Assembly: GCA_016290595.1 (NCBI GenBank)
Contig: JAEEUR010000001.1
Location: 1-60,574, forward strand
Length of the DNA stretch: 60,574 bases
Direction: 5' to 3'
Source: Lachnospiraceae bacterium
GTDB taxonomy: Bacteria; Bacillota; Clostridia; Lachnospirales; Lachnospiraceae
Shown: positions 1-60,574 of the stretch, one piece after another
Layout: the number at the start of each line of letters is the position of its first letter
How positions within the stretch are numbered: position 1 is the first letter of the stretch
Position numbers and translations under genes: made by a program
The notes under the pieces: generated by a model
What the model was told of the DNA's origin: nothing
Seen by the model: only the letters and a program-made list of their open reading frames with translations
Database searches by the model: none

Positions 1-1468
1 GGCCGCCCAGGCTGAAGACCTTGGCTTCTTCGTCGATCTTGTTGTCGCCGCAGCCGGAGACGCAGCATTCGCCCATGCCGCGCGCCACGACCGCCGCGTG
101 GGAGGTCATGCCGCCGCGAACGGTCAGGATGCCTTCAGCGGCCTTCATGCCGGTGATGTCTTCCGGAGAGGTCTCCAGACGGACCAGAACGACCTTTTCT
201 TTTCTGGCAGCCCAGGCAACCGCGTCGTCAGCCGTGAACACGACCTTGCCGCAGGCAGCGCCGGGGGAGGCCCCAAGGCCCTTGCCCAGAGGCTTCGCGG
301 CCTTTAAGGCAGCGGTGTCAAACTGCGGGTGCAGCAGGGTGTCCAGGTTGCGGGGATCGATCATGGCCACGGCCTTCTTCTCATCGATCATGCCCTCGTC
401 GACCAGATCGCAGGCGATCTTCAAGGCAGCCTGCGCGGTGCGCTTGCCGTTGCGGCACTGCAGCATGTACAGCTTGCCGTTCTCGATGGTGAACTCCATG
501 TCCTGCATGTCGCGGTAGTGATCTTCCAGCAGGCCGCAGACCTTTACGAAGTCCGCATAGGCTTCCGGGAACTTTTCTTCCATCTGCGCGATTGGCATGG
601 GGGTACGGATGCCGGCCACCACGTCTTCGCCCTGTGCATTGGTCAGGAACTCGCCCATCAGCTTCTTTTCGCCGGTGGCGGGGTCACGCGTGAAGGCGAC
701 GCCCGTGCCGGAATTATCGTTTAAGTTGCCGAAGACCATCGGCATGACGGAAACGGCAGTGCCCCAGGAATAAGGGATGTCGTTGTCACGGCGGTACACG
801 TTCGCGCGGGGGTTGTCCCAGCTGCGGAACACGGCCTTGATGGCCTCCTTTAACTGCACGATCGGGTCGGACGGGAAGTCCTCACCCAGCTGGGCCTTGT
901 ATTCGGCCTTGAACTGCTCGGCCAGTTCCTTTAAGTCGGCGGCGGTCAGTTCGACGTCGAAGTGCACGCCCTTCTTCTCCTTCATCTGGTCGATAAGCTG
1001 TTCAAAGTACTTCTTGCCGACTTCCATAACGACGTCCGAGAACATCTGGATGAAGCGGCGGTAGGAGTCGTAAACGAAACGTTCGAACTTGGGATCCGGG
1101 TTGCCTTTGATCATGGCGGCAACGACGTCATCGTTTAAGCCGAGGTTTAAGATGGTGTCCATCATGCCGGGCATGGAAGCGCGGGCGCCGGAACGGACGG
1201 AGACCAGGAGCGGATTCTCCAGGCTGCCGAACTTCTTGCCGTTGATCTCTTCGATCTTGGCAACGTACTCCATGACCTGACCCATGATCTCGTCGTTGAT
1301 CTGACGGCCGTCTTCATAGTACTGCGTGCAGGCTTCGGTGGTGATGGTGAAGCCCTGCGGTACCGGCAGGCCGATGTTGGTCATTTCAGCCAGGTTGGCG
1401 CCTTTGCCGCCCAAGAGGTTCCGCATGGTCGCGTTGCCTTCGCTGAAGAGGTAAACCCATTTTCTCAT
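1..1468 (-). CDS. ppdK: pyruvate, phosphate dikinase, N-terminal ~489 aa (gene continues beyond window start)
   Basis: My own minus-strand translation; the ORF is not in the supplied track because it is open at the window edge. It reads MRKWVYLFSEGNATMRNLLGGKGANLAEMTNIGLPVPQGFTITTEAC... and reaches the phospho-histidine region TVRGGMTSHAAVVARGMGECC near position 70-130. AGGAGG lies about 8 nt upstream of the ATG at 1468. Confidence 0.93.
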   Translation of the reverse strand, partial: MRKWVYLFSEGNATMRNLLGGKGANLAEMTNIGLPVPQGFTITTEACTQYYEDGRQINDEIMGQVMEYVAKIEEINGKKFGSLENPLLVSVRSGARASMPGMMDTILNLGLNDDVVAAMIKGNPDPKFERFVYDSYRRFIQMFSDVVMEVGKKYFEQLIDQMKEKKGVHFDVELTAADLKELAEQFKAEYKAQLGEDFPSDPIVQLKEAIKAVFRSWDNPRANVYRRDNDIPYSWGTAVSVMPMVFGNLNDNSGTGVAFTRDPATGEKKLMGEFLTNAQGEDVVAGIRTPMPIAQMEEKFPEAYADFVKVCGLLEDHYRDMQDMEFTIENGKLYMLQCRNGKRTAQAALKIACDLVDEGMIDEKKAVAMIDPRNLDTLLHPQFDTAALKAAKPLGKGLGASPGAACGKVVFTADDAVAWAARKEKVVLVRLETSPEDITGMKAAEGILTVRGGMTSHAAVVARGMGECCVSGCGDNKIDEEAKVFSLGG

Positions 1469-1558
1469 ACAATATTTCCTCCTGAAATAAATGTGCTATT
1501 TTTCTTTGAAACGGCGGAAGTTCTCCCTATAGACCGCCCCATTAATTTGCCGCGGAAT

Positions 1559-1567
1559 ATTATAGCA
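1559..1567 (-). promoter_or_regulatory. candidate extended -10 promoter element for ppdK (TGcTATAAT)
   Basis: The minus strand reads ...ctttaTGcTATAATattcc about 90 nt upstream of the ppdK ATG. The -35 (TTCCCT at 17-nt spacing) is weak. Confidence 0.4.
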
Positions 1568-1576
1568 TAAAGGTTG

Positions 1577-1628
1577 AAAAAAGGGAACGCCCCGCGCCAT
1601 CTATTTTTGAGTTAGATGCGCGGGGCGC
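1577..1628 (-). terminator. intrinsic terminator after the sigma-like gene
   Basis: The minus strand has GCGCCCCGCGCATCTA-loop-TAGATGGCGCGGGGCG, a GC-rich stem of about 15 bp, followed by TTCCCTTTTTTC. Confidence 0.7.
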
Positions 1629-1676
1629 TTAAGATTTTTAGGATATTTCCGAAGTGCATGCGGACACTGTGATCCG

Positions 1677-2462
1677 TCAGTTCTCTACGTTCTTCATGGC
1701 CTTGGCGGACTGGCGGAGGACTTCGTCTACGCGGGCCTCGGGAATGCCCAGGCGCTCGGAGATCTGAGCAGCTGTCACGGCCGTGCCCAGCTCCTCTTCC
1801 ATCTCTTTGACCGTATCTAAGATGCGGTTGGACAGGCTTACCAGCTGAGTTTCCGTGCGCTCGTAGGCGCCTTCTTCTTTGAGCAGCGCCTTGATGGCTC
1901 CGCGGATATCCTTCTCCAGCGTTTCCGCGAGATCCGCCGCCCCGTCAAAGCGGCTTACGCTCTCCCACAGAGCCAGATTCCCCTCCTGGATCAGATCCGA
2001 AAGCGGCAGGCCGCGCCCCGCGTAGTCCTTGGCGATCTGCATGACCCAGCGGAGATTTCCTTCCGTCAGGCGCTCGGCGGCTTTGTGACGGGCTGCGGCA
2101 TCCTCCGCCAGCAGGATCGCGGTCAGCTCCGCCTCTTCCTGCCGGCTTAAGGGCGCAATGGCGGCCAGATCTTCTTCGTAGAAGTCCAGGAGCTTCTGAT
2201 CCGCCTCGGAATCCGCACCGCCCCAGGTTTCGGCGGCCAGGTCGTTCATATTCACGTCATCCGTTTCCGAAGGTTCGTAGTCCGCAAGGGAAATGTTCTC
2301 GGACGCCATAAAGTCGTAGATCTGGCGGATCTGGCTGTCGCTTAAATCCGCGTTTCCAAAGGCACGCAACACGTCCGACACCTCCACGGTGCCGTTCTTC
2401 AGGAAAGCGATATTGCGCAGGGCGGAAAAGCCCTTTTCCAGAGAGTTCGTTGTTTTTTTCAT
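1677..2462 (-). CDS. sigma-70-like protein with degenerate region 2.3/2.4 and no region 4
   Basis: 261 aa. It has a region 1.1-like N-terminus and a clear core-binding block 1.2/2.1-2.2 (EGNLRWVMQIAKDYAGRGLPLSDLIQEGNLALWESVSRF). It also has a region 3.0/3.1-like HTH (AAQISERLGIPEARVDEVL). The aromatic melting/-10 block (consensus RGYKFSTYATWWIRQAI) is replaced by AADLAETLEKDIRGAIKALL. The ORF stops before regions 3.2/4. Confidence 0.6.
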   Translation of the reverse strand: MKKTTNSLEKGFSALRNIAFLKNGTVEVSDVLRAFGNADLSDSQIRQIYDFMASENISLADYEPSETDDVNMNDLAAETWGGADSEADQKLLDFYEEDLAAIAPLSRQEEAELTAILLAEDAAARHKAAERLTEGNLRWVMQIAKDYAGRGLPLSDLIQEGNLALWESVSRFDGAADLAETLEKDIRGAIKALLKEEGAYERTETQLVSLSNRILDTVKEMEEELGTAVTAAQISERLGIPEARVDEVLRQSAKAMKNVEN

Positions 2463-2546
2463 AAAAACCTCATCGGATATGCGGAAGGATCCCTTCCCGG
2501 CAGGCGGGAAAAGATCCTTCTGCTTGCAGCATTTTAAGCGGATCGC

Positions 2547-3104
2547 TTACGCGCGGGACAGATATTCGCCGGTACGGGTATCGATCTTGATCTTGTCTCC
2601 CTGGTTGACGAACAGCGGGACCGCGACCTGCGCGCCGGTCTCTACGATGGCGGGCTTGGTGGCGCCGGTCGCCGTGTTGCCCTTGAAGCCGGGCTCGGTG
2701 TCGGTGATCTCCAGCTCCACGAACAGAGGCGGTTCCACGGAGAAAACGCTGCCCTTGTAGGAGCAGATGCGGCACTCTTCGTTCTCTTTCACGAACTTTA
2801 AGGAATCGCCGATCTGATCTTTGTTCAGCGCGATCTGCTCGAAGGTCTCGTTGTCCATGAAATAGAACATGTCGCCGTCGTTGTACAGATACTGCATGGC
2901 CTTGCGGTCGATGATCGCATTCTCAAAACGGTCGGTCGGACGGAAAGAAGTTTCCACCACGCCGCCGCTGATGATGTTCTTTAACTTCGTGCGGACGAAA
3001 GCGGCTCCCTTGCCGGGCTTTACGTGCTGGAATTCAATGATCTGCCACACGCCGCCATCCCACTCGATGGTAATACCGTTTTTGAAATCACCTGCTGATA
3101 CCAT
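2547..3104 (-). CDS. efp: translation elongation factor P
   Basis: 185 aa. [43 protein letters not shown]... is a typical EF-P sequence over its full length. Confidence 0.95.
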
Positions 3105-3209
3105 AAAATCCTCCTTGGGGTGGTAAAATATTACAAAATGGATGTATTCGCGGGTCGTCGCCGCATTAACGGAAATATTTTACTTGATTCCTTTCCGGAA
3201 TGCAAGCCC

Positions 3210-3668
3210 TCATTTCTTTTTATTTTGATCCATTTTTTCAATTTCTTTGACAAAGGTCTTTACGTCCTTGAATTCGCGGTACACCGAGGCGAAGCGCACG
3301 TAGGCCACGTCGTCCGTCGCCTTCAGTTTTTCCATGACCTTCTCGCCGATGACCGTGGACGGGATCTCCCGCTCGTCGCCGGCCGTCAGCTCGTTTTCGA
3401 TCTCGTCCGCCAGCCGCAGGATGGTATCCACGGAGACCGGCCGCTTGTGACAGGCCAGCAGCATGCCCTTTTCGATCTTCGTCCGGTCGAATTCCTCGCG
3501 TACGCCGTCCTTTTTGACCACCATCAGCGGGATCGCCTCCACGCGTTCGTAGGTGGTAAAGCGCCGGTCGCAGACGATGCACTGACGGCGTCTGCGGATC
3601 GCGCCGCCTTCACAGGGGCGGGAATCGATGACCTTGGTATCTTCCGCATTACAGTAGGGACACTTCAT
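3210..3668 (-). CDS. nrdR: transcriptional repressor NrdR (zinc ribbon + ATP-cone)
   Basis: 152 aa. MKCPYCNAEDTKVIDSRPCEGGAIRRRRQCIVCDRRFTTYERVE is the NrdR signature N-terminus. Confidence 0.93.
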   Translation of the reverse strand: MKCPYCNAEDTKVIDSRPCEGGAIRRRRQCIVCDRRFTTYERVEAIPLMVVKKDGVREEFDRTKIEKGMLLACHKRPVSVDTILRLADEIENELTAGDEREIPSTVIGEKVMEKLKATDDVAYVRFASVYREFKDVKTFVKEIEKMDQNKKK

Positions 3669-3689
3669 GTCGGGCTCCTTTCTCGCGGT

Positions 3690-5276
3690 TTACGCCTGGT
3701 TCGTGCCAAACTCCGCAAGCTTTAAGCCGGGATTGCGGTCCAGCACCATGCCGGGGCTCCAGCTGTTCGCAAAGAGCAGCAGGGGATTGCCCTTTAAGTC
3801 CATAACACGCTTCATGTCCGAGGTGCCCTGGATGCTCTCGGGCGCCGTCGGACTTACGATCCAGCGGATGTATTCGTACGGAAGCATTTCGAGCCCTGCT
3901 TCCACGTTGTATTCGTTCTTCAGGCGGAACATGAGGACGTCGAACTGCAGGACGCCCACGACGCCCACGATGATCTCCTCCATGCCGCCCTTCATTTCCT
4001 GGAAGATCTGAATGGCGCCCTCCTGCGCAATCTGCGAGACGCCCTTTAAAAACTGCTTGCGCTTCATGGTGTCCACCTGGCGGAGCCTTGCAAAATGCTC
4101 CGGTGCGAAGGTCGGGATGCCTTCGAAGCGGTACTTTTCATCGGAGAGGCAGAGCGTGTCGCCGATGGAGAACACGCCCGGATCGAACACGCCGATGATG
4201 TCTCCCGCGTAGGCTTCCTCCACGATGGTACGCTCCTGCGCCATCATCTGCGTGGACTGAGACAGGCGGATCTTCCGGCCGCCCTGCACGTGGTTGACCT
4301 CCATGCCGGCCTCGTAGCGGCCGGAGCAGATGCGCATGAAGGCGATGCGGTCGCGGTGCGCCTTGTTCATGTTGGCCTGGATCTTGAAGACGAAGGCCGA
4401 GAAGGGCTGCTCCACGGGGTCGATGAGGCCCCCGCTGGAATTGTGCGCGCCGGGCGCCGGCGCCATCTGAAGGAAGTGCTCCAGGAAGGTCTGCACGCCG
4501 AAATTGGTGAGCGCCGAGCCGAAGAACACGGGGCTTAAGATTCCCTCCGCGACGGCTTCCTCGTCCATCTCCGCCACCGCGTCCAGCATCTCCAGATCGT
4601 CCAGGAGCTGGTCCATGGCCGGCCCGCCGATCTTCTCCCGGGTCTTAGGATCCGCCGGATCGAGTGTCTCGGTCGCGATCTCCCGCTGGCCGGCGCCTTC
4701 CGCCTTGAAGGTGGTGATGCACTTTCTGTCGCGCTCGTAGATGCCTTTAAAGTTCTTGCCGGAGCCTAAGGGCCAGTTCACCGGGCAGGTGGCGATGCCG
4801 AGCACGTGCTCGATATCGTCCAGCAGCTCGAAGGGATCCTTGGCCTCCCGGTCCAGCTTGTTGATGAAGGTGAAGATCGGGATGTGCCGCATCACGCAGA
4901 CCTTGAACAGCTTGATGGTCTGCGCCTCGACGCCCTTGGAAGCGTCGATGACCATGACCGCGCAGTCCGCCGCCATCAGGGTCCGGTAGGTATCCTCCGA
5001 AAAATCCTGGTGGCCGGGCGTGTCCAGGATGTTCACACACAGGCCGTTATAGTGGAACTGCAGGACGGAGCTCGTGACCGAGATGCCTCTTTCCTTTTCG
5101 ATCTCCATCCAGTCGGAGACCGCGTGGCGCGCGGTCTTGCGTCCCTTGACGGAACCGGCCAGATTGATGGCGCCGCCGTAGAGCAGGAACTTCTCCGTCA
5201 GCGTGGTCTTGCCCGCGTCGGGGTGCGATATGATGGCGAAGGTCCGCCGTTTTTCGATTTCTTCACGTAATGACAT
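3690..5276 (-). CDS. prfC: peptide chain release factor 3 (GTPase)
   Basis: The ORF is 3690-5342, and I prefer Met-23 (MSLREEIEKRRTFAIISHPDAGKTTLTEK). That ATG overlaps the TAA of the upstream gene as TAATG at 5274-5278. G1-G4 GTPase motifs are present (AGKT, DTPGH, NKLD). Confidence 0.92.
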   Translation of the reverse strand: MSLREEIEKRRTFAIISHPDAGKTTLTEKFLLYGGAINLAGSVKGRKTARHAVSDWMEIEKERGISVTSSVLQFHYNGLCVNILDTPGHQDFSEDTYRTLMAADCAVMVIDASKGVEAQTIKLFKVCVMRHIPIFTFINKLDREAKDPFELLDDIEHVLGIATCPVNWPLGSGKNFKGIYERDRKCITTFKAEGAGQREIATETLDPADPKTREKIGGPAMDQLLDDLEMLDAVAEMDEEAVAEGILSPVFFGSALTNFGVQTFLEHFLQMAPAPGAHNSSGGLIDPVEQPFSAFVFKIQANMNKAHRDRIAFMRICSGRYEAGMEVNHVQGGRKIRLSQSTQMMAQERTIVEEAYAGDIIGVFDPGVFSIGDTLCLSDEKYRFEGIPTFAPEHFARLRQVDTMKRKQFLKGVSQIAQEGAIQIFQEMKGGMEEIIVGVVGVLQFDVLMFRLKNEYNVEAGLEMLPYEYIRWIVSPTAPESIQGTSDMKRVMDLKGNPLLLFANSWSPGMVLDRNPGLKLAEFGTNQA

Positions 5277-6904
5277 TACTTCTTCACCAGTGCTTCCGCG
5301 ATGTTCATGGCCTGGTCGCCGCAGCGCTCCAGATCCGTGCACATATCCGCAAAGATCACGCCGCCTAAGGGATCGCAGACCGATACCATCAGGCGGTCGA
5401 TGTGATTCTGAATAAACTGCTCCTGCAGGTCGTCGATCTCCTGCTCCTTCTCTTCCGTTTCGGCCAGCAGCTCGGGGCTCTCCTCCTCAAAGGTCCGCAT
5501 GGCGCGGTCCAGGTTTTCCATCACCTTGCCGGAGAGCGTCTTCAGCTCGCCCATCGCGATCTCGGAGATCGTCACCTTCGCGGCCTTCATGCGGTCCGCA
5601 AACTCGATGATGTTTTCCGCGTGGTCGCTGATGCGCTCGAAGTTGGAGACCGTCAGGATCATGCGGGAGAGACGGAACACGTCCTTGTCCGAAAGGGGCA
5701 GAGCCCGCAGCCCCACCAGCTTGTCCTCGATGGTCTTGTTCAGGTAGTCGACGGTCTCCTCCGTCTCCTCCACCTGCGCGAAGAGCTCAGACTTCGCCGG
5801 GTGGAAGAAGAATTCGATGGACGCCGCCAGGTTGTCGCGGGCGATCTTCCCCATGCGGGTCAGCTCCCGCTTGGCCTGCTGCATGGCGACCGCCGGAATG
5901 CTTTTCACGTTGATATTGGCCAGATACACCAGGCGCCTGTCTTCCAGGGCCTGCTGCTCGCTCGCCTTAAGAGGAACGGTCTTCTCCGCCAGCTTCACGA
6001 TCTTCTCCGCGAACGGACTTAAGACCAGCACCGCGAAGATGGCAAAGATGGTATGCGTATTCGCGACCTGGCGGGCAATATCGTTCGGCGAGAGCGCCTG
6101 GATCCAGCTTAAGACCGTCGGGAAGATCAGCACGATGGAGGTTAAAAGCGCTCCGCGGATCAGGTTGAAGTAGAGGTTTAAAAGCGCCGTGCGCTTGCCG
6201 TTGCGGCCCGTGGTCAGGGAGGCCAGGAAGTTCGGCATCACCGAGCCGATAGCCGCGCCGATGATCAGGAACACGCAGTCGGTATAGCTCAGCATGCCCT
6301 CGACCGCAAACGCCTGGAAGATGACGATCGACGAGGACGAGCTCTGCAGCAGCGCCGTAAACAGGATGCCGAAGAGGATCGCCAGCGCCGGATTGTCCAG
6401 CACGCTGATGGCCTGCTTGAAGGCGCTGCTCTTAGCCAGGAGGGCGATGGCGCTCTTTAAGATCCCGATGCCCACGAAGAGCATGCCGAAGCCGAGGATC
6501 ACCTTGCCGATGTTCTGCACAAGGGATTTCTTCGCGAAAAGCGCCATCACGCAGCCGATAAAGAGCAGGAAAGGCGCATAGCTCACCAGATCGAAGGCCG
6601 TGATCTGCGCGGTGACCGTGGTACCGATATTGGCGCCCATGATCACGCCGACGGCCTGTGACAGGTTCATCAGAGCCGAATCCACGAAGCCGATGACCAT
6701 CATGTCCGTAGCCGAGGAGCTCTGGATCAGCATGGTCACCAGGATGCCGATCAGGATCGCGGTGATGCGCTTTCCGGCCACCTTTTCCAGGATCGTCCGC
6801 ATTTTGTCGCCGGCGGCGTTCTTAAGGCCCGTGGACATGATGGACATGCCGTACAGGAACAGGCCGATGCCGCCGAAGAAAGATAAAACCGAAGTCAGAC
6901 TCAT
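5276..6904 (-). CDS. Na+/phosphate cotransporter family protein with C-terminal PhoU-like domains
   Basis: 542 aa. The N-terminal half is polytopic with duplicated QSSSAT / QSSSSS motifs. The C-terminal part is soluble and helical (PhoU-like repeats, e.g. FERISDHAENI). Confidence 0.85.
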   Translation of the reverse strand: MSLTSVLSFFGGIGLFLYGMSIMSTGLKNAAGDKMRTILEKVAGKRITAILIGILVTMLIQSSSATDMMVIGFVDSALMNLSQAVGVIMGANIGTTVTAQITAFDLVSYAPFLLFIGCVMALFAKKSLVQNIGKVILGFGMLFVGIGILKSAIALLAKSSAFKQAISVLDNPALAILFGILFTALLQSSSSSIVIFQAFAVEGMLSYTDCVFLIIGAAIGSVMPNFLASLTTGRNGKRTALLNLYFNLIRGALLTSIVLIFPTVLSWIQALSPNDIARQVANTHTIFAIFAVLVLSPFAEKIVKLAEKTVPLKASEQQALEDRRLVYLANINVKSIPAVAMQQAKRELTRMGKIARDNLAASIEFFFHPAKSELFAQVEETEETVDYLNKTIEDKLVGLRALPLSDKDVFRLSRMILTVSNFERISDHAENIIEFADRMKAAKVTISEIAMGELKTLSGKVMENLDRAMRTFEEESPELLAETEEKEQEIDDLQEQFIQNHIDRLMVSVCDPLGGVIFADMCTDLERCGDQAMNIAEALVKK

Positions 6905-6938
6905 AGCATTGTAAGCCGGTGGTTCTTTTTCCTTTCCT

Positions 6939-9467
6939 TTAGTTCTCCGTCCGGGTCATGGTATAGACCTTTCCGTCCTTCGTATTGTACAGTTCGATGG
7001 TATCCAGCCCGACGATGGTGATGTCGCAGATCCGGTAGGTTTCGTTGCCGTCTTCATCCATCACGCTAAGGCCTAAGGAAACCGCATCCAGATAGCTGCC
7101 GACCGGAGCCCAGGGCAGTTCATAGTGCAGCGTGAAGTGGCCGTCCTCGTGGCGCGTCATGGAGATGAGTTCGCCTTCCGTCCCGGTCGTCCAGACGCCT
7201 TCCAGGAAGGCCATCAGCGGATAGCGGTCGGAGCAGAAAGCCTGCATATCCGGACGCAGCGGCCAGAGAAGGCGGATATCCTCTATCGTCGGCAGCGTTT
7301 CGATGACCGGATCCAGGAGGAAATCGACGTAGTTGACAAAAGCGTCCGCGACCGGATCGTCCATGCCGGCGAACTGCGTCTGCATCATGACCAGCAGGGC
7401 CTGCATCTCCGGCGCCCGGTAGACCACCCGCTGTCCGTCCTTATAAACGACCATGTCGTAGGTCTTTTCGACCACATAGTCGAGGAGCATCTTCTGCTGC
7501 TCGCTGCTTAAGCTGACGACCTCGTTCATGCGCTCGGCAAAGCCCATGCAGAGCTCGCTGTCCGAGTCGATGATATACGCGTACCAGAGCAGGATGATCT
7601 TGTCCAGATAATCCGGCGCCTCCATATAATCCCCCATTTCGGCCAGTTCCCGGTAGACGGATTCGAATTCGTCCGGGGTGAAAGCGTTTGCCTCGTACAG
7701 CGCGTTGATCTTATCGATGACCGCCTGATAGCCGATGTCGGCGAGCATCGCCCGGCTGTCCTTGTAGTCGCCCAATTCTTTAAAGATCTCGCAGGCCTTT
7801 TCCGTCTCGCCGGCTTCCGCCAGAGCCCGCGCCTTGCCGTACTTGGCTTCCTTCAGATGCTCCTCATCATTCTGGTAGGCCCCGATTTCTTCGTACAGGG
7901 CGATGGCCTTGTCGAATTCGGCGTGGGTCAGATAGCCGTAGGCGATCTCGCTCTTCAACGGCAGGAAGTCGAAATAGGAGCCGTCCAACCTGTTCATGAA
8001 GTCCAGGGCTTCGTCATATTTCAGCATTGCGATCAGGGAGATGATCTTGTCCTCCGCCTGATCCAGCGGGCTCACGTAATAAGAGAAGCTCTCATACAGG
8101 CTATTGATGCGGTCGGCGTCCATAGCCTCCACGCTCTGCTTCATCGCCTCCGTCACGGTTTCGGAAAGGAGCCCGGAACCGTCCAGCCTGTAGTAAACGG
8201 CGTTGTACAGGGAGAGCACGGCCTCATCCTTCTTTTCCGCCAGAAGCGCCTGCATTTTCCCTTTTACGGCCTCTTCGTACGGCGCTTTATCGCCGAGCTG
8301 ATAGGAGAAGTTGTCCAGGACCGCCTCAAGCTTTGCATCGTCGCCCGCTTCCAGCTGTTTCGTGAAGTTTTCCAGCAGCGCCGCGCCGATATCCAGATCC
8401 AGCTCCTCGAAGACGTCCAGCACCGTAACGGCCTGCGCATAGTCGTCCTGTTCCAGAAGCGAGCTGATCTTTGTGCCCAGGATATCGTAGACAAAGCCCG
8501 CGTCCGGGATCTTGATCCGGAACGTCTTCAGCAGTCTGTCAGCGTCCGTGTAGCGTCCCTCGCCGATCAGTTCGCTGAAGCTTTTGCTCAGGCCTTCCGT
8601 CACGAAGGAAAGATCCACCTTGTCCTGGAACGTGTCCAGCAGCTCTTCCGCCGCCGAAGCATCCTCCGATTTTCCGGTGCTCATCAGCTCCGTAAAGCGG
8701 GACTTGACAGCTTCCTCCAGATCGCCGATATAGCCGCTCAGTTCCTCGCTCATGCTCTTGGCGTCGGCCGGAGCGGAACGGAGCAGGGCGGCAAAGGCGG
8801 ACTGCGCCTCCTTCGTAAAGGCGCTCGTATCCATCTCCTGGTTGGCGATGTTCTTAAGGCTCTTGACGGCGCGGCTGTATTTGCCGCTCTTCAGCTCGCC
8901 GAGCGCTTTCTGCAGCAGGCATTCGTCGATCTTCGCCGGGGCGTCCTTGTAGTCGCCCAGCGCTTCGAAGGCGTCGATGGCGTCCGCATACTCGCCGGCT
9001 TTCATCAGTTCCTCCGCCGCCTTGTAATCGTTCTGGGGCTTCAGAATCATGAAGTAGGCCGCCGCCGCGCCGCCCGCGAGCAGCAGAAATGCGATAAGCC
9101 CGATGATCAGGCCCTTGGCCGATTTCTTCTTTTTCGGCTCTTCCACCGTGATGCTTTCGTATAAAGGATCCGTCTCAGCCGGCGCAGCCGGGATCTCCTG
9201 AGGAGCGGCTTCGGCCGGCGCGGAAAACGCCTCCTGCGGAGCATCTTCGACAGGCGCGGCGGGGATCTCCTCCGTCACAGGCGCTTCCGCGGCCGCCTGC
9301 ACTTCCGATACGAAAGCCGGCTCAGCCGCCGCTTCCACGGCGCCCGCCGTCGCAGCCGCCACCTCGGCTACATTCATGCGCAGCCCGCAGTATTTGCAAA
9401 AAATGAATTCCTTTTCTTCCGGTACTTCCTGCGCTCTTCCGCAGACGGGACATAACAAACGGATCAT
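6939..9467 (-). CDS. zinc-ribbon, single-pass membrane protein with long helical-repeat ectodomain
   Basis: The ORF is 6939-9509, and I prefer Met-15 (MIRLLCPVCGR...CKYCG zinc ribbon). It has an Ala/Pro/Glu linker and a TM segment (LIIGLIAFLLLAGGAAAAYFMIL). GDYKDA / GDYKDS / GDYMEA motifs recur in a TPR/Sel1-like helical region. Confidence 0.5.
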   Translation of the reverse strand: MIRLLCPVCGRAQEVPEEKEFIFCKYCGLRMNVAEVAAATAGAVEAAAEPAFVSEVQAAAEAPVTEEIPAAPVEDAPQEAFSAPAEAAPQEIPAAPAETDPLYESITVEEPKKKKSAKGLIIGLIAFLLLAGGAAAAYFMILKPQNDYKAAEELMKAGEYADAIDAFEALGDYKDAPAKIDECLLQKALGELKSGKYSRAVKSLKNIANQEMDTSAFTKEAQSAFAALLRSAPADAKSMSEELSGYIGDLEEAVKSRFTELMSTGKSEDASAAEELLDTFQDKVDLSFVTEGLSKSFSELIGEGRYTDADRLLKTFRIKIPDAGFVYDILGTKISSLLEQDDYAQAVTVLDVFEELDLDIGAALLENFTKQLEAGDDAKLEAVLDNFSYQLGDKAPYEEAVKGKMQALLAEKKDEAVLSLYNAVYYRLDGSGLLSETVTEAMKQSVEAMDADRINSLYESFSYYVSPLDQAEDKIISLIAMLKYDEALDFMNRLDGSYFDFLPLKSEIAYGYLTHAEFDKAIALYEEIGAYQNDEEHLKEAKYGKARALAEAGETEKACEIFKELGDYKDSRAMLADIGYQAVIDKINALYEANAFTPDEFESVYRELAEMGDYMEAPDYLDKIILLWYAYIIDSDSELCMGFAERMNEVVSLSSEQQKMLLDYVVEKTYDMVVYKDGQRVVYRAPEMQALLVMMQTQFAGMDDPVADAFVNYVDFLLDPVIETLPTIEDIRLLWPLRPDMQAFCSDRYPLMAFLEGVWTTGTEGELISMTRHEDGHFTLHYELPWAPVGSYLDAVSLGLSVMDEDGNETYRICDITIVGLDTIELYNTKDGKVYTMTRTEN

Positions 9468-9660
9468 ACAGAATACCTCCGCACTAAAGTCGGGCCTATA
9501 CAAACCCATTATGAAATATAATGCCCCGGGGCCCGAAAGTCAATGAAAGGCGGCGAAAATGACAAAAAAAGAGGACGAAAAGCACGCTCCCGCCGTTTTT
9601 CCGCCTTTAAAAAAGGCGTCCGCCGTTTTCAGCAGACGTCCTTCTCTAAAGGCCCGTGAT

Positions 9661-10191
9661 TCAGTTTTTTCCCGCCCGGTTTTTCAGCCGGTCCGCCAGC
9701 ACGGTCAGCATAAAGCCGCTCATGGCCAGCAGGAAAATATAGATTTTCCCTGCCAGACTGGAATAGACGGAAAGCAGACGGCCGAGCAGCGGGATCCGGA
9801 AGCTGAGCTTCCCGATCAGCGCCCCGTAGGAGACCGGATCGGGATCGTTCTCCGCATTCGCGTCGCCCTTCGTGATAAAATCCCCCTCCACGCTGCGGTT
9901 GCGGACGACGCGGTGCGTGACGACCGAACCGTTGGACAGGAAAGCGATGATATCTCCCGCCTCCACTTCCTCCGGCGGGACCTGCCGGGTATAGATCAGT
10001 GTCCCCTCCTTAAGCGCCGGCTCCATGCTGGGACTGACGACGGTATAGATCTCATAGCCGAACAGGCGGGGAAGGGAAAGCGGCAGGGCCGTCAGGATCA
10101 CGGCCAGAAGGATCAGGATCCCGAGCGTCCTGCAAAGAGCGGGAAGCCATTTCCCGCTCTTTTTTCGATTGCTTTTCGTATCAGGCTTCAT
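9661..10191 (-). CDS. ER/archaeal-type signal peptidase I (SipW-like, S26B)
   Basis: 176 aa. It has an N-terminal TM, a catalytic Ser in VVSPSMEPAL, a His in VVTHRVV and GDANxxxD. A second C-terminal TM is typical of SipW. The start overlaps the stop of the upstream gene by 11 nt. Confidence 0.8.
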   Translation of the reverse strand: MKPDTKSNRKKSGKWLPALCRTLGILILLAVILTALPLSLPRLFGYEIYTVVSPSMEPALKEGTLIYTRQVPPEEVEAGDIIAFLSNGSVVTHRVVRNRSVEGDFITKGDANAENDPDPVSYGALIGKLSFRIPLLGRLLSVYSSLAGKIYIFLLAMSGFMLTVLADRLKNRAGKN

Positions 10192-11122
10192 GGCTCTTCC
10201 GTTTCTTCCGTACGGCCAGCACCGCCGTTCCCGCCGCCAGAGCGGCTGCGGAAAGGCCGACGATCAGCCAGGGGCCGGGACTGCTTTTCTCCGGAACGGA
10301 AGCGGCGGGGGGAACGCTCACGGCATCCAGGTCGAGGAGCTCCGCCGGAGGGGCAAGCGCCGTAACCGCTTCGACCGATTCGTACTGCACGGCCGTTTCG
10401 GCGGCCTGCGCCATCTGTGCCGTGGGCTCAGCCGGCTCGTTCTTTGCGCCGGCGGCCGCCGTCGTTTCTTCCGTTTCCGCCGCCGAAGTGTCTGCCGGCG
10501 TTTCTTCCGGAGCGGTCTCCGCCGGCGGCGCCGCCGTGCTTTCCGCCGCTGTGGAAGCCGCCGCCTGGCTCTGCGGCGCGGGGATCTTCGTATAGACGAA
10601 GTCAAACACGTTGTCTTCCGCCTTATCCGTCAGGGTCTTGGTCAGGTTGTAGGCCTGCGGCTGCCAACCCTCGATATAGATATACGCGACAACGGGCTTA
10701 TCGCCCTCGTTGCCGTAATAGGTCTCGCTTTCGGCCAGACGGTTTCCGGCGCCGTCCACGTAATTGGCGGTATAGGCGACCGCGCTGCCGAGCACGCCGT
10801 AAGCCACCACGTAGTCGATGTCCCGCGTTACAAGGAAGGACGTGGGCCCTACCTCGCTATTGTCATGACCCGCCTCGCGGATGCCTTTTACGTAATACTT
10901 GCTGCCTTCCTTCAGGCTGACCTGGTTCAGGCTGAAATTGATGCGGTCTCCGTAGCTCAGGCTGTCGTAGACGAGCACGTCGGAGCCGTCCGCAAACGTT
11001 CCCTGCGCGCCGGCATAGATCCGGACGGTGTAGGTGTAGCTGTTTTTCGCAGCCGCAGGGACAAGGAGGCCGCCCGTCAGGATCAGGCAGAGGACGAGGC
11101 AGAAAATCCTGATCTTCTTCAT
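10181..11122 (-). CDS. secreted MucBP-like domain protein with low-complexity stalk and C-terminal membrane anchor
   Basis: I prefer the start MKKIRIFCLVLCLILTGG (ATGA overlap with the upstream stop at 11119-11122). A MucBP-like block reads YTANYVDGAGNRLAESETYYGNEGDKPVVAYIYIEGWQPQAYN. An Ala/Thr/Glu/Pro-rich stalk follows, and the end is PGPWLIVGLSAAALAAGTAVLAVRKKRKSHEA. Confidence 0.6.
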   Translation of the reverse strand: MKKIRIFCLVLCLILTGGLLVPAAAKNSYTYTVRIYAGAQGTFADGSDVLVYDSLSYGDRINFSLNQVSLKEGSKYYVKGIREAGHDNSEVGPTSFLVTRDIDYVVAYGVLGSAVAYTANYVDGAGNRLAESETYYGNEGDKPVVAYIYIEGWQPQAYNLTKTLTDKAEDNVFDFVYTKIPAPQSQAAASTAAESTAAPPAETAPEETPADTSAAETEETTAAAGAKNEPAEPTAQMAQAAETAVQYESVEAVTALAPPAELLDLDAVSVPPAASVPEKSSPGPWLIVGLSAAALAAGTAVLAVRKKRKSHEA

Positions 11123-11847
11123 TTCTCTTCCTCCTCCCGGCGTTTCTTTCTCCCGCGGAGCAGCAGGAACAGCAGAAGTCCCCCGCTTACGAGCATCACG
11201 CCGGACCAGATCCACAGATCCGGCTTTTCACCCGTATCCACGATGACCGTGGAGCCGTCCGCTTTCCTGATCTCCGCCGCAAAGCGGAGCTGTACGTCCG
11301 CCTTCGTGTTCTGATAGCTGTTGCCCTGGGATTCGCCGTCCAGGGTCAGCCGCACCGTGACTTTTCCGCTCTTCCCGGAGGAGAGCTCGTCCAGATAAAA
11401 GAAGTTCTTCAGGGCGGTATCCGCGCCGTGAAGGCCCTCGCCGTCCGGGACCTTCTCGCTGCCCTCCCCGCCTATGGTCTCGGAGCTGTACAGGATCTTT
11501 TCCGTCCCGCCGGTGGGGGTATAGGTCAGCAGATATTCATAGGCGCCGCCGGAAGCCGCATCGCTTCGGTCTTCGAGCGAATAGAGGATCTCGTTGGAGA
11601 GATACCATGCGGCGGACTGCGCGTATTCCTGGATGATCGTCACGGTAAAGACGGCCGTATCGCCGGGTTCCATGGCGTCCACGATCTTATCGATATCCGA
11701 GGAGGTAAAGTTGCTGCGCATCTTCCCGTTCGCATCCAGCACGACCTGCCAGCCTTCGCCGCCGGAATACTCTTCCGCAAACGCCGTCAGGCCAAATAAA
11801 AGCAGGACAGTAAGGATCAGAGGCAGAACAGATCTAAGCTTTTTCAT
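11119..11847 (-). CDS. TasA/camelysin-like secreted protein with C-terminal TM anchor and basic tail
   Basis: 242 aa. The signal peptide is MKKLRSVLPLILTVLLLFGLTAFA. A late beta-strand block GNSYQNTKADVQLRFAAE resembles the TasA/CalY C-terminal motif. The end is IVDTGEKPDLWIWSGVMLVSGGLLLFLLLRGRKKRREEEEK. Confidence 0.5.
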   Translation of the reverse strand: MKKLRSVLPLILTVLLLFGLTAFAEEYSGGEGWQVVLDANGKMRSNFTSSDIDKIVDAMEPGDTAVFTVTIIQEYAQSAAWYLSNEILYSLEDRSDAASGGAYEYLLTYTPTGGTEKILYSSETIGGEGSEKVPDGEGLHGADTALKNFFYLDELSSGKSGKVTVRLTLDGESQGNSYQNTKADVQLRFAAEIRKADGSTVIVDTGEKPDLWIWSGVMLVSGGLLLFLLLRGRKKRREEEEK

Positions 11848-12578
11848 CAGTCAGCCTCCTTTAAGGACAGTACGCCGTCCTTCGCGCTCACCCGCTGTCC
11901 CCAGGCAGAAAGGATGGCCGCCTCTGCGCTGTGCGTCTGCACGCCGTCCGCGCGGGCCTCCACCATGAACTGACAGCCGTCGTAGTCGTACGTCCGGCGG
12001 ATCACGGTGAAGCCGTCCTTTTCCGTCCGGGTCTCCGTCACGGCGTCCGCCAGCGACGGATCCAGCTTCAGAAAATCGCTGAAGGGATCGGTCTTTTCTC
12101 CGCTCTTTAAGCTCAGCCGGTAGTAAAGGACCGTCCGCTCCGGCGTGGAGGACGCTTCGTCGATCAGCCAGTTTTCGCCCGGCGTTAAGTGAAGGCCGAT
12201 CAGGGCCGGAGAAAGTTCCGTATTTTTGTTTCCCTCCGCATCCAGCCAGTACAGGTACAGGCTGACGCGGACGTACATATCCGAACCGCCGAGGTTGACG
12301 AGCGCGAGGGCTTCCGGATACTCCTGTCCGGGCCGGATCTGCTCTCCTTCCGCCGTCAGCTTTTTTAAGAGGATGTGGTCCTCATCCACCCGCTCGCCGT
12401 TTTCCAGCAGGCCGATGTCGATGTGCTTCATCTCCACCTGATAGACGCGCCGTTCGGAGAAAGCCGTGAGCGCGGCCCGGGCCGTGCCGATGCCGCCTGC
12501 GATCAGAAGGCCGGCCGCCAGGATAAACAAAAGAACCGTCGCCTTGGGAGACTTCAGAAACTGCTTCAGCTTCTTCAT
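11847..12578 (-). CDS. TasA/camelysin family-like protein with SipW-class signal peptide
   Basis: 243 aa. The N-terminus ...LLIAGGIGTARAALTAFSE matches the SipW-dependent signal pattern (GG.GT.A.F.D/E) of TasA/CalY. The C-terminal block is CQFMVEARADGVQTHSAEAA. Confidence 0.6.
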   Translation of the reverse strand: MKKLKQFLKSPKATVLLFILAAGLLIAGGIGTARAALTAFSERRVYQVEMKHIDIGLLENGERVDEDHILLKKLTAEGEQIRPGQEYPEALALVNLGGSDMYVRVSLYLYWLDAEGNKNTELSPALIGLHLTPGENWLIDEASSTPERTVLYYRLSLKSGEKTDPFSDFLKLDPSLADAVTETRTEKDGFTVIRRTYDYDGCQFMVEARADGVQTHSAEAAILSAWGQRVSAKDGVLSLKEAD

Positions 12579-13078
12579 TGGGTGCCTCCCTTCTCCGGCT
12601 GCGCCGTCCAGTCCGCGTACGGCGTGCCGTCCGCCTTAAAGAGCGCCCGGCTGCACTCGTACACCACGATCACGTTGAAATCCGTGCCGGCGACGGCGCC
12701 CACCGGCAGCTTCACGACCTTGACGAGCAGCTCGGCCGTGCTTTCTCCCGCGGAAAGGACCGTCCCGCAGTACCACCAGCCGTCCCCGCCGTCGGTCCAG
12801 CTGCCGTCCTCGCTGAGGATCAGCAGTTCCACGCTTTCATCGGCAAAGACGCGCGCACGGACGAAGACGGGTTCGGAATCGTCTTCCGCTTTCACCGTCA
12901 CGTGCTTGGTCCAGGCGGAGAACTCCTCCAGGATCTCGTTTACCGAGCCCATTATCAGGGTCCGGCCGCCTTTCGCCCAGGCGTTGCTGGTAAAGTAGGC
13001 CGAAGCGCCTCCCAGCCGGGTCATCAGGACCAGCAGCAGCGCCAGGCCGCAAAGAATCAAAGATGCTTTTTTCTTCAT
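12575..13078 (-). CDS. small TasA/camelysin family-like protein with SipW-class signal peptide
   Basis: 167 aa. MKKKASLILCGLALLLVLMTRLGGASAYFTSN compares with CalY ...GGGTFAYFSD. The start overlaps the upstream stop. Confidence 0.6.
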   Translation of the reverse strand: MKKKASLILCGLALLLVLMTRLGGASAYFTSNAWAKGGRTLIMGSVNEILEEFSAWTKHVTVKAEDDSEPVFVRARVFADESVELLILSEDGSWTDGGDGWWYCGTVLSAGESTAELLVKVVKLPVGAVAGTDFNVIVVYECSRALFKADGTPYADWTAQPEKGGTQ

Positions 13079-14145
13079 GGCGCCTCCTGCTTTCCGCTGC
13101 TGTCAGCCCGCTTTTCCCAGATCCAGCCGTCTTCGCCGAGCGTGAAATGATTCTCCACGCCGTGGCCGCTGCGGCCGGTATCCGAATATTCATTGGCAAA
13201 TCCGGCGGATACCAGCGCATCCGCCTCGATGATCACCGTCTTTGAAGTATCGCCGACGGCTGTATAGACGGCGCCGCCGTAGATCTCCCGGATCTCGACC
13301 GAAGCGCCGGCAGGGATCCCCCGGATGACCAGGCTCTTTATCCCGGCGTCCGTGAAATTCAGGGAATACACCCTGGCAGGGCTCTTTACGCCGTCCAGCG
13401 TGACCGTCACGGAGAAGATAAACAGCGCGTTCTCCGGCGCCAGATAGCTTTTCAGCGTCTTCACGATCTTAAGATCGCCCAGCCGTCTTTCGCGGGAAGC
13501 CTTTAAGACGCATTCGGTCCCATACAGCCATTCTCCGCTGCCGGCGGTGTTGATGTTGCCGTTCTCGTCCGGTTCCTTCGTGGGCAGCGCGATCAGCTCC
13601 GGCTCAAACTGATATTCATACAGGGCGGAACGTGCCGTGGAGACCAGCACCGTCTTTCCGTCCTCATCTTTGATCTCTTTGAAGTAATCCGTCAGCGCCG
13701 CGCCGTGGGCTATCGCCACGTAAACGCCGGCGGGAAGGTCCGTCATTTCGCTGCCGGCCGCCGCGCTGGCTGCCGGCGTGAGGGAAGAAAGCTTCTCCCG
13801 CACGATCTGTCCGGCCTCGGCCGCCAGGCGTTCCCAGCTTTCGGTATCGGACTGATCGGAAATCCGCATGCCTGCGAAAGCACCGGCGCTTTCATAGCGG
13901 AGCGTATCGTGGCCGGGCACGGCCTTTGCTTCCGCGACCTTGTACAGATCTACCTGTACGCCGGCGGAAGCGGCGTCTTCCCCGAATTCGCCGCCCGGGA
14001 GAGATACCGTAAGAGAACAGCTGCGGCTTAGGTCCACCGGAGCAAAGGAGGCCAGCGCAGTCGCGGAAACAAGAGCCAGCAGCAGGACGCAGCAAAGGAG
14101 CGCAGACCGTCTGCGTACTGTCAGGCGTGCTTGCTTTTTCTTCAT
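13075..14145 (-). CDS. pilin-fold secreted protein (pilin-motif-like lysine, CnaB-like C-domain) lacking a cell-wall sorting signal
   Basis: 356 aa with a signal peptide. The N-domain parallels the backbone pilin (VQVDLYKV, DLPAGVYVAIA, LIALPTKEPDE). The C-domain runs DLKIVKTL...AGFANEYSD. The C-terminus is hydrophilic. The ATG overlaps the sortase stop. Confidence 0.55.
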   Translation of the reverse strand: MKKKQARLTVRRRSALLCCVLLLALVSATALASFAPVDLSRSCSLTVSLPGGEFGEDAASAGVQVDLYKVAEAKAVPGHDTLRYESAGAFAGMRISDQSDTESWERLAAEAGQIVREKLSSLTPAASAAAGSEMTDLPAGVYVAIAHGAALTDYFKEIKDEDGKTVLVSTARSALYEYQFEPELIALPTKEPDENGNINTAGSGEWLYGTECVLKASRERRLGDLKIVKTLKSYLAPENALFIFSVTVTLDGVKSPARVYSLNFTDAGIKSLVIRGIPAGASVEIREIYGGAVYTAVGDTSKTVIIEADALVSAGFANEYSDTGRSGHGVENHFTLGEDGWIWEKRADSSGKQEAP

Positions 14146-15137
14146 GTCCGGCCTCCTTTCTTTCGGCTTCGGGGAACGGATCCCGCAGCTTCCGGCTGCG
14201 GCGGATCGTCCCGGTTCGCTTCTATAGTTTCTTCCGTTCCGGCCCTGTATTTTGCGTACAGGCGGTCCGGATCCGTCTCCTCGTCTCTGCCGTAGGTCAG
14301 CCGGTCGTAGATCAGCAGGCCGGTCAGAAAAACGAAGAGCAGCGGAATCCCCACGGCGGGGATGGTGATATACGTCGGGATCTTGGTGGCGCCGGGATCG
14401 ACCGTGATGCGCTTTTCTTCTTCGGCATTAGCGATCCGCCGGCCCCGCACCAGCATGCGGTGCGTGTTGATCCCGTACGGGGTGCAGGTCAGGAGCGTCA
14501 TATAGTCCTGTCCTTCAACGATGGCAAGGTCCTGGATCTCGTCCGGCTTCACGATCCGGATCTGATCCACCTGGTAGGTCAGGGTCTGGTTCAGCACCGT
14601 GACCAGGAAGACGTCGCCGACCGTCATCTTATCCAGATCCGTGAACAGTCTGGCGGAGGGAAGTCCCCGGTGGCCCGAGACCACCGCATGGGTGCTTTCG
14701 CCGCCGACGGGGAGCGAGGTCCATTCCAGATGTCCGACGGCCACCTGCAGCGCCGCCTCTTCCGTTCCGTGATAGATCGGCAGATTGACGCCGATAACGG
14801 GGATCTGCAGATAACCGAGGATCCCGGTTCCCGAAACGTCCAGCAGGCTGCGGTACAGCGCCTTCTCCTCTTCCGTCATCAGAAGGCGGTTCTCTTTTTT
14901 AGCGAGCGCCTCGTTATAGGCGGCGGCCCGGGCGAGCATCTCGCGGGTCTTCTCATCGTCCGCGCTTTCCACCTGCTCCACGTAGGAAGCGATGGCACGG
15001 GACTGATGCAGGGAGTTCCACCAGTCGCTGACGGTCGGGTAGGCCATAATGCCGATCCCCAGAAACAGCGCCAGCACCAGCAGAACGGTCGGCAGGGCAG
15101 ACTTCTTTTTCTTTTTTGTCTGTTTCCCTTCCGCCAT
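14142..15137 (-). CDS. srtC: class C (pilus-polymerising) sortase
   Basis: 331 aa. It has an N-terminal signal-anchor, the motifs LPIYHGTEE, VSGHRGLPSARLF and TLLTCTPYGINTHRMLVRGRR, and a C-terminal TM typical of class C. Confidence 0.9.
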   Translation of the reverse strand: MAEGKQTKKKKKSALPTVLLVLALFLGIGIMAYPTVSDWWNSLHQSRAIASYVEQVESADDEKTREMLARAAAYNEALAKKENRLLMTEEEKALYRSLLDVSGTGILGYLQIPVIGVNLPIYHGTEEAALQVAVGHLEWTSLPVGGESTHAVVSGHRGLPSARLFTDLDKMTVGDVFLVTVLNQTLTYQVDQIRIVKPDEIQDLAIVEGQDYMTLLTCTPYGINTHRMLVRGRRIANAEEEKRITVDPGATKIPTYITIPAVGIPLLFVFLTGLLIYDRLTYGRDEETDPDRLYAKYRAGTEETIEANRDDPPQPEAAGSVPRSRKKGGRT

Positions 15138-15186
15138 GGCCCGCGTTCCGACTCCTTCTTCCTGAAATAGACCGCTTTGCGGCTGC

Positions 15187-16620
15187 TTAACCGCGGTTCA
15201 TCCGGCGGCGGACCACCAGCGCCAGGCCGGCGCCGACGATCAGGATGCCGCCGACGATCGTAAAGATCTTCGTACCGATACCGCCGGTGGACGGCAGCTC
15301 GGTGCCGGAATTATTTTCAATAGGGATGCGAGTCCCGTTCCCATCGTCTACCGTTACATCCACTTCTTCCGTCAGCTTGTTATAGCCGCTGGGCGGAGTG
15401 ATCTCAGCCAGCGTATAGTCATCATCCGTATCCACGCCCCAGATCACGATATCGCCCGAGGCTACGGTGGTAAAGGTATCCACGCCGGTCTCATTAGGCA
15501 TCGCCACACGGTAGTTGTTGTCGTCGATTTTGATCAGCGGTACCACCGTGCCGGCCTTCTTCAGGGAGAAGACCGCGCCGGCCAGGTTGTCCGTGGAATT
15601 TTTCGCATGCTTGAACACGGAGAATTTATGCGTCGTGGTCGAGGTTGAATCCTCTGTACTTTCAGTTGCATCACCGAAAGAGATGTGCGTTTTATTGTAC
15701 TGCGTCTCGATTGCGATTCCATCAGAGCCAGAAACTACAGCCGTCTCATTCAGGGTGGCGGTATAAGTAATTTCATATTTTATGAACCCATCCGTTCCGA
15801 AATCAAGGCTGTCGATCCAGGACTGGGTAAAGGTGATATCAAAGGTATCGCCGTCAGTCGTTTCTTCATTGACTGTATATTCCGTGCCTTTGGTAAGGCC
15901 CTCGATGGCGACGCTCCCGGCCGTGTAAGTCAGGCCGGCATCCATTTTATCGTGCACCACAACGTTGCGGGTGCCTTTCACGATATTGACCGTAGATTTA
16001 AACTCTACAACATCGCCGATTTGGGCATCATTGTCAGTAGCGTAGTCATCGGCGCTATCTTCTTTCACCTCTTTTTCAATGGTGTTTTCCGGGTTCTTTT
16101 CATTGATCGTGACCGCAGCACTGTCCGGCGTAGTCTCCGTCATGGCGATAGTACCCAAGGTGGAGGTGATCAGCCAATAGCCATCTGCCAGACCGGAAAA
16201 GACTGCCGTTGTTTCACCATCTCCCACAATCACAGTCTGTGTAGGTGCCGGCTTGCCGCTCCATGCTGCCGCCGCTTTGGCAAGAGCCTCCGCATCGGAA
16301 TCGATGATGGCCGTTACGTAGCCGGCTTCATTAACCGTAATGTACGAATGGCCGTCGCCGCCCTCGGCAAAGAAGGCGGCCCAGTCTGCGTTGACCGTGT
16401 AAGAATACGCGGTCGGGGCCGACTCGTCGTTCACCGTCAGGTCGAACAACTTGTAAAGTTCGTAGGTCTCACCGGGCTTCGCATTATTGACGGTAATGCT
16501 GTCGTTCTTACTTGATGCCTGGGGATCCTGTCCGGTTCCCGAAGCAAAGGCTGTCAGGCCCACGGTCAGGATCATGACCAGGGTCATCAGCAGGGCTGAA
16601 ACTGTACCAAATTTCTTCAT
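15187..16620 (-). CDS. LPXTG-anchored backbone (major) pilin, isopeptide-domain family
   Basis: 477 aa with a signal peptide. VTINEKNPEN is pilin-motif-like. CnaB-like modules are present (AGAVFSLKK..., YTLAEITPPSGYN). The C-terminus is ELPSTGGIGTKIFTIVGGILIVGAGLALVVRRRMNRG. Confidence 0.85.
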   Translation of the reverse strand: MKKFGTVSALLMTLVMILTVGLTAFASGTGQDPQASSKNDSITVNNAKPGETYELYKLFDLTVNDESAPTAYSYTVNADWAAFFAEGGDGHSYITVNEAGYVTAIIDSDAEALAKAAAAWSGKPAPTQTVIVGDGETTAVFSGLADGYWLITSTLGTIAMTETTPDSAAVTINEKNPENTIEKEVKEDSADDYATDNDAQIGDVVEFKSTVNIVKGTRNVVVHDKMDAGLTYTAGSVAIEGLTKGTEYTVNEETTDGDTFDITFTQSWIDSLDFGTDGFIKYEITYTATLNETAVVSGSDGIAIETQYNKTHISFGDATESTEDSTSTTTHKFSVFKHAKNSTDNLAGAVFSLKKAGTVVPLIKIDDNNYRVAMPNETGVDTFTTVASGDIVIWGVDTDDDYTLAEITPPSGYNKLTEEVDVTVDDGNGTRIPIENNSGTELPSTGGIGTKIFTIVGGILIVGAGLALVVRRRMNRG

Positions 16621-16697
16621 TGTTCTGCGCTCCTTTTCTGATTTGGTATCTTATTTGCTGTATGTCGTCGCCCGTACCGGGCTGTTTCTTCTGTTAT

Positions 16698-18137
16698 TTA
16701 TTCCTGTTCTTCCGCCGGGCCGATCTCAAAGATGATCCGGCTTCCGCCTTCCGCATCCGCCTGTTCCACCAGGCTGGCGTTCCCTTCGCGGTCGATGGAG
16801 ATCACGAGCGGGGAGTCCGTTCCTTCCGTTTCCTCCAGCTGAACGGTGATCCGTACCAGCGCCTTCGGGACGATCGCTTCGCCCGTCTTCGTGAGGAAGG
16901 TGAACTCCAGGGCCTGCAGCCGCAGGAACTCCGGCGGGATCGCTTCCGAGACCGATTCGGGCAGTTCCTCGGAGATCACTTCCCGTACCTCCATGCGGGT
17001 CCCATCGGGGAAGGCGCCTTCGGCTGCCTCCGCCAGGACCGTCAGGCCTTCCAGGCTGACGCTGAAGCTCTGCGCCGGATATGCTTCCGCTTCGTTAGGC
17101 TCAGACTCTGTCACTTCAGGTTCCGTCGTTTCCGGTACCGTCTCTTCCGGCTCGCTGGTTTCAGGTTCCGTCGTTTCGGGCTCCGTCTCTTCAGGCACTG
17201 TCTCTTCGGGCTCGGTGGTTTCGGGTTCCGTTTCTTCCGGAACTGTTGTCTCGGGTTCGGTGGTTTCCGGTTCCGTCGTTTCGGGTTCTGTCTCTTCAGG
17301 CTCTGTCGTTTCAGGCTCGGTCGCTTCCGGTTCCGTTTCTTCCGGAGCTGTTGTCTCAGGCTCGGTGGTCTCAGGTTCCGTCTCTTCCGGCTCCGTAGTC
17401 TCCGGTTCTGTCTCTTCAGGAACTGTCGTCTCCGGTTCGGGGGCTTCAGGTTCCGTCGTTTCAGGCTCCGTGACCTCCGGCTCGGTCGTCTCCGGTTCTG
17501 TCGTTTCAGGTTCCGTTTCTTCCGGCTCTGTCACCTCGGGTTCGATGGTTTCCGGCTCTGTCTCTTCAGGCAATGTCGTGTCAAGCTCGGTTTCTACCGG
17601 TTCCGTCACCTCGGCTTCCGTCGTCTCCGGCTCCGTATTCTCTTCGCTTTCCGGCTCGGTCACGAAGCGGAAGCAGAGATCGTCGTGCGCATGTTCTCTG
17701 AGTTCTATCTTCCCGCAGATCAGCGCCCCGTTTTCGTCCCGGCAGGCGGCCGTATGCACGTGCAGTTCCGTAGGCTCGGTGCAGATCAGCGTTCCGTCTT
17801 CCGCGTAACAACTTTCGCCGTGAACGTGCAGGCTTCTCTCCGGGATCGGGCAGACCAGCCGGCCGCTCCTGTCGCAGCAGGACGCCTTGTGCTCATGGAT
17901 CACGTAATCCGCATAGCCGCAGATCAGCCTTCCTTCGGCATCATAGCAGGCTTCCGAATGCTGATGGACCGTATACGTACAGGCCAGTTCCCGTTCCTGT
18001 CCGACCATCGCGAGGCCGGACCTTGTCAGGACGGCGGTTGTTCCCGTACCGACCAGCAGGGCCAGTCCCAGGAAGACCGCCATCCAGCGGCGGTGTTTCC
18101 GCCGGGATTCCAGCATCTTCTTTAAGCGTTCTTCCAC
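16698..18137 (-). CDS. signal-anchored protein: Cys/His mini-repeats, (PETTE)n acidic stalk, C-terminal beta-rich module
   Basis: 479 aa. It starts at GTG 18137; the in-frame ATG at Met-8 is an alternative start. The N-terminus is a basic stretch plus TM ([26 protein letters not shown]). Four and a half H-x-H...C...L-x-C repeats are followed by about 190 aa of T/E/P. The C-terminal domain is about 125 aa. Confidence 0.6.
17091..17660 (-). repeat. coding tandem repeat, ~38 imperfect 15-nt units encoding P-E-(T/E/V)-T-E
   Basis: The plus strand shows gtttc(c/g/a)gg(c/t)tc(c/g/t)gt(c/g) periodicity. The protein reads ...[43 protein letters not shown]... Confidence 0.9.
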
Positions 18138-18206
18138 TCTTCCTTTCAGGGTAACCGCCTCCTTTCTCTTAAAAATCTGTTATTCTTCCGTTTGGTGCCG
18201 CCGGCC

Positions 18207-18785
18207 CTACCGGACCCGGCCGAAGCCGCTTAAGGGCCACACCCGGAAGATGATCTTTCCGATGATCATCTCGTCGCTGATGCATCCCACCGTCGTATGA
18301 CGGCTGTCGATGCTGGTGGAGCGATGGTCCCCCATCACAAAATACCTGGCGTCGGGGACCTGGTAAGGCAGTTCGATGTCGGTTTCCCCGAACGCCTTCT
18401 CGCTTAAGTACGTTTCCTCGAGGGGCTGTCCGTCGATATAGACGGTTCCGGTCTCATCCAGATTGACCCACTGTCCCTCGGTCGCAATGACCCGTTTGAT
18501 CAGGATCGTATTGTTGTAGTAAAAGGCAATCACGTCTCCCTGCTTTAAGTTCCGGTGCAGGGCGATGACGATATCGCCGTCGTTCAAGGTGTCCGACATG
18601 GAGCTGCCCAGGATCTGCAGCATCGGCAGGACCAGCACAGCGACCAGGACCGCCAGCGCCGCGACCACGACCAGATAGAACACCGTGCCGCGGAAGACCT
18701 TGCCGAAGCGCTTCCTGTACTGGACCTTGTCCAGCTCCTTCTCCAGCTGGTCCACCGAAGGGAAGGTCCGCTCTTCGATCTTCAT
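18207..18785 (-). CDS. lepB: type I signal peptidase (LepB/P-type, catalytic residues intact)
   Basis: 192 aa with one TM. The motifs are GSSMSDTL (Ser), LIKRVIA (Lys) and GDHRSTSIDSR. The start overlaps the stop of the coiled-coil gene. Confidence 0.85.
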   Translation of the reverse strand: MKIEERTFPSVDQLEKELDKVQYRKRFGKVFRGTVFYLVVVAALAVLVAVLVLPMLQILGSSMSDTLNDGDIVIALHRNLKQGDVIAFYYNNTILIKRVIATEGQWVNLDETGTVYIDGQPLEETYLSEKAFGETDIELPYQVPDARYFVMGDHRSTSIDSRHTTVGCISDEMIIGKIIFRVWPLSGFGRVR

Positions 18786-19117
18786 GGCTTTCCGCCCTCC
18801 CGGGAGCCTTCCTGCGGGTCCGTTTCTCCGTCCAGGCGGCGGATCAGGCGGGCGATGGCGTCGTCCTTTTCCTGCAGCCGGTCCGTCAGGGCGTCCAGGC
18901 GGGCTTCTCTTTCGTCCAGCCGTTTTTTCAGGCGGTCGATCTCGGCGTCCTTCTCGTTCAGCCGGACCTTCAGACGGCTCAGCGTTTCCTCCAGGGAGGA
19001 GATCTGGATCTGCCGCTCCGTCAGCTTGTCGCTGATTTCCTGAACGTCCCGGCTCTGCAGGAGCAGAAGCTGGAGCAGATCCTGACGGCGCAGCTTGCGC
19101 AGTTCTTTTTCCGTCAC
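18782..19117 (-). CDS. small cytoplasmic coiled-coil protein
   Basis: 111 aa with no signal peptide. Heptad-rich sequence (LSRLKVRLNEKDAEIDRLKKRLDEREARLDALTDRLQEKDDAIARLIRRL). The start overlaps the adhesin stop and the stop overlaps the lepB start. Confidence 0.5.
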   Translation of the reverse strand: MTEKELRKLRRQDLLQLLLLQSRDVQEISDKLTERQIQISSLEETLSRLKVRLNEKDAEIDRLKKRLDEREARLDALTDRLQEKDDAIARLIRRLDGETDPQEGSREGGKP

Positions 19118-22100
19118 GGCGCTTCCCTCCTCTTCCTTTTTCCGGACCGGATCCGCAGCATCGCGCTGGCTCCGAGGAGCAGCGCCGCGCCGGCCGCGCC
19201 GTACGCAGCCGTTCCCCTTCCGCCGGTCGCGGGAAGCTCGTAGCCGGAGGCGTTCGGCACGGTGATCCGGTAGAGATCCTCCGCCTGCACGTAGGTCACG
19301 GTGTACGGAGCCGCCATGACGACGTTGTCCGTTATGATGCTGCCGGTCACCGTCAGCGTGACCGCTCCCGAGAGCAGCTGATAGCCGTCCGGCGGCGCCG
19401 TTTCGACCAGGCGGTATTCTCCGAAGAGCAGCGCGCCCAGGGACAGCAGGCCGTTTTCGTCGGTCGTGCCGGACGCGACCGCTTCGGCGCCCTCTTTCGG
19501 CGCCTGCGCCGCATCGTCATAATCCGCCGCCCGGTACAGGGCAAAGGAAGCTCCGCTTAAGGACTCGCCGCTCTCCGCGCTGACCTTCTTGAGGCCGACG
19601 TTCTTCTGCTTGCTGTTCGGGATCCCGAGGATATAGGAGACCGTTCCGGTCGCGGGATCCGTTGCCGTCTGCAGCCAGTTTTCGCAGCCGGCCGTATTCA
19701 CGACGACCGTCCCGTCATTCTTAAGGGTGAAGCACAGATCGTACTGCAGCAGCTGGTAAGGGTAAGGCGCCTGCGTTTCCGTCAGGTAGTAGGTGCCGGC
19801 TCCGAGCGCCATCGTGATCTGCCGCAGGACGCCGTCGACCGTCGCGGAAGGAACGCCTTCGGCGTCGGTGATCAGATTCTCCCAGCCCTCGATGGGCAGG
19901 TAGTCCTTGACCAGCTCCCCGTTCAGGTTCGTCACCTGCCGGTACAGGGCAAAGTGCGCGCCGGCTACCGGCGTAAATTCAGCTTCATCTGCGTCACTCT
20001 TGACGACTTTCAGCAGGACGCCCCTGTTCTTAATGGTCACGGTGGCCGCCATGCCGTTCTCATTTGAGCCGTCCTGGGCGATCACTACCATGTAAAGATC
20101 GCTCTCCGGACTGAAGCTGATCTCATTGCCGGCGCTCACCGTGATCGTGATGGGCTGATCCAGCACCACGTAGTTCTGCGGCGCGGCGATCTCCGTCAGC
20201 GTATAAGTCCCTTCGGACAGGTAGGCGATGGTGATCAGGCCGTCCTCTCCGGAGGTGAAGCTCTCGGCCGCGACGGGATTTCCTTCCGCGTCGGTCAAGG
20301 TAAAGACCGCGCCGGCCAGCGGATTCCCGTTCATATCCTGCTTGTACAGCTGGATGCCCGGCCGGGAGTTCGTTACGGTATCGGTGCGGACGTTTTCGTT
20401 CTTGCCGGTAGGCTGCCCTATCGCGTAGGAAACTTTATAGCTGTAGTTATCGTTATGCGTGCCGCCGACGGGCGTTCCGCCGACGTTTAAGGTCCCGCCC
20501 GTTTCGATGGGCGTGACGCTGTCGTATCCGCTGACGACGCCGTCGGCGTTGACGAAGATCCGTCCGCCCTCGGCGACGGTGAGGATGACTTCCCGGACGA
20601 TATAGTCGCTGAACGTCGTACCGTCTTCCAGCTGTTCAAAGAAAAAGTAAACGGAGGTCTCGCCGCCGGAGAGCCGCCGCACCGAATCGGCCAGCAGCTG
20701 TCCGGGCCCTCCCTGCGCATTCCTGAGGTATATGGCAAAGTAGATCGGATCGTGGGATTCCATGAAGTCCGCGTCCGTCCAGACCTTTTCCAGCGTCAGG
20801 CCCCAGCCCCGCTGGTTGCGGACCTCGATGAGCGGGGATTCATCCGCGCCCATGATCGCGCTGTAAGGAGTCCCCTGCGAGATGACGGGATCCACGTCCA
20901 TCCGGTTGTAGCCGTCCGTGATCCGGCGGGTATAGCCCTTCGGCACCTCGTAGTCACGCTCTTCCACCTTGTAGAAGGTGCCGACGATAAGGTTCCGGAA
21001 TTCGATGTAATGATCGGCCGGGATCTTCGTAACGGAGCCGTTCATGGAGGTGATGAAGGTGGCGGACGCCTTCTCTTCCTCGGTCAGGTCGGAATAGACG
21101 GTCTTGCCGAGCGAGGCAAAGCACTGGTTTTCCTCATCCCAGCGGCAGTAGTTGCCGTCCTCGTCCTTGACGTGGTACCGGTACATGTTGGCGGCCGGCA
21201 CGTTTTCGGGATCCGTGTTTTCATTGCCCAGATAGACACGGAAGCTGAACGGCGTTTCGTTGTCGTCCGGATAGTGCAGCACCGTTACGCCGTCCGCATC
21301 GTAGAGCTTCTTGCGCACGGAAAGCGTCCGCATGGCGCCTTCCTTCACGTGGTTGTCAAACTCCACCTTGGAGCGGTTCTGCGTCGTATCCTGCGGCGTC
21401 GTATAATCCAGGCGGGCGGTCCCGTTCACGGTATTGCCGGTCGCCGTTCCCGTCAGGACGGCGCCGTTGGCCCGGACCTCGTCGTACACGTCCGGATTGA
21501 CGCCGCATTCCGTCACCGTATAGGCCGTCGTGCCTTCCGGCAGCGCGATCTCGGCGGACTGGCCGGGTTTCAGGAAGAAGACGTTCTGATAGGCGACCGT
21601 GCCGCCGGCCGGCGTGAAGCTCTCCGCGAATTTGACGTTGGCCGTCGTGCCGGCATAGAAGGCGTTGTAGACGCCGTCCGTCTTCTCTTCCAGCAGATGC
21701 GCCTGCTCTCCGCCGTCGCTGCGGGTCCAGTAGCGGATCTGGTACGGGATCTCGATCAGCGAGTTGTCCGCTTCTTCCGTTCCCGACAGCTTTTTGCTTA
21801 AGATGATATGGCCCGGCTTGACCGCAGCCAGATTGAAGCGCATGTGAAGGTTGGAAGCGCCGGCGCCGCGCTCCATATAGAAGACCGTCATCGTATGGTT
21901 GGAGTAATCCTTGAAGACGTACTGGCCGGCGGCGTTCTGCTGGAAGATCTCGTCCAGCTTCGCCTCGATCTCCGACTCGGAGAGGCCGCGCGCCACGTAA
22001 TTCTCGCGGAACAGCTCGATCAGCGTCGTGTTGCGCGTCCGGGCCGCCACGTTGTTGCCTTTCGCGTCGTGAACGATCAGCTCGACTTCCCCGGTGCGGA

Positions 22101-25056
22101 AGTTGACGTTGCCCACGGAGGCCGCGTGAACGCCGCCCAGATCCAGGATCAGCTCGCCGTCCACGTACAGCCAGAAGTCGTCGTCTCCGGAGAACTCAAA
22201 GATGATGTCGTGGCCCCAGGCGTCCAGGCCGCTGGCCGTCTGCGTGAAGCTGGCTTCCACCTGCATGCCGAAGAAGTAGTCCGCTTCGTTCTGCGGGATC
22301 AGATGCAGGTTTTCGCCTTTTCTCGGATCCGAATCCGGCAGCTCGTTGCCCAGCACGTCGGTCAGGTTCGTGACCCCGGAATAGCGGCCGGCCACGATCT
22401 GGTTGTACGGCATGAACTGGCCGTGGGTCCTCGTCTTCCTGTCATCCGTGCCGATGCCGGCCAGCTGATCGTAGACCGTAAAAGTGCCGTCCGCATTCAG
22501 GTGCGCAAAGTTCTGGGTGCTGTCGTATTCGAAGTAGCCGCTCTCGTTGTAAATGCTCTGAATAAACAGATGATTGGCAGTCGTCATGCCGCTGAACAGT
22601 TCGGCCAGCGAATGTCCTTCTCTTCCGGTTGCAGCCGTAGAAACGGGATACCCGTCGACCATATCCGTGCTGAGCATTCCGGCAGCGTTGTTGTCACGCC
22701 CGAAAAACTCCGTCTGACCGGAATCTCTGTCTTCGACGATCGGATTGTTGAAGTCCACGATCTTCATGGAGATGCCGTACTCGTTGTTGTCGATCGTCGT
22801 GACCGTCGTCAGCTCGTCGGTCTCGTCGATCGGATTCACGACGGCAAAGTAGAAGTCCTCCGCGGCCGAGAGCGGTCCCGAAGCAAGGCGGCCGTCCGCG
22901 ATCCGCAGGCCGCTGTAGGTGTAATAGTAATCGTCCCAGGCGATGATCGTCGTATAGCTTTCGCCGTAGCGGCGGCCGTTTAAGTTGATACCGATCGTCG
23001 CGTCCGAAAAGACCTGGTTGTCCTTCTGCTGCGGCGCGATGTAGTTCCCGTACTGATGATTCTGCAGCTCGTAGTAATAGTTGACCGAGCCGTCGCTGTT
23101 GTGGTATTCGGTGAAATCCCAGAGAGCCGTATTGACGCGGCTGCCGATCCACTCGATGGTGTCGCCGGCGTCGTGGCAGGGGATCAGGGACCCGTCGTGG
23201 TCCACCGCAAAGAATTCATAGCGTTTCTTCGTGTCGTTCCACAGACGCACGTACAGCACCACCTGCTGTCCGTCGTATACGTTCGCCAGGTCGGAAACGC
23301 TGACCTTCTTCGCGGAGTACAGATGGAAGTCCTCTTCCGTCAGCACGGAGCGCTCCACCAGATTCAGCCAGGCCCGGTCGCCGTTCGCATTATTGCCGCT
23401 TACGGCATTGAAGCCCTTTGCGGCGTTCTGCGGCAGATTCAGGGCATAGGAGCCGACCGTAAAGTGCCATTCTCCTTTGTGCGCCCCGGTACCGGGCGTC
23501 ACCTTGATCACGGAATTCGTTTCGTCCGGCGTATCCTGCAGCGTCACGTTTGCGCCGTTGATGGTGAGATATTGTTTTTGCCCGCCGGCCTGCACCGTTA
23601 TATAATACAGATCATCGCTGACGTTTTCGAAGCTCCACTCGACGATATCGCTGTCCTGGGCCACCAGCAGGATGCCCGTATTGTCCAGCACGTCCGGACG
23701 CATCACAAGATCCTGGCCTGCCAGGCGGGACTGGTTGTTCTCCGTTATGGCGTCCGCCGTTAAAGCGCAGGCCAGCACGTTGTCGTCATGGTAGGCGATG
23801 CCGTAGCTCTTGCCGTCCAGATGATAGGGATCGTCCTCTTTGATCAGGGAGGAGGCGTAGGTCAGCCGGATCCAGACGTTGCCGGTCGTATCGTTATTGG
23901 CCGTCCACAGGCGGATGCCGCCGCCGCCGTTGGAATACTGCAGCCACTTATCCTCTCCGAAAACCTTAAAATAGAACAGGCCGTCTCTCGCCTGGCTCAG
24001 TTCGAAAACGGTCCCGCCGCTTGCGACCAGCCCCACCTGGTTGCCATTCGTATTTTTCAGATAGACTTTTGCATTATCAACGACCGTGGAGATGCGGTAG
24101 CAGTTGTCGCCCTCCGCCGGTTCGAGAAGCCAGCTCGCGGCTTCCGTATAGTCATTCTCGCTTATCTGCAGGCAGCCGCCGCTGATCAGGTTGCTCGTGA
24201 AATAATAGGTTTTGTTCGGCGTCGTATTGATTTTTGTCACGGAAAGGACGAAGGCTTCCGCGGTATTGGCGGCCAGTTCCTCCAGATCCTGCACGCTTCT
24301 GGCGCCGAAAGGTTCCGGCGCGTCCACGATGGCGTACACGGAGAAGGACTCGGTCTCAAAGCTGACCGCTTCCCCGTCCGCTTCCACGTTTTCCACGACG
24401 TCCGGTTCCTCCGCGTCTTCCGCGAAGTGGACGACCTGCATGTTTTCCAGGCCGCCGTCCCGGTCCGCGAGCTCGATCTTCACGTCCACGGGAGCGGACA
24501 GCTCCACTTTTTCGCCGTTTATGTCCAGGATCTTGATGTCAAATAAGCGAATGTATTCCGCCGAGCCGGACGCCAGGCCCAGCGCGGACTCGGTCTTGGC
24601 CACGAATTCGTCATAGACCGCAGCGTTGTCGCGGTCCTTCAGGATCTCGGAGACGGCCAGCTCGGCGCCCAGCGGCACGCCGGCGTCCAGACCGTAGGTC
24701 ACGGAGATCTGATAGCTGTTGCCGTCCGTCGCCTTTAAGGTCTTCTGCAGGAAGCGGCCCAGGATCACGAAGAAGGAGGTGCCCCCGCCGTTTTCTTCCG
24801 GCTTCTCATCCTCTGCCGGCTTTTCGCCTTCACCGGGCTCTGCGCCGTCCGCGGGCTCTCCGCTTTCACCCGGTCCCGCCTCTTCGGCAGGGTCTTCGAC
24901 TTCCGCCGGTTCCCCTTCCTGCTCCTGATTTTCCTGCACGGAAACGGTCCCGGCCGCAGGATCTGCGCCCGGTCCGCCGTTCTCTGCTGCCGCCGCCGGA
25001 AGGGCCAGCTGCAGCAGAAGCAGGAGACATAGGAGGATGGAAAGGGTCTTCTTCAT
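19114..25056 (-). CDS. giant LPXTG-anchored pilus-tip-type adhesin (~1980 aa)
   Basis: I prefer the start MKKTLSILLCLLLLLQLALPAAAA; the ORF extends to a GTG at 25092. It has an acidic linker and a fibro-slime/PA14-like block FEFSGDDDFWLYVDGELILDLGGVH. There are several CnaB-like modules (YTLTEIAAPQNY, YYLTETQAPYPY, YRLVETAPPDGY). The C-terminus is ELPATGGRGTAAYGAAGAALLLGASAMLRIRSGKRKRREAP. Confidence 0.85.
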   Translation of the reverse strand: MKKTLSILLCLLLLLQLALPAAAAENGGPGADPAAGTVSVQENQEQEGEPAEVEDPAEEAGPGESGEPADGAEPGEGEKPAEDEKPEENGGGTSFFVILGRFLQKTLKATDGNSYQISVTYGLDAGVPLGAELAVSEILKDRDNAAVYDEFVAKTESALGLASGSAEYIRLFDIKILDINGEKVELSAPVDVKIELADRDGGLENMQVVHFAEDAEEPDVVENVEADGEAVSFETESFSVYAIVDAPEPFGARSVQDLEELAANTAEAFVLSVTKINTTPNKTYYFTSNLISGGCLQISENDYTEAASWLLEPAEGDNCYRISTVVDNAKVYLKNTNGNQVGLVASGGTVFELSQARDGLFYFKVFGEDKWLQYSNGGGGIRLWTANNDTTGNVWIRLTYASSLIKEDDPYHLDGKSYGIAYHDDNVLACALTADAITENNQSRLAGQDLVMRPDVLDNTGILLVAQDSDIVEWSFENVSDDLYYITVQAGGQKQYLTINGANVTLQDTPDETNSVIKVTPGTGAHKGEWHFTVGSYALNLPQNAAKGFNAVSGNNANGDRAWLNLVERSVLTEEDFHLYSAKKVSVSDLANVYDGQQVVLYVRLWNDTKKRYEFFAVDHDGSLIPCHDAGDTIEWIGSRVNTALWDFTEYHNSDGSVNYYYELQNHQYGNYIAPQQKDNQVFSDATIGINLNGRRYGESYTTIIAWDDYYYTYSGLRIADGRLASGPLSAAEDFYFAVVNPIDETDELTTVTTIDNNEYGISMKIVDFNNPIVEDRDSGQTEFFGRDNNAAGMLSTDMVDGYPVSTAATGREGHSLAELFSGMTTANHLFIQSIYNESGYFEYDSTQNFAHLNADGTFTVYDQLAGIGTDDRKTRTHGQFMPYNQIVAGRYSGVTNLTDVLGNELPDSDPRKGENLHLIPQNEADYFFGMQVEASFTQTASGLDAWGHDIIFEFSGDDDFWLYVDGELILDLGGVHAASVGNVNFRTGEVELIVHDAKGNNVAARTRNTTLIELFRENYVARGLSESEIEAKLDEIFQQNAAGQYVFKDYSNHTMTVFYMERGAGASNLHMRFNLAAVKPGHIILSKKLSGTEEADNSLIEIPYQIRYWTRSDGGEQAHLLEEKTDGVYNAFYAGTTANVKFAESFTPAGGTVAYQNVFFLKPGQSAEIALPEGTTAYTVTECGVNPDVYDEVRANGAVLTGTATGNTVNGTARLDYTTPQDTTQNRSKVEFDNHVKEGAMRTLSVRKKLYDADGVTVLHYPDDNETPFSFRVYLGNENTDPENVPAANMYRYHVKDEDGNYCRWDEENQCFASLGKTVYSDLTEEEKASATFITSMNGSVTKIPADHYIEFRNLIVGTFYKVEERDYEVPKGYTRRITDGYNRMDVDPVISQGTPYSAIMGADESPLIEVRNQRGWGLTLEKVWTDADFMESHDPIYFAIYLRNAQGGPGQLLADSVRRLSGGETSVYFFFEQLEDGTTFSDYIVREVILTVAEGGRIFVNADGVVSGYDSVTPIETGGTLNVGGTPVGGTHNDNYSYKVSYAIGQPTGKNENVRTDTVTNSRPGIQLYKQDMNGNPLAGAVFTLTDAEGNPVAAESFTSGEDGLITIAYLSEGTYTLTEIAAPQNYVVLDQPITITVSAGNEISFSPESDLYMVVIAQDGSNENGMAATVTIKNRGVLLKVVKSDADEAEFTPVAGAHFALYRQVTNLNGELVKDYLPIEGWENLITDAEGVPSATVDGVLRQITMALGAGTYYLTETQAPYPYQLLQYDLCFTLKNDGTVVVNTAGCENWLQTATDPATGTVSYILGIPNSKQKNVGLKKVSAESGESLSGASFALYRAADYDDAAQAPKEGAEAVASGTTDENGLLSLGALLFGEYRLVETAPPDGYQLLSGAVTLTVTGSIITDNVVMAAPYTVTYVQAEDLYRITVPNASGYELPATGGRGTAAYGAAGAALLLGASAMLRIRSGKRKRREAP

Positions 25057-25135
25057 GGTTTGCCTGTCATTCAGGTATATTGACTCGGGCACAGACCCAC
25101 GCCGAAACAGGCAGGTCCTGCCCTAAAACTCGTTT

Positions 25136-25164
25136 ATGATACCATATCCCGCTAAATCTTTCAA
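25136..25164 (-). promoter_or_regulatory. candidate sigma-A promoter of the pilus locus
   Basis: The minus strand reads TTGAAA-17 nt-TATCAT inside the only AT-rich stretch (25130-25330) upstream of the adhesin gene. Confidence 0.5.
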
Positions 25165-25425
25165 GTTTTTTTATGATTATCCCGCATTTATGCCGCCGCA
25201 GCGCGTCATTTATTCTTTTATTCTGCTTTTTACCCGTCTTTCCCTTCCGTTGCTCTTTCTTACTCCGTTTTTTTCTCCTCACAGTCTTTTTCCCTCCGAA
25301 AAAACAGGGCCGGCAGGCTTGATTTTTTGCGGGAAAACTGCGAAAATAGAACCGTTGCGGCCCCGCCTGTCCCATCAACGTTCCGCGGGCCGAAGGCCAC
25401 AGCGCCCAACAAGCAAAGGAGACCT

Positions 25426-27057
25426 ATGATCACAGTCAGCAATGTAACCGTCCGCTTCGGGAAAGCCCCCCTCTTTGAGGACGTAAACGTTAAATTCGTG
25501 CCCGGCGAATGCTACGGGCTCATCGGCGCCAACGGCGCCGGCAAATCCACCTTCTTAAAGGTCCTGACCGGAGAACTGGAGCCCTCCCGCGGCGAGGTCT
25601 TCATCACGCCCGGCGAACGCCTTTCCTTCTTAAAGCAGGACCACTTCGCCTACGACGAATTCCCGGTTCTGGAGACCGTCATGATGGGCAACCCGCGGCT
25701 GGTGGAGATTATGAAGGAAAAGGACGCCCTCTACGCCAAGGAGGATTTCTCCGAGGAGGACGGCATCAAGGCCAGCGAGCTGGAGGGCGAGTTCGCCTCC
25801 ATGAACGGCTGGGAGGCCGAATCCGACGCCGCCGCCCTCTTAAACGGCCTGGGCGTGGAGCCGGAATTCCACTACCTGCTCATGAAGGAACTGGACGGCA
25901 GCCTGAAAGTGAAGGTCCTGCTGGCGCAGGCGCTCTTCGGCAACCCGGACATCCTGCTGCTCGACGAGCCGACCAACCACCTGGATCTGGCCGCCATCGC
26001 CTGGCTGGAGGAATTCCTCATCAACTTTGAGAACACCGTCATCGTGGTCTCCCACGACCGCTATTTCCTGAACAAGGTCTGCACCATGATCGCGGACATC
26101 GACTACGCGAAGATCCAGCTCTACGCCGGCAACTACGACTTCTGGTACGAGTCCAGCCAGCTGAAGATCCGCCAGATGAAGGAAGCCAACAAGAAGAAGG
26201 AGGAGCAGATCAAGGAGCTGCAGGAATTCATCCAGCGCTTCTCCGCGAACGCCTCCAAATCCAAGCAGGCGACTTCCCGCAAGCGCGCTTTAGAGAAGAT
26301 CCAGCTGGAGGACATCCGCCCGTCCAGCCGCAAGTATCCGTACATCGATTTCCGGCCGGAGCGCTCCATCGGCAACGAGGTGCTGGAGGTGAAGAACCTT
26401 TCCAAGAGCGTGAACGGCGTGAAGGTCCTGGACAATATCTCCTTCGTGCTCCGGCGCGAGGACAAGGTCGCGCTGGTCGGCTCGGACGAACTGGCCAAGA
26501 CCACGCTCCTGCAGATCCTGATGGGCGAGGAGGAGCCGGACGAAGGCAGCTACAAGTGGGGCGTCACCACGACCCGCGCCTATTTCCCGAAGGACAGTTC
26601 TTCGGAATTTGCGAGCGACCTGACCATCACCGAATGGCTGACCGGCTACTCGCAGATCAAGGACATGACCTACGTGCGCGGCTTTTTGGGCCGCATGCTC
26701 TTCGCGGGCGACGACGGCGTCAAGAAGCTGAACGTCCTCTCCGGCGGCGAGCGCGTGCGCTGCATGTTCTCGAAGATGATGATCTCCGGCGCGAACGTCC
26801 TGCTCTTCGACGAGCCGACGAACCATCTGGACATGGAGTCCATCACGGCTTTGAACAACGGCATGATCAAGTTCCCGGGCGTGATCATCTTCACCTCGCG
26901 GGACCATCAGATCGTGCAGACGACGGCGAACCGCATCATGGAGCTCGTGAACGGACGGCTGATCGACAAGATCACGACCTACGACGAATACCTGGCCGAC
27001 GACGTCACCGCCATGAAGCGCCAGGTGTACCACGCCAGCGCGGACGATCTGGATTAA
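25426..27057 (+). CDS. ABC-F family ATPase (two NBDs, no TMD; YbiT/YdiF-like)
   Basis: I prefer the start MITVSNVTVRFG with AAGGAG 4 nt upstream. NBD1 has GANGAGKST, LSGGLKV-type signature and LLLDEPTNHLD. The inter-domain linker is KEANKKKEEQIKELQEFIQRF. NBD2 has LSGGERVR and LLFDEPTNHLD. Confidence 0.88.
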   Translation: MITVSNVTVRFGKAPLFEDVNVKFVPGECYGLIGANGAGKSTFLKVLTGELEPSRGEVFITPGERLSFLKQDHFAYDEFPVLETVMMGNPRLVEIMKEKDALYAKEDFSEEDGIKASELEGEFASMNGWEAESDAAALLNGLGVEPEFHYLLMKELDGSLKVKVLLAQALFGNPDILLLDEPTNHLDLAAIAWLEEFLINFENTVIVVSHDRYFLNKVCTMIADIDYAKIQLYAGNYDFWYESSQLKIRQMKEANKKKEEQIKELQEFIQRFSANASKSKQATSRKRALEKIQLEDIRPSSRKYPYIDFRPERSIGNEVLEVKNLSKSVNGVKVLDNISFVLRREDKVALVGSDELAKTTLLQILMGEEEPDEGSYKWGVTTTRAYFPKDSSSEFASDLTITEWLTGYSQIKDMTYVRGFLGRMLFAGDDGVKKLNVLSGGERVRCMFSKMMISGANVLLFDEPTNHLDMESITALNNGMIKFPGVIIFTSRDHQIVQTTANRIMELVNGRLIDKITTYDEYLADDVTAMKRQVYHASADDLD

Positions 27058-27188
27058 AAGCCGCTTCCGGCTGCGGAAAAAGCGAAAAAATTCACCTGAA
27101 TTTCACAGAAAACCGCTTTTGTTTTATTTCACATTTGATATAATAAACGACAGAGGCGCCGACCATCCGGCGTCCGGGGGAAAGGAGT

Positions 27189-27812
27189 ATGAAGATGGAA
27201 AAGTTTTGTACAAATTGCGGAAGTCCTATCGAGGAGGGCACTCTTTTCTGCCCGGAATGCGGTCAGAAGCTTGACGTCCAGCCGGCTGCTCCCGCGACAA
27301 ATTTCGTAGCGGCGGCTGCGGCAGCCGTTCCGCCCGTAGAAGCTGCGCCCGCAGCGGCGCCTGCAGAGCCTGCCGCCTCTTACAGCTACGGCTACGGCGC
27401 TCCGGCCCAGCCGAAGAACGAACCGGCTCCCGCGCCCGCACCGGCGCCCGTCCAGCCGGCCGCCGAACCCGCCCCGCAGCCCTTCACGCATGAGAACGAA
27501 TACGGCACCGTCACCAATGAAGCGGCCGTCGGCAGCCCGGTGGTAAAGACCTCCGCCTATTTCTGGCTGTCGCTGCTCTTCGCCATCCCGGTGATCGGCC
27601 TCATCGTGATGATCATCATGGCCTGCGCCGCCAAGAACAAGAACTTAAAGCACTGGACCCGTGCCCTTCTGATCTGGATCCTGGTCGGTCTGATCATAAG
27701 CGTCATTTTAGGCCTGGTCGCCTGGATCATCGGCAAGAACGCCGGGATCGAGCTGACCAACATCGACTTCAACGCGATCTTCCAGAGCCTCTTCGACGCG
27801 CTGGGCGTCTGA
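27189..27812 (+). CDS. zinc-ribbon domain membrane protein (Pro/Ala-rich linker, 3 predicted TM)
   Basis: 207 aa. It reads MKMEKFCTNCGSPIEEGTLFCPECGQKL, then a PAAP-rich region, then hydrophobic segments. AAGGAG lies upstream of the ATG. Confidence 0.6.
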   Translation: MKMEKFCTNCGSPIEEGTLFCPECGQKLDVQPAAPATNFVAAAAAAVPPVEAAPAAAPAEPAASYSYGYGAPAQPKNEPAPAPAPAPVQPAAEPAPQPFTHENEYGTVTNEAAVGSPVVKTSAYFWLSLLFAIPVIGLIVMIIMACAAKNKNLKHWTRALLIWILVGLIISVILGLVAWIIGKNAGIELTNIDFNAIFQSLFDALGV

Positions 27813-27843
27813 TGAACAAGTGATCCCGGCAGTCCCTGCCGGA

Positions 27844-27890
27844 TAAAAACGGCGCCGCTTCCCGAAACGGGAGGCGGCGCTGTTTTATTG
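27844..27890. terminator. bidirectional intrinsic terminator between convergent genes
   Basis: GGCGCCGCTTCCCG-AAA-CGGGAGGCGGCGC forms a 13-bp stem flanked by AAAAAC on the left and TGTTTTATTG on the right. A second small hairpin, CCGGCAG-TCC-CTGCCGG, lies at 27824-27840. Confidence 0.75.
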
Positions 27891-27918
27891 TGTGCTATGT
27901 TTTTTCAGCCGGGTTCGC

Positions 27919-29880
27919 TTATTCCTTCAGGCTTGCCAGGCAGGCCTCGTAGAAATCCAGGCTCTCCGGATTGCCGAGCGCGTCCCGGTTGCCGACCGGC
28001 CGGCCGTTTAAGATGTTCGTGACCGCGCCTTCCACCTTCTTGCCGTTCAAGGTCACGGGGATCTCCGGCGTTTCCAGCGTTACGGCCGGCACATGGCGCG
28101 GCGAAGCCTTGGTGCGGAGGGCGGTTTTGATCTTTTTGACCAGGGCGTCGTCCAGGCTGTAGCCCGGCTGGCACTTGACGAAAAGGATGATCCGCTGGTC
28201 GCCGTGGTAGTTCTGTCCGACGGCCAGGGAATCCTCCACCTCGGGCAGAGAGTTCACGATGTTGTAGATCTCCGCCGTGCCGATACGGACGCCCGAAGGC
28301 TTTAAGACCGAATCGCTCCGGCCGCAGAAGGTGAGACCTCCGGTGTTGCCGTGTACGATCACGTAATCGCCGTGGCGCCAGACGCCCGGATATACCCCGA
28401 AATAGGCGTTAAAGTAGCGCTCGCCGGTCGGATCGTTCCAGAAATACAGCGGCATGGACGGGATGGGCTTTTCGCAGACCAGCTCGCCTTCGCGATCGCG
28501 GATGGGGCGGCCGGCATCGTCGTAGCACTCGACTTTTTCGCCGAGGCCGAAGGCCGCCAGCTCGCCGGAATAGACCGGGATCATCATGTTGCCGATGCCG
28601 AAGCAGCCGTTGATGTCCGTGCCGCCGGCGATGGAATTGAAGTGGTAGTCCTCCTTGATCTCGCGGTAGACGAAATCCCAGCCCTCATCCGAAAGGGCCG
28701 AGCCGGTCTGGGAGATGGCCTTCAGGGCGGACAGATCAGCATGCTCCTTCGGGGAGAAGCCGTGCGCGATCAGCATGTGGATATAGCTGGCGGAAAGGCC
28801 GAAGTCGGTGACCTTCTCTTCTTCCAGGACCTTCCAGATGGTCGCGTCATCCGGGTAGGACGGGTTGCCGTCATAAAGCACCAGCTCCGAGCCGGCGCCG
28901 AGAGCCGCCGCCTGCCAGTTCCACATCATCCAGCTGCAGGTGGTGATATAGAGCAGTTTGCTGCCGGCCTGGATGTTGCAGTGCAGGGTAAGCTCCTTTA
29001 ACTGGTTGGCCAGGATGCCGGCGTGCGACTGGACCATGCATTTTGGCTTGCCGGTGGTGCCGGAGGAAAACATGACGAAAAGAGGATGCGAGGCATCGAC
29101 CTGCTCGTAGCGGAAGCCTTCCGCGGAAGGGGCCAGGTAATCCTCAAACATCACCGCGTTGGGGATATCGGAAACAGCCGGCTCGCCCGCGTAGTGCACC
29201 ACTAAAATTCGCTGTAAGGACGGGATGCGGCCCGCCATTTCCTTCACGTTTTCCAGCGAGGAGAATGTCTTGCCTTTATAACGGTAGCCGTCGGTCGTGA
29301 CGAGGATCTTCGGCGAGGTCTGTCCCAGCCGATCCACCGCCGCGTTCGCCCCGATATCCGTGGCGCAGGAGCACCAGACCGCGCCGACGGCGGCCGCCGC
29401 CAGCATCGCGATGATGGTCTCCGGCAGGTTCGGCAGGTATCCCGCCACCGCGTCGCCGGGCTTTAAGCCCTCCGCGCGGAAGGCCGTCGCCAGCCGTTCC
29501 ACCTGGTCCAGCAGCTCCCCGCGGCTGATCACGCGGCGCATGAAATCCTCCCCGCGGAAGGTGATGGCCGGAGCGGGATCGCCCGCTTTGCAGAAGCGCA
29601 GGATGTTCTCCGCGTAGTTCATCTTCGCGCCGACGAACCATTTCGCGCCCGGGAAGCGGCTTAAGTCGTCCACGACCGTATCGTAGGGACGGGAAGCGAC
29701 GACGTCAAAGTAGTGCCAGAGCGCGTCCCAAAAGGCGGGGATATCTTCCACCGACCACTGATACAGCTCCTTGTATTCATGAAAGTCCTTCCCGCAACGG
29801 CGGTTCACGAAACGCATGAAATCCGCCATGCGGCAGCTGTTTTTCACTTCTTCCGAAGGTTTCCAAAGCAGTTTCTGCAT
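27919..29880 (-). CDS. acetoacetate-CoA ligase (acetoacetyl-CoA synthetase family, AMP-forming)
   Basis: I prefer the start MQKLLWKPSEEVKNSCRMADFMRFVNRRCGKDFHEYKELYQWSVEDIPAFWDALW at 29880, 2 nt after the kamE stop. This gives 653 aa, with the AMP-binding motif FSSGTTGKPK. The first ~180 aa of track ORF 27919-30420 are an out-of-frame read-through over kamE. Confidence 0.8.
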   Translation of the reverse strand: MQKLLWKPSEEVKNSCRMADFMRFVNRRCGKDFHEYKELYQWSVEDIPAFWDALWHYFDVVASRPYDTVVDDLSRFPGAKWFVGAKMNYAENILRFCKAGDPAPAITFRGEDFMRRVISRGELLDQVERLATAFRAEGLKPGDAVAGYLPNLPETIIAMLAAAAVGAVWCSCATDIGANAAVDRLGQTSPKILVTTDGYRYKGKTFSSLENVKEMAGRIPSLQRILVVHYAGEPAVSDIPNAVMFEDYLAPSAEGFRYEQVDASHPLFVMFSSGTTGKPKCMVQSHAGILANQLKELTLHCNIQAGSKLLYITTCSWMMWNWQAAALGAGSELVLYDGNPSYPDDATIWKVLEEEKVTDFGLSASYIHMLIAHGFSPKEHADLSALKAISQTGSALSDEGWDFVYREIKEDYHFNSIAGGTDINGCFGIGNMMIPVYSGELAAFGLGEKVECYDDAGRPIRDREGELVCEKPIPSMPLYFWNDPTGERYFNAYFGVYPGVWRHGDYVIVHGNTGGLTFCGRSDSVLKPSGVRIGTAEIYNIVNSLPEVEDSLAVGQNYHGDQRIILFVKCQPGYSLDDALVKKIKTALRTKASPRHVPAVTLETPEIPVTLNGKKVEGAVTNILNGRPVGNRDALGNPESLDFYEACLASLKE

Positions 29881-29882
29881 AA

Positions 29883-30671
29883 TTATTTCATCCCCCGTCT
29901 TACCATTTCCTTCACGCAGAAGGTCGCGACGTCGTTCGCAAACTTGCCCGGGCCGAAGCCGGCGTCGAAGCCCAGCTCCTTGGCCAGCTCGTGCGTGATG
30001 CGCGCGCCGCCGCAGCACATGACGCACTTGGCGCGCAGCCCCTCCGCCTCCGCCAGCTCGATCAGCTCGGTCAGGTTGATGATGTGGATGTTTTTCTGCG
30101 TGACCGTCTGGCTCACCAGAAGGACGTCCGCGTTGATCTCCTTCGCCTTGGCCAGGAACTCCTCGTTCGGCACCTGCGCGCCCATGTTGAGCGCCTCGAT
30201 CATCTCGTAGCGCTCCAGGCCGTAGTGGCCGGCGAAGCCCTTGCGGTTCATGATCGCGTCGATGCCGACCGTGTGCGCGTCGGTGCCGGTGGAGGCGCCT
30301 AAGACAACGATCTTCCGGCCGATGTGCTCTTTGATGTATTCGTCCACCTCGTCCATCTCCATGGAGACATCCTCGATGGCGTGGATCTGGATCTTCGTGT
30401 AGTCGATAGTGTGCGAGCACGAGCCGTAGACCACGTAGAAGGTGAATTCCTTGTCCAGCGTGCGGGCGTAGGCGACGTTCGGCTCCTCGAGGCCCATCTT
30501 CCGGCTGTAAAGGCGCGCGGCCTCCATCCCCCGGTCGTTGTTCGGGACCGGCAGCGTAAAGGAAAGCTGCACCTTGCCGTCGTTCATGGTGTCGCCGTAG
30601 GGTTTGAGCTTGGTCAGATCCAGGGTCTTGTCAAAGTCCTTGGCAGACATGTCGTAAAGTCCGGAGCTCAT
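29883..30671 (-). CDS. kamE: lysine 5,6-aminomutase beta subunit (B12/PLP-binding)
   Basis: 262 aa. It reads ...GKVQLSFTLPVPNNDRGMEAARLYSRKMGLEEP..., and the Rossmann-like B12 domain reads KIVVLGASTGTDAHTVGIDAI. An ATGA overlap joins it to kamD. Confidence 0.88.
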   Translation of the reverse strand: MSSGLYDMSAKDFDKTLDLTKLKPYGDTMNDGKVQLSFTLPVPNNDRGMEAARLYSRKMGLEEPNVAYARTLDKEFTFYVVYGSCSHTIDYTKIQIHAIEDVSMEMDEVDEYIKEHIGRKIVVLGASTGTDAHTVGIDAIMNRKGFAGHYGLERYEMIEALNMGAQVPNEEFLAKAKEINADVLLVSQTVTQKNIHIINLTELIELAEAEGLRAKCVMCCGGARITHELAKELGFDAGFGPGKFANDVATFCVKEMVRRGMK

Positions 30672-32227
30672 GCGCGCACCTCCTTCCGCATCTCTTCAAT
30701 GAAGGGGTTAAAATAGCGGTCCGACTTTTTCGTCACGCCGTCCAGGCCCTTGCCGCCGTCCAGCGGCCGCTTGATATCCGCGAACACGCCCTTTTCCAGC
30801 GTCGCGAAGAGGCCGATCCGCTCGATCTCGGCGAGTAAGTCCGCCGCCTTCTGCAGCACCTCAGCCGCGCGGGTCCGGATGATGCCGCCCTCCTTGAACT
30901 CGATGTCGTTTCCGAGATCCGCCATCGTTCGGAAGATGTACTGCGCGTTCTCGATGGCCAGCGCGCGGTCCGACATGAATGGCGTATGGATGGCCTCCGT
31001 CATCATGCCCAGCAGGTGGATCTTCTGGTTCGTCAGGATGGTCACCATATTGAAGAGGGCGTCCTGAACGTGCCCGCGGAAGATATTTCCCGTCATGAAC
31101 TTTGTAGGAGGCATGTATTTCAGTGGCGCTTTGGGAAATATTTCCCGGGCCATCTGAGCCTGCGCCAGCTCGTAGAGGAAGGCGTTCGGCAGGTCGGGAT
31201 CCATCTCGAAGGCGTGGCCGAGGCCCATCTGCTCTTCCGGCAGGCCCGCCTGCACGGCGAACTGCTCGTTTAAGAACTGGCTGGCCAGCACCGTGTGCGC
31301 CTCTTCGTAGGCGTCGGCGGTGGTGAGGTAATTGTCCTCGCCGGTATTGATGATGACCCCCGCGAAACTGTTGATGACGCGGGAGAAATACTGGTCGATG
31401 ATGGTCCGCTGCATGTTGATGTCGCGGAAAAGGATGCCGTAGAGCGCATCGTTGAGCATCACGTCCAGGCGCTCCAGGGCGCCCATGGCCGCGATCTCCG
31501 GCATGCACAGCCCCGAGCAGTAGTTGCAGAGGCGGATGTAGCGGTGCTGCTCCTCTCCCACTTCGTCCAGGGCGGCGCGCATTAAGCGGAAGTTCTCCTG
31601 CGTCGCGTAGGTGCCGCCGAAGCCCTCGGTGGTCGCGCCGAAAGGCACGAAGTCCAGCAGGCTCTGGCCGGTGGTCCGGATCACGGCGATGACGTCCGCG
31701 CCCTGCTTGGCCGCCGCCTTGGCCTGCGTGATATCCTCATAAATGTTGCCGGTCGCAACGATCAGATAGATGTACGGTCCCTTCTTGTCGCCGAAGCAGT
31801 CCAGGTACTCGTTCCTTTTTGCGACGTTCGAACGGATGCGCGAAAGCGTCGCTTCCACCACGGGGGAAATGGCCGCGCGGATCTCCTCCTCCGGATGCAT
31901 GGGCAGGGCGGCAAGGTCGATCTCGCCTCTGTCGATGCCTTCCGCGATCTTTTGCGGGGAAAGGCCCGTCTCCGCCATGGCGTTGCCCAGCCGGAGCGCC
32001 GCGCCGTCCGCCAGAAGGTCGCGCGCCGTCAGGTGGTCCACCACCACGTTCGGCATGGGGACCTCGACCTCGTTCACGCCGTCGATGCCGAGCAGGCGGC
32101 AGACCGTCCGCTCCACCGCGACCGTCGTGTGCCGGTCGATGAAGCGCTGCGTATCCTCCGCCACGTGGGCGGCCGAGGTCCGCGCCTGATCCACCAGCTC
32201 CTGATTTAAGCCGATCTTGCTCTCCAT
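30668..32227 (-). CDS. kamD: lysine 5,6-aminomutase alpha subunit
   Basis: 519 aa, MESKIGLNQELVDQARTSAAHVAEDTQRFIDRHTTVAVERTVCRLLGIDGV.... It is a TIM-barrel aminomutase large subunit sitting between kamA and kamE. Confidence 0.88.
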   Translation of the reverse strand: MESKIGLNQELVDQARTSAAHVAEDTQRFIDRHTTVAVERTVCRLLGIDGVNEVEVPMPNVVVDHLTARDLLADGAALRLGNAMAETGLSPQKIAEGIDRGEIDLAALPMHPEEEIRAAISPVVEATLSRIRSNVAKRNEYLDCFGDKKGPYIYLIVATGNIYEDITQAKAAAKQGADVIAVIRTTGQSLLDFVPFGATTEGFGGTYATQENFRLMRAALDEVGEEQHRYIRLCNYCSGLCMPEIAAMGALERLDVMLNDALYGILFRDINMQRTIIDQYFSRVINSFAGVIINTGEDNYLTTADAYEEAHTVLASQFLNEQFAVQAGLPEEQMGLGHAFEMDPDLPNAFLYELAQAQMAREIFPKAPLKYMPPTKFMTGNIFRGHVQDALFNMVTILTNQKIHLLGMMTEAIHTPFMSDRALAIENAQYIFRTMADLGNDIEFKEGGIIRTRAAEVLQKAADLLAEIERIGLFATLEKGVFADIKRPLDGGKGLDGVTKKSDRYFNPFIEEMRKEVRA

Positions 32228-32230
32228 GGA

Positions 32231-33490
32231 TCACTCTCCCTTTTTCTTGCAGCTGCAGCGCTTGGTGCGCGCCAGGTCCTTCGGCTCCAGGCTTAAGGCC
32301 TGTCCCTGTTCCAGTCCGGCCACGCCGACCAGCCTGCCCTCGCGTTCCTTCCGGCAGTACTCGCACTGGCAGGTCTCCTTATAATTCTGCGGCTCGGTGT
32401 AGGTCGTGATGACGCCCTCGAAGTTGCGCAGGATCACGCGGTGCGGCGTCTGCGAGATCAGATAGTCCGGCATGACCGGGATCTTCCCGCCGCCGCCGGG
32501 CGCATCCACCACGAAGGTCGGCACGCAGAAGCCGCTCGTGTGGCCGCGCAGCGCCTCGATGATCTCGATGCCCTTGCCGACCGGCGTGCGGAAGTGCTCC
32601 AGGCCCATGGAGAGGTCGCACTGGTAAATGTAGTACGGCCGCACGCGGATCTTCACCAGCTCGTGCATCAGCTTCTTCATGGTATAGACGCAGTCGTTGA
32701 CGCCGGCCAAAAGCACGCTTTGGTTGCCCAGCGGGATGCCCGCGTCGGCCAGCATCGCGCAGGCGCGCGCGGAGGCCTCGGTGATCTCCTTCGGGTGGTT
32801 GAAGTGCGTGTTCAGCCAGATCGGGTGGTACTTGCGCAGCATCGCGCAGAGCTCGGGCGTGATGCGCTGCGGCATGACCACCGGCGTGCGGGAGCCGATG
32901 CGGACGATCTCCACGTGCGGGATGGCGCGGACGCGGGCGATCACGTATTCCAGGCGCTCGTCGCTCATGACCAGCGGGTCGCCGCCGGAGATCAGGACGT
33001 CGCGGACCTCCGGATGGTTCTTGATGTATTCGATGCAGCCGTCGATCTGGTCCACGGGCACCGCCCGGTCCGTCTGGCCGGCGAAGCGGCGGCGGGTGCA
33101 GTGGCGGCAGTACATGGAGCACTGGTCCGTGACCAGCAGCAGTACGCGGTCCGGATAGCGGTGGGTCAGGCCCTTGACCGGGGAGTCCGTGTCCTCGTGC
33201 AGGGGATCCAGCAGGTCCGCCTCCGACTGATGCAGCTCGGCGGCGGTCGGGATCGCCTGGCGGCGGATCGGATCGTGCGGGTCGCTTAAGTCGATCAGGG
33301 ACAGGTAGTAGGGCGTGATGGCCATGCGCAGCACGCCGAGGCATTTGCGGATGCCTTCCTCCTCTTCTTCCGTGATCTCGATATGCTTTTTCAGATCTTC
33401 CACCGTCTCGATGCGGTTGCGGATCTGCCATTTCCAGTCGTTCCAGAGTTCTTCGGGTACGTCGGCAAACAGGCCGTTGCGGGTGATCAT
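32231..33490 (-). CDS. kamA: lysine 2,3-aminomutase (radical SAM)
   Basis: I prefer the start MITRNGLFADVPEELWNDWKWQIRNRI at 33490. CSMYCRHCTRRR is the radical-SAM cluster. GGDPL and the C-terminal Zn-site cysteines (CQCEYC) are present. Confidence 0.92.
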   Translation of the reverse strand: MITRNGLFADVPEELWNDWKWQIRNRIETVEDLKKHIEITEEEEEGIRKCLGVLRMAITPYYLSLIDLSDPHDPIRRQAIPTAAELHQSEADLLDPLHEDTDSPVKGLTHRYPDRVLLLVTDQCSMYCRHCTRRRFAGQTDRAVPVDQIDGCIEYIKNHPEVRDVLISGGDPLVMSDERLEYVIARVRAIPHVEIVRIGSRTPVVMPQRITPELCAMLRKYHPIWLNTHFNHPKEITEASARACAMLADAGIPLGNQSVLLAGVNDCVYTMKKLMHELVKIRVRPYYIYQCDLSMGLEHFRTPVGKGIEIIEALRGHTSGFCVPTFVVDAPGGGGKIPVMPDYLISQTPHRVILRNFEGVITTYTEPQNYKETCQCEYCRKEREGRLVGVAGLEQGQALSLEPKDLARTKRCSCKKKGE

Positions 33491-33731
33491 ACGATTGATT
33501 TTCCTTTCCGCCTCGCCGCCGGTACGAAAACTTTTCTCAGGACGATTGCTCTGCCTCGCCGCCGGCACGAAGTTTTTCGAAAACGCGTGCCCCTTTTCAA
33601 GGGCCCCGCTAGCTCTCACTAGTCGCTTCGCTAAATCGTTCGAAAAACTTGTCCAGCCGGCTCGGCGAACCACGTTACGTTCGCAATGTGCTCGAAAAGT
33701 ATTGTCCGGCTCGCTCGGCTTTCAATGTTTT
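33491..33731 (-). repeat. structured intercistronic spacer with four ~30-nt repeat copies (two direct, two inverted)
   Basis: On the plus strand, copies at 33510-33538 and 33553-33584 read GCCTCGCCGCCGG(T/C)ACGAA..TTTT. Copies at 33639-33668 and 33690-33719 are their imperfect reverse complements (..TCGAAAA..TTGTCC..GGCTCG..CGGC). Confidence 0.7.
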
Positions 33732-34775
33732 CTATACGTATTTCTTGTCAAATAAATCTCTGATCTTTTTGTTCTCTCGGAGGACGTTCAGCGTGATCTC
33801 GGCGTGGTTTTTGGCGTACCCGTTGCCGACGATCATGGTGATGTCCTTGCCGACGCCTTCGGCGCCCAGGGCCGCGCGGGTGAAGCTCGTCGCCATGGAG
33901 AAGAAATAGACCGTGCCGCCTTCTTTCACCGGCAGGATGGCGCTCATCTCGCAGGCTTCGACGTTCACGCAGCTGATGGAAAGGTCATATTCCTTCCCGC
34001 CGTTGGCCTCCAGCGCCGCTTCGAGCACCGCGACGGGCTCGGTCGCGGAGGCGACGATCACCTTGTGATAGACGCCCAGTTCCATCAGGCCCGAGACTTG
34101 CTTCGGATTGCGGACCACGCCGACCACGTTGCCGTTCGGACCGACCTTCTTCATGGCTTCCCAGGCGCAGAGCACGCCGCTCTTGCCGTTCGCGCCCAGG
34201 ATCAGCACGCTGTCGCCCTCCTTCGGCAGGCGTCTTGCCTGCGCGGGCGCACCGGCCACGTCCAGGGCCGCCAGAGCCAGCGCTTCGGACATATCGTCCG
34301 GGAGCTTGGCGTACAGGCCGCTCTCAAAGAGCACCGCCTGCCCGATGATATCCACGCGGTCGATCTCCTTGTGAATGGCCAGGATCTTATCAATTTTCAG
34401 CGGCGTCAGGGACAGGCTGACCAGGGACGCGATCTTATCGCCGACTTTGAGGTCGCGGTCCTTTAAATCGTCGCCGATGTAGGCGACCCGGCCGATGAAC
34501 ATGCCGCCGGAGCCCGTCACCGGGTTCTGCTGCTTGCCGCGCTCAGCCACGATCCCGAGGATCATCTCGCCGATCTTCTTCTCGTCCCCGCCGCAGACCT
34601 CGCTGATCTGCGTGAAGGACGCCGAATCGATATTCAGGGAGGTCACGTCGCAGATGATCTCGTTCGAATAATACTTCGTCATGTCGTTGTCGACCTTCCA
34701 GGCCGCCTGCGTCAGAACGCCCTTCGGTTCGATCACGCGGTGAGTACCGTACTTATTGCCTTTTAACTGTTCCAT
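33732..34775 (-). CDS. kdd: L-erythro-3,5-diaminohexanoate dehydrogenase
   Basis: 347 aa, MEQLKGNKYGTHRVIEPKGVLTQAAWKVDNDM...NIDSASFTQI.... It has an NAD(P) Rossmann motif, ILGANGKSG. Its position in the lysine fermentation cluster fits the call. Confidence 0.85.
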   Translation of the reverse strand: MEQLKGNKYGTHRVIEPKGVLTQAAWKVDNDMTKYYSNEIICDVTSLNIDSASFTQISEVCGGDEKKIGEMILGIVAERGKQQNPVTGSGGMFIGRVAYIGDDLKDRDLKVGDKIASLVSLSLTPLKIDKILAIHKEIDRVDIIGQAVLFESGLYAKLPDDMSEALALAALDVAGAPAQARRLPKEGDSVLILGANGKSGVLCAWEAMKKVGPNGNVVGVVRNPKQVSGLMELGVYHKVIVASATEPVAVLEAALEANGGKEYDLSISCVNVEACEMSAILPVKEGGTVYFFSMATSFTRAALGAEGVGKDITMIVGNGYAKNHAEITLNVLRENKKIRDLFDKKYV

Positions 34776-34789
34776 ATTTATCTCCTCCC

Positions 34790-35608
34790 CTATACCAGTC
34801 CTAAAATCTTTCTCGCTTCCGCCGGCGTCGCGATTTCGCGGCCGAGCTCGCGGGCCAGCCGCACCACCTTTTCCACCAGCTCCCCGTTGCTCTTCGCGAG
34901 CACGCCCCGGGAAATATACAGATTGTCCTCAAAGCCCACGCGGACGTTGCCGCCCATCACGATGCCGGCCGCCGCCATCGTAAACGCGTGCCTCCCGATG
35001 CCTGTCACCGTCCAGGTGCTGCCACCAGGGATCTGCCGCACCATCCAGTCCAGATTGCCCACCGTCGCCGGCGTGCAGCCGGGAACGCCCAGCACGAAAT
35101 TGAACTGCATCGGGGCGCCGGGCACCTCGCCCTTTTTCGCCATGGTGAGGACCGTTTCCAAATGCCCCATCTCGAAGCATTCGTACTCCGGCTTGATGCG
35201 GTTTTCCAGCATGCGCTTCCCGAAGGCGCGCATCATGGGCATCGAATTATCGAAGATATCGTCGCCGAAATTGCAGGTGCCGCAGTCCAGGGTCGCCATC
35301 TCCGGGAAGAGCTCCGTCGGCTGCAGGCGCTCCTCGGCGCTCATGCCGACCGCCCCGCCGGTGGACGGGATCAGAATCACGTCCGGGATCGCCGCCTTGA
35401 TCGCGTCGATGCAGACCCTGAAGCGCTCGCGGCTCTGCGTCGGCGTGCCGTCGTCCTCGCGTACGTGCAGGTGCACGATGGCCGCGCCGGCTTCGTACGC
35501 GCTCTTCGCCTCGCGGACGATCTCCTCCACGGTGTAGGGCACCGCCGGATTCTGCGCCTTGGTCACTTCCGCCCCGCAGATCGCCGCCGTAATGATCAGT
35601 TTTTCCAT
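34790..35608 (-). CDS. kce: 3-keto-5-aminohexanoate cleavage enzyme (BKACE/DUF849 family)
   Basis: 272 aa. MEKLIITAAICGAEVTKAQNPAVPYTVEEIVREAKSAYEAGAAIVHLHVRE... is typical of the BKACE family. Confidence 0.88.
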   Translation of the reverse strand: MEKLIITAAICGAEVTKAQNPAVPYTVEEIVREAKSAYEAGAAIVHLHVREDDGTPTQSRERFRVCIDAIKAAIPDVILIPSTGGAVGMSAEERLQPTELFPEMATLDCGTCNFGDDIFDNSMPMMRAFGKRMLENRIKPEYECFEMGHLETVLTMAKKGEVPGAPMQFNFVLGVPGCTPATVGNLDWMVRQIPGGSTWTVTGIGRHAFTMAAAGIVMGGNVRVGFEDNLYISRGVLAKSNGELVEKVVRLARELGREIATPAEARKILGLV

Positions 35609-35672
35609 TATACTTCTCCTTCCTGCCTTCCCCTTGAGGGGAAGGTGGCGCGAAGCGCCGGATGAGGTGTCC

Positions 35673-36059
35673 TTATCTCGCGATGCGCTGCTTTTCCTTA
35701 GGCACCACGCAGGTCCCGCTGGCGCGGCAGACCACGATCGGCTCCGCCAGCACGTCGCAGGCGCTCTCGTTGATATCCGGACGCGGGACGATCACCTTGC
35801 GCGCCTCGAATTTCATCTTCCGGGAGGTGTTGCCGACCTTCACGATCTCGCCCTCCGCCTCGATATAATCACCGGCAAAGACCGGCGCTAAGAACTCCAC
35901 GTTGTCGTAGGCGCAGAACAGGCCCTCGTCGCCGTCGTGCATGATCAGAAGCTCCGTCGCGACGTCGCCGAACAGGTGCAGCATGTGCGCCCCGTCCACC
36001 AGATTGCCGCCGTAGTGCGCGTCCTCCGCTCCCATGCGGACCCGAATGAGTGATTTCAT
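35673..36059 (-). CDS. kal: 3-aminobutyryl-CoA ammonia-lyase (hot-dog fold)
   Basis: I prefer the start [37 protein letters not shown] at 36059, with GGGAGGG upstream. This gives 128 aa. It is the first gene of the lysine operon. Confidence 0.8.
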
Positions 36060-36077
36060 TGTTTTCCCTCCCGTTTC

Positions 36078-36123
36078 AAAAAAATAAGCGCCGTCAAAGG
36101 ATTTCATTCCTTCAATAGCGCTT
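36078..36123 (-). terminator. intrinsic terminator forming the riboswitch expression platform
   Basis: The minus strand has AAGCGCTATTGAAGGA-atgaaa-TCCTTTGACGGCGCTT, a 16-position stem with 1 mismatch, followed by ATTTTTTTG. It lies 19 nt before the kal RBS. Confidence 0.8.
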
Positions 36124-36132
36124 CATGCGTGG

Positions 36133-36280
36133 CATGACAGCAGCCGGCGCTGGGCACGGACTGCCAGGAAACGGTTCGGCGGACCGCTCCCTTCGGCGAA
36201 ACGACCCTTTCTCTTTCTCCGGAACTGCCCATCCCACGGGAAAAAGAGTACCCTTCGTTTCGCGCCTCTATCTCACTGCT
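36133..36280 (-). ncRNA. lysine riboswitch (L-box) aptamer
   Basis: The minus strand reads GAGATAGAGGCGCGAAACGAAGGGTAC...GGAGAAAGAGAAAGGGTCGTTTCGCCGAAGGGAGCGG...CCTGGCAGTCCGTGC...GCTGCTGTCATG. This matches the conserved L-box blocks as I recall them from B. subtilis lysC: ATAGAGGTGCGAA, AGAGTA, GGAGAAAGA, GAAAGGG..GTCGCCGAAG, CTGG..CGTGC, CTGTCA. Confidence 0.85.
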
Positions 36281-36324
36281 TATGGACACGTGAAAAAAGA
36301 AGCTCACGTGTTTCTTCTGTTCCT

Positions 36325-36353
36325 ATCATAAAAAAAACGCCCCGGAATTGCAA
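36325..36353 (-). promoter_or_regulatory. candidate sigma-A promoter of the lysine fermentation operon
   Basis: The minus strand reads TTGCAA-17 nt-TATGAT, about 45 nt upstream of the aptamer. It is embedded in the terminator hairpin of the upstream gene. Confidence 0.55.
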
Positions 36354-36362
36354 GCGTTTTTT
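36330..36362 (-). terminator. intrinsic terminator after the C39-like gene
   Basis: The minus strand has AAAACGC-ttgcaattccggg-GCGTTTT followed by a T-run (TTTTTTTTAT). Confidence 0.55.
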
Positions 36363-36397
36363 GAAAGAATTCTGTCCGTCCCGCGGGTACGGCTCCT

Positions 36398-37000
36398 TCA
36401 CTTTTCTTTTCTCCAGAACAGATAGAAGCGTTTGTCCGCGCCTTCTGTGTCTTCCATCAGCGTTTTCAGATCGCAGATCACAAACTTCCCCTTCACTTTC
36501 ACTTTGTCCCGGCGCCCTTCCTCGTCGTACTTTCCTTCTTTGATGGCCGGATCCAGGACCGCGAAGCGCCCGTCCCGCTGTTCCGCAATGACGACGACGT
36601 AGTGGGCGTTATGCGTGAATACGCCGATATAGCCCTCTCTGTCGCCGGCGGATTCCGCGACGGCGCAGCCGCCGGTCCGAAGACAGAAAAGAAGCCGCTC
36701 GGGATCGTCCGTCATCTCCAGATCCAGGCCGAATCTTTCCGCCAGGGCCGGAGCAAAGACCGTATAATCGGTCCCGATCCTGAGGTTGGCCTCGGAAGCG
36801 TAGGACAGCCGTATCGCTTCCTCCAGACTGAGCTCCGTGTTGACCAGCAGGCGGTCGACGACGATGATCGCGGAGCACAGGCCGCAGGCAGAGGTCGCGA
36901 CGGTCGTCTTTTTCCCCTTCTCGCGCGACGCTTCGTCCTCCATCTCCTGCCGGGTGATATAAGGCACTTCGGGATAGTCCAGCTGATTGACGAATTTCAT
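36398..37000 (-). CDS. papain-like (peptidase C39-like) cysteine peptidase-fold protein
   Basis: 200 aa with no signal peptide. The candidate nucleophile context is TSACGLCSAIIVV, preceded by Gln (NQLDY). The candidate His is in NAHYVVVIAE. Confidence 0.35.
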   Translation of the reverse strand: MKFVNQLDYPEVPYITRQEMEDEASREKGKKTTVATSACGLCSAIIVVDRLLVNTELSLEEAIRLSYASEANLRIGTDYTVFAPALAERFGLDLEMTDDPERLLFCLRTGGCAVAESAGDREGYIGVFTHNAHYVVVIAEQRDGRFAVLDPAIKEGKYDEEGRRDKVKVKGKFVICDLKTLMEDTEGADKRFYLFWRKEK

Positions 37001-37015
37001 GATGCGCGCTCCTTT

Positions 37016-38242
37016 TTAATTCTGCTGCGCAGGCGCCGGCGTTTGCCGGTCCGCGTTCTCAGCGGGGGAAAGATAGGCCAGCGCCGAAGCGGTCAGCAGC
37101 CTGACCCCCACCTGCAGCGCTTCTTCATCGGGAACGAAGCGGCTGTTGTGGACGCCCTGGCACGGCTCGCCGGGCCTTCCGCAGCCCAGATGATAGTAAA
37201 GCCCGGGGACTTTTTCCGAAAAGCAGGAGAAATCCTCGCCGCCCATTTCGGGGAATTCCTCGATGTGGACGTGCTCGCTGCCGAGCACCCCGGAGGCCGC
37301 GCGGACGACCAGCTCGCAGAGTGCCGGATCGTTCACCACGGGAGAATAGCCCCGGATGAAGGAGAACGAGTACCCGGCTCCCATCCCCTCGGTCACCCCT
37401 TTTACGATCTTTTCCATCCGTTCAGCAACGGCGTCCCGGACCTCGGGCTTCAGATTCCGGCAGGTCCCTTCCAGCGTACACGTTTCCGCCACGATGTTGC
37501 GGCGTGTGCCGGCGTTGACCTTGCCGATAGTCAGCACCGAATTGTCAAAGGGGCTGACGTTCCGGGAGATGATGCTCTGCAGCGCCGTGATCACGTGAGC
37601 TCCGATCAGGACGGCGTCCACGCCCTGGTCGGGTTCCGAAGCATGGCTGCCTTTCCCGTGTACCGTGATGACGAAGCCGTCGGACGCGGCCGTCATGGGA
37701 CCCGGCCGCACGCCGATGTCGCCGGTCGGATCGAAGGGGTTCACGTGCTGCCCGATGACCGCGTCGACTTTCGGGTCCTCCAGTACGCCGTCGGCGATCA
37801 TCCGCCTCGCCCCGCTGGCGGCGGCGACTTCTTCCGAGGGCTGGAAGATCAGTTTGACGGAGCCGCTGAAGCAGTCGCGCAGCTTAAGAAGCACGCGGGC
37901 GGCGCCGAGCAGCATGGCCGTGTGGGCATCGTGGCCGCAGGCATGCATCACCCCCGGATTTTGGGAAGCAAAGGGCAGTCCGGTGCACTCCTGTATCGGG
38001 AGCGCGTCAAAATCCGCCCGCAGCCCGAGGCATTTGCCCGGCCCGGCTCCCCGGATCAGCGCGGTGACGCCGTATCCGCCCACGTTTTCGCGGGGTTCCA
38101 GCCCCATTTTCCGCAGTTCGGTGGCAATATAGGCTGCCGTTTCTTTTTCCTCGCCGGACAGTTCCGGATGCGCATGCAGCCAATGCCAGTGCGCCCGGAT
38201 CTCTTCCCGGAAGGAATCCGCTAAAGCATCGATCCGATCCAT
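37016..38242 (-). CDS. M20D family amidohydrolase (N-acyl-amino-acid/hippurate hydrolase-like)
   Basis: 408 aa. It reads ...HWLHAHPELSGEEKETAAYIATELRKMGLEP...MHACGHDAHTAMLLGAA.... Confidence 0.85.
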   Translation of the reverse strand: MDRIDALADSFREEIRAHWHWLHAHPELSGEEKETAAYIATELRKMGLEPRENVGGYGVTALIRGAGPGKCLGLRADFDALPIQECTGLPFASQNPGVMHACGHDAHTAMLLGAARVLLKLRDCFSGSVKLIFQPSEEVAAASGARRMIADGVLEDPKVDAVIGQHVNPFDPTGDIGVRPGPMTAASDGFVITVHGKGSHASEPDQGVDAVLIGAHVITALQSIISRNVSPFDNSVLTIGKVNAGTRRNIVAETCTLEGTCRNLKPEVRDAVAERMEKIVKGVTEGMGAGYSFSFIRGYSPVVNDPALCELVVRAASGVLGSEHVHIEEFPEMGGEDFSCFSEKVPGLYYHLGCGRPGEPCQGVHNSRFVPDEEALQVGVRLLTASALAYLSPAENADRQTPAPAQQN

Positions 38243-38324
38243 CTGTTTTCTCCTTTATCCGACAGGGCCCTGCCGCCACAGGAATCGGCGGCCCGGTGCC
38301 TGCGCTTCTTTGCAGCTGAAATTC

Positions 38325-39002
38325 CTATTCTTCCTGTCCCGCCGCACAGCCGACCGCGCCGAGCAGAACAAAGAGCAGTTTCGGCCAGAAGCGGTATGCG
38401 ATCACGTTGACAAGACTGAAGAAGATCCGTCCCGGTACGCCGTAAGTCGGCCAGATCTTCGCATCGCCGGTCGCCGTCAGCACCGTAAGCAGCGCCAGAA
38501 CCGCAAACAGACCCGTTGCGGCGATCGTCAGGATCATGATCTTCCGGTTGCGCCGGAACAGACGTTTCTCCGGCGGGATATAGCAAAGAATGACCTCCGC
38601 CGTGCACCAGCCCAGGAAAAACAGAACGAGGCAGATCGGAACGGCGCCCCAGAAGAGGGTCAGCATCTGCTTTTTGTGGACGGCATCCGGTCCCGCGTAG
38701 TAATACATGTTCTCGGTCACGGTTTTGAAGATCAGGATCAGAAACAGAAGGATCCAGGCGGCGATCCACCGCATCCACGCCTTCCGTCTCTTTTCGATCT
38801 TCCGGTCGCCGTAGAGCAGCAGGCTGCTGTCGACCTCCAGTGCTTCCGAGAGCGCCGCGATCATCTCCAGATCCGGGGCGGAGCGACCGGTCTCGTAATT
38901 CGAGATGGTCTGCCTTGTCGTAAAGACCTTCGCGGCCAGCTCCTCCTGGCTGAGCTTTTTCTGCTGGCGGATGTTTTTGATATTGTCTCCGATCATATTC
39001 AT
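38325..39002 (-). CDS. XRE-family HTH protein with C-terminal multi-pass membrane domain
   Basis: I prefer the start MNMIGDNIKNIRQQKKLSQEELAAKVFTTRQTISNYETGRSAPD, with GGAGG upstream. About five hydrophobic segments follow. Confidence 0.75.
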   Translation of the reverse strand: MNMIGDNIKNIRQQKKLSQEELAAKVFTTRQTISNYETGRSAPDLEMIAALSEALEVDSSLLLYGDRKIEKRRKAWMRWIAAWILLFLILIFKTVTENMYYYAGPDAVHKKQMLTLFWGAVPICLVLFFLGWCTAEVILCYIPPEKRLFRRNRKIMILTIAATGLFAVLALLTVLTATGDAKIWPTYGVPGRIFFSLVNVIAYRFWPKLLFVLLGAVGCAAGQEE

Positions 39003-39152
39003 ACGTTTTCCTCCCCTCGGCTGTCCAAAGCCTTTCACAGCCAGGGTAAGCGCCCGGTCCTGCAAAATCAAGCAAAGCAGCGCTTTGCCCCCGCAAAAAG
39101 CCCGCCGAAAGTGGCCGGGAGCAGGGCCTTCTTTTTCTCCGGTTCCGCTCCG

Positions 39153-40154
39153 TCAGGAACGCCGGCTGCCGGAGAAACGCTCGTCCGTCACGTCGTACGG
39201 CCGGATCCCATGCTCCGCCGCATACCGCGCGCGGTAATGCGCGAACAGATCCCGGACGCGGTAAATCTTCTCTCCTGCCGGATCCCCGTACCGCTCTGCC
39301 AGCCCGGCAAAATCCGGGAAAGCGGCGTAGTACGCATCATCCAGCGCTTCGGTCTCCCGCAGGGCGGACAGGGCGTCCAGCCCTTCATACCTGTCGATAT
39401 TGTCCAGCCTTAAGGAGAGCAGGATCTGCCGCTTTTCCTCGCGGTACCCGCCAGCCTCCTTCAGCCATTCCGCTTCCGTCCGGAAAACGGCCGTATTCAG
39501 CAGCGCCCGGGCCGCCGGCGAAAGGGTTTCCAGATCCCGCTTTGTCAGGCGGACCGCCGCAAGGGTCCTTCCCCGCCCTTCTTCGTGGGGGATGAAAAGC
39601 CGGACCTGCGCGCAGCCGGCTTCTTTCAGGCAGCAGATCAGCTCGTCGGCCTGCCCGACGTTTTCTTTCGTCAGTGGAATGCCCGCGTCGCAGGGAATGC
39701 CAGCCCTGCCGGCGGCCCGCATCATCCGCAGGATCAGGGCGTAGTCGCCTTTCCGTCCGGCGAAGCGGTCGTGATAGTCCGGCAGGCCGTAGACCGTAAA
39801 GTTGAGCTGCCGGATGCCCTCTCCTTTGAGAAGCGCCATCAGTTCGGCGCACGCAGCCTCGTCCCGCATCTCCATGCCGTCGCACTGCAGGAAATCCGCC
39901 ATGGGGCTGCCCAGGCGGCGCAGCGTCCGAAGCGCGTCCTTTAAGTCCGGATGTTCCATGGAGCAGCCGAAGGCGAAGGAGGCCTGAAGCGCCGGGCGCT
40001 GTTCTTTCAGCTCCCGGAGCCAGCGCTCCGCCAGGCGGACCGAGCGCTCCCAGCCGGCGCCTTCCACGCGTCCGTTCCAGGACAGCAGGCAGTAGCGGCA
40101 GTAATTCCCGCAGGGGACGCATAAGCTTTGGATCAGGACGGACGTCGTCTGCAT
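39153..40154 (-). CDS. radical SAM domain protein of unknown function
   Basis: 333 aa. The CGNYCRYC (CxxxCxxC) cluster is at residues 15-22. The body is TIM-barrel-like (GIRQLNFTVYGL...). I see no SPASM-like C-terminal Cys cluster. Confidence 0.65.
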   Translation of the reverse strand: MQTTSVLIQSLCVPCGNYCRYCLLSWNGRVEGAGWERSVRLAERWLRELKEQRPALQASFAFGCSMEHPDLKDALRTLRRLGSPMADFLQCDGMEMRDEAACAELMALLKGEGIRQLNFTVYGLPDYHDRFAGRKGDYALILRMMRAAGRAGIPCDAGIPLTKENVGQADELICCLKEAGCAQVRLFIPHEEGRGRTLAAVRLTKRDLETLSPAARALLNTAVFRTEAEWLKEAGGYREEKRQILLSLRLDNIDRYEGLDALSALRETEALDDAYYAAFPDFAGLAERYGDPAGEKIYRVRDLFAHYRARYAAEHGIRPYDVTDERFSGSRRS

Positions 40155-40167
40155 ATATGCTCCTCTC

Positions 40168-41016
40168 TTAACAGTTCCCGGGATAGACGTGATCCAGCTT
40201 TTCGCGGGCGATCTTTGCCAGGCGGTAGATCAGGCGGACGTCGGTCGGCTTCCGGTCCGTCATATGGAAACGCGGGAAGAAGCGGCTGATATGCAGCGGG
40301 ACGCTCTCCCCGTCCGGTTCTCTTAGTGTGCTTACCCAGGCGGAGAGCTCCCGCATCTCCTCTTCGGAGTCGTTCTCGCCCGGGACGATCAGCGTCGTCA
40401 GCTCCACGTGGGCGGTCTTAACGGCCTCTTCAATGAAAGCCATGGTCATCGGGCGGCTCCCGCCCAGGACCTTCGTATAATAGCGGTCGGTGAAGCCCTT
40501 GAGGTCGATATTCATGGCGTCGATATAGGGCGCGATCTCCCGAAGAACGGGCAGTTCGGCGGTGCCGTTCGTGACCAGCACGGTCTTCAGGCCTTCCGAT
40601 TTCGCCAGCCGGGCCGTGTCGCGCACGAACTCGTACCCGACCAGCGGCTCGTTGTAGGTAAAGGCGATACCGATATTCCCCCGGCTACGGGTCCGCAGGG
40701 CGATCTCCACCAGCTCCTCCGGCGTAAAGATCTCCGCTTCTTCGGCGAAGCGCTTCGCCTCCTTGGACCAGGAGATCTCGTAGTTCTGACAGAAGGGGCA
40801 GCGCAGATTGCAGCCGAAGCTCCCGGCAGAAAGGATGAGGCTCCCCGGATAAAAGCGCGCGAGCGGCTTTTTTTCGATCGGATCCAGGGCGAGCGACGTG
40901 AGGCGCCCGTAGTTATAGGCCTCCACCCGGCCGTCCCTTACGGTCCGGCCGCCGCAGAAGCCGAGCTTCCCCTCTTCGATCCGGCAGTGTCTGAAGCAGA
41001 CCTTGCATTCCGCCAT
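40168..41016 (-). CDS. AmmeMemoRadiSam system radical SAM enzyme (AmrS-like, PFL-activase related)
   Basis: I prefer the start MAECKVCFRHCRIEEGKLGFCGGR, with GGGAGAG 8 nt upstream; the ORF runs to 41037. The motifs are DPIEKKPLARFYPGS and CNLRCPFCQN. Confidence 0.8.
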   Translation of the reverse strand: MAECKVCFRHCRIEEGKLGFCGGRTVRDGRVEAYNYGRLTSLALDPIEKKPLARFYPGSLILSAGSFGCNLRCPFCQNYEISWSKEAKRFAEEAEIFTPEELVEIALRTRSRGNIGIAFTYNEPLVGYEFVRDTARLAKSEGLKTVLVTNGTAELPVLREIAPYIDAMNIDLKGFTDRYYTKVLGGSRPMTMAFIEEAVKTAHVELTTLIVPGENDSEEEMRELSAWVSTLREPDGESVPLHISRFFPRFHMTDRKPTDVRLIYRLAKIAREKLDHVYPGNC

Positions 41017-41058
41017 CGTTTTTCTCTCCCATGACATCTTTGCCGCTGTCCGGCGGGA

Positions 41059-41850
41059 TCACCCGCCTATCATTTCCATCGCGGCAACCATCCGCAGCAT
41101 CTCCGGCTCGATCCTGTCCCGCCCGTAGGCGTCCAGGAAGCGGCCGGTATATTTCGTCGTTTTCAGGTTAAAGTTGAGCGTCCAGACGCCCCAGAGGATA
41201 TCGATGTGCCGGTCCCCGATCCCGCCGTTTCCGAGGTCGATGAAGCCCGAAAAGCGCCAGTCGTCCAGGATGACGTTCGGCAGGCAGTAATCCCCGTGCA
41301 GCAGGACGTCCTTTTTCAGCAGCGGCATCCCTTCCTCCGCCGCCCGTTTTGCTTCCTCAAAGGAAGTGAATTCCCAGAGGCCCCGGAACAGATCGGGCTC
41401 GTAATGCGAGCCGTTAAATCCGTTCCGTACCGTTTCGGTATAGGTCCGGATCCGGTCCGGCACGGGGCAGCCCTGTCCGTTTCTCTCATGCAGCTGCCGC
41501 AGAAGTCCCGCCGTCGTATCGCACAGGCGTTCCGGCTCCGCAAGATACTGCGGATGCGTGCAGTCCTCCCCGGGGATCCGCCTGGTCAGCAGCCGGTCTT
41601 TTCCGTCCCGCGTGCCGTAATACAGCACCTCGGCCGAGAGTCCGAGCGTATGCAGAAAAGCCGTCATCCGCGCCTCGGTCTCTAGCGTGCCTGCGCCGGC
41701 GGTCTTTAAGAATAAGCCGCCGTCCCGGTCGATAAACAGGACCTTCGCCTCCGGCGAGCAGCTGCTGTCGAAGACCGCGGCCCCCTGAAGAAAGCCCGCC
41801 AGTTCGTCAGGCCAGTCATCGATATTCACTTGTACTGGCGTGCGTTTCAT
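41059..41850 (-). CDS. aminoglycoside O-phosphotransferase, APH(3')-like
   Basis: 263 aa. The catalytic loop is LLHGDYCLPNVIL and the metal-binding segment is GFIDLGNGGIGDRHIDI. Confidence 0.8.
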   Translation of the reverse strand: MKRTPVQVNIDDWPDELAGFLQGAAVFDSSCSPEAKVLFIDRDGGLFLKTAGAGTLETEARMTAFLHTLGLSAEVLYYGTRDGKDRLLTRRIPGEDCTHPQYLAEPERLCDTTAGLLRQLHERNGQGCPVPDRIRTYTETVRNGFNGSHYEPDLFRGLWEFTSFEEAKRAAEEGMPLLKKDVLLHGDYCLPNVILDDWRFSGFIDLGNGGIGDRHIDILWGVWTLNFNLKTTKYTGRFLDAYGRDRIEPEMLRMVAAMEMIGG

Positions 41851-41906
41851 CGAAAGCGTTACCGTCCTCTCCTTCCGATACTATCCTTTCAATTGTTCCG
41901 ATGCGG

Positions 41907-42467
41907 TCACCGATAGTACTTCTCGATGCCGCCGTAGCCTGTGATCATTTTGCCCGCGCGGGTCTTTTCCAGAAAGCTGTTCAGCCGCTTCCGGAATTCT
42001 TCCGGCCGCTTTCTTGCCGCGTCGATGTAGGCGATGCGGATGCGTTTGTACGGATCGGAAAAGCGCTGATATTTCTCCCAGACTTCCGGATCCTCTTTAA
42101 GGATCTCAAGAATGTCTTCCGGGAAAACGAAGGGCTCGCGGATGAGCGGAAGGACGCTTTCCCGGACCGAAGGGTGGATCAGGCCCTGTTCCTCCAGCCA
42201 GATCAGCCGCTCAATATTCGGCCGGGAGTAGGGGCTGCCCTTCCTTCTCGGCGTAAAGCGCCGGATATGATGCGTCTCGTCCAGGGTCCCCGCCCTGCCG
42301 TCGATCCAGCCGAAGCAGAGCGCCTCCTCCACCGCATCGTTGTAGGACAGGCTTTTTTCTCCGGAATCCTTCGTCGGGAAGACGAACCAGATCTCCGGGA
42401 GCGTTTCAAAGTGCTCTTCGAGATACCGGCGCCATTCGGCTCTTTCGCTTGCGTAAAAAAGTTCCAT
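41907..42467 (-). CDS. YdeI/OmpD-associated (DUF1801-related) family protein
   Basis: 186 aa. It reads ...WRRYLEEHFETLPEIWFVFPTKDSGEKSLSYNDAVEEALCFGWIDG.... Confidence 0.6.
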   Translation of the reverse strand: MELFYASERAEWRRYLEEHFETLPEIWFVFPTKDSGEKSLSYNDAVEEALCFGWIDGRAGTLDETHHIRRFTPRRKGSPYSRPNIERLIWLEEQGLIHPSVRESVLPLIREPFVFPEDILEILKEDPEVWEKYQRFSDPYKRIRIAYIDAARKRPEEFRKRLNSFLEKTRAGKMITGYGGIEKYYR

Positions 42468-42475
42468 CCGTTCTT

Positions 42476-43000
42476 TTACCGCTCTCCCAACAGTTCCAGG
42501 GCTTCCTCAAAGCTTACGGCATCGACGAGCTCTTCCCAGACGTCCTCGTTGTAATAGCGCACCGTGGTCTCGGCATCCATATAGTCGTTGTCGAAGGTGG
42601 AATTGGTGCCTTCGGGAATGATCACGTCAAAGCCTCTTTCAAAGGCGGATTTCACGCTGGCGTCGATGCAGTAATTCGTCTGCAGGCCGACGATCATCAG
42701 GCGCTTGTCTTCCTGCTTCTTCAGATATGCCTTCAGTTCCTTGTTGCCGAAGCAGCTGTTGATCGTCTTGACGAAGACTTTTTCGCCCGCTTCGGGGCGG
42801 ATCTCGTCGATGATCTCAAAGCCTTCATCTCCGGCGCCGAGACCGCTGCCCGGGCCGGCATCGTGCTGCACAAAGATCACTTCAACGCCGTTCTTTCTGG
42901 CCGCCCGAACCAGCCGGACCGTCCTGTCCAGAAACGTCTCATACGCATACAGGTCCTCATCCACGAGGGCCTTCTGCATGTCGATCACTAATAAAATCAT
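42476..43000 (-). CDS. isochorismatase-family cysteine hydrolase
   Basis: I prefer the start MILLVIDMQKALV. The catalytic Cys context is VGLQTNYCIDASV, and the Asp/Lys pattern is DMQ...VKT. Confidence 0.8.
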   Translation of the reverse strand: MILLVIDMQKALVDEDLYAYETFLDRTVRLVRAARKNGVEVIFVQHDAGPGSGLGAGDEGFEIIDEIRPEAGEKVFVKTINSCFGNKELKAYLKKQEDKRLMIVGLQTNYCIDASVKSAFERGFDVIIPEGTNSTFDNDYMDAETTVRYYNEDVWEELVDAVSFEEALELLGER

Positions 43001-43045
43001 CTTTTTTTCTCCCCGCGTCCGTCCGCAGACAGAACGCATTTTTCT

Positions 43046-43507
43046 CTATTCGATGCTTTTCAGGCCGTCGTACAGCTCGCTAAAGGACTTCATCTGCCGG
43101 CAGCGGCCGAAGGACAGCTCCCGGTCCTCGCCGAATTCGAGCAGGAAGCACTTGGCCAGTTCCTCGACCGTCTGTTCCAGCGCCGTAAAGAACTGCTGAT
43201 ACGCGAACTTTTCTGCCGCCGAGTTTTCTTCAAAGCAGTTTACGATCAGCGATTCCGTCACCTGATCCAGCGGATACATCTTGATATGCATCAGCTCGTG
43301 GACGATGACCTCCTCGACGTTTTCCTGCCTGGGCGACGACGCATTCAGGAGCAGGACCGCCTTCCTGTCGTCGCAGTCGATCTTAAAGTCGCCCGTCTTT
43401 CTCCAGGCGGGATCCTCCACGAATTCCAGCCTGACGTCCCAGGCCGGGGTGATCCGCAGCTTCCGGATATATTTTTCGAACAGATCCCTTGCTTTTTCTT
43501 TATCCAT
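43046..43507 (-). CDS. small HExxH-motif protein (putative zinc metallopeptidase fold)
   Basis: 153 aa and cytoplasmic. The only recognisable motif is EEVIVHELMHIKMYP. Confidence 0.3.
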   Translation of the reverse strand: MDKEKARDLFEKYIRKLRITPAWDVRLEFVEDPAWRKTGDFKIDCDDRKAVLLLNASSPRQENVEEVIVHELMHIKMYPLDQVTESLIVNCFEENSAAEKFAYQQFFTALEQTVEELAKCFLLEFGEDRELSFGRCRQMKSFSELYDGLKSIE

Positions 43508-43541
43508 GTTTTTCCCTCGTTTCGCCTTCCGCCGGCGCCGG

Positions 43542-44927
43542 TCAATAATGCCGGACGACCTCGAAGCGTTCCAGGCTGTAAGTTTCGTGTTCCCGGATGC
43601 CGGCCTTCTGTCTTGCGATCCGGATCTGCTCTTCGACCGTATCCACGCCGTCCAGATCCGGCAGCAGAAGCCCCCGTTTCCTTCCGTGGCTGACGATCAC
43701 GCCGTAGCGCTTCACGTCCAGCTGGTCCGGAGAATCGATCGGCTCGGCCTCGCCCAGCACGTCGACGCTGATCTCCAGATACTTCAGTTCATCCGCGGTG
43801 ATGGGGGAAAAGCGCGGATCCCGGGACGAGGCGCTGACGGCGTTCTGGACGATCTCCTTAGCGAGGCACTCTTCGACCGCGCTGATGGTCCCGATGCAGC
43901 CGCGCAGCTGTCCGTTCTTGTGGATGGAAACGAAGGCGCCGGCGCGTCTCGTCAGCAGCTCCGGCGGCAGGTCTTCCGGCACGGGAAGGACCTTGCGGCG
44001 CGTCACCCAGCTTTCCACGGAGGCCCGGGCAAGCCGTACGTAAGGGTCGCTCTTCGCCGCTCTCTCTTCCAGTTCCTTTTCCTGTTTCTCCAGATACGTT
44101 TCAAGAAAGTGCCGGCTCTCGTCCTTTCCTTCCGGATAGAAGCTGCAGATGCCGTAGCCCACGCCGGTCACGTCCTGGTGCGAGAAGACGCTGGCCCGCA
44201 CGCGGATGCCGTCGAAAGCGCCGGCCATGATCACGAAGGAGCGGTGGCCGCACTCGGCCGCCTTCTCGCAGAAAGTCTCGTCAAATTCCAGCAGCTCGCC
44301 GAAGGCCGCGCGGCCGCAGACGTCCATGATCCGGCGGTCGTATTCCGGGCCTTCCGGCGCAAAACCGTAGGGACCGTAGGGCTGAAGCTTGTGCGACAGA
44401 TCCCCGCTCGCCACGAACACCGTCCGGCGGCCGGTCTCCTCCGCCGCCTGCGCGATGATCTGCCCCAGGCGGTAATGGTCCGTGAGCGGCAGGCCGGACA
44501 GGCCTATCCGCAGGATCCTGCCGCCCGCGTATTTTTTCCGGATGAACCAGAGCGGCACCATCGTGCCGTGATCCAGTTCCGGATCCCGCTCGCCTAAGGT
44601 CCCGGCCGGAAAGCCTTCCGCGTCCGCAAGGCTCACGATGCGGTCCCGCAGTCCGGTGTCGTAGCTTTCCGAAAAGCGGACCTGCCCCGCCCGGAACTGC
44701 TTGAAGGAGCCCTTCGCGCCGTCCCCGGGGGAGATGTGGAAATAGTCCGCGTACATGATGCTGTGCGGGCTGGTGATGATGATGGTCTCCGGCTCAAGCG
44801 CGGCGATCGCGTCCGCGATCTGCTCATAAGACCTGGTCGTTTCTTTTATTTCTTCCTCGCCGCCGCGTCCGATCTCGGGAATGATCAGGGGCGGATGCGG
44901 GACCATAAAGGCTGCTGTGATCGGCAT
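43542..44927 (-). CDS. fusion protein: class III extradiol dioxygenase (LigB)-like domain + AMMECR1 domain (AmmeMemoRadiSam protein A)
   Basis: I prefer the start MPITAAFMVPHPPLIIPEIG, with GAGGTG 7 nt upstream and 5 nt after the MutS-like stop. The N-domain has VPHPP, LDHGT and SGDLSH. The C-domain has GAFVSIHKNGQLRGCIGT...GLLLPD. Confidence 0.8.
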   Translation of the reverse strand: MPITAAFMVPHPPLIIPEIGRGGEEEIKETTRSYEQIADAIAALEPETIIITSPHSIMYADYFHISPGDGAKGSFKQFRAGQVRFSESYDTGLRDRIVSLADAEGFPAGTLGERDPELDHGTMVPLWFIRKKYAGGRILRIGLSGLPLTDHYRLGQIIAQAAEETGRRTVFVASGDLSHKLQPYGPYGFAPEGPEYDRRIMDVCGRAAFGELLEFDETFCEKAAECGHRSFVIMAGAFDGIRVRASVFSHQDVTGVGYGICSFYPEGKDESRHFLETYLEKQEKELEERAAKSDPYVRLARASVESWVTRRKVLPVPEDLPPELLTRRAGAFVSIHKNGQLRGCIGTISAVEECLAKEIVQNAVSASSRDPRFSPITADELKYLEISVDVLGEAEPIDSPDQLDVKRYGVIVSHGRKRGLLLPDLDGVDTVEEQIRIARQKAGIREHETYSLERFEVVRHY

Positions 44928-44932
44928 GTCTG

Positions 44933-46453
44933 TCACCTCATCCATTTGTTCTGTGAATCTGCGGCATCTGCCCGGCTTTCCGTCAGGATCTCCTCCGGCA
45001 GGCCGAGCATACGGCAGATGGTAAGGGCATCCTGCGGGCAAGCCGCCTCGGTCTCCACCGGGATCAGGCCGTAGTCCATGGCGTTTTCGATGCGCCGCAG
45101 GGCGTCGAGACTGTTTTCGGGAGCAGCCTCTTCCGGCGTTTCCTCCAGCTTTTTCAGTCCTTTCACCTGATAATGCCGCGCCGCATACTGCGCCGCGCCG
45201 TCGTAGTGCGTCGCCAGCAGCGTCACCGCGTTCTTGTCGGACAGGTACTTCACCGTCCCCCGCGCAATGGCCGCGCCTTCGCGGGCGTTCGTGCCGCGCG
45301 CGAATTCATCCATCGCGATGAAGGACAGGCCGCCTTCCGCCAGATGCGCCGCCGCTTCGTTGAAGCGCAGGATCTCGCCGCCGAAGCTGGAAAGGCCCCG
45401 GGCCGCGTCGGATAAGTCTTTATTGATCAGCTCCAGCCGGTCAAAGAGCGGAATGAGAGCCTCTTCGGCAAAGACGAAGCAGCCGCTTAAGGCCAGAGCC
45501 AGATTTAACACGACAGTCTTCAGCGCCACGCTCTTGCCGCCCATATTGGCGCCGGTGAGCACCGTCACGCCCTTCGGCAGTCCGATGCTGATAGGTGTGA
45601 AGCGGCGGTTCCGTTCGGCGAGCGCCGCCGCGATCTGCGGATGCACCGCGTTCGTAAGAATCAGCGTTTCCCCTCCGATCTGCGGTCTTGTGCAGCCGAA
45701 GCGTCCGGCCAGCAGCGCCTTCGCCAGACAGGCGTCCAGGCGGCCGGCGGCCGCCGTATCCTTTTTCAGCGCCTTCAGATGCGGCCGCAGCGCTTCGCTC
45801 ATATCCTTATAGACGGCCTGCAGCGCGGCTTCCTCCGCTGCCGCCGCCGCCTGCCGTTTCTGCAGCAGATCTTCCCGAAGAGCACCCGGAGCCGTTTCTT
45901 CCGCAGCGTTTTCCGCCGGGGAGGCGCCGAGCTCCCGCAGCTGCCGCTCCAGGATACGCTTTTCTTCTCGCGCCGTCTGAAGCGCTTCGCTGCAGGAATC
46001 CTCCACGTAGAAGCTCAAGCGTCTGCCGCCTGAAGGATCCAGCACCTTCAGCGCCCCCTCCAGCGGCTCGAGATCTATATCAAATAACCGTTCAAAGACC
46101 GGGATCCCCTGCGCCTTTTCCCGCAGCGCTTCCAGGCGGCGGCAAAGCGCCGTCAGTTCAAAGAGTTCCACCTCCGAAAGCGCCTCGCTCTCACAGCGCG
46201 CAAAGCTGCCGGAGAGGTCTTTTAGGCCGTGCAGCGACTCCCTGAGGGAAAGCAGCCGGGCCTCATCCGTCCGCAGCGCGGCCAGGAGGAGCCCGACGTT
46301 ATCCAGTTCACGCTCCAGTTCTTCCTGCCGCTTAGGCCCGTAAAAGCCTTCCGCTTTCAGACGCTTTGCGCCGTAAGGGCAGACCGGCTCCAGCAGGTCC
46401 CGCACGTATTTATATCCCAGTTCTTCTTTCTGTTCGTAGGTCAGTATCATCAT
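44933..46453 (-). CDS. MutS-family ATPase (core + domain V only; no mismatch-binding domain I, no Smr)
   Basis: 506 aa. Walker A is LTGANMGGKSVALKT, the signature-like block is SSFGGEI, Walker B is FIAMDEFARGTN, and there is LLATHYDG. The N-terminal part is helical. Confidence 0.75.
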   Translation of the reverse strand: MMILTYEQKEELGYKYVRDLLEPVCPYGAKRLKAEGFYGPKRQEELERELDNVGLLLAALRTDEARLLSLRESLHGLKDLSGSFARCESEALSEVELFELTALCRRLEALREKAQGIPVFERLFDIDLEPLEGALKVLDPSGGRRLSFYVEDSCSEALQTAREEKRILERQLRELGASPAENAAEETAPGALREDLLQKRQAAAAAEEAALQAVYKDMSEALRPHLKALKKDTAAAGRLDACLAKALLAGRFGCTRPQIGGETLILTNAVHPQIAAALAERNRRFTPISIGLPKGVTVLTGANMGGKSVALKTVVLNLALALSGCFVFAEEALIPLFDRLELINKDLSDAARGLSSFGGEILRFNEAAAHLAEGGLSFIAMDEFARGTNAREGAAIARGTVKYLSDKNAVTLLATHYDGAAQYAARHYQVKGLKKLEETPEEAAPENSLDALRRIENAMDYGLIPVETEAACPQDALTICRMLGLPEEILTESRADAADSQNKWMR

Positions 46454-46499
46454 GGCTCTTGTTTTCCGGCCCGCTTCCGCGCAAGGCGAAGGCGGGACG

Positions 46500-47411
46500 T
46501 CATCCTTCTTTCATCACGTCCAGCACCGGGACGTCCACGGCCGCCTGCATCTTCGCCAGGAACTCCGCCGCGCCGAAGCGCCAGCCGCCGGCCGAAAAAG
46601 CATTGACCGTGACGGCTGCCAGCCGGCTGCCCTTCTGCACCGCAAAACGCAGGCCCTGTCCGCACAGACGCGCATACGTCCCGCGCTTCAGCATCAGGCA
46701 GCTGCTGTCCCGGACCGCCAGCGTCAGTCCTTCCTTCTTTCTGCCGTCGCGGACCATCGCCGCCGCGCGGGCTTCCGTGAGCGCGCCGGGAAGGACCGTC
46801 ACCCGCTCATCCGACAGCTCGGACTCCGTCAGTTCCGGCAGGCCCAGCAGCCTAGCCGTAAAAGCCGTCTCCGCCACCACCGTATCCATATCGCGGTCCA
46901 GCGAGGCGCCGGTGGAGAGCACACAGGCCCCGTCCGTCACGCCGGCCAGCGGGCTGCGGCGGCTCAAGGCTCCGTCGATCAGCACCTGATCCGCCCCGAA
47001 GGCTTCGAAAAGCTTCCGCAGCGGTCCCAGCTGCTCCACGATGGCCGGCCCCGCCAGCTGCACGAAGCCGTCGCTCTTCGCCCGGAAAAGGATCACCTCG
47101 CCCAGGCTGGTATAAAGGCCGGTGGAAGCCAGGATCTCCCGCGAAACGTCGCACAAAGGCAGCAGCTGCTCCGCCGTGGCGGCCAGCATGCCCTCGTACA
47201 GCCAGATCGGCGGCTTGTCCGTGCCGGTGACCAGATCGCGCCCCTCGCCGTCCCGGCCGATGCTGGTCAGGCCGAGCGTCCTTAAGCCGGCTTCGGCCGA
47301 CTCCCGGATCAGACGGTTCAAGGCGGTCGTCTTGCCCGCGTTTTTGCACATGCCCAGCATCGCCACGGCCGGCGCGCCGGAAACCAGATCCCTCAGCTTC
47401 ATCTCTTCCAC
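46500..47411 (-). CDS. P-loop protein of unknown function
   Basis: 303 aa. The Walker A-like segment is MLGMCKNAGKTTALNRL. I recognise nothing else. Confidence 0.4.
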   Translation of the reverse strand: MEEMKLRDLVSGAPAVAMLGMCKNAGKTTALNRLIRESAEAGLRTLGLTSIGRDGEGRDLVTGTDKPPIWLYEGMLAATAEQLLPLCDVSREILASTGLYTSLGEVILFRAKSDGFVQLAGPAIVEQLGPLRKLFEAFGADQVLIDGALSRRSPLAGVTDGACVLSTGASLDRDMDTVVAETAFTARLLGLPELTESELSDERVTVLPGALTEARAAAMVRDGRKKEGLTLAVRDSSCLMLKRGTYARLCGQGLRFAVQKGSRLAAVTVNAFSAGGWRFGAAEFLAKMQAAVDVPVLDVMKEG

Positions 47412-47527
47412 CCGTTCAGGCTTCGTTTCCTTTTGCGGAATTGTTGAACCTTACCGGAAAATATGATATCATACCCGGCGTAAACAGACAAGCCCCGGAG
47501 TATTCCGGACGGCTGCGGGAGGAAAAA

Positions 47528-48046
47528 ATGAAGGGTCTGATCCACATCTACTGCGGGGACGGAAAAGGCAAGACTACGGCTTCCGCCGGACTGGCGGTCC
47601 GCGCGGCCGGCGCCGGCAAAAAGGTGCTGTTCGTGCAGTTTTTAAAGAACGGAAACTCCGCCGAACTGGCGCCGCTCCAGACGCTCGGGATCAGGACCCG
47701 GGTATGCGGAAAAAAGCACGGCTTCATCTGGACCATGAGCGAAGAAGAAAAGGCCTGCGCGGCCGCGGATTACACCGCGCTGCTGCGGGAGGCCTTTGAG
47801 GCGGCGCGCGAAGGCGTCGATCTGCTGATCCTGGACGAGGCCGTCGGGGCGGCCGGCTGCGGCATGATCCCGGAGGCCGAGCTGATACGGCTTCTTAAAG
47901 ATCGTCCCGAGGGACTGGAAGTCGTTTTGACCGGCCGGGATCCGTCCGAAGCGCTTCAGGCCGAGGCGGACTATATCACCGAGATGAAAAAGATCCGCCA
48001 CCCCTTCGATAAGGGGATCGACGCCCGGCGGGGGATCGAGTACTGA
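47528..48046 (+). CDS. cobO: ATP:cob(I)alamin adenosyltransferase, CobA/CobO/BtuR type
   Basis: I prefer the start MKGLIHIYCGDGKGKTTASAGLAVRAAGAGKKVLFVQFLK, with GGGAGG upstream. It contains LILDE and the C-terminal HPFDKGIDARRGIEY. Confidence 0.88.
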   Translation: MKGLIHIYCGDGKGKTTASAGLAVRAAGAGKKVLFVQFLKNGNSAELAPLQTLGIRTRVCGKKHGFIWTMSEEEKACAAADYTALLREAFEAAREGVDLLILDEAVGAAGCGMIPEAELIRLLKDRPEGLEVVLTGRDPSEALQAEADYITEMKKIRHPFDKGIDARRGIEY

Positions 48047-48064
48047 ATAAATGAAATGCATCAG

Positions 48065-48091
48065 AAAAGCCGGCGGCCGCCGGCTTTTTTT
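48065..48091. terminator. bidirectional intrinsic terminator
   Basis: AAAA-GCCGGCGGCCGCCGGC-TTTTTTT sits between the convergent cobO and thpR. Confidence 0.8.
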
Positions 48092-48095
48092 GTTG

Positions 48096-48587
48096 TCAGA
48101 CGGAGAAGATCTCCGTATATATCCGTTTTCCGTCCCGGAGGTCCGAGCGCATCAGGGACACTTTTCTGACCATCATCTCGCCCTTCGGCGGCGGCAGCTT
48201 CTGCCAGGGCCCGCTCATCTCGCGGATGACGGTGATATGCGGCTGGAAGGCTTTCCGGTCGTATTCGATGCCGGCCGCGTCCAGCCCGCCGCGCACGTCC
48301 CGCACCAGCGCGCTTAAGCCCTGATTGCCCTTCAGGCCGATCCAGAGCAGGTTCCCGAAGACGCCGGGCTGCGTTAAGGAAAGGCGGAAGGGCTTGTACG
48401 TCAGCTGCTTCAGGGCTTCCTTTACCGGCGCCGCGTCCGCGCACTCGCCCAGGAAGGCCAGCGTCACGTGCAGGTTGCTGCCCGGTACGTAGCGTCCCTT
48501 GACGCCCAGTTTCTTTAAGCCGTGCATGCTCTCGATGAGCGCGGCTTTCATTTCATCCGTCAGCTGTATGGCGATAAATAAACGCAT
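48096..48587 (-). CDS. thpR: RNA 2',3'-cyclic phosphodiesterase (2H phosphoesterase)
   Basis: 163 aa with two HxT motifs: LHVTLAFLG and PHITVIR. Confidence 0.88.
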   Translation of the reverse strand: MRLFIAIQLTDEMKAALIESMHGLKKLGVKGRYVPGSNLHVTLAFLGECADAAPVKEALKQLTYKPFRLSLTQPGVFGNLLWIGLKGNQGLSALVRDVRGGLDAAGIEYDRKAFQPHITVIREMSGPWQKLPPPKGEMMVRKVSLMRSDLRDGKRIYTEIFSV

Positions 48588-48634
48588 GAGCTCTCCTTTC
48601 CGGCCTTCTTAGGCCCGCCCGATGCCTTACGGTC

Positions 48635-49108
48635 TCAGAATTTCGATACGTCTCCGTTCAGGACCGCGCCGGTGAGTTCGTCTCCGTGATAGTTCAGCTT
48701 CAGGGAGAAAAAGGGTTCGTTTTCCCGGATCAGGCGGAAAAAGACCGCGTCGCCTTCCCACTGCGGAAGCGAAGAGATCTCTTCGTCCGGCACCCAGCGC
48801 AGGACGCCCTCGTCGCAGTCCTTGAGCTCGCCTTCGAAACCGTCCGCCGTAAACAGATGCATATATTCGGTCTCCGGCCAGGTATCGTTCGCAAAGGTTA
48901 CGATCCCGCGGAAGCGGAAGCTCGTCAGCGTGAGGCCCGTTTCTTCCTTTACTTCCCGGAGCAGGCAGTCTTCCGGACTCTCGCCCGCCTCGAACTTGCC
49001 GCCGATGCCGACCCACTTGCCCTCGTTGAGGTCGTGCGCCTTTTTGACGCGGTGGAGGAGCAGGGTCTTTCCGTCTTTTTGTATGTAGCAGAGGGTGGTT
49101 AAAAACAT
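48635..49108 (-). CDS. NUDIX hydrolase (MutT-like)
   Basis: 157 aa. The Nudix box is GGKFEAGESPEDCLLREVKEETG. Confidence 0.85.
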   Translation of the reverse strand: MFLTTLCYIQKDGKTLLLHRVKKAHDLNEGKWVGIGGKFEAGESPEDCLLREVKEETGLTLTSFRFRGIVTFANDTWPETEYMHLFTADGFEGELKDCDEGVLRWVPDEEISSLPQWEGDAVFFRLIRENEPFFSLKLNYHGDELTGAVLNGDVSKF

Positions 49109-49110
49109 TT

Positions 49111-51273
49111 TTACTGAACGCCTCTCTTATAATTGCCGCGCGTGATGGCAAGGTCCTCCGGCCGGGCGGGCTTTTCGCCGCGCCGAAGAGCGTCCGCAAA
49201 GAGGTCCAGGATGCGCTTCGTTTCCGCCGCGCTCTCATCCGTAAACTGCAGCCGCCAGGCAGCCTCGTCCCGCGCGATATCGCCCAGGAACAGCGGCACC
49301 GCGTTGTAGATCACGCCCATGCAGAAGCGGCAGCGGCTCTCGCAGGGCATTTCCGCCCCGGTCCGGTCCGTGAGCTGCGTAAACTGCGGGTCCTCAAGCG
49401 CCGCTCTCCCGGCCGCTTTCAGGCATCCGTCCTTCGTACGCTTCACACACTGCGCGGAGACCATGAGCGGGATCCGTCCGTAAACGACCTGCTCGCGCGG
49501 CAGGAAGCGGGCCTCGCCGTAGTCCTTTTCGTGCAGCTCCAGCGGCAGCGTCAGAGCTTCCGCGCCGGCCTTCGTCAGGAAGGCCTCCGCCTCCCGGTTC
49601 CAGGCATAGACGCCCGCGTCCGCGATCCGCTTTCCGGGAAGCTTGTTTTCCTGCCAGAAGGCCAGCTCGTCCAGGCTGCGCAGCAGCACGCCGTCCGGAG
49701 CGGCCTCCCGCAGCTGCCGCAGAGTCTCCTCCTTCTCGAAGAGGCGCCGCGCCTCCTGCCGGAACACGAAGGGCAGGGCGTAATAGGCTTTCTTTCCGGC
49801 TTCGTGAAGCCTTGCCACCTGCTCCGCCAGCTCCTCCGGCGGGATATAATCCGCCGGCAGATAGATCCCTTCCACCTCCGGGACGGACAGAGCCGCCTCC
49901 AGCTGCGCCCGGCTGTCAGCCAGCACGTTCAGGGCCGGCCGCTCCGGCTGCGGCAGAGCCTTCCCGCCCGCCTCCGCCGGGAGCACGCCCGCCTCCTGTC
50001 GGCGGAACGGGGCCAGCATCGCTTCTTTTAAGGAATCAAGGGCGCTGCGCCGCAGGGCGTTCAGCTCGCTGACCGGAATAAAGCAGCTTCCCTTCACTTC
50101 GGCCGCCAGATCCCGGAACACAAAATCGCTCTCCCCGGTCTTGCCGATCTGCTTTCTTACCTGCTCTTCCGTTAACGGCCGGTTCGACGCCGTCTGCGCG
50201 GCCGCGCCTTTCGTGTCAAGAGATATTTTCCTGAAAGATACCATCAGAAGTGATTCTTTATTTTCTTCGACAATAACATTTCCTGATATCACCACCGGAT
50301 CCGGACTTAAATACTTTTCTTCTATGGCCAGCCGTTTCTCCTCCGGCAGGCTGATGCGCGTCTGCTTTCCGGCCGGATTGATCATTTCCTTCCCGTTATG
50401 GCGCTTAAAGTACCCGTCGGTGAAATCGCCCCGGTTGAAGAGCTCAAACAAGAGCTGCTTATCTTCCTTCCGCACGCGGTACGCGCCGCCCGCCTCCAGC
50501 TGATCCAGATATTTCCGGTACACGCCGACTACGCCGGCCGTATAGAGCGGGCTCTTCATGCGGCCTTCGATCTTCAGGGACTTCGCGCCCGCCTCCTTTA
50601 AGGCCGGCAGCAGATCCAGCGCGCACAGATCCCGCATGTTCAGGTAGGAACCGCCCTCGTAGAGCAGGCGGCAGGGCTGGGCGCAGCGCCCGCGGTTGCC
50701 GCTCCGTCCGCCCAGAAAGCTGCTCATCAGGCACTGTCCCGAATAGCAGTAGCACAGCGCTCCGTGGATAAAGACCTCCAGATCGATGCCCGTCCGTTCC
50801 CAGATCAGGCGGATCTCCTGAAGCGAGAGCTCCCGCGGCAGCACCAGGCGCTTTAAGCCCTGCGCCTTTAAGAGCGCCGCCCCCTCCGGTCCGCAGACGG
50901 TCATCTGCGTGGAACCGTGCAGCGGCAGATCCGGGAAGGCTTCCCGCAAGAAACGAAAAACGCCGAAGTCCTGTATGATCACCGCGTCCAGCCCCGTCTC
51001 GTACAGAGGCTTTAAGTAATCGTACAGTTCTTCGCCGATCTCGGAATTTTTCAGTAAGGTGTTGACGGTCAGATAGAGCTTTTTCCCGCGCAGATGGGTA
51101 TAGTCGATCGCGCGCTTGACGCCGTCGTCGTCCGGATTGTCCGCATACGCCCGCGCGCCGAAGCGCGGGCCGCCCATATAGACCGCATCCGCGCCGGCGT
51201 GAAAGGCCGCCTGCATGCTCTCAAAGGAGCCGGCCGGCGCCAGCAGCTCCATCGCGTCAGTTTTTTTCGTCAT
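49111..51273 (-). CDS. peptidase U32 family protein (long form)
   Basis: 720 aa, MELLAPAGSFESMQAAFHAGADAVYMGG...EVFIHGALCYCYSGQCLMSS.... The start is ambiguous between 51273, which overlaps zapA by 17 nt, and Met-8 at 51252. Confidence 0.85.
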   Translation of the reverse strand: MTKKTDAMELLAPAGSFESMQAAFHAGADAVYMGGPRFGARAYADNPDDDGVKRAIDYTHLRGKKLYLTVNTLLKNSEIGEELYDYLKPLYETGLDAVIIQDFGVFRFLREAFPDLPLHGSTQMTVCGPEGAALLKAQGLKRLVLPRELSLQEIRLIWERTGIDLEVFIHGALCYCYSGQCLMSSFLGGRSGNRGRCAQPCRLLYEGGSYLNMRDLCALDLLPALKEAGAKSLKIEGRMKSPLYTAGVVGVYRKYLDQLEAGGAYRVRKEDKQLLFELFNRGDFTDGYFKRHNGKEMINPAGKQTRISLPEEKRLAIEEKYLSPDPVVISGNVIVEENKESLLMVSFRKISLDTKGAAAQTASNRPLTEEQVRKQIGKTGESDFVFRDLAAEVKGSCFIPVSELNALRRSALDSLKEAMLAPFRRQEAGVLPAEAGGKALPQPERPALNVLADSRAQLEAALSVPEVEGIYLPADYIPPEELAEQVARLHEAGKKAYYALPFVFRQEARRLFEKEETLRQLREAAPDGVLLRSLDELAFWQENKLPGKRIADAGVYAWNREAEAFLTKAGAEALTLPLELHEKDYGEARFLPREQVVYGRIPLMVSAQCVKRTKDGCLKAAGRAALEDPQFTQLTDRTGAEMPCESRCRFCMGVIYNAVPLFLGDIARDEAAWRLQFTDESAAETKRILDLFADALRRGEKPARPEDLAITRGNYKRGVQ

Positions 51274-51577
51274 GACGGTACCGGCCGGAAATCAGATCGT
51301 GCTTTAAGCTGTAGATCTCCTCTTCCAGCTGCTCCTGCTTTGCTTTTAGATTCTCCACCTGCCGGAGCGTCTTGAAATAGTCGTCCGCCATGTTGAGAAG
51401 GAGCGTCAGATGCTGAAAATCCGCGTTCTGCCGCAGGTAGCCCTGCATGCGCTTGAGCTCCGCCTCCTTGCCGTTGACGTACGTGGCGACGCGCTGCAGA
51501 TAGGCCTCGTCCTCGCTTCCGCCCAGGATATAGTTCTTGCCCATCAGGTTGACTTCGATATAGTTCTTTTCCGCCAT
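51257..51577 (-). CDS. zapA: cell division protein ZapA
   Basis: 106 aa. It reads IEVNLMGKNYILGGSEDEAYLQRVATYVNGK and has a C-terminal coiled coil. Confidence 0.8.
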   Translation of the reverse strand: MAEKNYIEVNLMGKNYILGGSEDEAYLQRVATYVNGKEAELKRMQGYLRQNADFQHLTLLLNMADDYFKTLRQVENLKAKQEQLEEEIYSLKHDLISGRYRHDEKN

Positions 51578-51625
51578 AAAGCTCTCCTTTCGGAAGCGGT
51601 CCGTGCGGCATGCCGCCCCGTCCGC

Positions 51626-52036
51626 TTACAGCTGCGCCGCGATCTTCTCCTTGGTCTCCTGCATCTCCTCCGGCGTGGTGCTGCCCGGCGCCCACAGACC
51701 CAGCACGCCGTCGCCCTTCCGGCGCGGGATCACGTGCAGATGAAAGTGGAACACGGACTGTCCCGCCGCCCTGCCGTTGTTCTGGATCAGGTTGAAGCCG
51801 TCATAGCCGAAGGCCTTCTTCTGCGCGCTTCCGATCTGCCCGCCGATCTTCATCACGTGGCCCAGCAGCGTCTTCGGCATGGTGGTCACGTCCTTGTAGT
51901 GGCGCTTGGGCAGCACCAGCGCATGGCCGCGCGCTGCCGGGTTCAGATCCAGGATCACCCGGACCTTATCATCCTCGTAAAGCGTTGCGGACGGGATCTC
52001 GCCCGCCGCGATCCTGCAGAAAATACAGTTCTTCAT
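51626..52036 (-). CDS. HIT family (histidine triad) protein
   Basis: 136 aa. It starts CIFCRI... and carries the HFHLHVIP triad. Confidence 0.9.
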   Translation of the reverse strand: MKNCIFCRIAAGEIPSATLYEDDKVRVILDLNPAARGHALVLPKRHYKDVTTMPKTLLGHVMKIGGQIGSAQKKAFGYDGFNLIQNNGRAAGQSVFHFHLHVIPRRKGDGVLGLWAPGSTTPEEMQETKEKIAAQL

Positions 52037-53502
52037 ACCTTTTCCCCTTCCGTTTCCGTCGTTTTATTCCGGCCCGTCAGCCCTTTGAGAAGGCTGAGCG
52101 CGTAATCCCATATTTCCAGTTTGAACAGCTTTGCGCCGGCCACGTAAAGCGCGATGCCCAGCGGGATCTGGATCAGCAGCGTGATCAGATCGTGCAGGCC
52201 TAAAAGAGACACCGCCCAGACCGCCAGCCCCATACCGGCGGAGAGGAGGATGTGCGGCAGCATATCCTTCAACTGATCCCGGTAGCTGTAGCCCAGAAGC
52301 TTCCGGTTCGGCCAGGAGTTGATGATCTGCCCGGTGATGCAGGTAAAGATCTGGCCCAGTGCGATGGCCATGACGCTGATCTGCGCCGTTACGAACAGCG
52401 TCAGAATCCCGATCGTCTTCTTGATGATCTCCAGCTTCAGGAACAGGTCGCTCCGCCCCAGCGCCTTGATCGCGTTCAGGTTCGCCGTATGCACGCAGTA
52501 GAAAGCAAAGACGAAGCTGAAGATCTGCAGGTACGGAACGGCCGGCAGCCAGTCGTCCGCCAGCACCAGCCGGACGAAGGGCAGCGCGACGGCGGCAAGC
52601 CCCGCCATCATCGGCATGATGATAAAGGAGCTCAGCTGGATGGCACGGCGGGTCATCATCCGCACCTGCGGGACGTTGTCCTGCTCCGAGCTCATGATCG
52701 GCAGCAGGATGTTGTTGGTCGATTCGTTGATGTTCGTGACCAGAAGGCTCGGGATCGTATCGCCCTTGTTGTAATAGGCCAGGGCCTCGTCCGTATCGCG
52801 CAGGCCGATCACGATCTGTGCAAGCTTATTGTAGACTGTATCCACCAGGGAGCTGACCAGCAGCTTCCAGGCATAGGAAAAGAGCTCTTTCAGGCGTTCG
52901 AACGAGAACATCTTCTTCGGCCGCCAGTGAACCGTCAGCCAGAGGATGATCGTATCGATGGTCGTATTGACCAGGTTCTGGACGATCAGCGCCCAGACGC
53001 CGTAACCGTTGTAGGCCATCCAGATGCCGACGACCGCCGCCACCAGGGTGCCCGTTAAGGTCGCGTAGAAGAAGCGCTTGAACAAAAGGTTCCGGGAGAC
53101 GTAGGCCACCTGCACGTTTTTGATGCCGCCGAAGACCAGGATCAGGGACAGGCCCCGAAGCGGTCCGATCAGCTCCGGCTGATCGTAGATCTTTGCGATC
53201 AGCGGCGCGCCGACGTACATCAGGGCGTACAGCGCCACGCACATGAGGATATTAAAGTAAAAGACCGTGGAGAAATCCAGGTCGTCCGCGTTCTTTTTCT
53301 GGATCAGGGCGTCGTTCAGCCCGCAGGTCACGAAAATGCTCACGATGGAGGTAAAGACCGTGACCGTCGCCACCAGGCCGTAAGGGCCCGGCCCCAGCTT
53401 GCGGGACAGAAGCAGCGAGACGATAAAACCGACTCCCTGGGCGCCGAAGCGCTCCAGAAAACGCCATATGAAGTTGGAAGCCGCTTTCTGACGCAGATCC
53501 AT
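52033..53502 (-). CDS. MOP-superfamily oligosaccharide flippase (Wzx-like)
   Basis: 489 aa with about 12-14 TM segments. The N-terminus is ...NFIWRFLERFGAQGVGFIVSLLLSRKLGPGPYG. Confidence 0.8.
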   Translation of the reverse strand: MDLRQKAASNFIWRFLERFGAQGVGFIVSLLLSRKLGPGPYGLVATVTVFTSIVSIFVTCGLNDALIQKKNADDLDFSTVFYFNILMCVALYALMYVGAPLIAKIYDQPELIGPLRGLSLILVFGGIKNVQVAYVSRNLLFKRFFYATLTGTLVAAVVGIWMAYNGYGVWALIVQNLVNTTIDTIILWLTVHWRPKKMFSFERLKELFSYAWKLLVSSLVDTVYNKLAQIVIGLRDTDEALAYYNKGDTIPSLLVTNINESTNNILLPIMSSEQDNVPQVRMMTRRAIQLSSFIIMPMMAGLAAVALPFVRLVLADDWLPAVPYLQIFSFVFAFYCVHTANLNAIKALGRSDLFLKLEIIKKTIGILTLFVTAQISVMAIALGQIFTCITGQIINSWPNRKLLGYSYRDQLKDMLPHILLSAGMGLAVWAVSLLGLHDLITLLIQIPLGIALYVAGAKLFKLEIWDYALSLLKGLTGRNKTTETEGEKV

Positions 53503-53523
53503 GATGTTCTCTTTCCGAATGAT

Positions 53524-54486
53524 TTACCGTCCCTTGATGCGGTCGTAAGCCTTCGCCAGCCACGGGAGCTTTTCCCTGAGGCTGTCCCGCCGCAGCCGCT
53601 TCATCCGCTCCGGATACAGCTCGGCGGCCTTTTTCTTGTCGCCCTGCTCGCAGAGCGCGCGGAAGTGGAACGCGTCCCGCAGATCCTCCCGCTTTGCGAT
53701 GGCCTCGGCGGCCTCCGCGTGGTACTTCCCCTCATAATGCGCGTCCACGGTCTTCAGCATGTCGATGACGACGTTATGCTGCGCGATGACCTTTTCCGGG
53801 CTGGCCATGTTGTTGACGGTCCAGGAGCCGGGCACGCCGTCGTTGTGGACGCTCATGACCTCGGGCAGATAGTGACAGCGGCCCTGCGTCACCGCATAAA
53901 GCAGCAGGGTGTAATCGCCCACGCCTCTTACGTAAAAGGCGTCCGGCACGCTCTTGTTGACGTTGGCCCGCAGCATAAAGGAGTTCGTGGCAAAAAGGCC
54001 GGCCCCGTCCACGAAGATCTCGCGGAGCGAAAAGTCCCGCTCCTTCTCTTCCGCCGGATAGTTGAAATCCCGGCTGCCGTCCGTTCCCTCCACGTGCCAT
54101 AAGGCCCGGTGGGTCACGATGCTGCAGTCCGGATGCGCCTCCAGATAATCGACCTGCCGCTGCAGCTTGTCCGGATCCGAGAAATAGTCGTCGCCGTCGC
54201 AGTGCGCAAAATACTTCCCGCGGGCGATCGGGAAGATAAAATCGTACATGCTGTGGTAGTCCGGCTTCGAATACTGGTTTTCCGTCTGAATATAGGGAAT
54301 GACGGTCTCCGGATACCGGGCCTGATATTCCCGGATGATGTCCGAAGTGCCGTCGGTGGAGGCGTCGTCGTGTATGATGATCTCGAAGGGAAAGTCCGTT
54401 TTCTGCGCCAGAAAGCTGTCCAGCGCCCGCCGGATATAGTCTTTGTGATTAAAGGTGACGCAAAGGATCGAAACCAGCGGTTCCAT
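53524..54486 (-). CDS. family 2 glycosyltransferase
   Basis: 320 aa. It has VSILCVTFNHKDYIRRALDS, IIIHDDASTDGT and a DGDD motif. Confidence 0.85.
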   Translation of the reverse strand: MEPLVSILCVTFNHKDYIRRALDSFLAQKTDFPFEIIIHDDASTDGTSDIIREYQARYPETVIPYIQTENQYSKPDYHSMYDFIFPIARGKYFAHCDGDDYFSDPDKLQRQVDYLEAHPDCSIVTHRALWHVEGTDGSRDFNYPAEEKERDFSLREIFVDGAGLFATNSFMLRANVNKSVPDAFYVRGVGDYTLLLYAVTQGRCHYLPEVMSVHNDGVPGSWTVNNMASPEKVIAQHNVVIDMLKTVDAHYEGKYHAEAAEAIAKREDLRDAFHFRALCEQGDKKKAAELYPERMKRLRRDSLREKLPWLAKAYDRIKGR

Positions 54487-54534
54487 GCTTTCCCCCTGAT
54501 GTTTCCGTCTTTCCTGGTTCCGCCGTCTGAAAGC

Positions 54535-55653
54535 TCAGCGGAGGATGATATCGCAGATCCGGTCCACGATCTCGGGGGCCAGATCACCGTACATCGGCAG
54601 GGTCAGGACGCGGTCCGCCACGTGGTCCGCGAGCGGCGTCTTTTCCTTCCCGGCCGAAGGATAGTCTTTATAGCAGTCAAAATCGTTGGTCAGCGGATAG
54701 AAGTACTTCCGGGGCACGATCCCCTCCGCCTTCAGCTCCTCGAAGATCCGGTCGCGGTCCTTCTTATATCCGTCGAAGACCACCGGATAGTAGGCGTAGT
54801 TGGAGGATACGCCCGGCTGCGCCTTCGGGATCACGATGCCCGCCCGGCCGCCGAGACGCCCGTCGTACTGGGCGGTCACTTTTTTCCGTCTGGCGATCTC
54901 TTCGTCCACGTGGCGCAGATTGCACAGGCCCATGGCGGCCTGGAACTCGTTCATCTTCGCATTGCCGCCCACGTAGGCCACTTCCTCCGCGTTGCGGATG
55001 CCGAAGTTCTTCAGGTCGTTCAAAGGCTGCTCCAGCGCGTCCGAGGCGAAGGTCAGCGCACCGCCCTCGATGGTGTGGTACACCTTCGTGGCGTGGAAGC
55101 TGAACATGGACATGTCCCCGAACGCGGCGCTGCTGAAGGAGCCCGCCTGACCGCGGAAGCCCTCCTTGCGCACGCCGAAGGTGTGCGCCGCGTCGTAGAT
55201 CAGCTTTAAGCCGTACTTTTCCGCCAGCGCGTCAAAGGCCTCCACGTCGCAGAGATGCCCGTACACGTGGACCGGCAGGATCGCCACGGTCTTTTCCGTG
55301 ATCAGCGCCTCCGCCTTCTTCGGATCCAGCGTGTAGGTCTCCGGATCGATGTCCGCGAAGACCGGCACCAGGCCGTTCCGCACGATGGCGTGCGTGGTGG
55401 ACGCGAAGGTATAGGGCGTCGTGATCACCTCGCCGCCCCGCGGCAGGTTCAGCACCGCCAGCGCGTTCTCCAGGGCCAGATGGCCGTTGGTGAACAGGAT
55501 GACGTGGGGGACGGAGAAATACTCCTCCAGTCCCCGCTCCAGTGCCTGGTGCTTTTCTCCCATATTGGTCAGCCAGTGGCTGTCCCAGATGCTTCTGATC
55601 TCGTCGATATATTCTTCAAAGTCCGGAAGATAGGACCGGGTCACGTTGATCAT
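54535..55653 (-). CDS. DegT/DnrJ/EryC1/StrS family sugar aminotransferase
   Basis: 372 aa. It has ...FTNGHLALENAL...TPYTFASTTHAI... and the PLP-Lys context FSFHATKVYHT. Confidence 0.88.
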   Translation of the reverse strand: MINVTRSYLPDFEEYIDEIRSIWDSHWLTNMGEKHQALERGLEEYFSVPHVILFTNGHLALENALAVLNLPRGGEVITTPYTFASTTHAIVRNGLVPVFADIDPETYTLDPKKAEALITEKTVAILPVHVYGHLCDVEAFDALAEKYGLKLIYDAAHTFGVRKEGFRGQAGSFSSAAFGDMSMFSFHATKVYHTIEGGALTFASDALEQPLNDLKNFGIRNAEEVAYVGGNAKMNEFQAAMGLCNLRHVDEEIARRKKVTAQYDGRLGGRAGIVIPKAQPGVSSNYAYYPVVFDGYKKDRDRIFEELKAEGIVPRKYFYPLTNDFDCYKDYPSAGKEKTPLADHVADRVLTLPMYGDLAPEIVDRICDIILR

Positions 55654-55710
55654 CCTGCTTGCTCCTTTTGCAAAATAGCTGCTTTTCCGGCGCTCCGCCG
55701 GCGTTTCAGA

Positions 55711-56187
55711 TCACTCCTCCAGCTGCGAGGTGCAGTGCGGGCAGCGGCGGGCCAGAATCGGGATCTCGCTCTGGCAGAACGGGCAGATCTTGGTGGTCGG
55801 CTCGGCGGGCTCTTCCGCAGGGGCCTCGGCCGCCTTGCGCTCCTCTTCCATCTTGCGCATCTTGTTGATGCCCTTCACGATCATGAAGATGATCAGGGCC
55901 AGGATCAGGAAGGTGATGATGGCGGAGATGAACGCGCCGAACTTGATGGCGACTTCCTCTGCCACGACCTCGCCGGCCGGGCTGAGTTCCGCTTCCTTCA
56001 GCACGATCTTCAGGGCGTTGTCCAGGCTGTTGACGCCGGGGATCAAAGCGATCAGGGGATTGACGATATTGGTCGTAAAGGCCGTTACCAGAGCGGTGAA
56101 GGCGCCGCCGATAATGACGCCGATCGCCATATCGATCATGTTCCCCTTTACGGCAAATTCCTTGAATTCAGCCATAAATTTCTTCAT
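55711..56187 (-). CDS. mscL: large-conductance mechanosensitive channel with C-terminal CxxC...CxxC extension
   Basis: 158 aa. [34 protein letters not shown]... is an MscL core. It has an extended periplasmic loop and the tail [24 protein letters not shown]. Confidence 0.85.
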
Positions 56188-56236
56188 AGGGGTCCTCCTT
56201 CGCGGACAGATTCATATCGTCTGTCCTGATCTTTAT

Positions 56237-56265
56237 ATTTTACTTGGTTTTTGAAAGAATTACAA
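56237..56265 (-). promoter_or_regulatory. candidate sigma-A promoter for mscL
   Basis: The minus strand reads TTGTAA-17 nt-TAAAAT. It is followed by a leader hairpin, GGACAGA-n9-TCTGTCC, and then AAGGAGG. Confidence 0.45.
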
Positions 56266-56291
56266 GCCGGCGCGCCGCTTTCCGGAAGATT

Positions 56292-57113
56292 TTATCGGCC
56301 TTTGCCTTTTCTCTTAAACAGGCGGAAGTCGCCGCCCGAAAGCAGCTTTTTCCGCCGGGATAAGACGGCGGCGGCAAGAACGTAATACAGGGCAAGAAGC
56401 GGCAGCGCCGTCCCTTCCAGCGAAGGGAACAGGCGGCTCTGCGCATCCGGCACCAGATGCTGCGGCACAAGGCCGGCGGTCAGGTTGAGCAGGAAGTGAA
56501 AAACGACGACCAGGCGAAGGCTCCCGCCGGCCGCATAGAGCGTCTGCAGGAACAGGGCCGTCACCACGGCCAGCATCACCTGCGGGATCACGGTCGAAAA
56601 AGGCGCCGACGCCAGATTGACCAGATGCATGGCGCCGAAGGTCAGCGCCAGAAAGAGCATGTCGACGGTCCGGTACTGCCCTTCCGTTTCAAAGAGGATG
56701 CGCCCCCAGAGGCGGAAGTACAGTTCCTCCCAGAGAGCCGTGGACAGAATGCCGAGAACGGCCAGAACGATCCCGTAGGCGTTTGTCTCCGGCCGGAAGG
56801 GTCCCAGATAGCAGAGCAGGGCAAAGATAAGCGGCGGCAGGATCAGCAGGAAATACGGTGAGAAAAGCCGGCCGTCCCCTTCCGGATCCAGGTAGCCGCT
56901 CTGCTTCGCCAGCATGAAGGCCAGCCAGGCCAGGCCGAATTTAACGAACAGCGAGATATACGGGATCCCGAGGCTCTCGTCCAGAAAACTGCCCGCCAGC
57001 ACCAGCAGCGTCGCGATCAGCGCCGTCAGGAAATAGTAAAGCCGCCGCTTCCCGTAGGAGGCGGAAAGGCGGATCTTCTTCTGCTTCAGTTTTTTCAAGG
57101 ATAGATTCGGCAT
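56292..57113 (-). CDS. CPBP family intramembrane glutamic endopeptidase
   Basis: 273 aa and polytopic. The motifs are WEELYFRLW, FGAMHL and HFLLNL. Confidence 0.85.
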   Translation of the reverse strand: MPNLSLKKLKQKKIRLSASYGKRRLYYFLTALIATLLVLAGSFLDESLGIPYISLFVKFGLAWLAFMLAKQSGYLDPEGDGRLFSPYFLLILPPLIFALLCYLGPFRPETNAYGIVLAVLGILSTALWEELYFRLWGRILFETEGQYRTVDMLFLALTFGAMHLVNLASAPFSTVIPQVMLAVVTALFLQTLYAAGGSLRLVVVFHFLLNLTAGLVPQHLVPDAQSRLFPSLEGTALPLLALYYVLAAAVLSRRKKLLSGGDFRLFKRKGKGR

Positions 57114-57117
57114 CGTC

Positions 57118-58629
57118 TCACACCGTCCTGTCCCGGACCAGTTCCAGCCGCCTGACGGCCTGCGGCAGCGCGCGGACCGTATCCGAAGCCGTCATGGCCG
57201 TCGGTCCGGTCTCGTCCTGTGCCCGTTCGCCGGCCGCCCCGCAGAGGTAAGCCGCCGCAGCGGCCGCTTTCGGCAAAGACGCCTTGCTGTAGCCCAGCAC
57301 CGCCGCCAGCACGCCGCTCAAAACGTCCCCGCTGCCGGCGGTCGCCATGCCCGGGCAGCCCCGGTCGGTGATCCATGTCTCGTCCCCGTCCGTGACGATC
57401 GTCGCGGGGCCTTTGAGCAGCAGCGTGCAGCCGAAGCGGGCGGCAAAATCCTTTGCCAGCTCCAGCGGTTTCGCTTCGATTTCCTTTACGCTCCGGCTAA
57501 GCAGCCGGGACGCTTCTCCCAGATGAGGCGTCAGGAGGACCTGCGCCCGCGTCGTTTTCAGAAGCTCGCAGCCCAGCCCGGCCAGTTCCGTCAGGCCGTC
57601 CGCGTCTATGATCAGCCGGCCCTCAAAATGAGCCAGCAGGTAAGCCAGAGCATTCCGGATTTCTTCTCCGCGTCCGATCCCCATGCCGAAGGCGATCACC
57701 CGGCAGCGGCTGCAGAGCACCTCCCACTCCGCCTCTTCAAAGCGGACCGCGCCGTCTTCGGTCTCGGACAGCGGGAAGGCCGTGCTTTCCAGCGTATAGG
57801 GGATCATCGCGGGCACCAGGCTCTTCGGCACCGCCGCGACGGCGACGCCGGCACCGCTCTTCATGGCAGCGGAGGCCATAGCCGCCAGACGGGGCGCGCC
57901 GTTGTACGCCAGACAGCCGCCGGCCAGCCCCACGTAGGCGTAGGCACCCTTGTGGGAATAGTTGCGGCGCTGCGGCAGGCAGGCGGCCGCGTCCTTTTCT
58001 TCCATCAGCCGGGCATCCGTCTGTAAGGGCCGGATGCCGATATCGCAGTTGATCAGTTCGCCTCTTACGTCCTTGGCCCGGCCCAGAAAATGTCCGGGCT
58101 TAAAGCTTCCGACCGAGACCGTCTGATCCGCCCTGACGGCCGGATCGCCCAGCCCCGAATCGCCGTTTATTCCGCTGGGGATATCCACCGCCACGGTAAA
58201 AGCGCCGGAAGCGTTCATCTGCCGGATCGCGTCCGCATAGAGTCCCTCGGCCGGCCGCGAAAGGCCCGTCCCGAAGAGGCAGTCGACCAGGGTTTTCCAG
58301 CCGGAAAGATTCTCTCCCGCCTCGTAGAAGCGCACCGGAACGTTCCGCTCAAGGCACTGCTCCAGATAGTAAGCGCCGTCTTCGGAGAGCGCACGGCTCA
58401 GCCGCAGCACCGTTACCGGGACGTTTTTCTCCGCCAGCAGACAGGCGATGGCATAGCCGTCGCCGCCGTTGTTGCCGCTGCCGCAGAGCACCGCGGCCGG
58501 GCCCTGGATATCAGCCCGTTCGACGACGCCCCGCGCCGCCCGGAGCATCAGCTCCCGGCCGGGCGTTTCTTCCCGGATCGTCGCCGCGTCGCTGTCCCGC
58601 ATGGTTTTGACCGATAAAATCTCCTGCAT
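57118..58629 (-). CDS. nnr: bifunctional NAD(P)H-hydrate epimerase / ADP-dependent dehydratase
   Basis: 503 aa. The N-domain has CGSGNNGGDGYA (YjeF-N). The C-domain has LTPHLGE and GSGDVLSG. Confidence 0.88.
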   Translation of the reverse strand: MQEILSVKTMRDSDAATIREETPGRELMLRAARGVVERADIQGPAAVLCGSGNNGGDGYAIACLLAEKNVPVTVLRLSRALSEDGAYYLEQCLERNVPVRFYEAGENLSGWKTLVDCLFGTGLSRPAEGLYADAIRQMNASGAFTVAVDIPSGINGDSGLGDPAVRADQTVSVGSFKPGHFLGRAKDVRGELINCDIGIRPLQTDARLMEEKDAAACLPQRRNYSHKGAYAYVGLAGGCLAYNGAPRLAAMASAAMKSGAGVAVAAVPKSLVPAMIPYTLESTAFPLSETEDGAVRFEEAEWEVLCSRCRVIAFGMGIGRGEEIRNALAYLLAHFEGRLIIDADGLTELAGLGCELLKTTRAQVLLTPHLGEASRLLSRSVKEIEAKPLELAKDFAARFGCTLLLKGPATIVTDGDETWITDRGCPGMATAGSGDVLSGVLAAVLGYSKASLPKAAAAAAYLCGAAGERAQDETGPTAMTASDTVRALPQAVRRLELVRDRTV

Positions 58630-58679
58630 AGTCCCTGTTCCTGCCGAAGGATCTCCCTTAAAACGGAATCTGAAAGAAT

Positions 58680-58708
58680 ATTATAGCATTTCTCCGGATA
58701 TATGGCAA
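58680..58708 (-). promoter_or_regulatory. candidate sigma-A promoter for nnr
   Basis: The minus strand reads TTGCCA-17 nt-TATAAT, about 50 nt upstream of the nnr ATG. Confidence 0.55.
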
Positions 58709-58738
58709 GGGAGCAGCCCGGTTTCCCGGACTGCTCCC
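58709..58738 (-). terminator. stem-loop after the ferredoxin gene (weak U-tract)
   Basis: The minus strand has GGGAGCAGTCCGG-GAAA-CCGGGCTGCTCCC followed by TTGCCATATAT. Confidence 0.45.
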
Positions 58739-58756
58739 TCCCTGTGTGCCTTATGT

Positions 58757-58927
58757 TTACTCTAAGTCGATGGTCCCCATCGGGCAGACACCGGCACAGG
58801 AGCCGCACTCAATGCAGGCATTGGGGTCGATCTCATACTTGCCGTCACCTTCCGCGATAGCACCTACCGGGCACTGAGCCGCACAGGCACCGCAGGAAAC
58901 GCACTGATCACCAATTTTATACGCCAT
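58757..58927 (-). CDS. 2x[4Fe-4S] clostridial-type ferredoxin (56 aa)
   Basis: This is my own translation; the ORF is below the track's size cut-off. It reads MAYKIGDQCVSCGACAAQCPVGAIAEGDGKYEIDPNACIECGSCAGVCPMGTIDLE, with two CxxCxxCxxxCP motifs. GGGAGG lies 8 nt upstream. Confidence 0.9.
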   Translation of the reverse strand: MAYKIGDQCVSCGACAAQCPVGAIAEGDGKYEIDPNACIECGSCAGVCPMGTIDLE

Positions 58928-59050
58928 AATTTGTACCTCCCTGTTCCTTTATTCAAAGACCCGGCGGTCTTCGGAAGTATTATATTGTGCTTTCTCCTCT
59001 TTTGCAAGGATTATTCAAAAAGATTTTTTGCGCTTTTTCCTTTCGGCGGC

Positions 59051-60061
59051 TTACTGCCCCACCTGTCCTTTCAGAATATCCAGCAGTTCACCGACGTTGT
59101 CTTTTGTGACCAGCATACCGAAGCCTTCCTTCAGCAGTTCGTCGTCGGTGACCCCGCGGACAAAGCAGTCCAGCAGAAGGTCCCCGGTCTCAGCCGTATA
59201 ATGCGACGTCTCCAGAAAGTTCGCGTTATCTGAGGTGATCCGGTTCAGGCCGCTGAAATTGTAATAATCCGTCACTTCCGCGAGTTCTTCGAGGAAGCGG
59301 AACCAGTCCTTGTCCAAAGAGGCTTCATAAGTTACGGGATGCATCGGATTGGTAAAAACAACCAACTCTATCCCGTTTTCCTCACAGATCCGTACGATGT
59401 CCCGCATATTGCCAATCGTCTCTTCCAGATAGTCCGCGTATCCGATGCTCCCCGATATCACCTCTGCATGCTCCCAGTCATAGCTCGATATCTGGCCGTA
59501 ATCGATGGCGGATCCGTTGTCATAGAAGCCTTTGACGTAGCCGTCTCCCCAGACCTGATGGGGCACGATGACCGGCAGGGAAAGGACGGCAATACCCGTA
59601 TTCAGGTACATGCCGTAAAGGTTTTCCCAGCTTTCCGAGAGGTACTCATACGGACAGTGCAGACAATCCATCAGGGCCTCCGGCTGGAAGGTGTAGGAGA
59701 TGCTGTCGAGCCCGATAAAGATTTTCTTCGGGATGATATGATTGGCGAGCAGCGTTTCCAGATTCCGGAGATGCTGTTCGGGGATCCCGGCGGAATAGGT
59801 CATATTGTAGCAATGCAGCTCTTCGATCTTTTCCGTATGGATTGCGCCTACACGGGAAGATCCGAAAAGAAAGGCGTCGAATTTATCCGGATTGTCCAGG
59901 ATATACGACATTTTTACATAGTTTTTGTTGGGCTCCACGCCGTTGTCTCGGATGGATTCCGTGTGAAACACGTTATAGGGATCCAGGCAGTACGGAAAGA
60001 CGATGCCGATGAGTGCGGCGTACAGGATAAAACAGGCAGCTTTTATAACGAACGATTTCAT
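59051..60061 (-). CDS. DltD/SGNH-like partner protein of the MBOAT acyltransferase
   Basis: I prefer the start MKSFVIKAACFILYAALIGIVF (signal-anchor), with GGGAGG upstream. It has a FGSSRVG Ser motif and a late ETSHYT His. It lies immediately downstream of the MBOAT gene. Confidence 0.5.
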   Translation of the reverse strand: MKSFVIKAACFILYAALIGIVFPYCLDPYNVFHTESIRDNGVEPNKNYVKMSYILDNPDKFDAFLFGSSRVGAIHTEKIEELHCYNMTYSAGIPEQHLRNLETLLANHIIPKKIFIGLDSISYTFQPEALMDCLHCPYEYLSESWENLYGMYLNTGIAVLSLPVIVPHQVWGDGYVKGFYDNGSAIDYGQISSYDWEHAEVISGSIGYADYLEETIGNMRDIVRICEENGIELVVFTNPMHPVTYEASLDKDWFRFLEELAEVTDYYNFSGLNRITSDNANFLETSHYTAETGDLLLDCFVRGVTDDELLKEGFGMLVTKDNVGELLDILKGQVGQ

Positions 60062-60075
60062 GCTTGCGTCCTCCC

Positions 60076-60574
60076 TTAGAACTGGAAGTATACGAAGGTG
60101 GCATCCATCGGAGCCCTGAAGAAAAGGATCAGGGTCACGATCCCGACATAAAACAGATATCTGACGACGGCTTTCCTGCCGGAGACCCACTCGATGACGT
60201 CTGTTTTCAGGGAAGCAAAGTCATAAACGGTAAGCAGGGTCAGCGACAGAATGATCTGCAGGAGTGTCCGCTTTGTGAGCAAGCAGTCCTTCAGTCCCTG
60301 AAACACATAGTTGTAAGGGGAGGATATCCCGTTAAACATCCTGGAGAACAAGGTGAAAACGTCTGACAGCTGATTGGCCCGGAAAAAGGTCCACGCAAGC
60401 GTGCAGAATACAAAGACCAGAGCGGTCTTGAAGAAACCGGAAGCACGCCCCGGCGCTTTCGGATGCTTCTGCTTCAGCAGGTTCAGCGCATTTTCGACGA
60501 TCTGCGCGAGGCCGTGGATCCCGCCCCAGATCACGAAGGTCCAGCTGGCGCCGTGCCACAGGCCGCTGGCCAGG
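60076..60574 (-). CDS. MBOAT family O-acyltransferase, C-terminal part (gene continues beyond window end)
   Basis: The reading frame is open to the window edge. Translation from the edge reads LASGLWHGASWTFVIWGGIHGLAQ..., the conserved MBOAT His region. The Met at 60534 in the track is internal. Confidence 0.8.
   Translation of the reverse strand, partial: LASGLWHGASWTFVIWGGIHGLAQIVENALNLLKQKHPKAPGRASGFFKTALVFVFCTLAWTFFRANQLSDVFTLFSRMFNGISSPYNYVFQGLKDCLLTKRTLLQIILSLTLLTVYDFASLKTDVIEWVSGRKAVVRYLFYVGIVTLILFFRAPMDATFVYFQF

Follow-up and report, generated by a model that had tools for sequence, protein, structure and literature searches.

The twelve-gene locus in the analysed Lachnospiraceae contig, from an uncultured gut Clostridium (the window, i.e., the whole stretch of 60,574 nucleotides), is, with a probability that we put at roughly 55%, a single operon encoding a bipartite system of surface fibres in gut Clostridia, combining a covalent SpaA-type pilus with a module of the BsaA/TasA superfamily. 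An earlier note on this DNA had described a sortase pilus set and a SipW/TasA-superfamily module as a single operon-like unit in which each half has its own signal peptidase, one of LepB type and one of SipW type, and this description was upheld. The features of the locus are, in the direction of reading:

25136-25164, minus strand: promoter-like site TTGAAA-17-TATCAT with TG extension (sequence reading and consensus scan)
19114-25092, minus strand: tip-type adhesin with LPATGG sorting signal (SpaA, DUF7601, Fibro_Slime, and NF033902 matches)
18782-19117, minus strand: 111-aa coiled-coil protein without signal peptide, paired with the LepB gene (weak coiled-coil-type matches only)
18207-18785, minus strand: LepB-type (bacterial) signal peptidase I (Peptidase_S26, 113 bits; TIGR02227, 119 bits)
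16698-18137, minus strand: 479-aa membrane protein with an N-terminal TM helix, four Cys/His repeats, and TEPE repeats (sequence features)
15187-16620, minus strand: major (shaft) pilin with LPSTGG sorting signal and E-box-like YTLAEITPPSGY (SpaA, GramPos_pilinBB, and Gram_pos_anchor above cut-offs)
14142-15137, minus strand: class C (pilin-polymerising) sortase (NF033745, 274.5 bits, cut-off 160; TLLTCTPYGINTHR read)
13075-14145, minus strand: 356-aa secreted CnaB-like protein, no sorting signal and no membrane anchor (DUF7601 and DUF5979 just under cut-offs)
12575-13078, minus strand: 167-aa putative BsaA/TasA-superfamily subunit, SipW-class signal GGASAYFTS (TIGR04090, E 0.0038; orthologue profiles)
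11847-12578, minus strand: 243-aa putative BsaA-family-related subunit, SipW-class signal GTARAALTAFSE (TIGR04090 matches in family members)
11119-11847, minus strand: 242-aa beta-sandwich protein with ordinary signal peptide and C-terminal sorting signal (orthologue motif counts, sorting-signal models)
10181-11122, minus strand: 313-aa MucBP-like protein with acidic/Pro-rich linker and C-terminal TM anchor (weak MucBP and internalin-J repeat matches)
9661-10191, minus strand: SipW-type (ER/archaeal-type, Ser-His) signal peptidase I (TIGR02228, 86 bits, cut-off 51.85)
9608-9638, minus strand: intrinsic terminator after the last gene (9-bp GC-rich stem, then a U run)

The layout of the twelve genes is operon-like. 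All open reading frames run in one direction on the minus strand and span positions 9661-25092; a single good promoter match precedes them, and a very strong terminator follows. Stop and start codons overlap at most of the gene junctions (19117/19114, 18785/18782, 14145/14142, 13078/13075, 12578/12575, 11847/11847, and 10191/10181), a further overlap being the ATGA at 11119-11122 between the genes for the 242-aa and 313-aa proteins; the co-directional arrangement and all of these overlaps, as previously read, were confirmed by the ORF coordinates. The proposed promoter, TTGAAA-17-TATCAT, was indeed the top consensus match between positions 8500 and 26500 (10/12 positions plus the TG extension), but since seven promoter-like sites were found by the scan against 4.6 expected, this match on its own is weak evidence. 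The stem of the terminal hairpin lies at 9638-9617, and its extended form reached −36.6 kcal/mol (z −7.5) upon folding. Internal terminators or attenuators between the two halves were sought by terminator and folding scans and none was found; folding likewise gave no significant hairpin in the three internal gaps of the locus. No RNA element was detected in the locus by the Rfam search, and no regulator is present among the flanking genes.

As had been claimed, the genes of the upstream half form a genuine sortase pilus set, comprising the adhesin, the LPSTGG pilin, the class C sortase, and the LepB-type peptidase. The adhesin is 1992 aa long when read from GTG and about 1980 aa from the likely ATG start near 25056. 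Besides DUF7601 it carries three SpaA domains and scored above the cut-offs of Fibro_Slime (TIGR02148, 46.9 bits, cut-off 45) and NF033902 (101.5 bits, cut-off 95). The LPATGG signal and the fibro-slime block of its former description stood; PA14 was matched below threshold only. The shaft pilin reached 80.6 bits with NF033902, under the same cut-off, and LPxTGG occurs in 60/60 orthologous pilins of related loci. In the LepB-type peptidase, the motifs SSM, KRV, and GDHRSTSIDSR were read, and a homologue of the accompanying 111-aa coiled-coil protein precedes LepB in 12 related loci. The 16698-18137 product is no pilin but a membrane protein with Cys/His and TEPE repeats; it has no Pfam family and no sorting signal. 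From about residue 5 to residue 156 it shows homology (E 1e-30 to 1e-38) to the N-terminal ends of LPxTGG adhesins, 1450-1800 aa long, that are encoded in related cassettes. A conventional base pilin, i.e., a third SpaA/CnaB pilin with LPXTG, was not found in the cluster, in which the 242-aa beta-sandwich is the only sorted protein besides the adhesin and the pilin.

SpaA-type pili of S. pyogenes (SipA/LepA) and A. oris (LepB2) are likewise encoded by clusters in which a LepB-family gene accompanies those for a class C sortase and for an LPxTG-bearing tip adhesin and shaft pilin, all of which are shared by the pilus set of this study. SipA of S. pyogenes is not known to keep the catalytic Ser and Lys motifs, whereas the LepB-type protein analysed here retains both. 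A conventional base pilin belongs to each of these two clusters, and neither is known to include SipW or TasA-like genes.

The downstream half ends with the peptidase that had been read as an ER-type, SipW-like enzyme. Its TIGR02228 score and the motifs SPSMEP, THRV, and GDAN agreed with that reading; with the Bacillus SipW equivalog NF046067 it obtained 76 bits and did not reach the cut-off of 190. The suggestion that this half contains three TasA paralogues was retained for two proteins. The 167-aa and 243-aa proteins possess SipW-class signals and, judged by profile comparison, appear to be remote relatives of each other (hhalign probability 86.5% between the families) and of the BsaA family (TIGR04090). 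This model matched 34/37 orthologues of the 167-aa protein (best 2e-10) and 37/39 members of the 243-aa family (best 4.8e-9), and TIGR04088 matched 5/37 orthologues of the 167-aa protein. Within the window, the 167-aa protein obtained 17 bits with TIGR04090, far under the curated cut-off of 60, and the 243-aa protein gave no match to it. The 242-aa protein, which has an ordinary signal peptide, was rejected as a paralogue of the other two, no relationship being detectable at hhalign probabilities between 1.7% and 37%.

A direct link of the small proteins to TasA was less apparent. Pfam Peptidase_M73 (PF12389), by which the TasA assignment was to be checked, matched none of the 167-, 243-, and 242-aa proteins even at E ≤ 10, and the sub-cut-off relationship of two of them to TIGR04090 was obtained instead. 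Single-sequence and profile searches of PDB sequences with all three proteins returned nothing, TasA included. Aligned with the TasA family, the 167-aa family reached a probability of 70.6% (E 3.9e-5), the 242-aa family 59% (E 9e-5, a weak similarity), and the 243-aa family 11.5%. In the first of these alignments, AWAYFT was placed upon TWAAFND of TasA. The consensus of the signal region is AWAYFTTY in the 167-aa family and RAALTYFSE in the 243-aa family, and both conserved segments are located at the predicted mature N-termini. The AF2 model of the 243-aa protein is a beta-sandwich (pLDDT 81) in which residues 31-52, the mature N-terminus, are disordered, whereas in the model of the 242-aa protein (pLDDT likewise 81) the mature N-terminus forms part of the folded domain. 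Foldseek searches with these two models gave mostly generic beta-sandwich matches (cohesin, CUB); TasA appeared at rank 25 for the 243-aa model (E 0.017) and, as 5of1_B, at rank 6 for the 242-aa model (probability 0.97, E 6.8e-3), each with a TM-score of about 0.3. Furthermore, Pfam M73 matched 1/38 orthologues of the 242-aa protein (E 0.046), and a search of representative genomes with its family yielded 1177 matches, of which the best 150 are close relatives; among these 150, no bridge to TasA was present.

The signal peptide of the 242-aa protein ends with AFA-EE, and its C-terminus (about 11122-11244) consists of IVDTGE, a TM helix, and the basic tail RGRKKRR, a sorting signal that had been overlooked in the earlier reading. 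IVDTGE is atypical, the motif of the relatives being mostly (V/I)V(K/R/Q)T(G/S)D, followed by a membrane helix and a basic tail; the more general form [KRQHN]T[GS]D with helix and tail was found in 78/81 orthologues. The NCBIfam GVDTG sorting-domain model was tried for IVDTGE and discarded, its sole match being weak and to another protein. Among 38 orthologues, NF053819 matched 23, TIGR01167 13, and TIGR03063 (srtB_target) 10 (best 2.2e-7), and the 242-aa protein of the window itself gave weak LPXTG-model matches only. The cluster carries two classes of sorting signal. SrtB of C. difficile cleaves NVQTG. This motif is also mentioned in a report on C. difficile SrtB (PMC4155245). Because it has no donor strand and bears a sorting signal resembling those of clostridial sortase B substrates, the 242-aa protein is predicted to be a strand acceptor and wall-anchored base subunit. 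Its reading as a SpaB-like base pilin was weakened, since the family has no invariant lysine.

To evaluate the linkage of both halves, related loci were compared across genomes. The class C sortase lies immediately upstream of the second half in 68/72 testable loci and SipW at its end in 69/71, so that the objection that the halves might never be syntenic in relatives fails decisively. About 80 loci, distributed over many genomes of Lachnospiraceae and Oscillospiraceae, share this gene order with protein identities of only 41-54%, and a scan of the species-representative genome set with a pattern derived from a 12-sequence alignment recovered 315 related loci, mostly from abundant gut commensals. 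Identity co-variation was compared for sortase C, the pilin, and the second-half genes. Identity values of sortase C correlate with those of the second-half genes (rho 0.55-0.60) to about the same degree as the latter do among themselves (0.54-0.75), whereas the correlation of the pilin with them is poor (0.33-0.46). Sortase C, the second-half genes, and SipW are inherited together as a stable core, and among the genes compared the pilin is the variable one.

The CnaB-like and MucBP-like proteins, which were left undescribed by the earlier reading, are also conserved members. The 356-aa CnaB-like gene is present in 80/83 related loci, where it invariably separates the sortase gene from that of the 167-aa protein, and the 313-aa MucBP-like gene in 79/83; in about 12 loci the MucBP-like protein is fused in frame to the 242-aa family. 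A class B sortase, of which none was found in the 60-kb window, directly follows SipW in 25 related loci and is fused to SipW in one.

According to the reading favoured here, the LPATGG adhesin and the LPSTGG shaft pilin would be exported, probably helped by the dedicated LepB-type peptidase, and the class C sortase would polymerise them into a covalent SpaA-type pilus. Cleavage by SipW would rid the 167-aa and 243-aa subunits of their special signal peptides, and the freed N-terminal strand (AYFT... or ALT(A/Y)FSE...) would enter an adjacent subunit's beta-sandwich by donor-strand exchange, resulting in a chain. The 242-aa protein would receive a strand and, attached to the wall, form the base of the chain, while the secreted CnaB-like and the membrane-anchored MucBP-like proteins may serve as conserved accessories. 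What the data show directly are the genes present, their families, the operon-like arrangement, the synteny across loci, and both sorting-signal classes; SipW cleavage, strand exchange, the choice of the major subunit, wall anchoring of the 242-aa protein, and any contact between the two fibres are inferences.

The proposal that two separate assembly chemistries are encoded was sustained insofar as both the pilus set and the SipW module are present. However, the contrast between a covalent and a non-covalent half was drawn too cleanly, considering the sorting signal of the 242-aa protein, the 25 loci with a class B sortase, the SipW-sortase fusion, and the isopeptide bonds by which BsaA is reported to lock its own strand exchange (10.1101/2024.11.04.621531). 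Going further, a TasA/BsaA-like donor-strand chain with a covalent root in the wall via a sorted subunit might be joined to the sortase-C pilus or needed for its assembly, with SipW, sortase C, and sortase B forming one machine widespread in gut Lachnospiraceae; we consider such a hitherto unrecognised hybrid appendage rather doubtful.

A single composite fibre, in which the class C sortase joins the covalent shaft onto second-half proteins, the TasA-like chain is a stalk under the pilus, and the 242-aa or CnaB-like protein takes the place of the missing base pilin or adaptor, appears unlikely. It would account for the absence of a conventional base pilin and for a third sorted protein whose signal class is unlike that of the pilin and adhesin, and base pilins of SpaA-type systems likewise differ in sorting signal. 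The overlap of the sortase C gene with the CnaB-like gene (ATGA at 14142-14145), the near-obligate synteny, and the closer co-variation of sortase C with the second half than with its own pilin also point in this direction; plain co-inheritance, however, would give the same co-variation, the 242-aa family offers no invariant lysine to receive the shaft, and both an anchor and a donor-strand motif are missing from the CnaB-like protein.

Similarly improbable is that the second half is no fibre at all and that its SipW-exported products are accessory surface proteins (an assembly platform, chaperone-like, or matrix) aiding export, positioning, or function of the pilus without polymerising. The strongly conserved AWAYFTTY and RAALTYFSE segments occupy the position of the donor strand of TasA, the dedicated SipW is retained as stated above, and two subunit paralogues plus an anchor-type subunit are the layout of TasA-superfamily fibre loci (10.64898/2026.01.04.697558), all of which argues against this explanation. 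On the other hand, membership in the TasA superfamily is remote only, BsaB of C. perfringens forms dimers and not polymers (10.1101/2024.11.04.621531), and the membrane anchor of the MucBP-like protein together with its fusion to the 242-aa protein suggests a cell-proximal complex. Chance adjacency of two unrelated operons in one genome was refuted by the synteny survey and is extremely improbable: each half does resemble stand-alone systems known elsewhere (sortase pili; sipW-tasA or sipW-bsa operons), but the order recurs at low protein identity in the related loci, the junction genes overlap, and no terminator separates the halves.

The claim that no such system had been described is partly outdated. 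One preprint mentions in passing that BsaA/TasA genes share operons with genes for LPxTG and SpaA proteins, sortases, and signal peptidases (10.1101/2024.11.04.621531), and another mentions, also in passing, that sortases and LPXTG anchors occur in bacterial loci of the TasA superfamily, the LPXTG anchor proteins being predicted to pair with the fibre subunits (10.64898/2026.01.04.697558). The combination of a sortase pilus and a SipW fibre cassette is recurrent and has never been studied experimentally. The closest studied system is the C. perfringens bsa operon (sipW-bsaA-bsaB-bsaC), in which BsaA is reported to undergo strand exchange, BsaB to bear an LPXTG signal, and srtB to lie alongside (10.1101/2024.11.04.621531). 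Like the present cassette, it combines a SipW-type peptidase with several TIGR04090-related subunits of the BsaA family that have SipW-class signals, one BsaB-like paralogue having LPXTG in most strains and a class B sortase gene adjoining (10.1101/2024.11.04.621531; PMC7395162); its counterparts here are two BsaA-related subunits, one sorted beta-sandwich, and SipW, with the class B sortase confined to the 25 related loci. The present cassette, whose window proteins fall under the TIGR04090 cut-off, differs in having a shaft pilin with its class C sortase, a SpaA-type adhesin, and a LepB-type peptidase as well as the CnaB-like and MucBP-like proteins, all of which the bsa operon lacks, whereas the vWA protein (BsaC) and two-component system of that operon are absent here.

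With tapA-sipW-tasA of B. subtilis (PDB 8AUR/5OF1), the cassette shares a dedicated SipW, subunits predicted to have a jelly-roll or beta-sandwich fold, and a mature N-terminus for which AYFT is the predicted counterpart of the TasA donor strand AFND. The similarity is remote (two families at 59-71% in hhalign, the third at 11%, no Pfam M73), TapA is missing here, and TasA fibres have no sortase link. AbpX-like TasA-superfamily loci also combine fibre and minor subunits with sortases, a signal peptidase, and a protein that is anchored by LPXTG and predicted to pair by strand complementation, but they belong to a different subfamily, use a 10-TM signal peptidase, and have not been described with a full SpaA-type pilus in the unit (10.64898/2026.01.04.697558).

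Sortase pili and TasA-type fibres have been treated as separate routes to Gram-positive filaments, whereas both are retained in this cassette as one stable unit that also includes three processing enzymes. If the halves cooperate, this would show how non-covalent strand-exchange fibres are anchored in the Gram-positive wall and would suggest that the gut microbiota has a major organelle for adhesion or biofilm formation that has gone unstudied. Their cooperation is directly testable, since the cassette is carried by cultured organisms, namely Hominifimenecus microfluidus, Acetatifactor aquisgranensis, and Dorea sp. 5-2.

On the basis of its sequence, the composite locus proposed in the earlier note, i.e., a sortase pilus operon running into a SipW/TasA-like module, is real, with the corrections given below, yet less unprecedented than claimed there. 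It is also better supported than could be known at that time, because the architecture represents a conserved cassette. In the window, 12 co-directional minus-strand genes were found in the ORF table between positions 25092 and 9661, including the following:

19114-25092, minus strand: 1992-aa adhesin
18782-19117, minus strand: small cytoplasmic coiled-coil protein, translationally coupled to the LepB-type peptidase
16698-18137, minus strand: 479-aa protein
13075-14145, minus strand: 356-aa CnaB-like protein
12575-13078, minus strand: 167-aa protein
11847-12578, minus strand: 243-aa protein
11119-11847, minus strand: 242-aa protein
10181-11122, minus strand: 313-aa MucBP-like membrane protein

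As described previously, the upstream half represents a sortase pilus set, in which adhesin, pilin, class C sortase, and signal peptidase were all recognized by domain models. The adhesin features three SpaA domains, DUF7601, and LPATGG at its end; its fibro-slime domain scored 46.9 (NCBIfam cut-off 45), and a PA14 match was sub-threshold. A 477-aa protein was assigned as SpaA/GramPos_pilinBB pilin (LPSTGG), a 331-aa protein as class C sortase (274.5 bits vs. a cut-off of 160), and a 192-aa protein as signal peptidase I of the bacterial type, its Ser and Lys boxes being intact. The 479-aa protein, left undescribed in the earlier note, was rejected as a pilin; it instead combines a membrane helix at its N-terminus with four Cys/His repeats and TEPE repeats. 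Its residues ~5-156 match the N-termini of 1450-1800-aa LPxTGG adhesins from related cassettes (E-values between 1e-30 and 1e-38), indicating that the window cassette is a rearranged form of the usual order. Unlike in that order, the window adhesin gene is located upstream of the coiled-coil/LepB pair, and the normal adhesin slot is occupied by the 479-aa protein, which shares with the usual adhesins only their N-terminal Cys/His-repeat module and lacks a sorting signal. Homologues of the coiled-coil protein precede LepB in 12 related loci.

All stop/start overlaps reported previously were recovered in the ORF table, and the proposed promoter TTGAAA-17-TATCAT (25164-25136) was the top sigma-70-type match within positions 8500-26500 (10/12, with TG extension). 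Since scanning this region yielded 7 sites vs. 4.6 expected, the promoter match by itself is weak proof. True intergenic gaps occur at three junctions (15137/15187, 16620/16698, and 18137/18207); these folded no better than shuffled sequences (z -0.2, -1.0, and +0.2, respectively), and the 80 nt following the last stop codon contain a hairpin of -36.6 kcal/mol (z -7.5) and a U run after it. These features suggest that the locus is laid out as a single transcription unit.

To survey the cassette in other genomes, a pattern scan covering one genome per species was performed, in which the 243-aa protein had 315 relatives. Among these 315 loci, the 80 best ones originated mostly from Lachnospiraceae (Acetatifactor, Dorea, Roseburia, and Hominifimenecus) and some from Oscillospiraceae. 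Cultured strains carrying the cassette include Hominifimenecus microfluidus CLA-AA-H215, Acetatifactor aquisgranensis DSM 110981, and Dorea sp. 5-2. The 12 window proteins were mapped on all ORFs of the best loci, and almost all of them shared the order (coiled-coil, LepB), adhesin, pilin, sortase C, CnaB-like, 167-aa, 243-aa, and 242-aa types, MucBP-like, and SipW. Whether the two halves are ever syntenic, a check suggested in the earlier note, can thus be affirmed. The CnaB-like gene is immediately preceded by sortase C in 68 of the 72 testable loci; two of the four exceptions still contain sortase C, separated by an insertion of the coiled-coil and LepB genes. SipW comes next after the MucBP-like gene in 69 out of 71 testable loci. 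In pairwise identities, sortase C correlated with the second-half genes (rho 0.55-0.60) about as strongly as these did among themselves (0.54-0.75). The pilin tracked the second half poorly (rho 0.33-0.46) and diverged much faster than core genes, and in only 11 of 55 loci did its nearest neighbour coincide with that of the 243-aa protein. Sortase C, the second half, and SipW therefore form a stable core, and the pilin is the variable part.

The last gene encodes, as proposed, an ER/archaeal-type signal peptidase (TIGR02228, 86 bits vs. a cut-off of 51.85; SPSMEP, THRV, and GDAN present); its assignment as a Bacillus SipW equivalog was rejected (76 bits vs. 190). The suggested search for Pfam Peptidase_M73 returned no match for any of the three small proteins, even at E ≤ 10, and none of them reached the curated threshold of TIGR04090, the BsaA family of SipW-dependent matrix proteins. 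At the family level, 37 of 39 members of the unannotated 243-aa family (at least 84 clusters) matched TIGR04090 weakly (best 4.8e-9). The 167-aa protein itself matched with an E-value of 0.0038. Of its 37 orthologues, 34 matched TIGR04090 (best 2e-10) and five matched the SipW-cognate signal model TIGR04088. The N-terminal AWAYFTTY of this family was aligned with TWAAFND of TasA (hhalign probability 70.6%); the TasA query sequence agreed with PDB 8AUR chain A at every position from residue 28 to 261. Profile comparison of the 167-aa and 243-aa families (hhalign probability 86.5%) points to remote paralogues, which are distant relatives of the BsaA family. In the AF2 model, the 243-aa protein forms a beta-sandwich (pLDDT 81), and its predicted mature N-terminus, residues 31-52, is disordered, which would fit a donor strand.

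Of the three TasA paralogues claimed previously, the 242-aa protein did not hold: its similarity to the other two families was undetectable (1.7-37%, hhalign), and it carries an ordinary signal peptide (AFA-EE). Its resemblance to TasA appears at most borderline (family profile 59%, E-value 9e-5; TasA crystal structure at rank 6 in Foldseek with its model, E-value 0.007). The C-terminus of this family represents a previously overlooked cell-wall sorting signal: [KRQHN]-T-[GS]-D, mostly after (V/I)V, was present in 78 of 81 relatives, followed by a hydrophobic helix and a basic tail. A few relatives feature the canonical LPxTGD, and the window's own clade exhibits IV(D/E)TG(E/D). Among 38 members compared with sortase-substrate models, 23 matched NF053819, 13 LPXTG_anchor, and 10 the sortase-B target TIGR03063 (best 2.2e-7). 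Pilins of related cassettes end in LPxTGG in 60 out of 60 cases, indicating two sorting-signal classes in one cassette. SrtB cleaves NVQTG, so that clostridial sortase B already has a known substrate motif with valine in second place. This motif is mentioned in a paper on Clostridioides difficile SrtB (PMC4155245).

Literature searches returned no paper analyzing the cassette itself. The earlier remark on not being aware of a described system with this architecture has to be restricted in that related systems are on record. The closest studied one is the C. perfringens bsa operon, comprising sipW, bsaA, and bsaB (LPXTG in most strains) with adjacent srtB. For BsaA, strand-exchange polymerization locked by isopeptide bonds was proposed (10.1101/2024.11.04.621531; PMC7395162), and the former source remarks that BsaA/TasA genes often share their operon with genes for LPxTG, SpaA, sortase, and signal peptidase (10.1101/2024.11.04.621531). 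A 2026 preprint reports on TasA-superfamily loci in bacteria whose LPXTG anchor proteins are predicted pairing partners of the fibre subunit (10.64898/2026.01.04.697558).

We favor, with a probability of roughly 0.55, that the operon yields two structures, a covalent pilus of SpaA type and a strand-exchange chain of BsaA/TasA type with the 242-aa protein as base. By cleaving the 167-aa and 243-aa subunits, SipW would free their donor strands, and the 242-aa protein, having no donor strand but a sortase-B-like signal, is the predicted wall-anchored acceptor. What the analysis shows is gene content, families, layout, and synteny; SipW cleavage, polymerization, wall anchoring, and any inter-fibre contact are proposed.

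That both halves build one composite fibre, in which the second half would provide the base or an adaptor for the pilus, seems rather unlikely. That the second half is a non-polymerizing accessory platform is similarly unlikely. Mere chance adjacency of the two halves is refuted by the synteny survey and is extremely improbable.

A class B sortase gene directly follows SipW in 25 related loci. In one locus (L081:12770-14278), a SipW-type peptidase (SGSMEP, HRIV, GDANAAED) and a class B sortase (YGHHM, LSTCEY) are encoded as a fusion in one continuous reading frame; this single, MAG-derived instance hints, in the Rosetta-stone sense, that both enzymes may cooperate. The contigs of L081 and two other loci (L048 and L065) were binned as Bacteroides, Eggerthellaceae, and Solobacterium, which could reflect horizontal transfer or mis-binning. 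In-frame fusions of the 242-aa-type gene to the MucBP-like gene occur in L001:10833-12689 and approximately 11 other loci (L007, L008, L010, L015-L018, L023, L029, L035, and L073), retaining the sorting signal and a second signal peptide mid-protein. Several genomes harbor two or three whole cassettes (L011/L031 and L012/L057, each pair on the same contig, and L007/L016 in the same MAG), some copies being arranged tail to tail.

Two further window features were recorded:

6939-9509, minus strand: 856-aa protein with zinc-ribbon N-terminus, one membrane helix, and TPR-like repeats, matching no Pfam family; its own promoter-like site (9543-9515) lies directly downstream of the operon terminator
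36108-36278, minus strand: lysine riboswitch (77.9 bits vs. a gathering score of 30), unrelated to the locus

Follow-up and report, generated by a model that had tools for sequence, protein, structure and literature searches.

A lysine riboswitch whose terminator overlaps its closing helix, a predicted ON switch of a lysine-fermentation operon in an uncultured member of the Clostridia

Most described lysine riboswitches are OFF switches, so what does such an element do in front of an operon that consumes lysine? The question is raised by the leader of a gene cluster in a contig of a Lachnospiraceae bacterium, of which we analysed 60,574 nt (the whole stretch is called the window hereafter). 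An initial annotation, made from the sequence, had proposed a lysine riboswitch and a terminator upstream of a lysine-degrading operon, possibly an ON switch, and had left the direction of switching open. All the sequence blocks that it quoted could be located; they lie on the minus strand, a detail that it did not give. The covariance-model search that it suggested as a check produced a clear match to the Rfam family RF00168 (Lysine), with 77.9 bits against a gathering score of 30, an E-value of 1.1e-18, and coverage of model positions 1-182 of 182. This is the sole Rfam family above threshold in the 60.5-kb window. The alignment contains the five-helix P1-P5 fold with the blocks AGAGGNGC, GAAAGG, GCCGAAG, CUGG, CUGUCA and GNGCUA, and the strongly conserved junction blocks of the family (AGAGGCGC, GAAAGGG, CGCCGAAG, CUGG, CUGUCA and GCUA) are intact. 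Four pairs of the alignment are flagged as non-standard, and the AGUA (sarcin-ricin) block of P2 has a one-base gap. Helices P2 to P5 are also predicted from free-energy folding alone, and they formed in every fold of the nascent transcript. The aptamer is on the same strand as kal, 48 nt upstream of it, and six further lysine-fermentation genes follow kal. Judged by these features, the element is a genuine lysine-class riboswitch, and it presumably binds lysine. A permissive Rfam rescan of positions 27500..37200 (E <= 1) for a second riboswitch or another known RNA in the long spacers of the operon returned only chance-level matches.

Table 1. Features of the leader and of the operon, in window coordinates.
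Feature	Coordinates	Strand	Sequence or evidence
Promoter-like site	36353..36325	minus	TTGCAA-17-TATGAT; -35 TTGCAA 36353..36348; -10 TATGAT 36330..36325
5' hairpin	36311..36286	minus	ACACGUGA/UCACGUGU, 8 pairs, 10-nt loop; between promoter and aptamer
Lysine riboswitch aptamer	36278..36108	minus	Rfam RF00168 (Lysine), full model
P1 5' strand	36272..36268	minus	GAUAG; covariance-model alignment
P5	36137..36123	minus	covariance-model alignment
J5/1	36122..36119	minus	AGCG; covariance-model alignment
P1 3' strand	36118..36113	minus	CUAUUG; covariance-model alignment
Intrinsic terminator hairpin (predicted)	36123..36086	minus	AAGCGCUAUUGAAGGA-AUGAAA-UCCUUUGACGGCGCUU; ViennaRNA
Terminator 5' arm	36123..36108	minus	
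Terminator loop	36107..36102	minus	
Terminator 3' arm	36101..36086	minus	
Terminator U tract	36085..36078	minus	AUUUUUUU; A+U7, 7 U within 9 nt past the stem
Shine-Dalgarno	36072..36066	minus	GGGAGGG
kal start codon	36059..36057	minus	ATG
Operon, seven genes	27919..36059	minus	kal-kce-kdd-kamA-kamD-kamE and acetoacetate-CoA ligase
kal, 3-aminobutyryl-CoA ammonia lyase	36059..35673	minus	Kal, 200 bits (cut-off 160)
kce, 3-keto-5-aminohexanoate cleavage enzyme	35608..34790	minus	Kce, 431 bits (cut-off 382)
kdd, 3,5-diaminohexanoate dehydrogenase	34775..33732	minus	Kdd, 261 bits (cut-off 200)
kamA, lysine 2,3-aminomutase	about 33490..32231	minus	627 bits (cut-off 525)
kamD, lysine 5,6-aminomutase alpha	32227..30668	minus	921 bits (cut-off 600)
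kamE, lysine 5,6-aminomutase beta	30671..29883	minus	397 bits (cut-off 280)
Acetoacetate-CoA ligase	29871..27919	minus	778 bits (cut-off 521)

We typed the downstream genes by NCBIfam equivalog cut-offs, which all seven pass (Table 1). The cluster, named as lysine-degrading by the initial annotation, is, from its protein matches, the route of lysine fermentation to acetate and butyrate. Shared strand and spacing suggest that the seven genes form one transcript, and since the next gene is on the opposite strand, the transcription unit probably ends after the acetoacetate-CoA ligase. This last gene (27919..29871) encodes an AMP-forming enzyme, through which the acetoacetate from Kce would be activated at the cost of ATP. 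Lysine-fermentation clusters usually encode a butyryl-CoA:acetoacetate CoA-transferase (AtoAD) instead.

Two spacers of the operon have features of their own. The kal-kce spacer carries a 47-nt double hairpin (35625..35671, minus strand; GGCGC-UUCG-GCGCC and CCUUCCCC-UCAA-GGGGAAGG), whose word depth is 150-1630 in four gut or rumen runs (three labelled as RNA, one of unknown type), against about 80 or less for the flanking genes. Many contigs carry it, between flanks that are unrelated; the window has a single copy, and the 80 kal loci introduced below have none. It appears to be a short repeat dispersed in this bacterial group. The kdd-kamA spacer (33491..33731, minus strand) is unusually long, at 241 nt, and matches no Rfam family. 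Within it are direct repeats of 22 nt (91%, spaced by 43 nt) and of 18 nt (83%, spaced by 53 nt), and a perfect inverted repeat of 12 nt (AAGTTTTTCGAA/TTCGAAAAACTT). Elsewhere in the window, a 1992-aa ORF (19114..25092, minus strand) has, by eye, a signal-like N-terminal segment and a C-terminal LPATG sorting-type motif with a hydrophobic tail, and presumably encodes a sortase-anchored surface protein.

Upstream of the aptamer, the promoter candidate of the initial annotation is where it was said to be: TTGCAA-17-TATGAT has 9 of 12 consensus matches and is the sole such site in 35600..36700, for a chance expectation of 0.4. This consensus match would place the transcription start near 36318, and the relatives described below have TTGACA-17-TATAAT-like sites at the same position relative to the aptamer. 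Between promoter and aptamer stands a 5' hairpin of about -11 kcal/mol by folding, retained with altered arms in the closest relatives (GCACAUGG/UCAUGUGU in L001, CGCGUGA/UUACGUG in L002, GCGUGA/UCACGC in L008), and a hairpin is found here in other relatives too. It is probably a 5'-terminal stabilising stem-loop. Each of its arms includes the palindrome CACGTG, and the hairpin could be either an mRNA-stabilising 5' stem-loop or a DNA-level operator just past the start site. Further upstream, AAAAAACGC...GCGTTTTTTTT (36331..36362, minus strand) forms a hairpin followed by a T-run just past the end (36398) of a 200-aa gene. This hairpin and T-run overlap the -35 region of the promoter of the riboswitch, and L001 and L002 show the same arrangement. 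It is probably the terminator of the upstream gene, sharing sequence with the riboswitch promoter. The 200-aa ORF itself (36398..37000, minus strand), directly upstream of that promoter, has no NCBIfam or Pfam match, and is preceded by a gene for an M20 amidohydrolase or carboxypeptidase CpsA-like protein (37016..38242).

The arrangement that bears on the direction of switching lies at the other end of the aptamer. The predicted terminator hairpin has 15 pairs, one A-C mismatch and several G-U pairs, with a free energy of -17.8 to -18.9 kcal/mol (ViennaRNA). A simple terminator scan did not flag this site (36123..36086), because of the internal mismatch and of the GC-poor five apical pairs. 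The initial annotation had put the hairpin and its U run 19 nt before the ribosome-binding site of kal; by our measurement, 5 nt separate the end of the U run from the Shine-Dalgarno sequence, and 18 nt separate it from the kal ATG. The 5' arm of the hairpin consists of the last base of P5, all of J5/1, the whole P1 3' strand and AAGGA. Nucleotides 36123..36113 are thus shared between P5, J5/1 and the P1 3' strand on one side and the terminator on the other, with no third helix between them. Since the P1 3' strand is inside the terminator 5' arm, P1 and the terminator are mutually exclusive, without an intermediate antiterminator. The middle of the terminator, which faces the bases taken from P1, is weakened by U-G, A-C and G-U oppositions, and this should help a ligand-held P1 to resist strand invasion.

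Folding the leader with and without a P1 constraint, as the initial annotation had advised, gives a consistent default. In transcripts of growing length, P2 to P5 are present at every length and the terminator appears once its 3' arm is out (by 36084). The minimum-energy structure of the full leader holds the terminator, not P1. When the 5' hairpin is kept, the terminator state is at -98.4 kcal/mol, compared with -91.5 kcal/mol when P1 is forced and -88.8 kcal/mol when J5/1 is locked in addition. By nearest-neighbour energies the terminator is favoured by 7-14 kcal/mol, and P1 has just five standard pairs. The terminator being more stable than the P1 state, the predicted default of the unliganded leader is termination, and read-through would need extra energy from the ligand. 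With so large a gap, switching would rest on timing and on the energy supplied by the ligand and by tertiary structure.

Because the terminator uses the P1 3' strand and there is no antiterminator, holding P1 can only prevent termination. We therefore consider it highly likely, from sequence and folding models, that the element is a transcriptional lysine-ON riboswitch, with an effect in vivo in the direction of induction. The possible ON switch of the initial annotation thus gains its direction from the P1 3' strand in the terminator 5' arm. The ON direction is also physiologically apt, because every downstream gene encodes an enzyme of lysine fermentation. The opposite reading is a conventional OFF switch like that of Bacillus subtilis lysC, by which lysine would favour termination and the catabolic operon would be closed by the very substrate that it degrades. 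It has in its favour that OFF switches prevail among described lysine riboswitches and that its layout is the one seen in the control leaders of biosynthesis and transport genes (n=25, including four weak irregular overlap calls and one leader without terminator-like site). Yet, it requires an antiterminator that P1 destroys, and here P1 can only weaken a terminator that itself uses the P1 3' strand; no other partner for either terminator arm was found in free or constrained folds. Repression of a catabolic operon by its substrate would also be physiologically senseless, and we regard this reading as barely credible. Seven RNA-type runs contained 5-22% of the sampled words, in sparse undirected contigs, and covered the leader at 0-5x.

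The lysine-ON reading suggests the following course of events. Transcription from near 36318 would produce the 5' hairpin, then the lysine aptamer, and then 38 nt able to form the terminator, whose 5' arm is the RNA that closes the aptamer (last P5 base, J5/1 and P1 3' strand). Without lysine, the short 5-pair P1 would be displaced, the terminator would form, and RNA polymerase would stop in the U tract, which lies 18 nt ahead of kal. With lysine, P1 and the junction would be held, leaving possible only the five apical pairs of the terminator, which do not adjoin the U tract. The polymerase would then read through into kal-kce-kdd-kamA-kamDE and the acetoacetate-CoA ligase gene, such that lysine is fermented only when abundant. 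Lysine probably must bind within roughly 35-45 nt of synthesis, from the emergence of the P1 3' strand to the U tract, which would amount to kinetic control.

Several other pairings in the leader were considered. The initial annotation had seen by eye two competing ones. In the first, between GCGCTAT of the terminator 5' arm and ATAG..GCGC at the aptamer 5' end, the CUAU/AUAG part stands and is essentially P1, and the GCGC part falls, as P2 is the helix that contains the GCGC of the aptamer 5' end. We rejected the second, between AGCGCCG and CGGCGCT, which needs P4 to be melted and is absent from all constrained folds. When P1 is forced, an outer helix between AUAAGC (36283..36278) and GCUUAU (36089..36084) appears, which would hide the base of the terminator; by eye, it has no convincing counterpart in L001, L002 and L008. 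In the minimum-energy fold of the window, an upstream 'anti-P1' helix pairs GCUUCU..UUUCAC, from the loop and 3' arm of the 5' hairpin, with GUGAGA.AGAGGC, and blocks P1. We rejected it as a conserved part of the switch: the duplex energies of 36 relatives are no better than those with shuffled upstream sequence, with z near 0 for most relatives and -2.0 for the window, where the helix may be incidental.

The terminator could also be a leaky attenuator or a structural element, if the lysine-binding aptamer acts mainly on translation or mRNA stability, through access to the Shine-Dalgarno sequence or by nucleases. The Shine-Dalgarno sequence is indeed just 5 nt past the U tract, the distance from aptamer to start codon is very short (36-39 nt) in L002, L003 and L014, and E. 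coli lysC is known to combine control of translation and of decay. We nevertheless judge this unlikely: GGGAGGG is not predicted to pair stably with the leader, and the hairpin is built like a complete intrinsic terminator, with a GC-rich base followed by seven U, an anatomy kept in all relatives, even where kal begins 100-260 nt further on.

How general is the overlap between terminator and P1? A scan for the Kal protein, with one genome per species, gave 80 kal loci. Directly upstream of kal, on the same strand, 36 of them have an RF00168 aptamer (57-86 bits). These 36 loci are labelled Clostridia or Bacillota and include none of the Bacteroidales loci; the groups represented are Oscillospiraceae, Lachnospiraceae, Intestinimonas, Flavonifractor, Christensenella and Clostridium cadaveris, the last being a cultured carrier of the kal-type leader (strain JCM 1392, locus L072, 85.7 bits). 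In all 37 leaders, window included, the first hairpin past the aptamer takes 4-6 of the 6 bases of the P1 3' strand into its 5' arm. These hairpins have a median stability of -21.4 kcal/mol, and the 9 nt past them include 4-8 U, with 5 or more in 34 of the 37 leaders. The terminator stem is kept in the ten closest relatives, with compensatory double changes at 4 of 13 pairs, in the apical part. One locus without lysine riboswitch, L030 of a Sedimentibacter MAG, has a c-di-GMP-I riboswitch immediately downstream of kal (3483..3572, 74.5 bits).

As controls, we scanned metagenome contigs for TAGAGGYGC-N50-80-CGCCGAAG and located the aptamers by means of an HMM of the 37 kal-type sequences. Two of the 27 usable aptamers precede kal or kce (L142 and L100), both with an overlapping terminator. 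The other 25, which served as controls, precede dapA, asd, lysC, lysA, NhaC-type carriers or solute- or amino-acid-binding proteins (20 typed with Pfam). In 20 of the 25, the first terminator-like hairpin begins 9-131 nt (mostly 19-66 nt) past the P1 3' strand; in one other, there is no terminator-like site. Apparent overlaps were called in the remaining four; the calls are weak and irregular, and each of these leaders has a terminator-like site 47-51 nt downstream. Conversely, the terminator overlaps P1 in the window and in all 38 related kal- or kce-linked leaders, which share ancestry and so do not count as 38 independent events. The apical parts of the hairpins are unrelated in sequence across these 38 leaders. 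Judged by their layout, lysine riboswitches are thus of two cleanly separated designs, which track the physiology of the downstream genes: the terminator overlaps P1 in front of catabolic genes, and lies downstream of P1 in front of genes for biosynthesis or uptake. The kal-linked ON design would then be widespread in those Clostridia of gut, rumen and digesters that make butyrate and acetate from lysine.

The same HMM raises the possibility that the kal-linked lineage senses another ligand through a lysine-like fold, for example beta-lysine or another pathway intermediate. The kal-type aptamers are a tight group: the control lysine aptamers score only 18-44 bits with it, against 115 bits for L100 and 54 bits for L142, which are of kal/kce type, and variant specificities are known in other riboswitch classes. 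We think this very unlikely, given that all the strongly conserved RF00168 junction blocks are intact in the window, that the J5/1 variants of kal-type leaders occur in control aptamers too, and that lysine is the substrate of the pathway.

Some relatives go beyond the layout of the window. A second hairpin with a U tail (T2), 11-49 nt past the first (T1), is present in 17 of the 39 kal/kce-type leaders, namely in 16 of the 36 relatives from the genome collection and in L100 (L011, L015, L018, L020, L022, L027, L028, L029, L031, L034, L035, L039, L044, L064, L065, L078 and L100). It lies between the end of the aptamer and kal, roughly at positions 2790-3000 of most loci, and has -15 to -35 kcal/mol in 16 of the 17; the T2 of L011 is a longer stem seen in one analysis only. 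The strand that closes the aptamer (P5 3' strand, J5/1 and P1 3' strand) recurs as a second copy, roughly xAUG-RNG-YGCUAUY, on the 5' side of T2, and the bases just upstream of this copy have diverged in most loci. The copied P5 3' strand is outside the T2 stem and still pairs, by eye, with the P5 5' strand of its own locus in 17 of 17: it is CAUG, UAUG, UGUG or CGUG where the latter is CAUG, and GAUG where the latter is CAUC or CGUC. No second copy is present in the window, where the best match reaches 7 of 12 bases.

Two routes could connect the two hairpins. In a hand-over, copy 2 would replace copy 1 as closing strand and T1 would form inside an enlarged P5 loop. In a relay, the freed 3' arm of T1 would pair with copy 2, the 5' arm of T2. 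The conservation of the P5 copy favours the hand-over, and since T1 is more stable than T2 in 12 of the 16 loci with a scored T2, the exchange would be driven. We propose tentatively, at a little short of an even chance, that in this kal-specific ON lineage a single aptamer governs two terminators in series in 17 of the 39 leaders, with the window as the minimal, one-terminator form. By either route, one aptamer would impose two successive lysine checks, allowing a tighter and more switch-like control without a second aptamer. A 2022 review of tandem riboswitch architectures counts 14 double lysine riboswitches and has no single-aptamer, two-terminator class; these relatives, if functional, would add a layout missing from it.

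The lysine-ON design in front of kal or kce has been predicted since 2003, and the element of the window is another member of it. For lysine ON riboswitches, Barrick & Breaker 2007 (PMC2258182) cite Rodionov et al. 2003. Mukherjee et al. 2017 (PMC5584792) list such elements in front of kal/kce, in C. sticklandii, F. nucleatum and Thermoanaerobacter, and describe them as positively regulated. The initial annotation had pointed to a prediction of activators by the Gelfand/Rodionov group in front of kamA-type operons; these two citing papers bear out the prediction, and the 2017 survey corrects the position, from kamA to kal/kce. A text search of the literature found no termination assay or reporter test of a natural lysine-ON riboswitch, which is no proof of absence, and published uses of the phrase 'lysine-ON riboswitch' appear to concern engineered switches. 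A natural part of this kind would be useful for metabolic engineering, for which the versions published under that term are, by the same search, engineered only. Clostridium cadaveris JCM 1392 is a cultured carrier in which the design can be tested.

In working principle, the closest likeness is to the pbuE (ydhL) adenine switch of Bacillus subtilis, an ON switch under kinetic control, where the 5' arm of the terminator shares bases with the 3' side of the aptamer and a ligand-held P1 blocks the terminator. Its aptamer fold and ligand are unrelated, and its target is an efflux pump instead of a catabolic operon. B. subtilis lysC, by contrast, is an OFF switch, where an antiterminator that includes the P1 3' strand competes with a terminator further downstream. 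This L box (Sudarsan 2003, Grundy 2003) shares with our element the RF00168 family and control by an intrinsic terminator in the leader, whereas the leader of the window has no antiterminator and its terminator itself overlaps P1. The glycine riboswitch of gcvT is likewise an amino-acid ON switch that induces the breakdown of its own excess ligand, cited in PMC2258182 together with adenine and lysine ON switches; it has another aptamer, usually two in tandem. The engineered lysine-ON riboswitch of Zhou and Zeng 2015 also has a lysine aptamer and raises expression with lysine, but it is synthetic, selected from a library based on the E. coli lysC element, and that of the window is natural. Finally, the predicted ON riboswitches of kal/kce in Clostridium sticklandii, Fusobacterium nucleatum and Thermoanaerobacter resemble the element of the window in aptamer class, in position before kal, the first gene of the cluster, and in the proposed logic, by which ligand binding buries part of the terminator stem. 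The window differs from them by its source, an uncultured member of the Clostridia of roughly 60% GC from rumen or digester communities, and by its longer operon of seven genes, which includes kdd, kamA, kamDE and the acetoacetate-CoA ligase gene.
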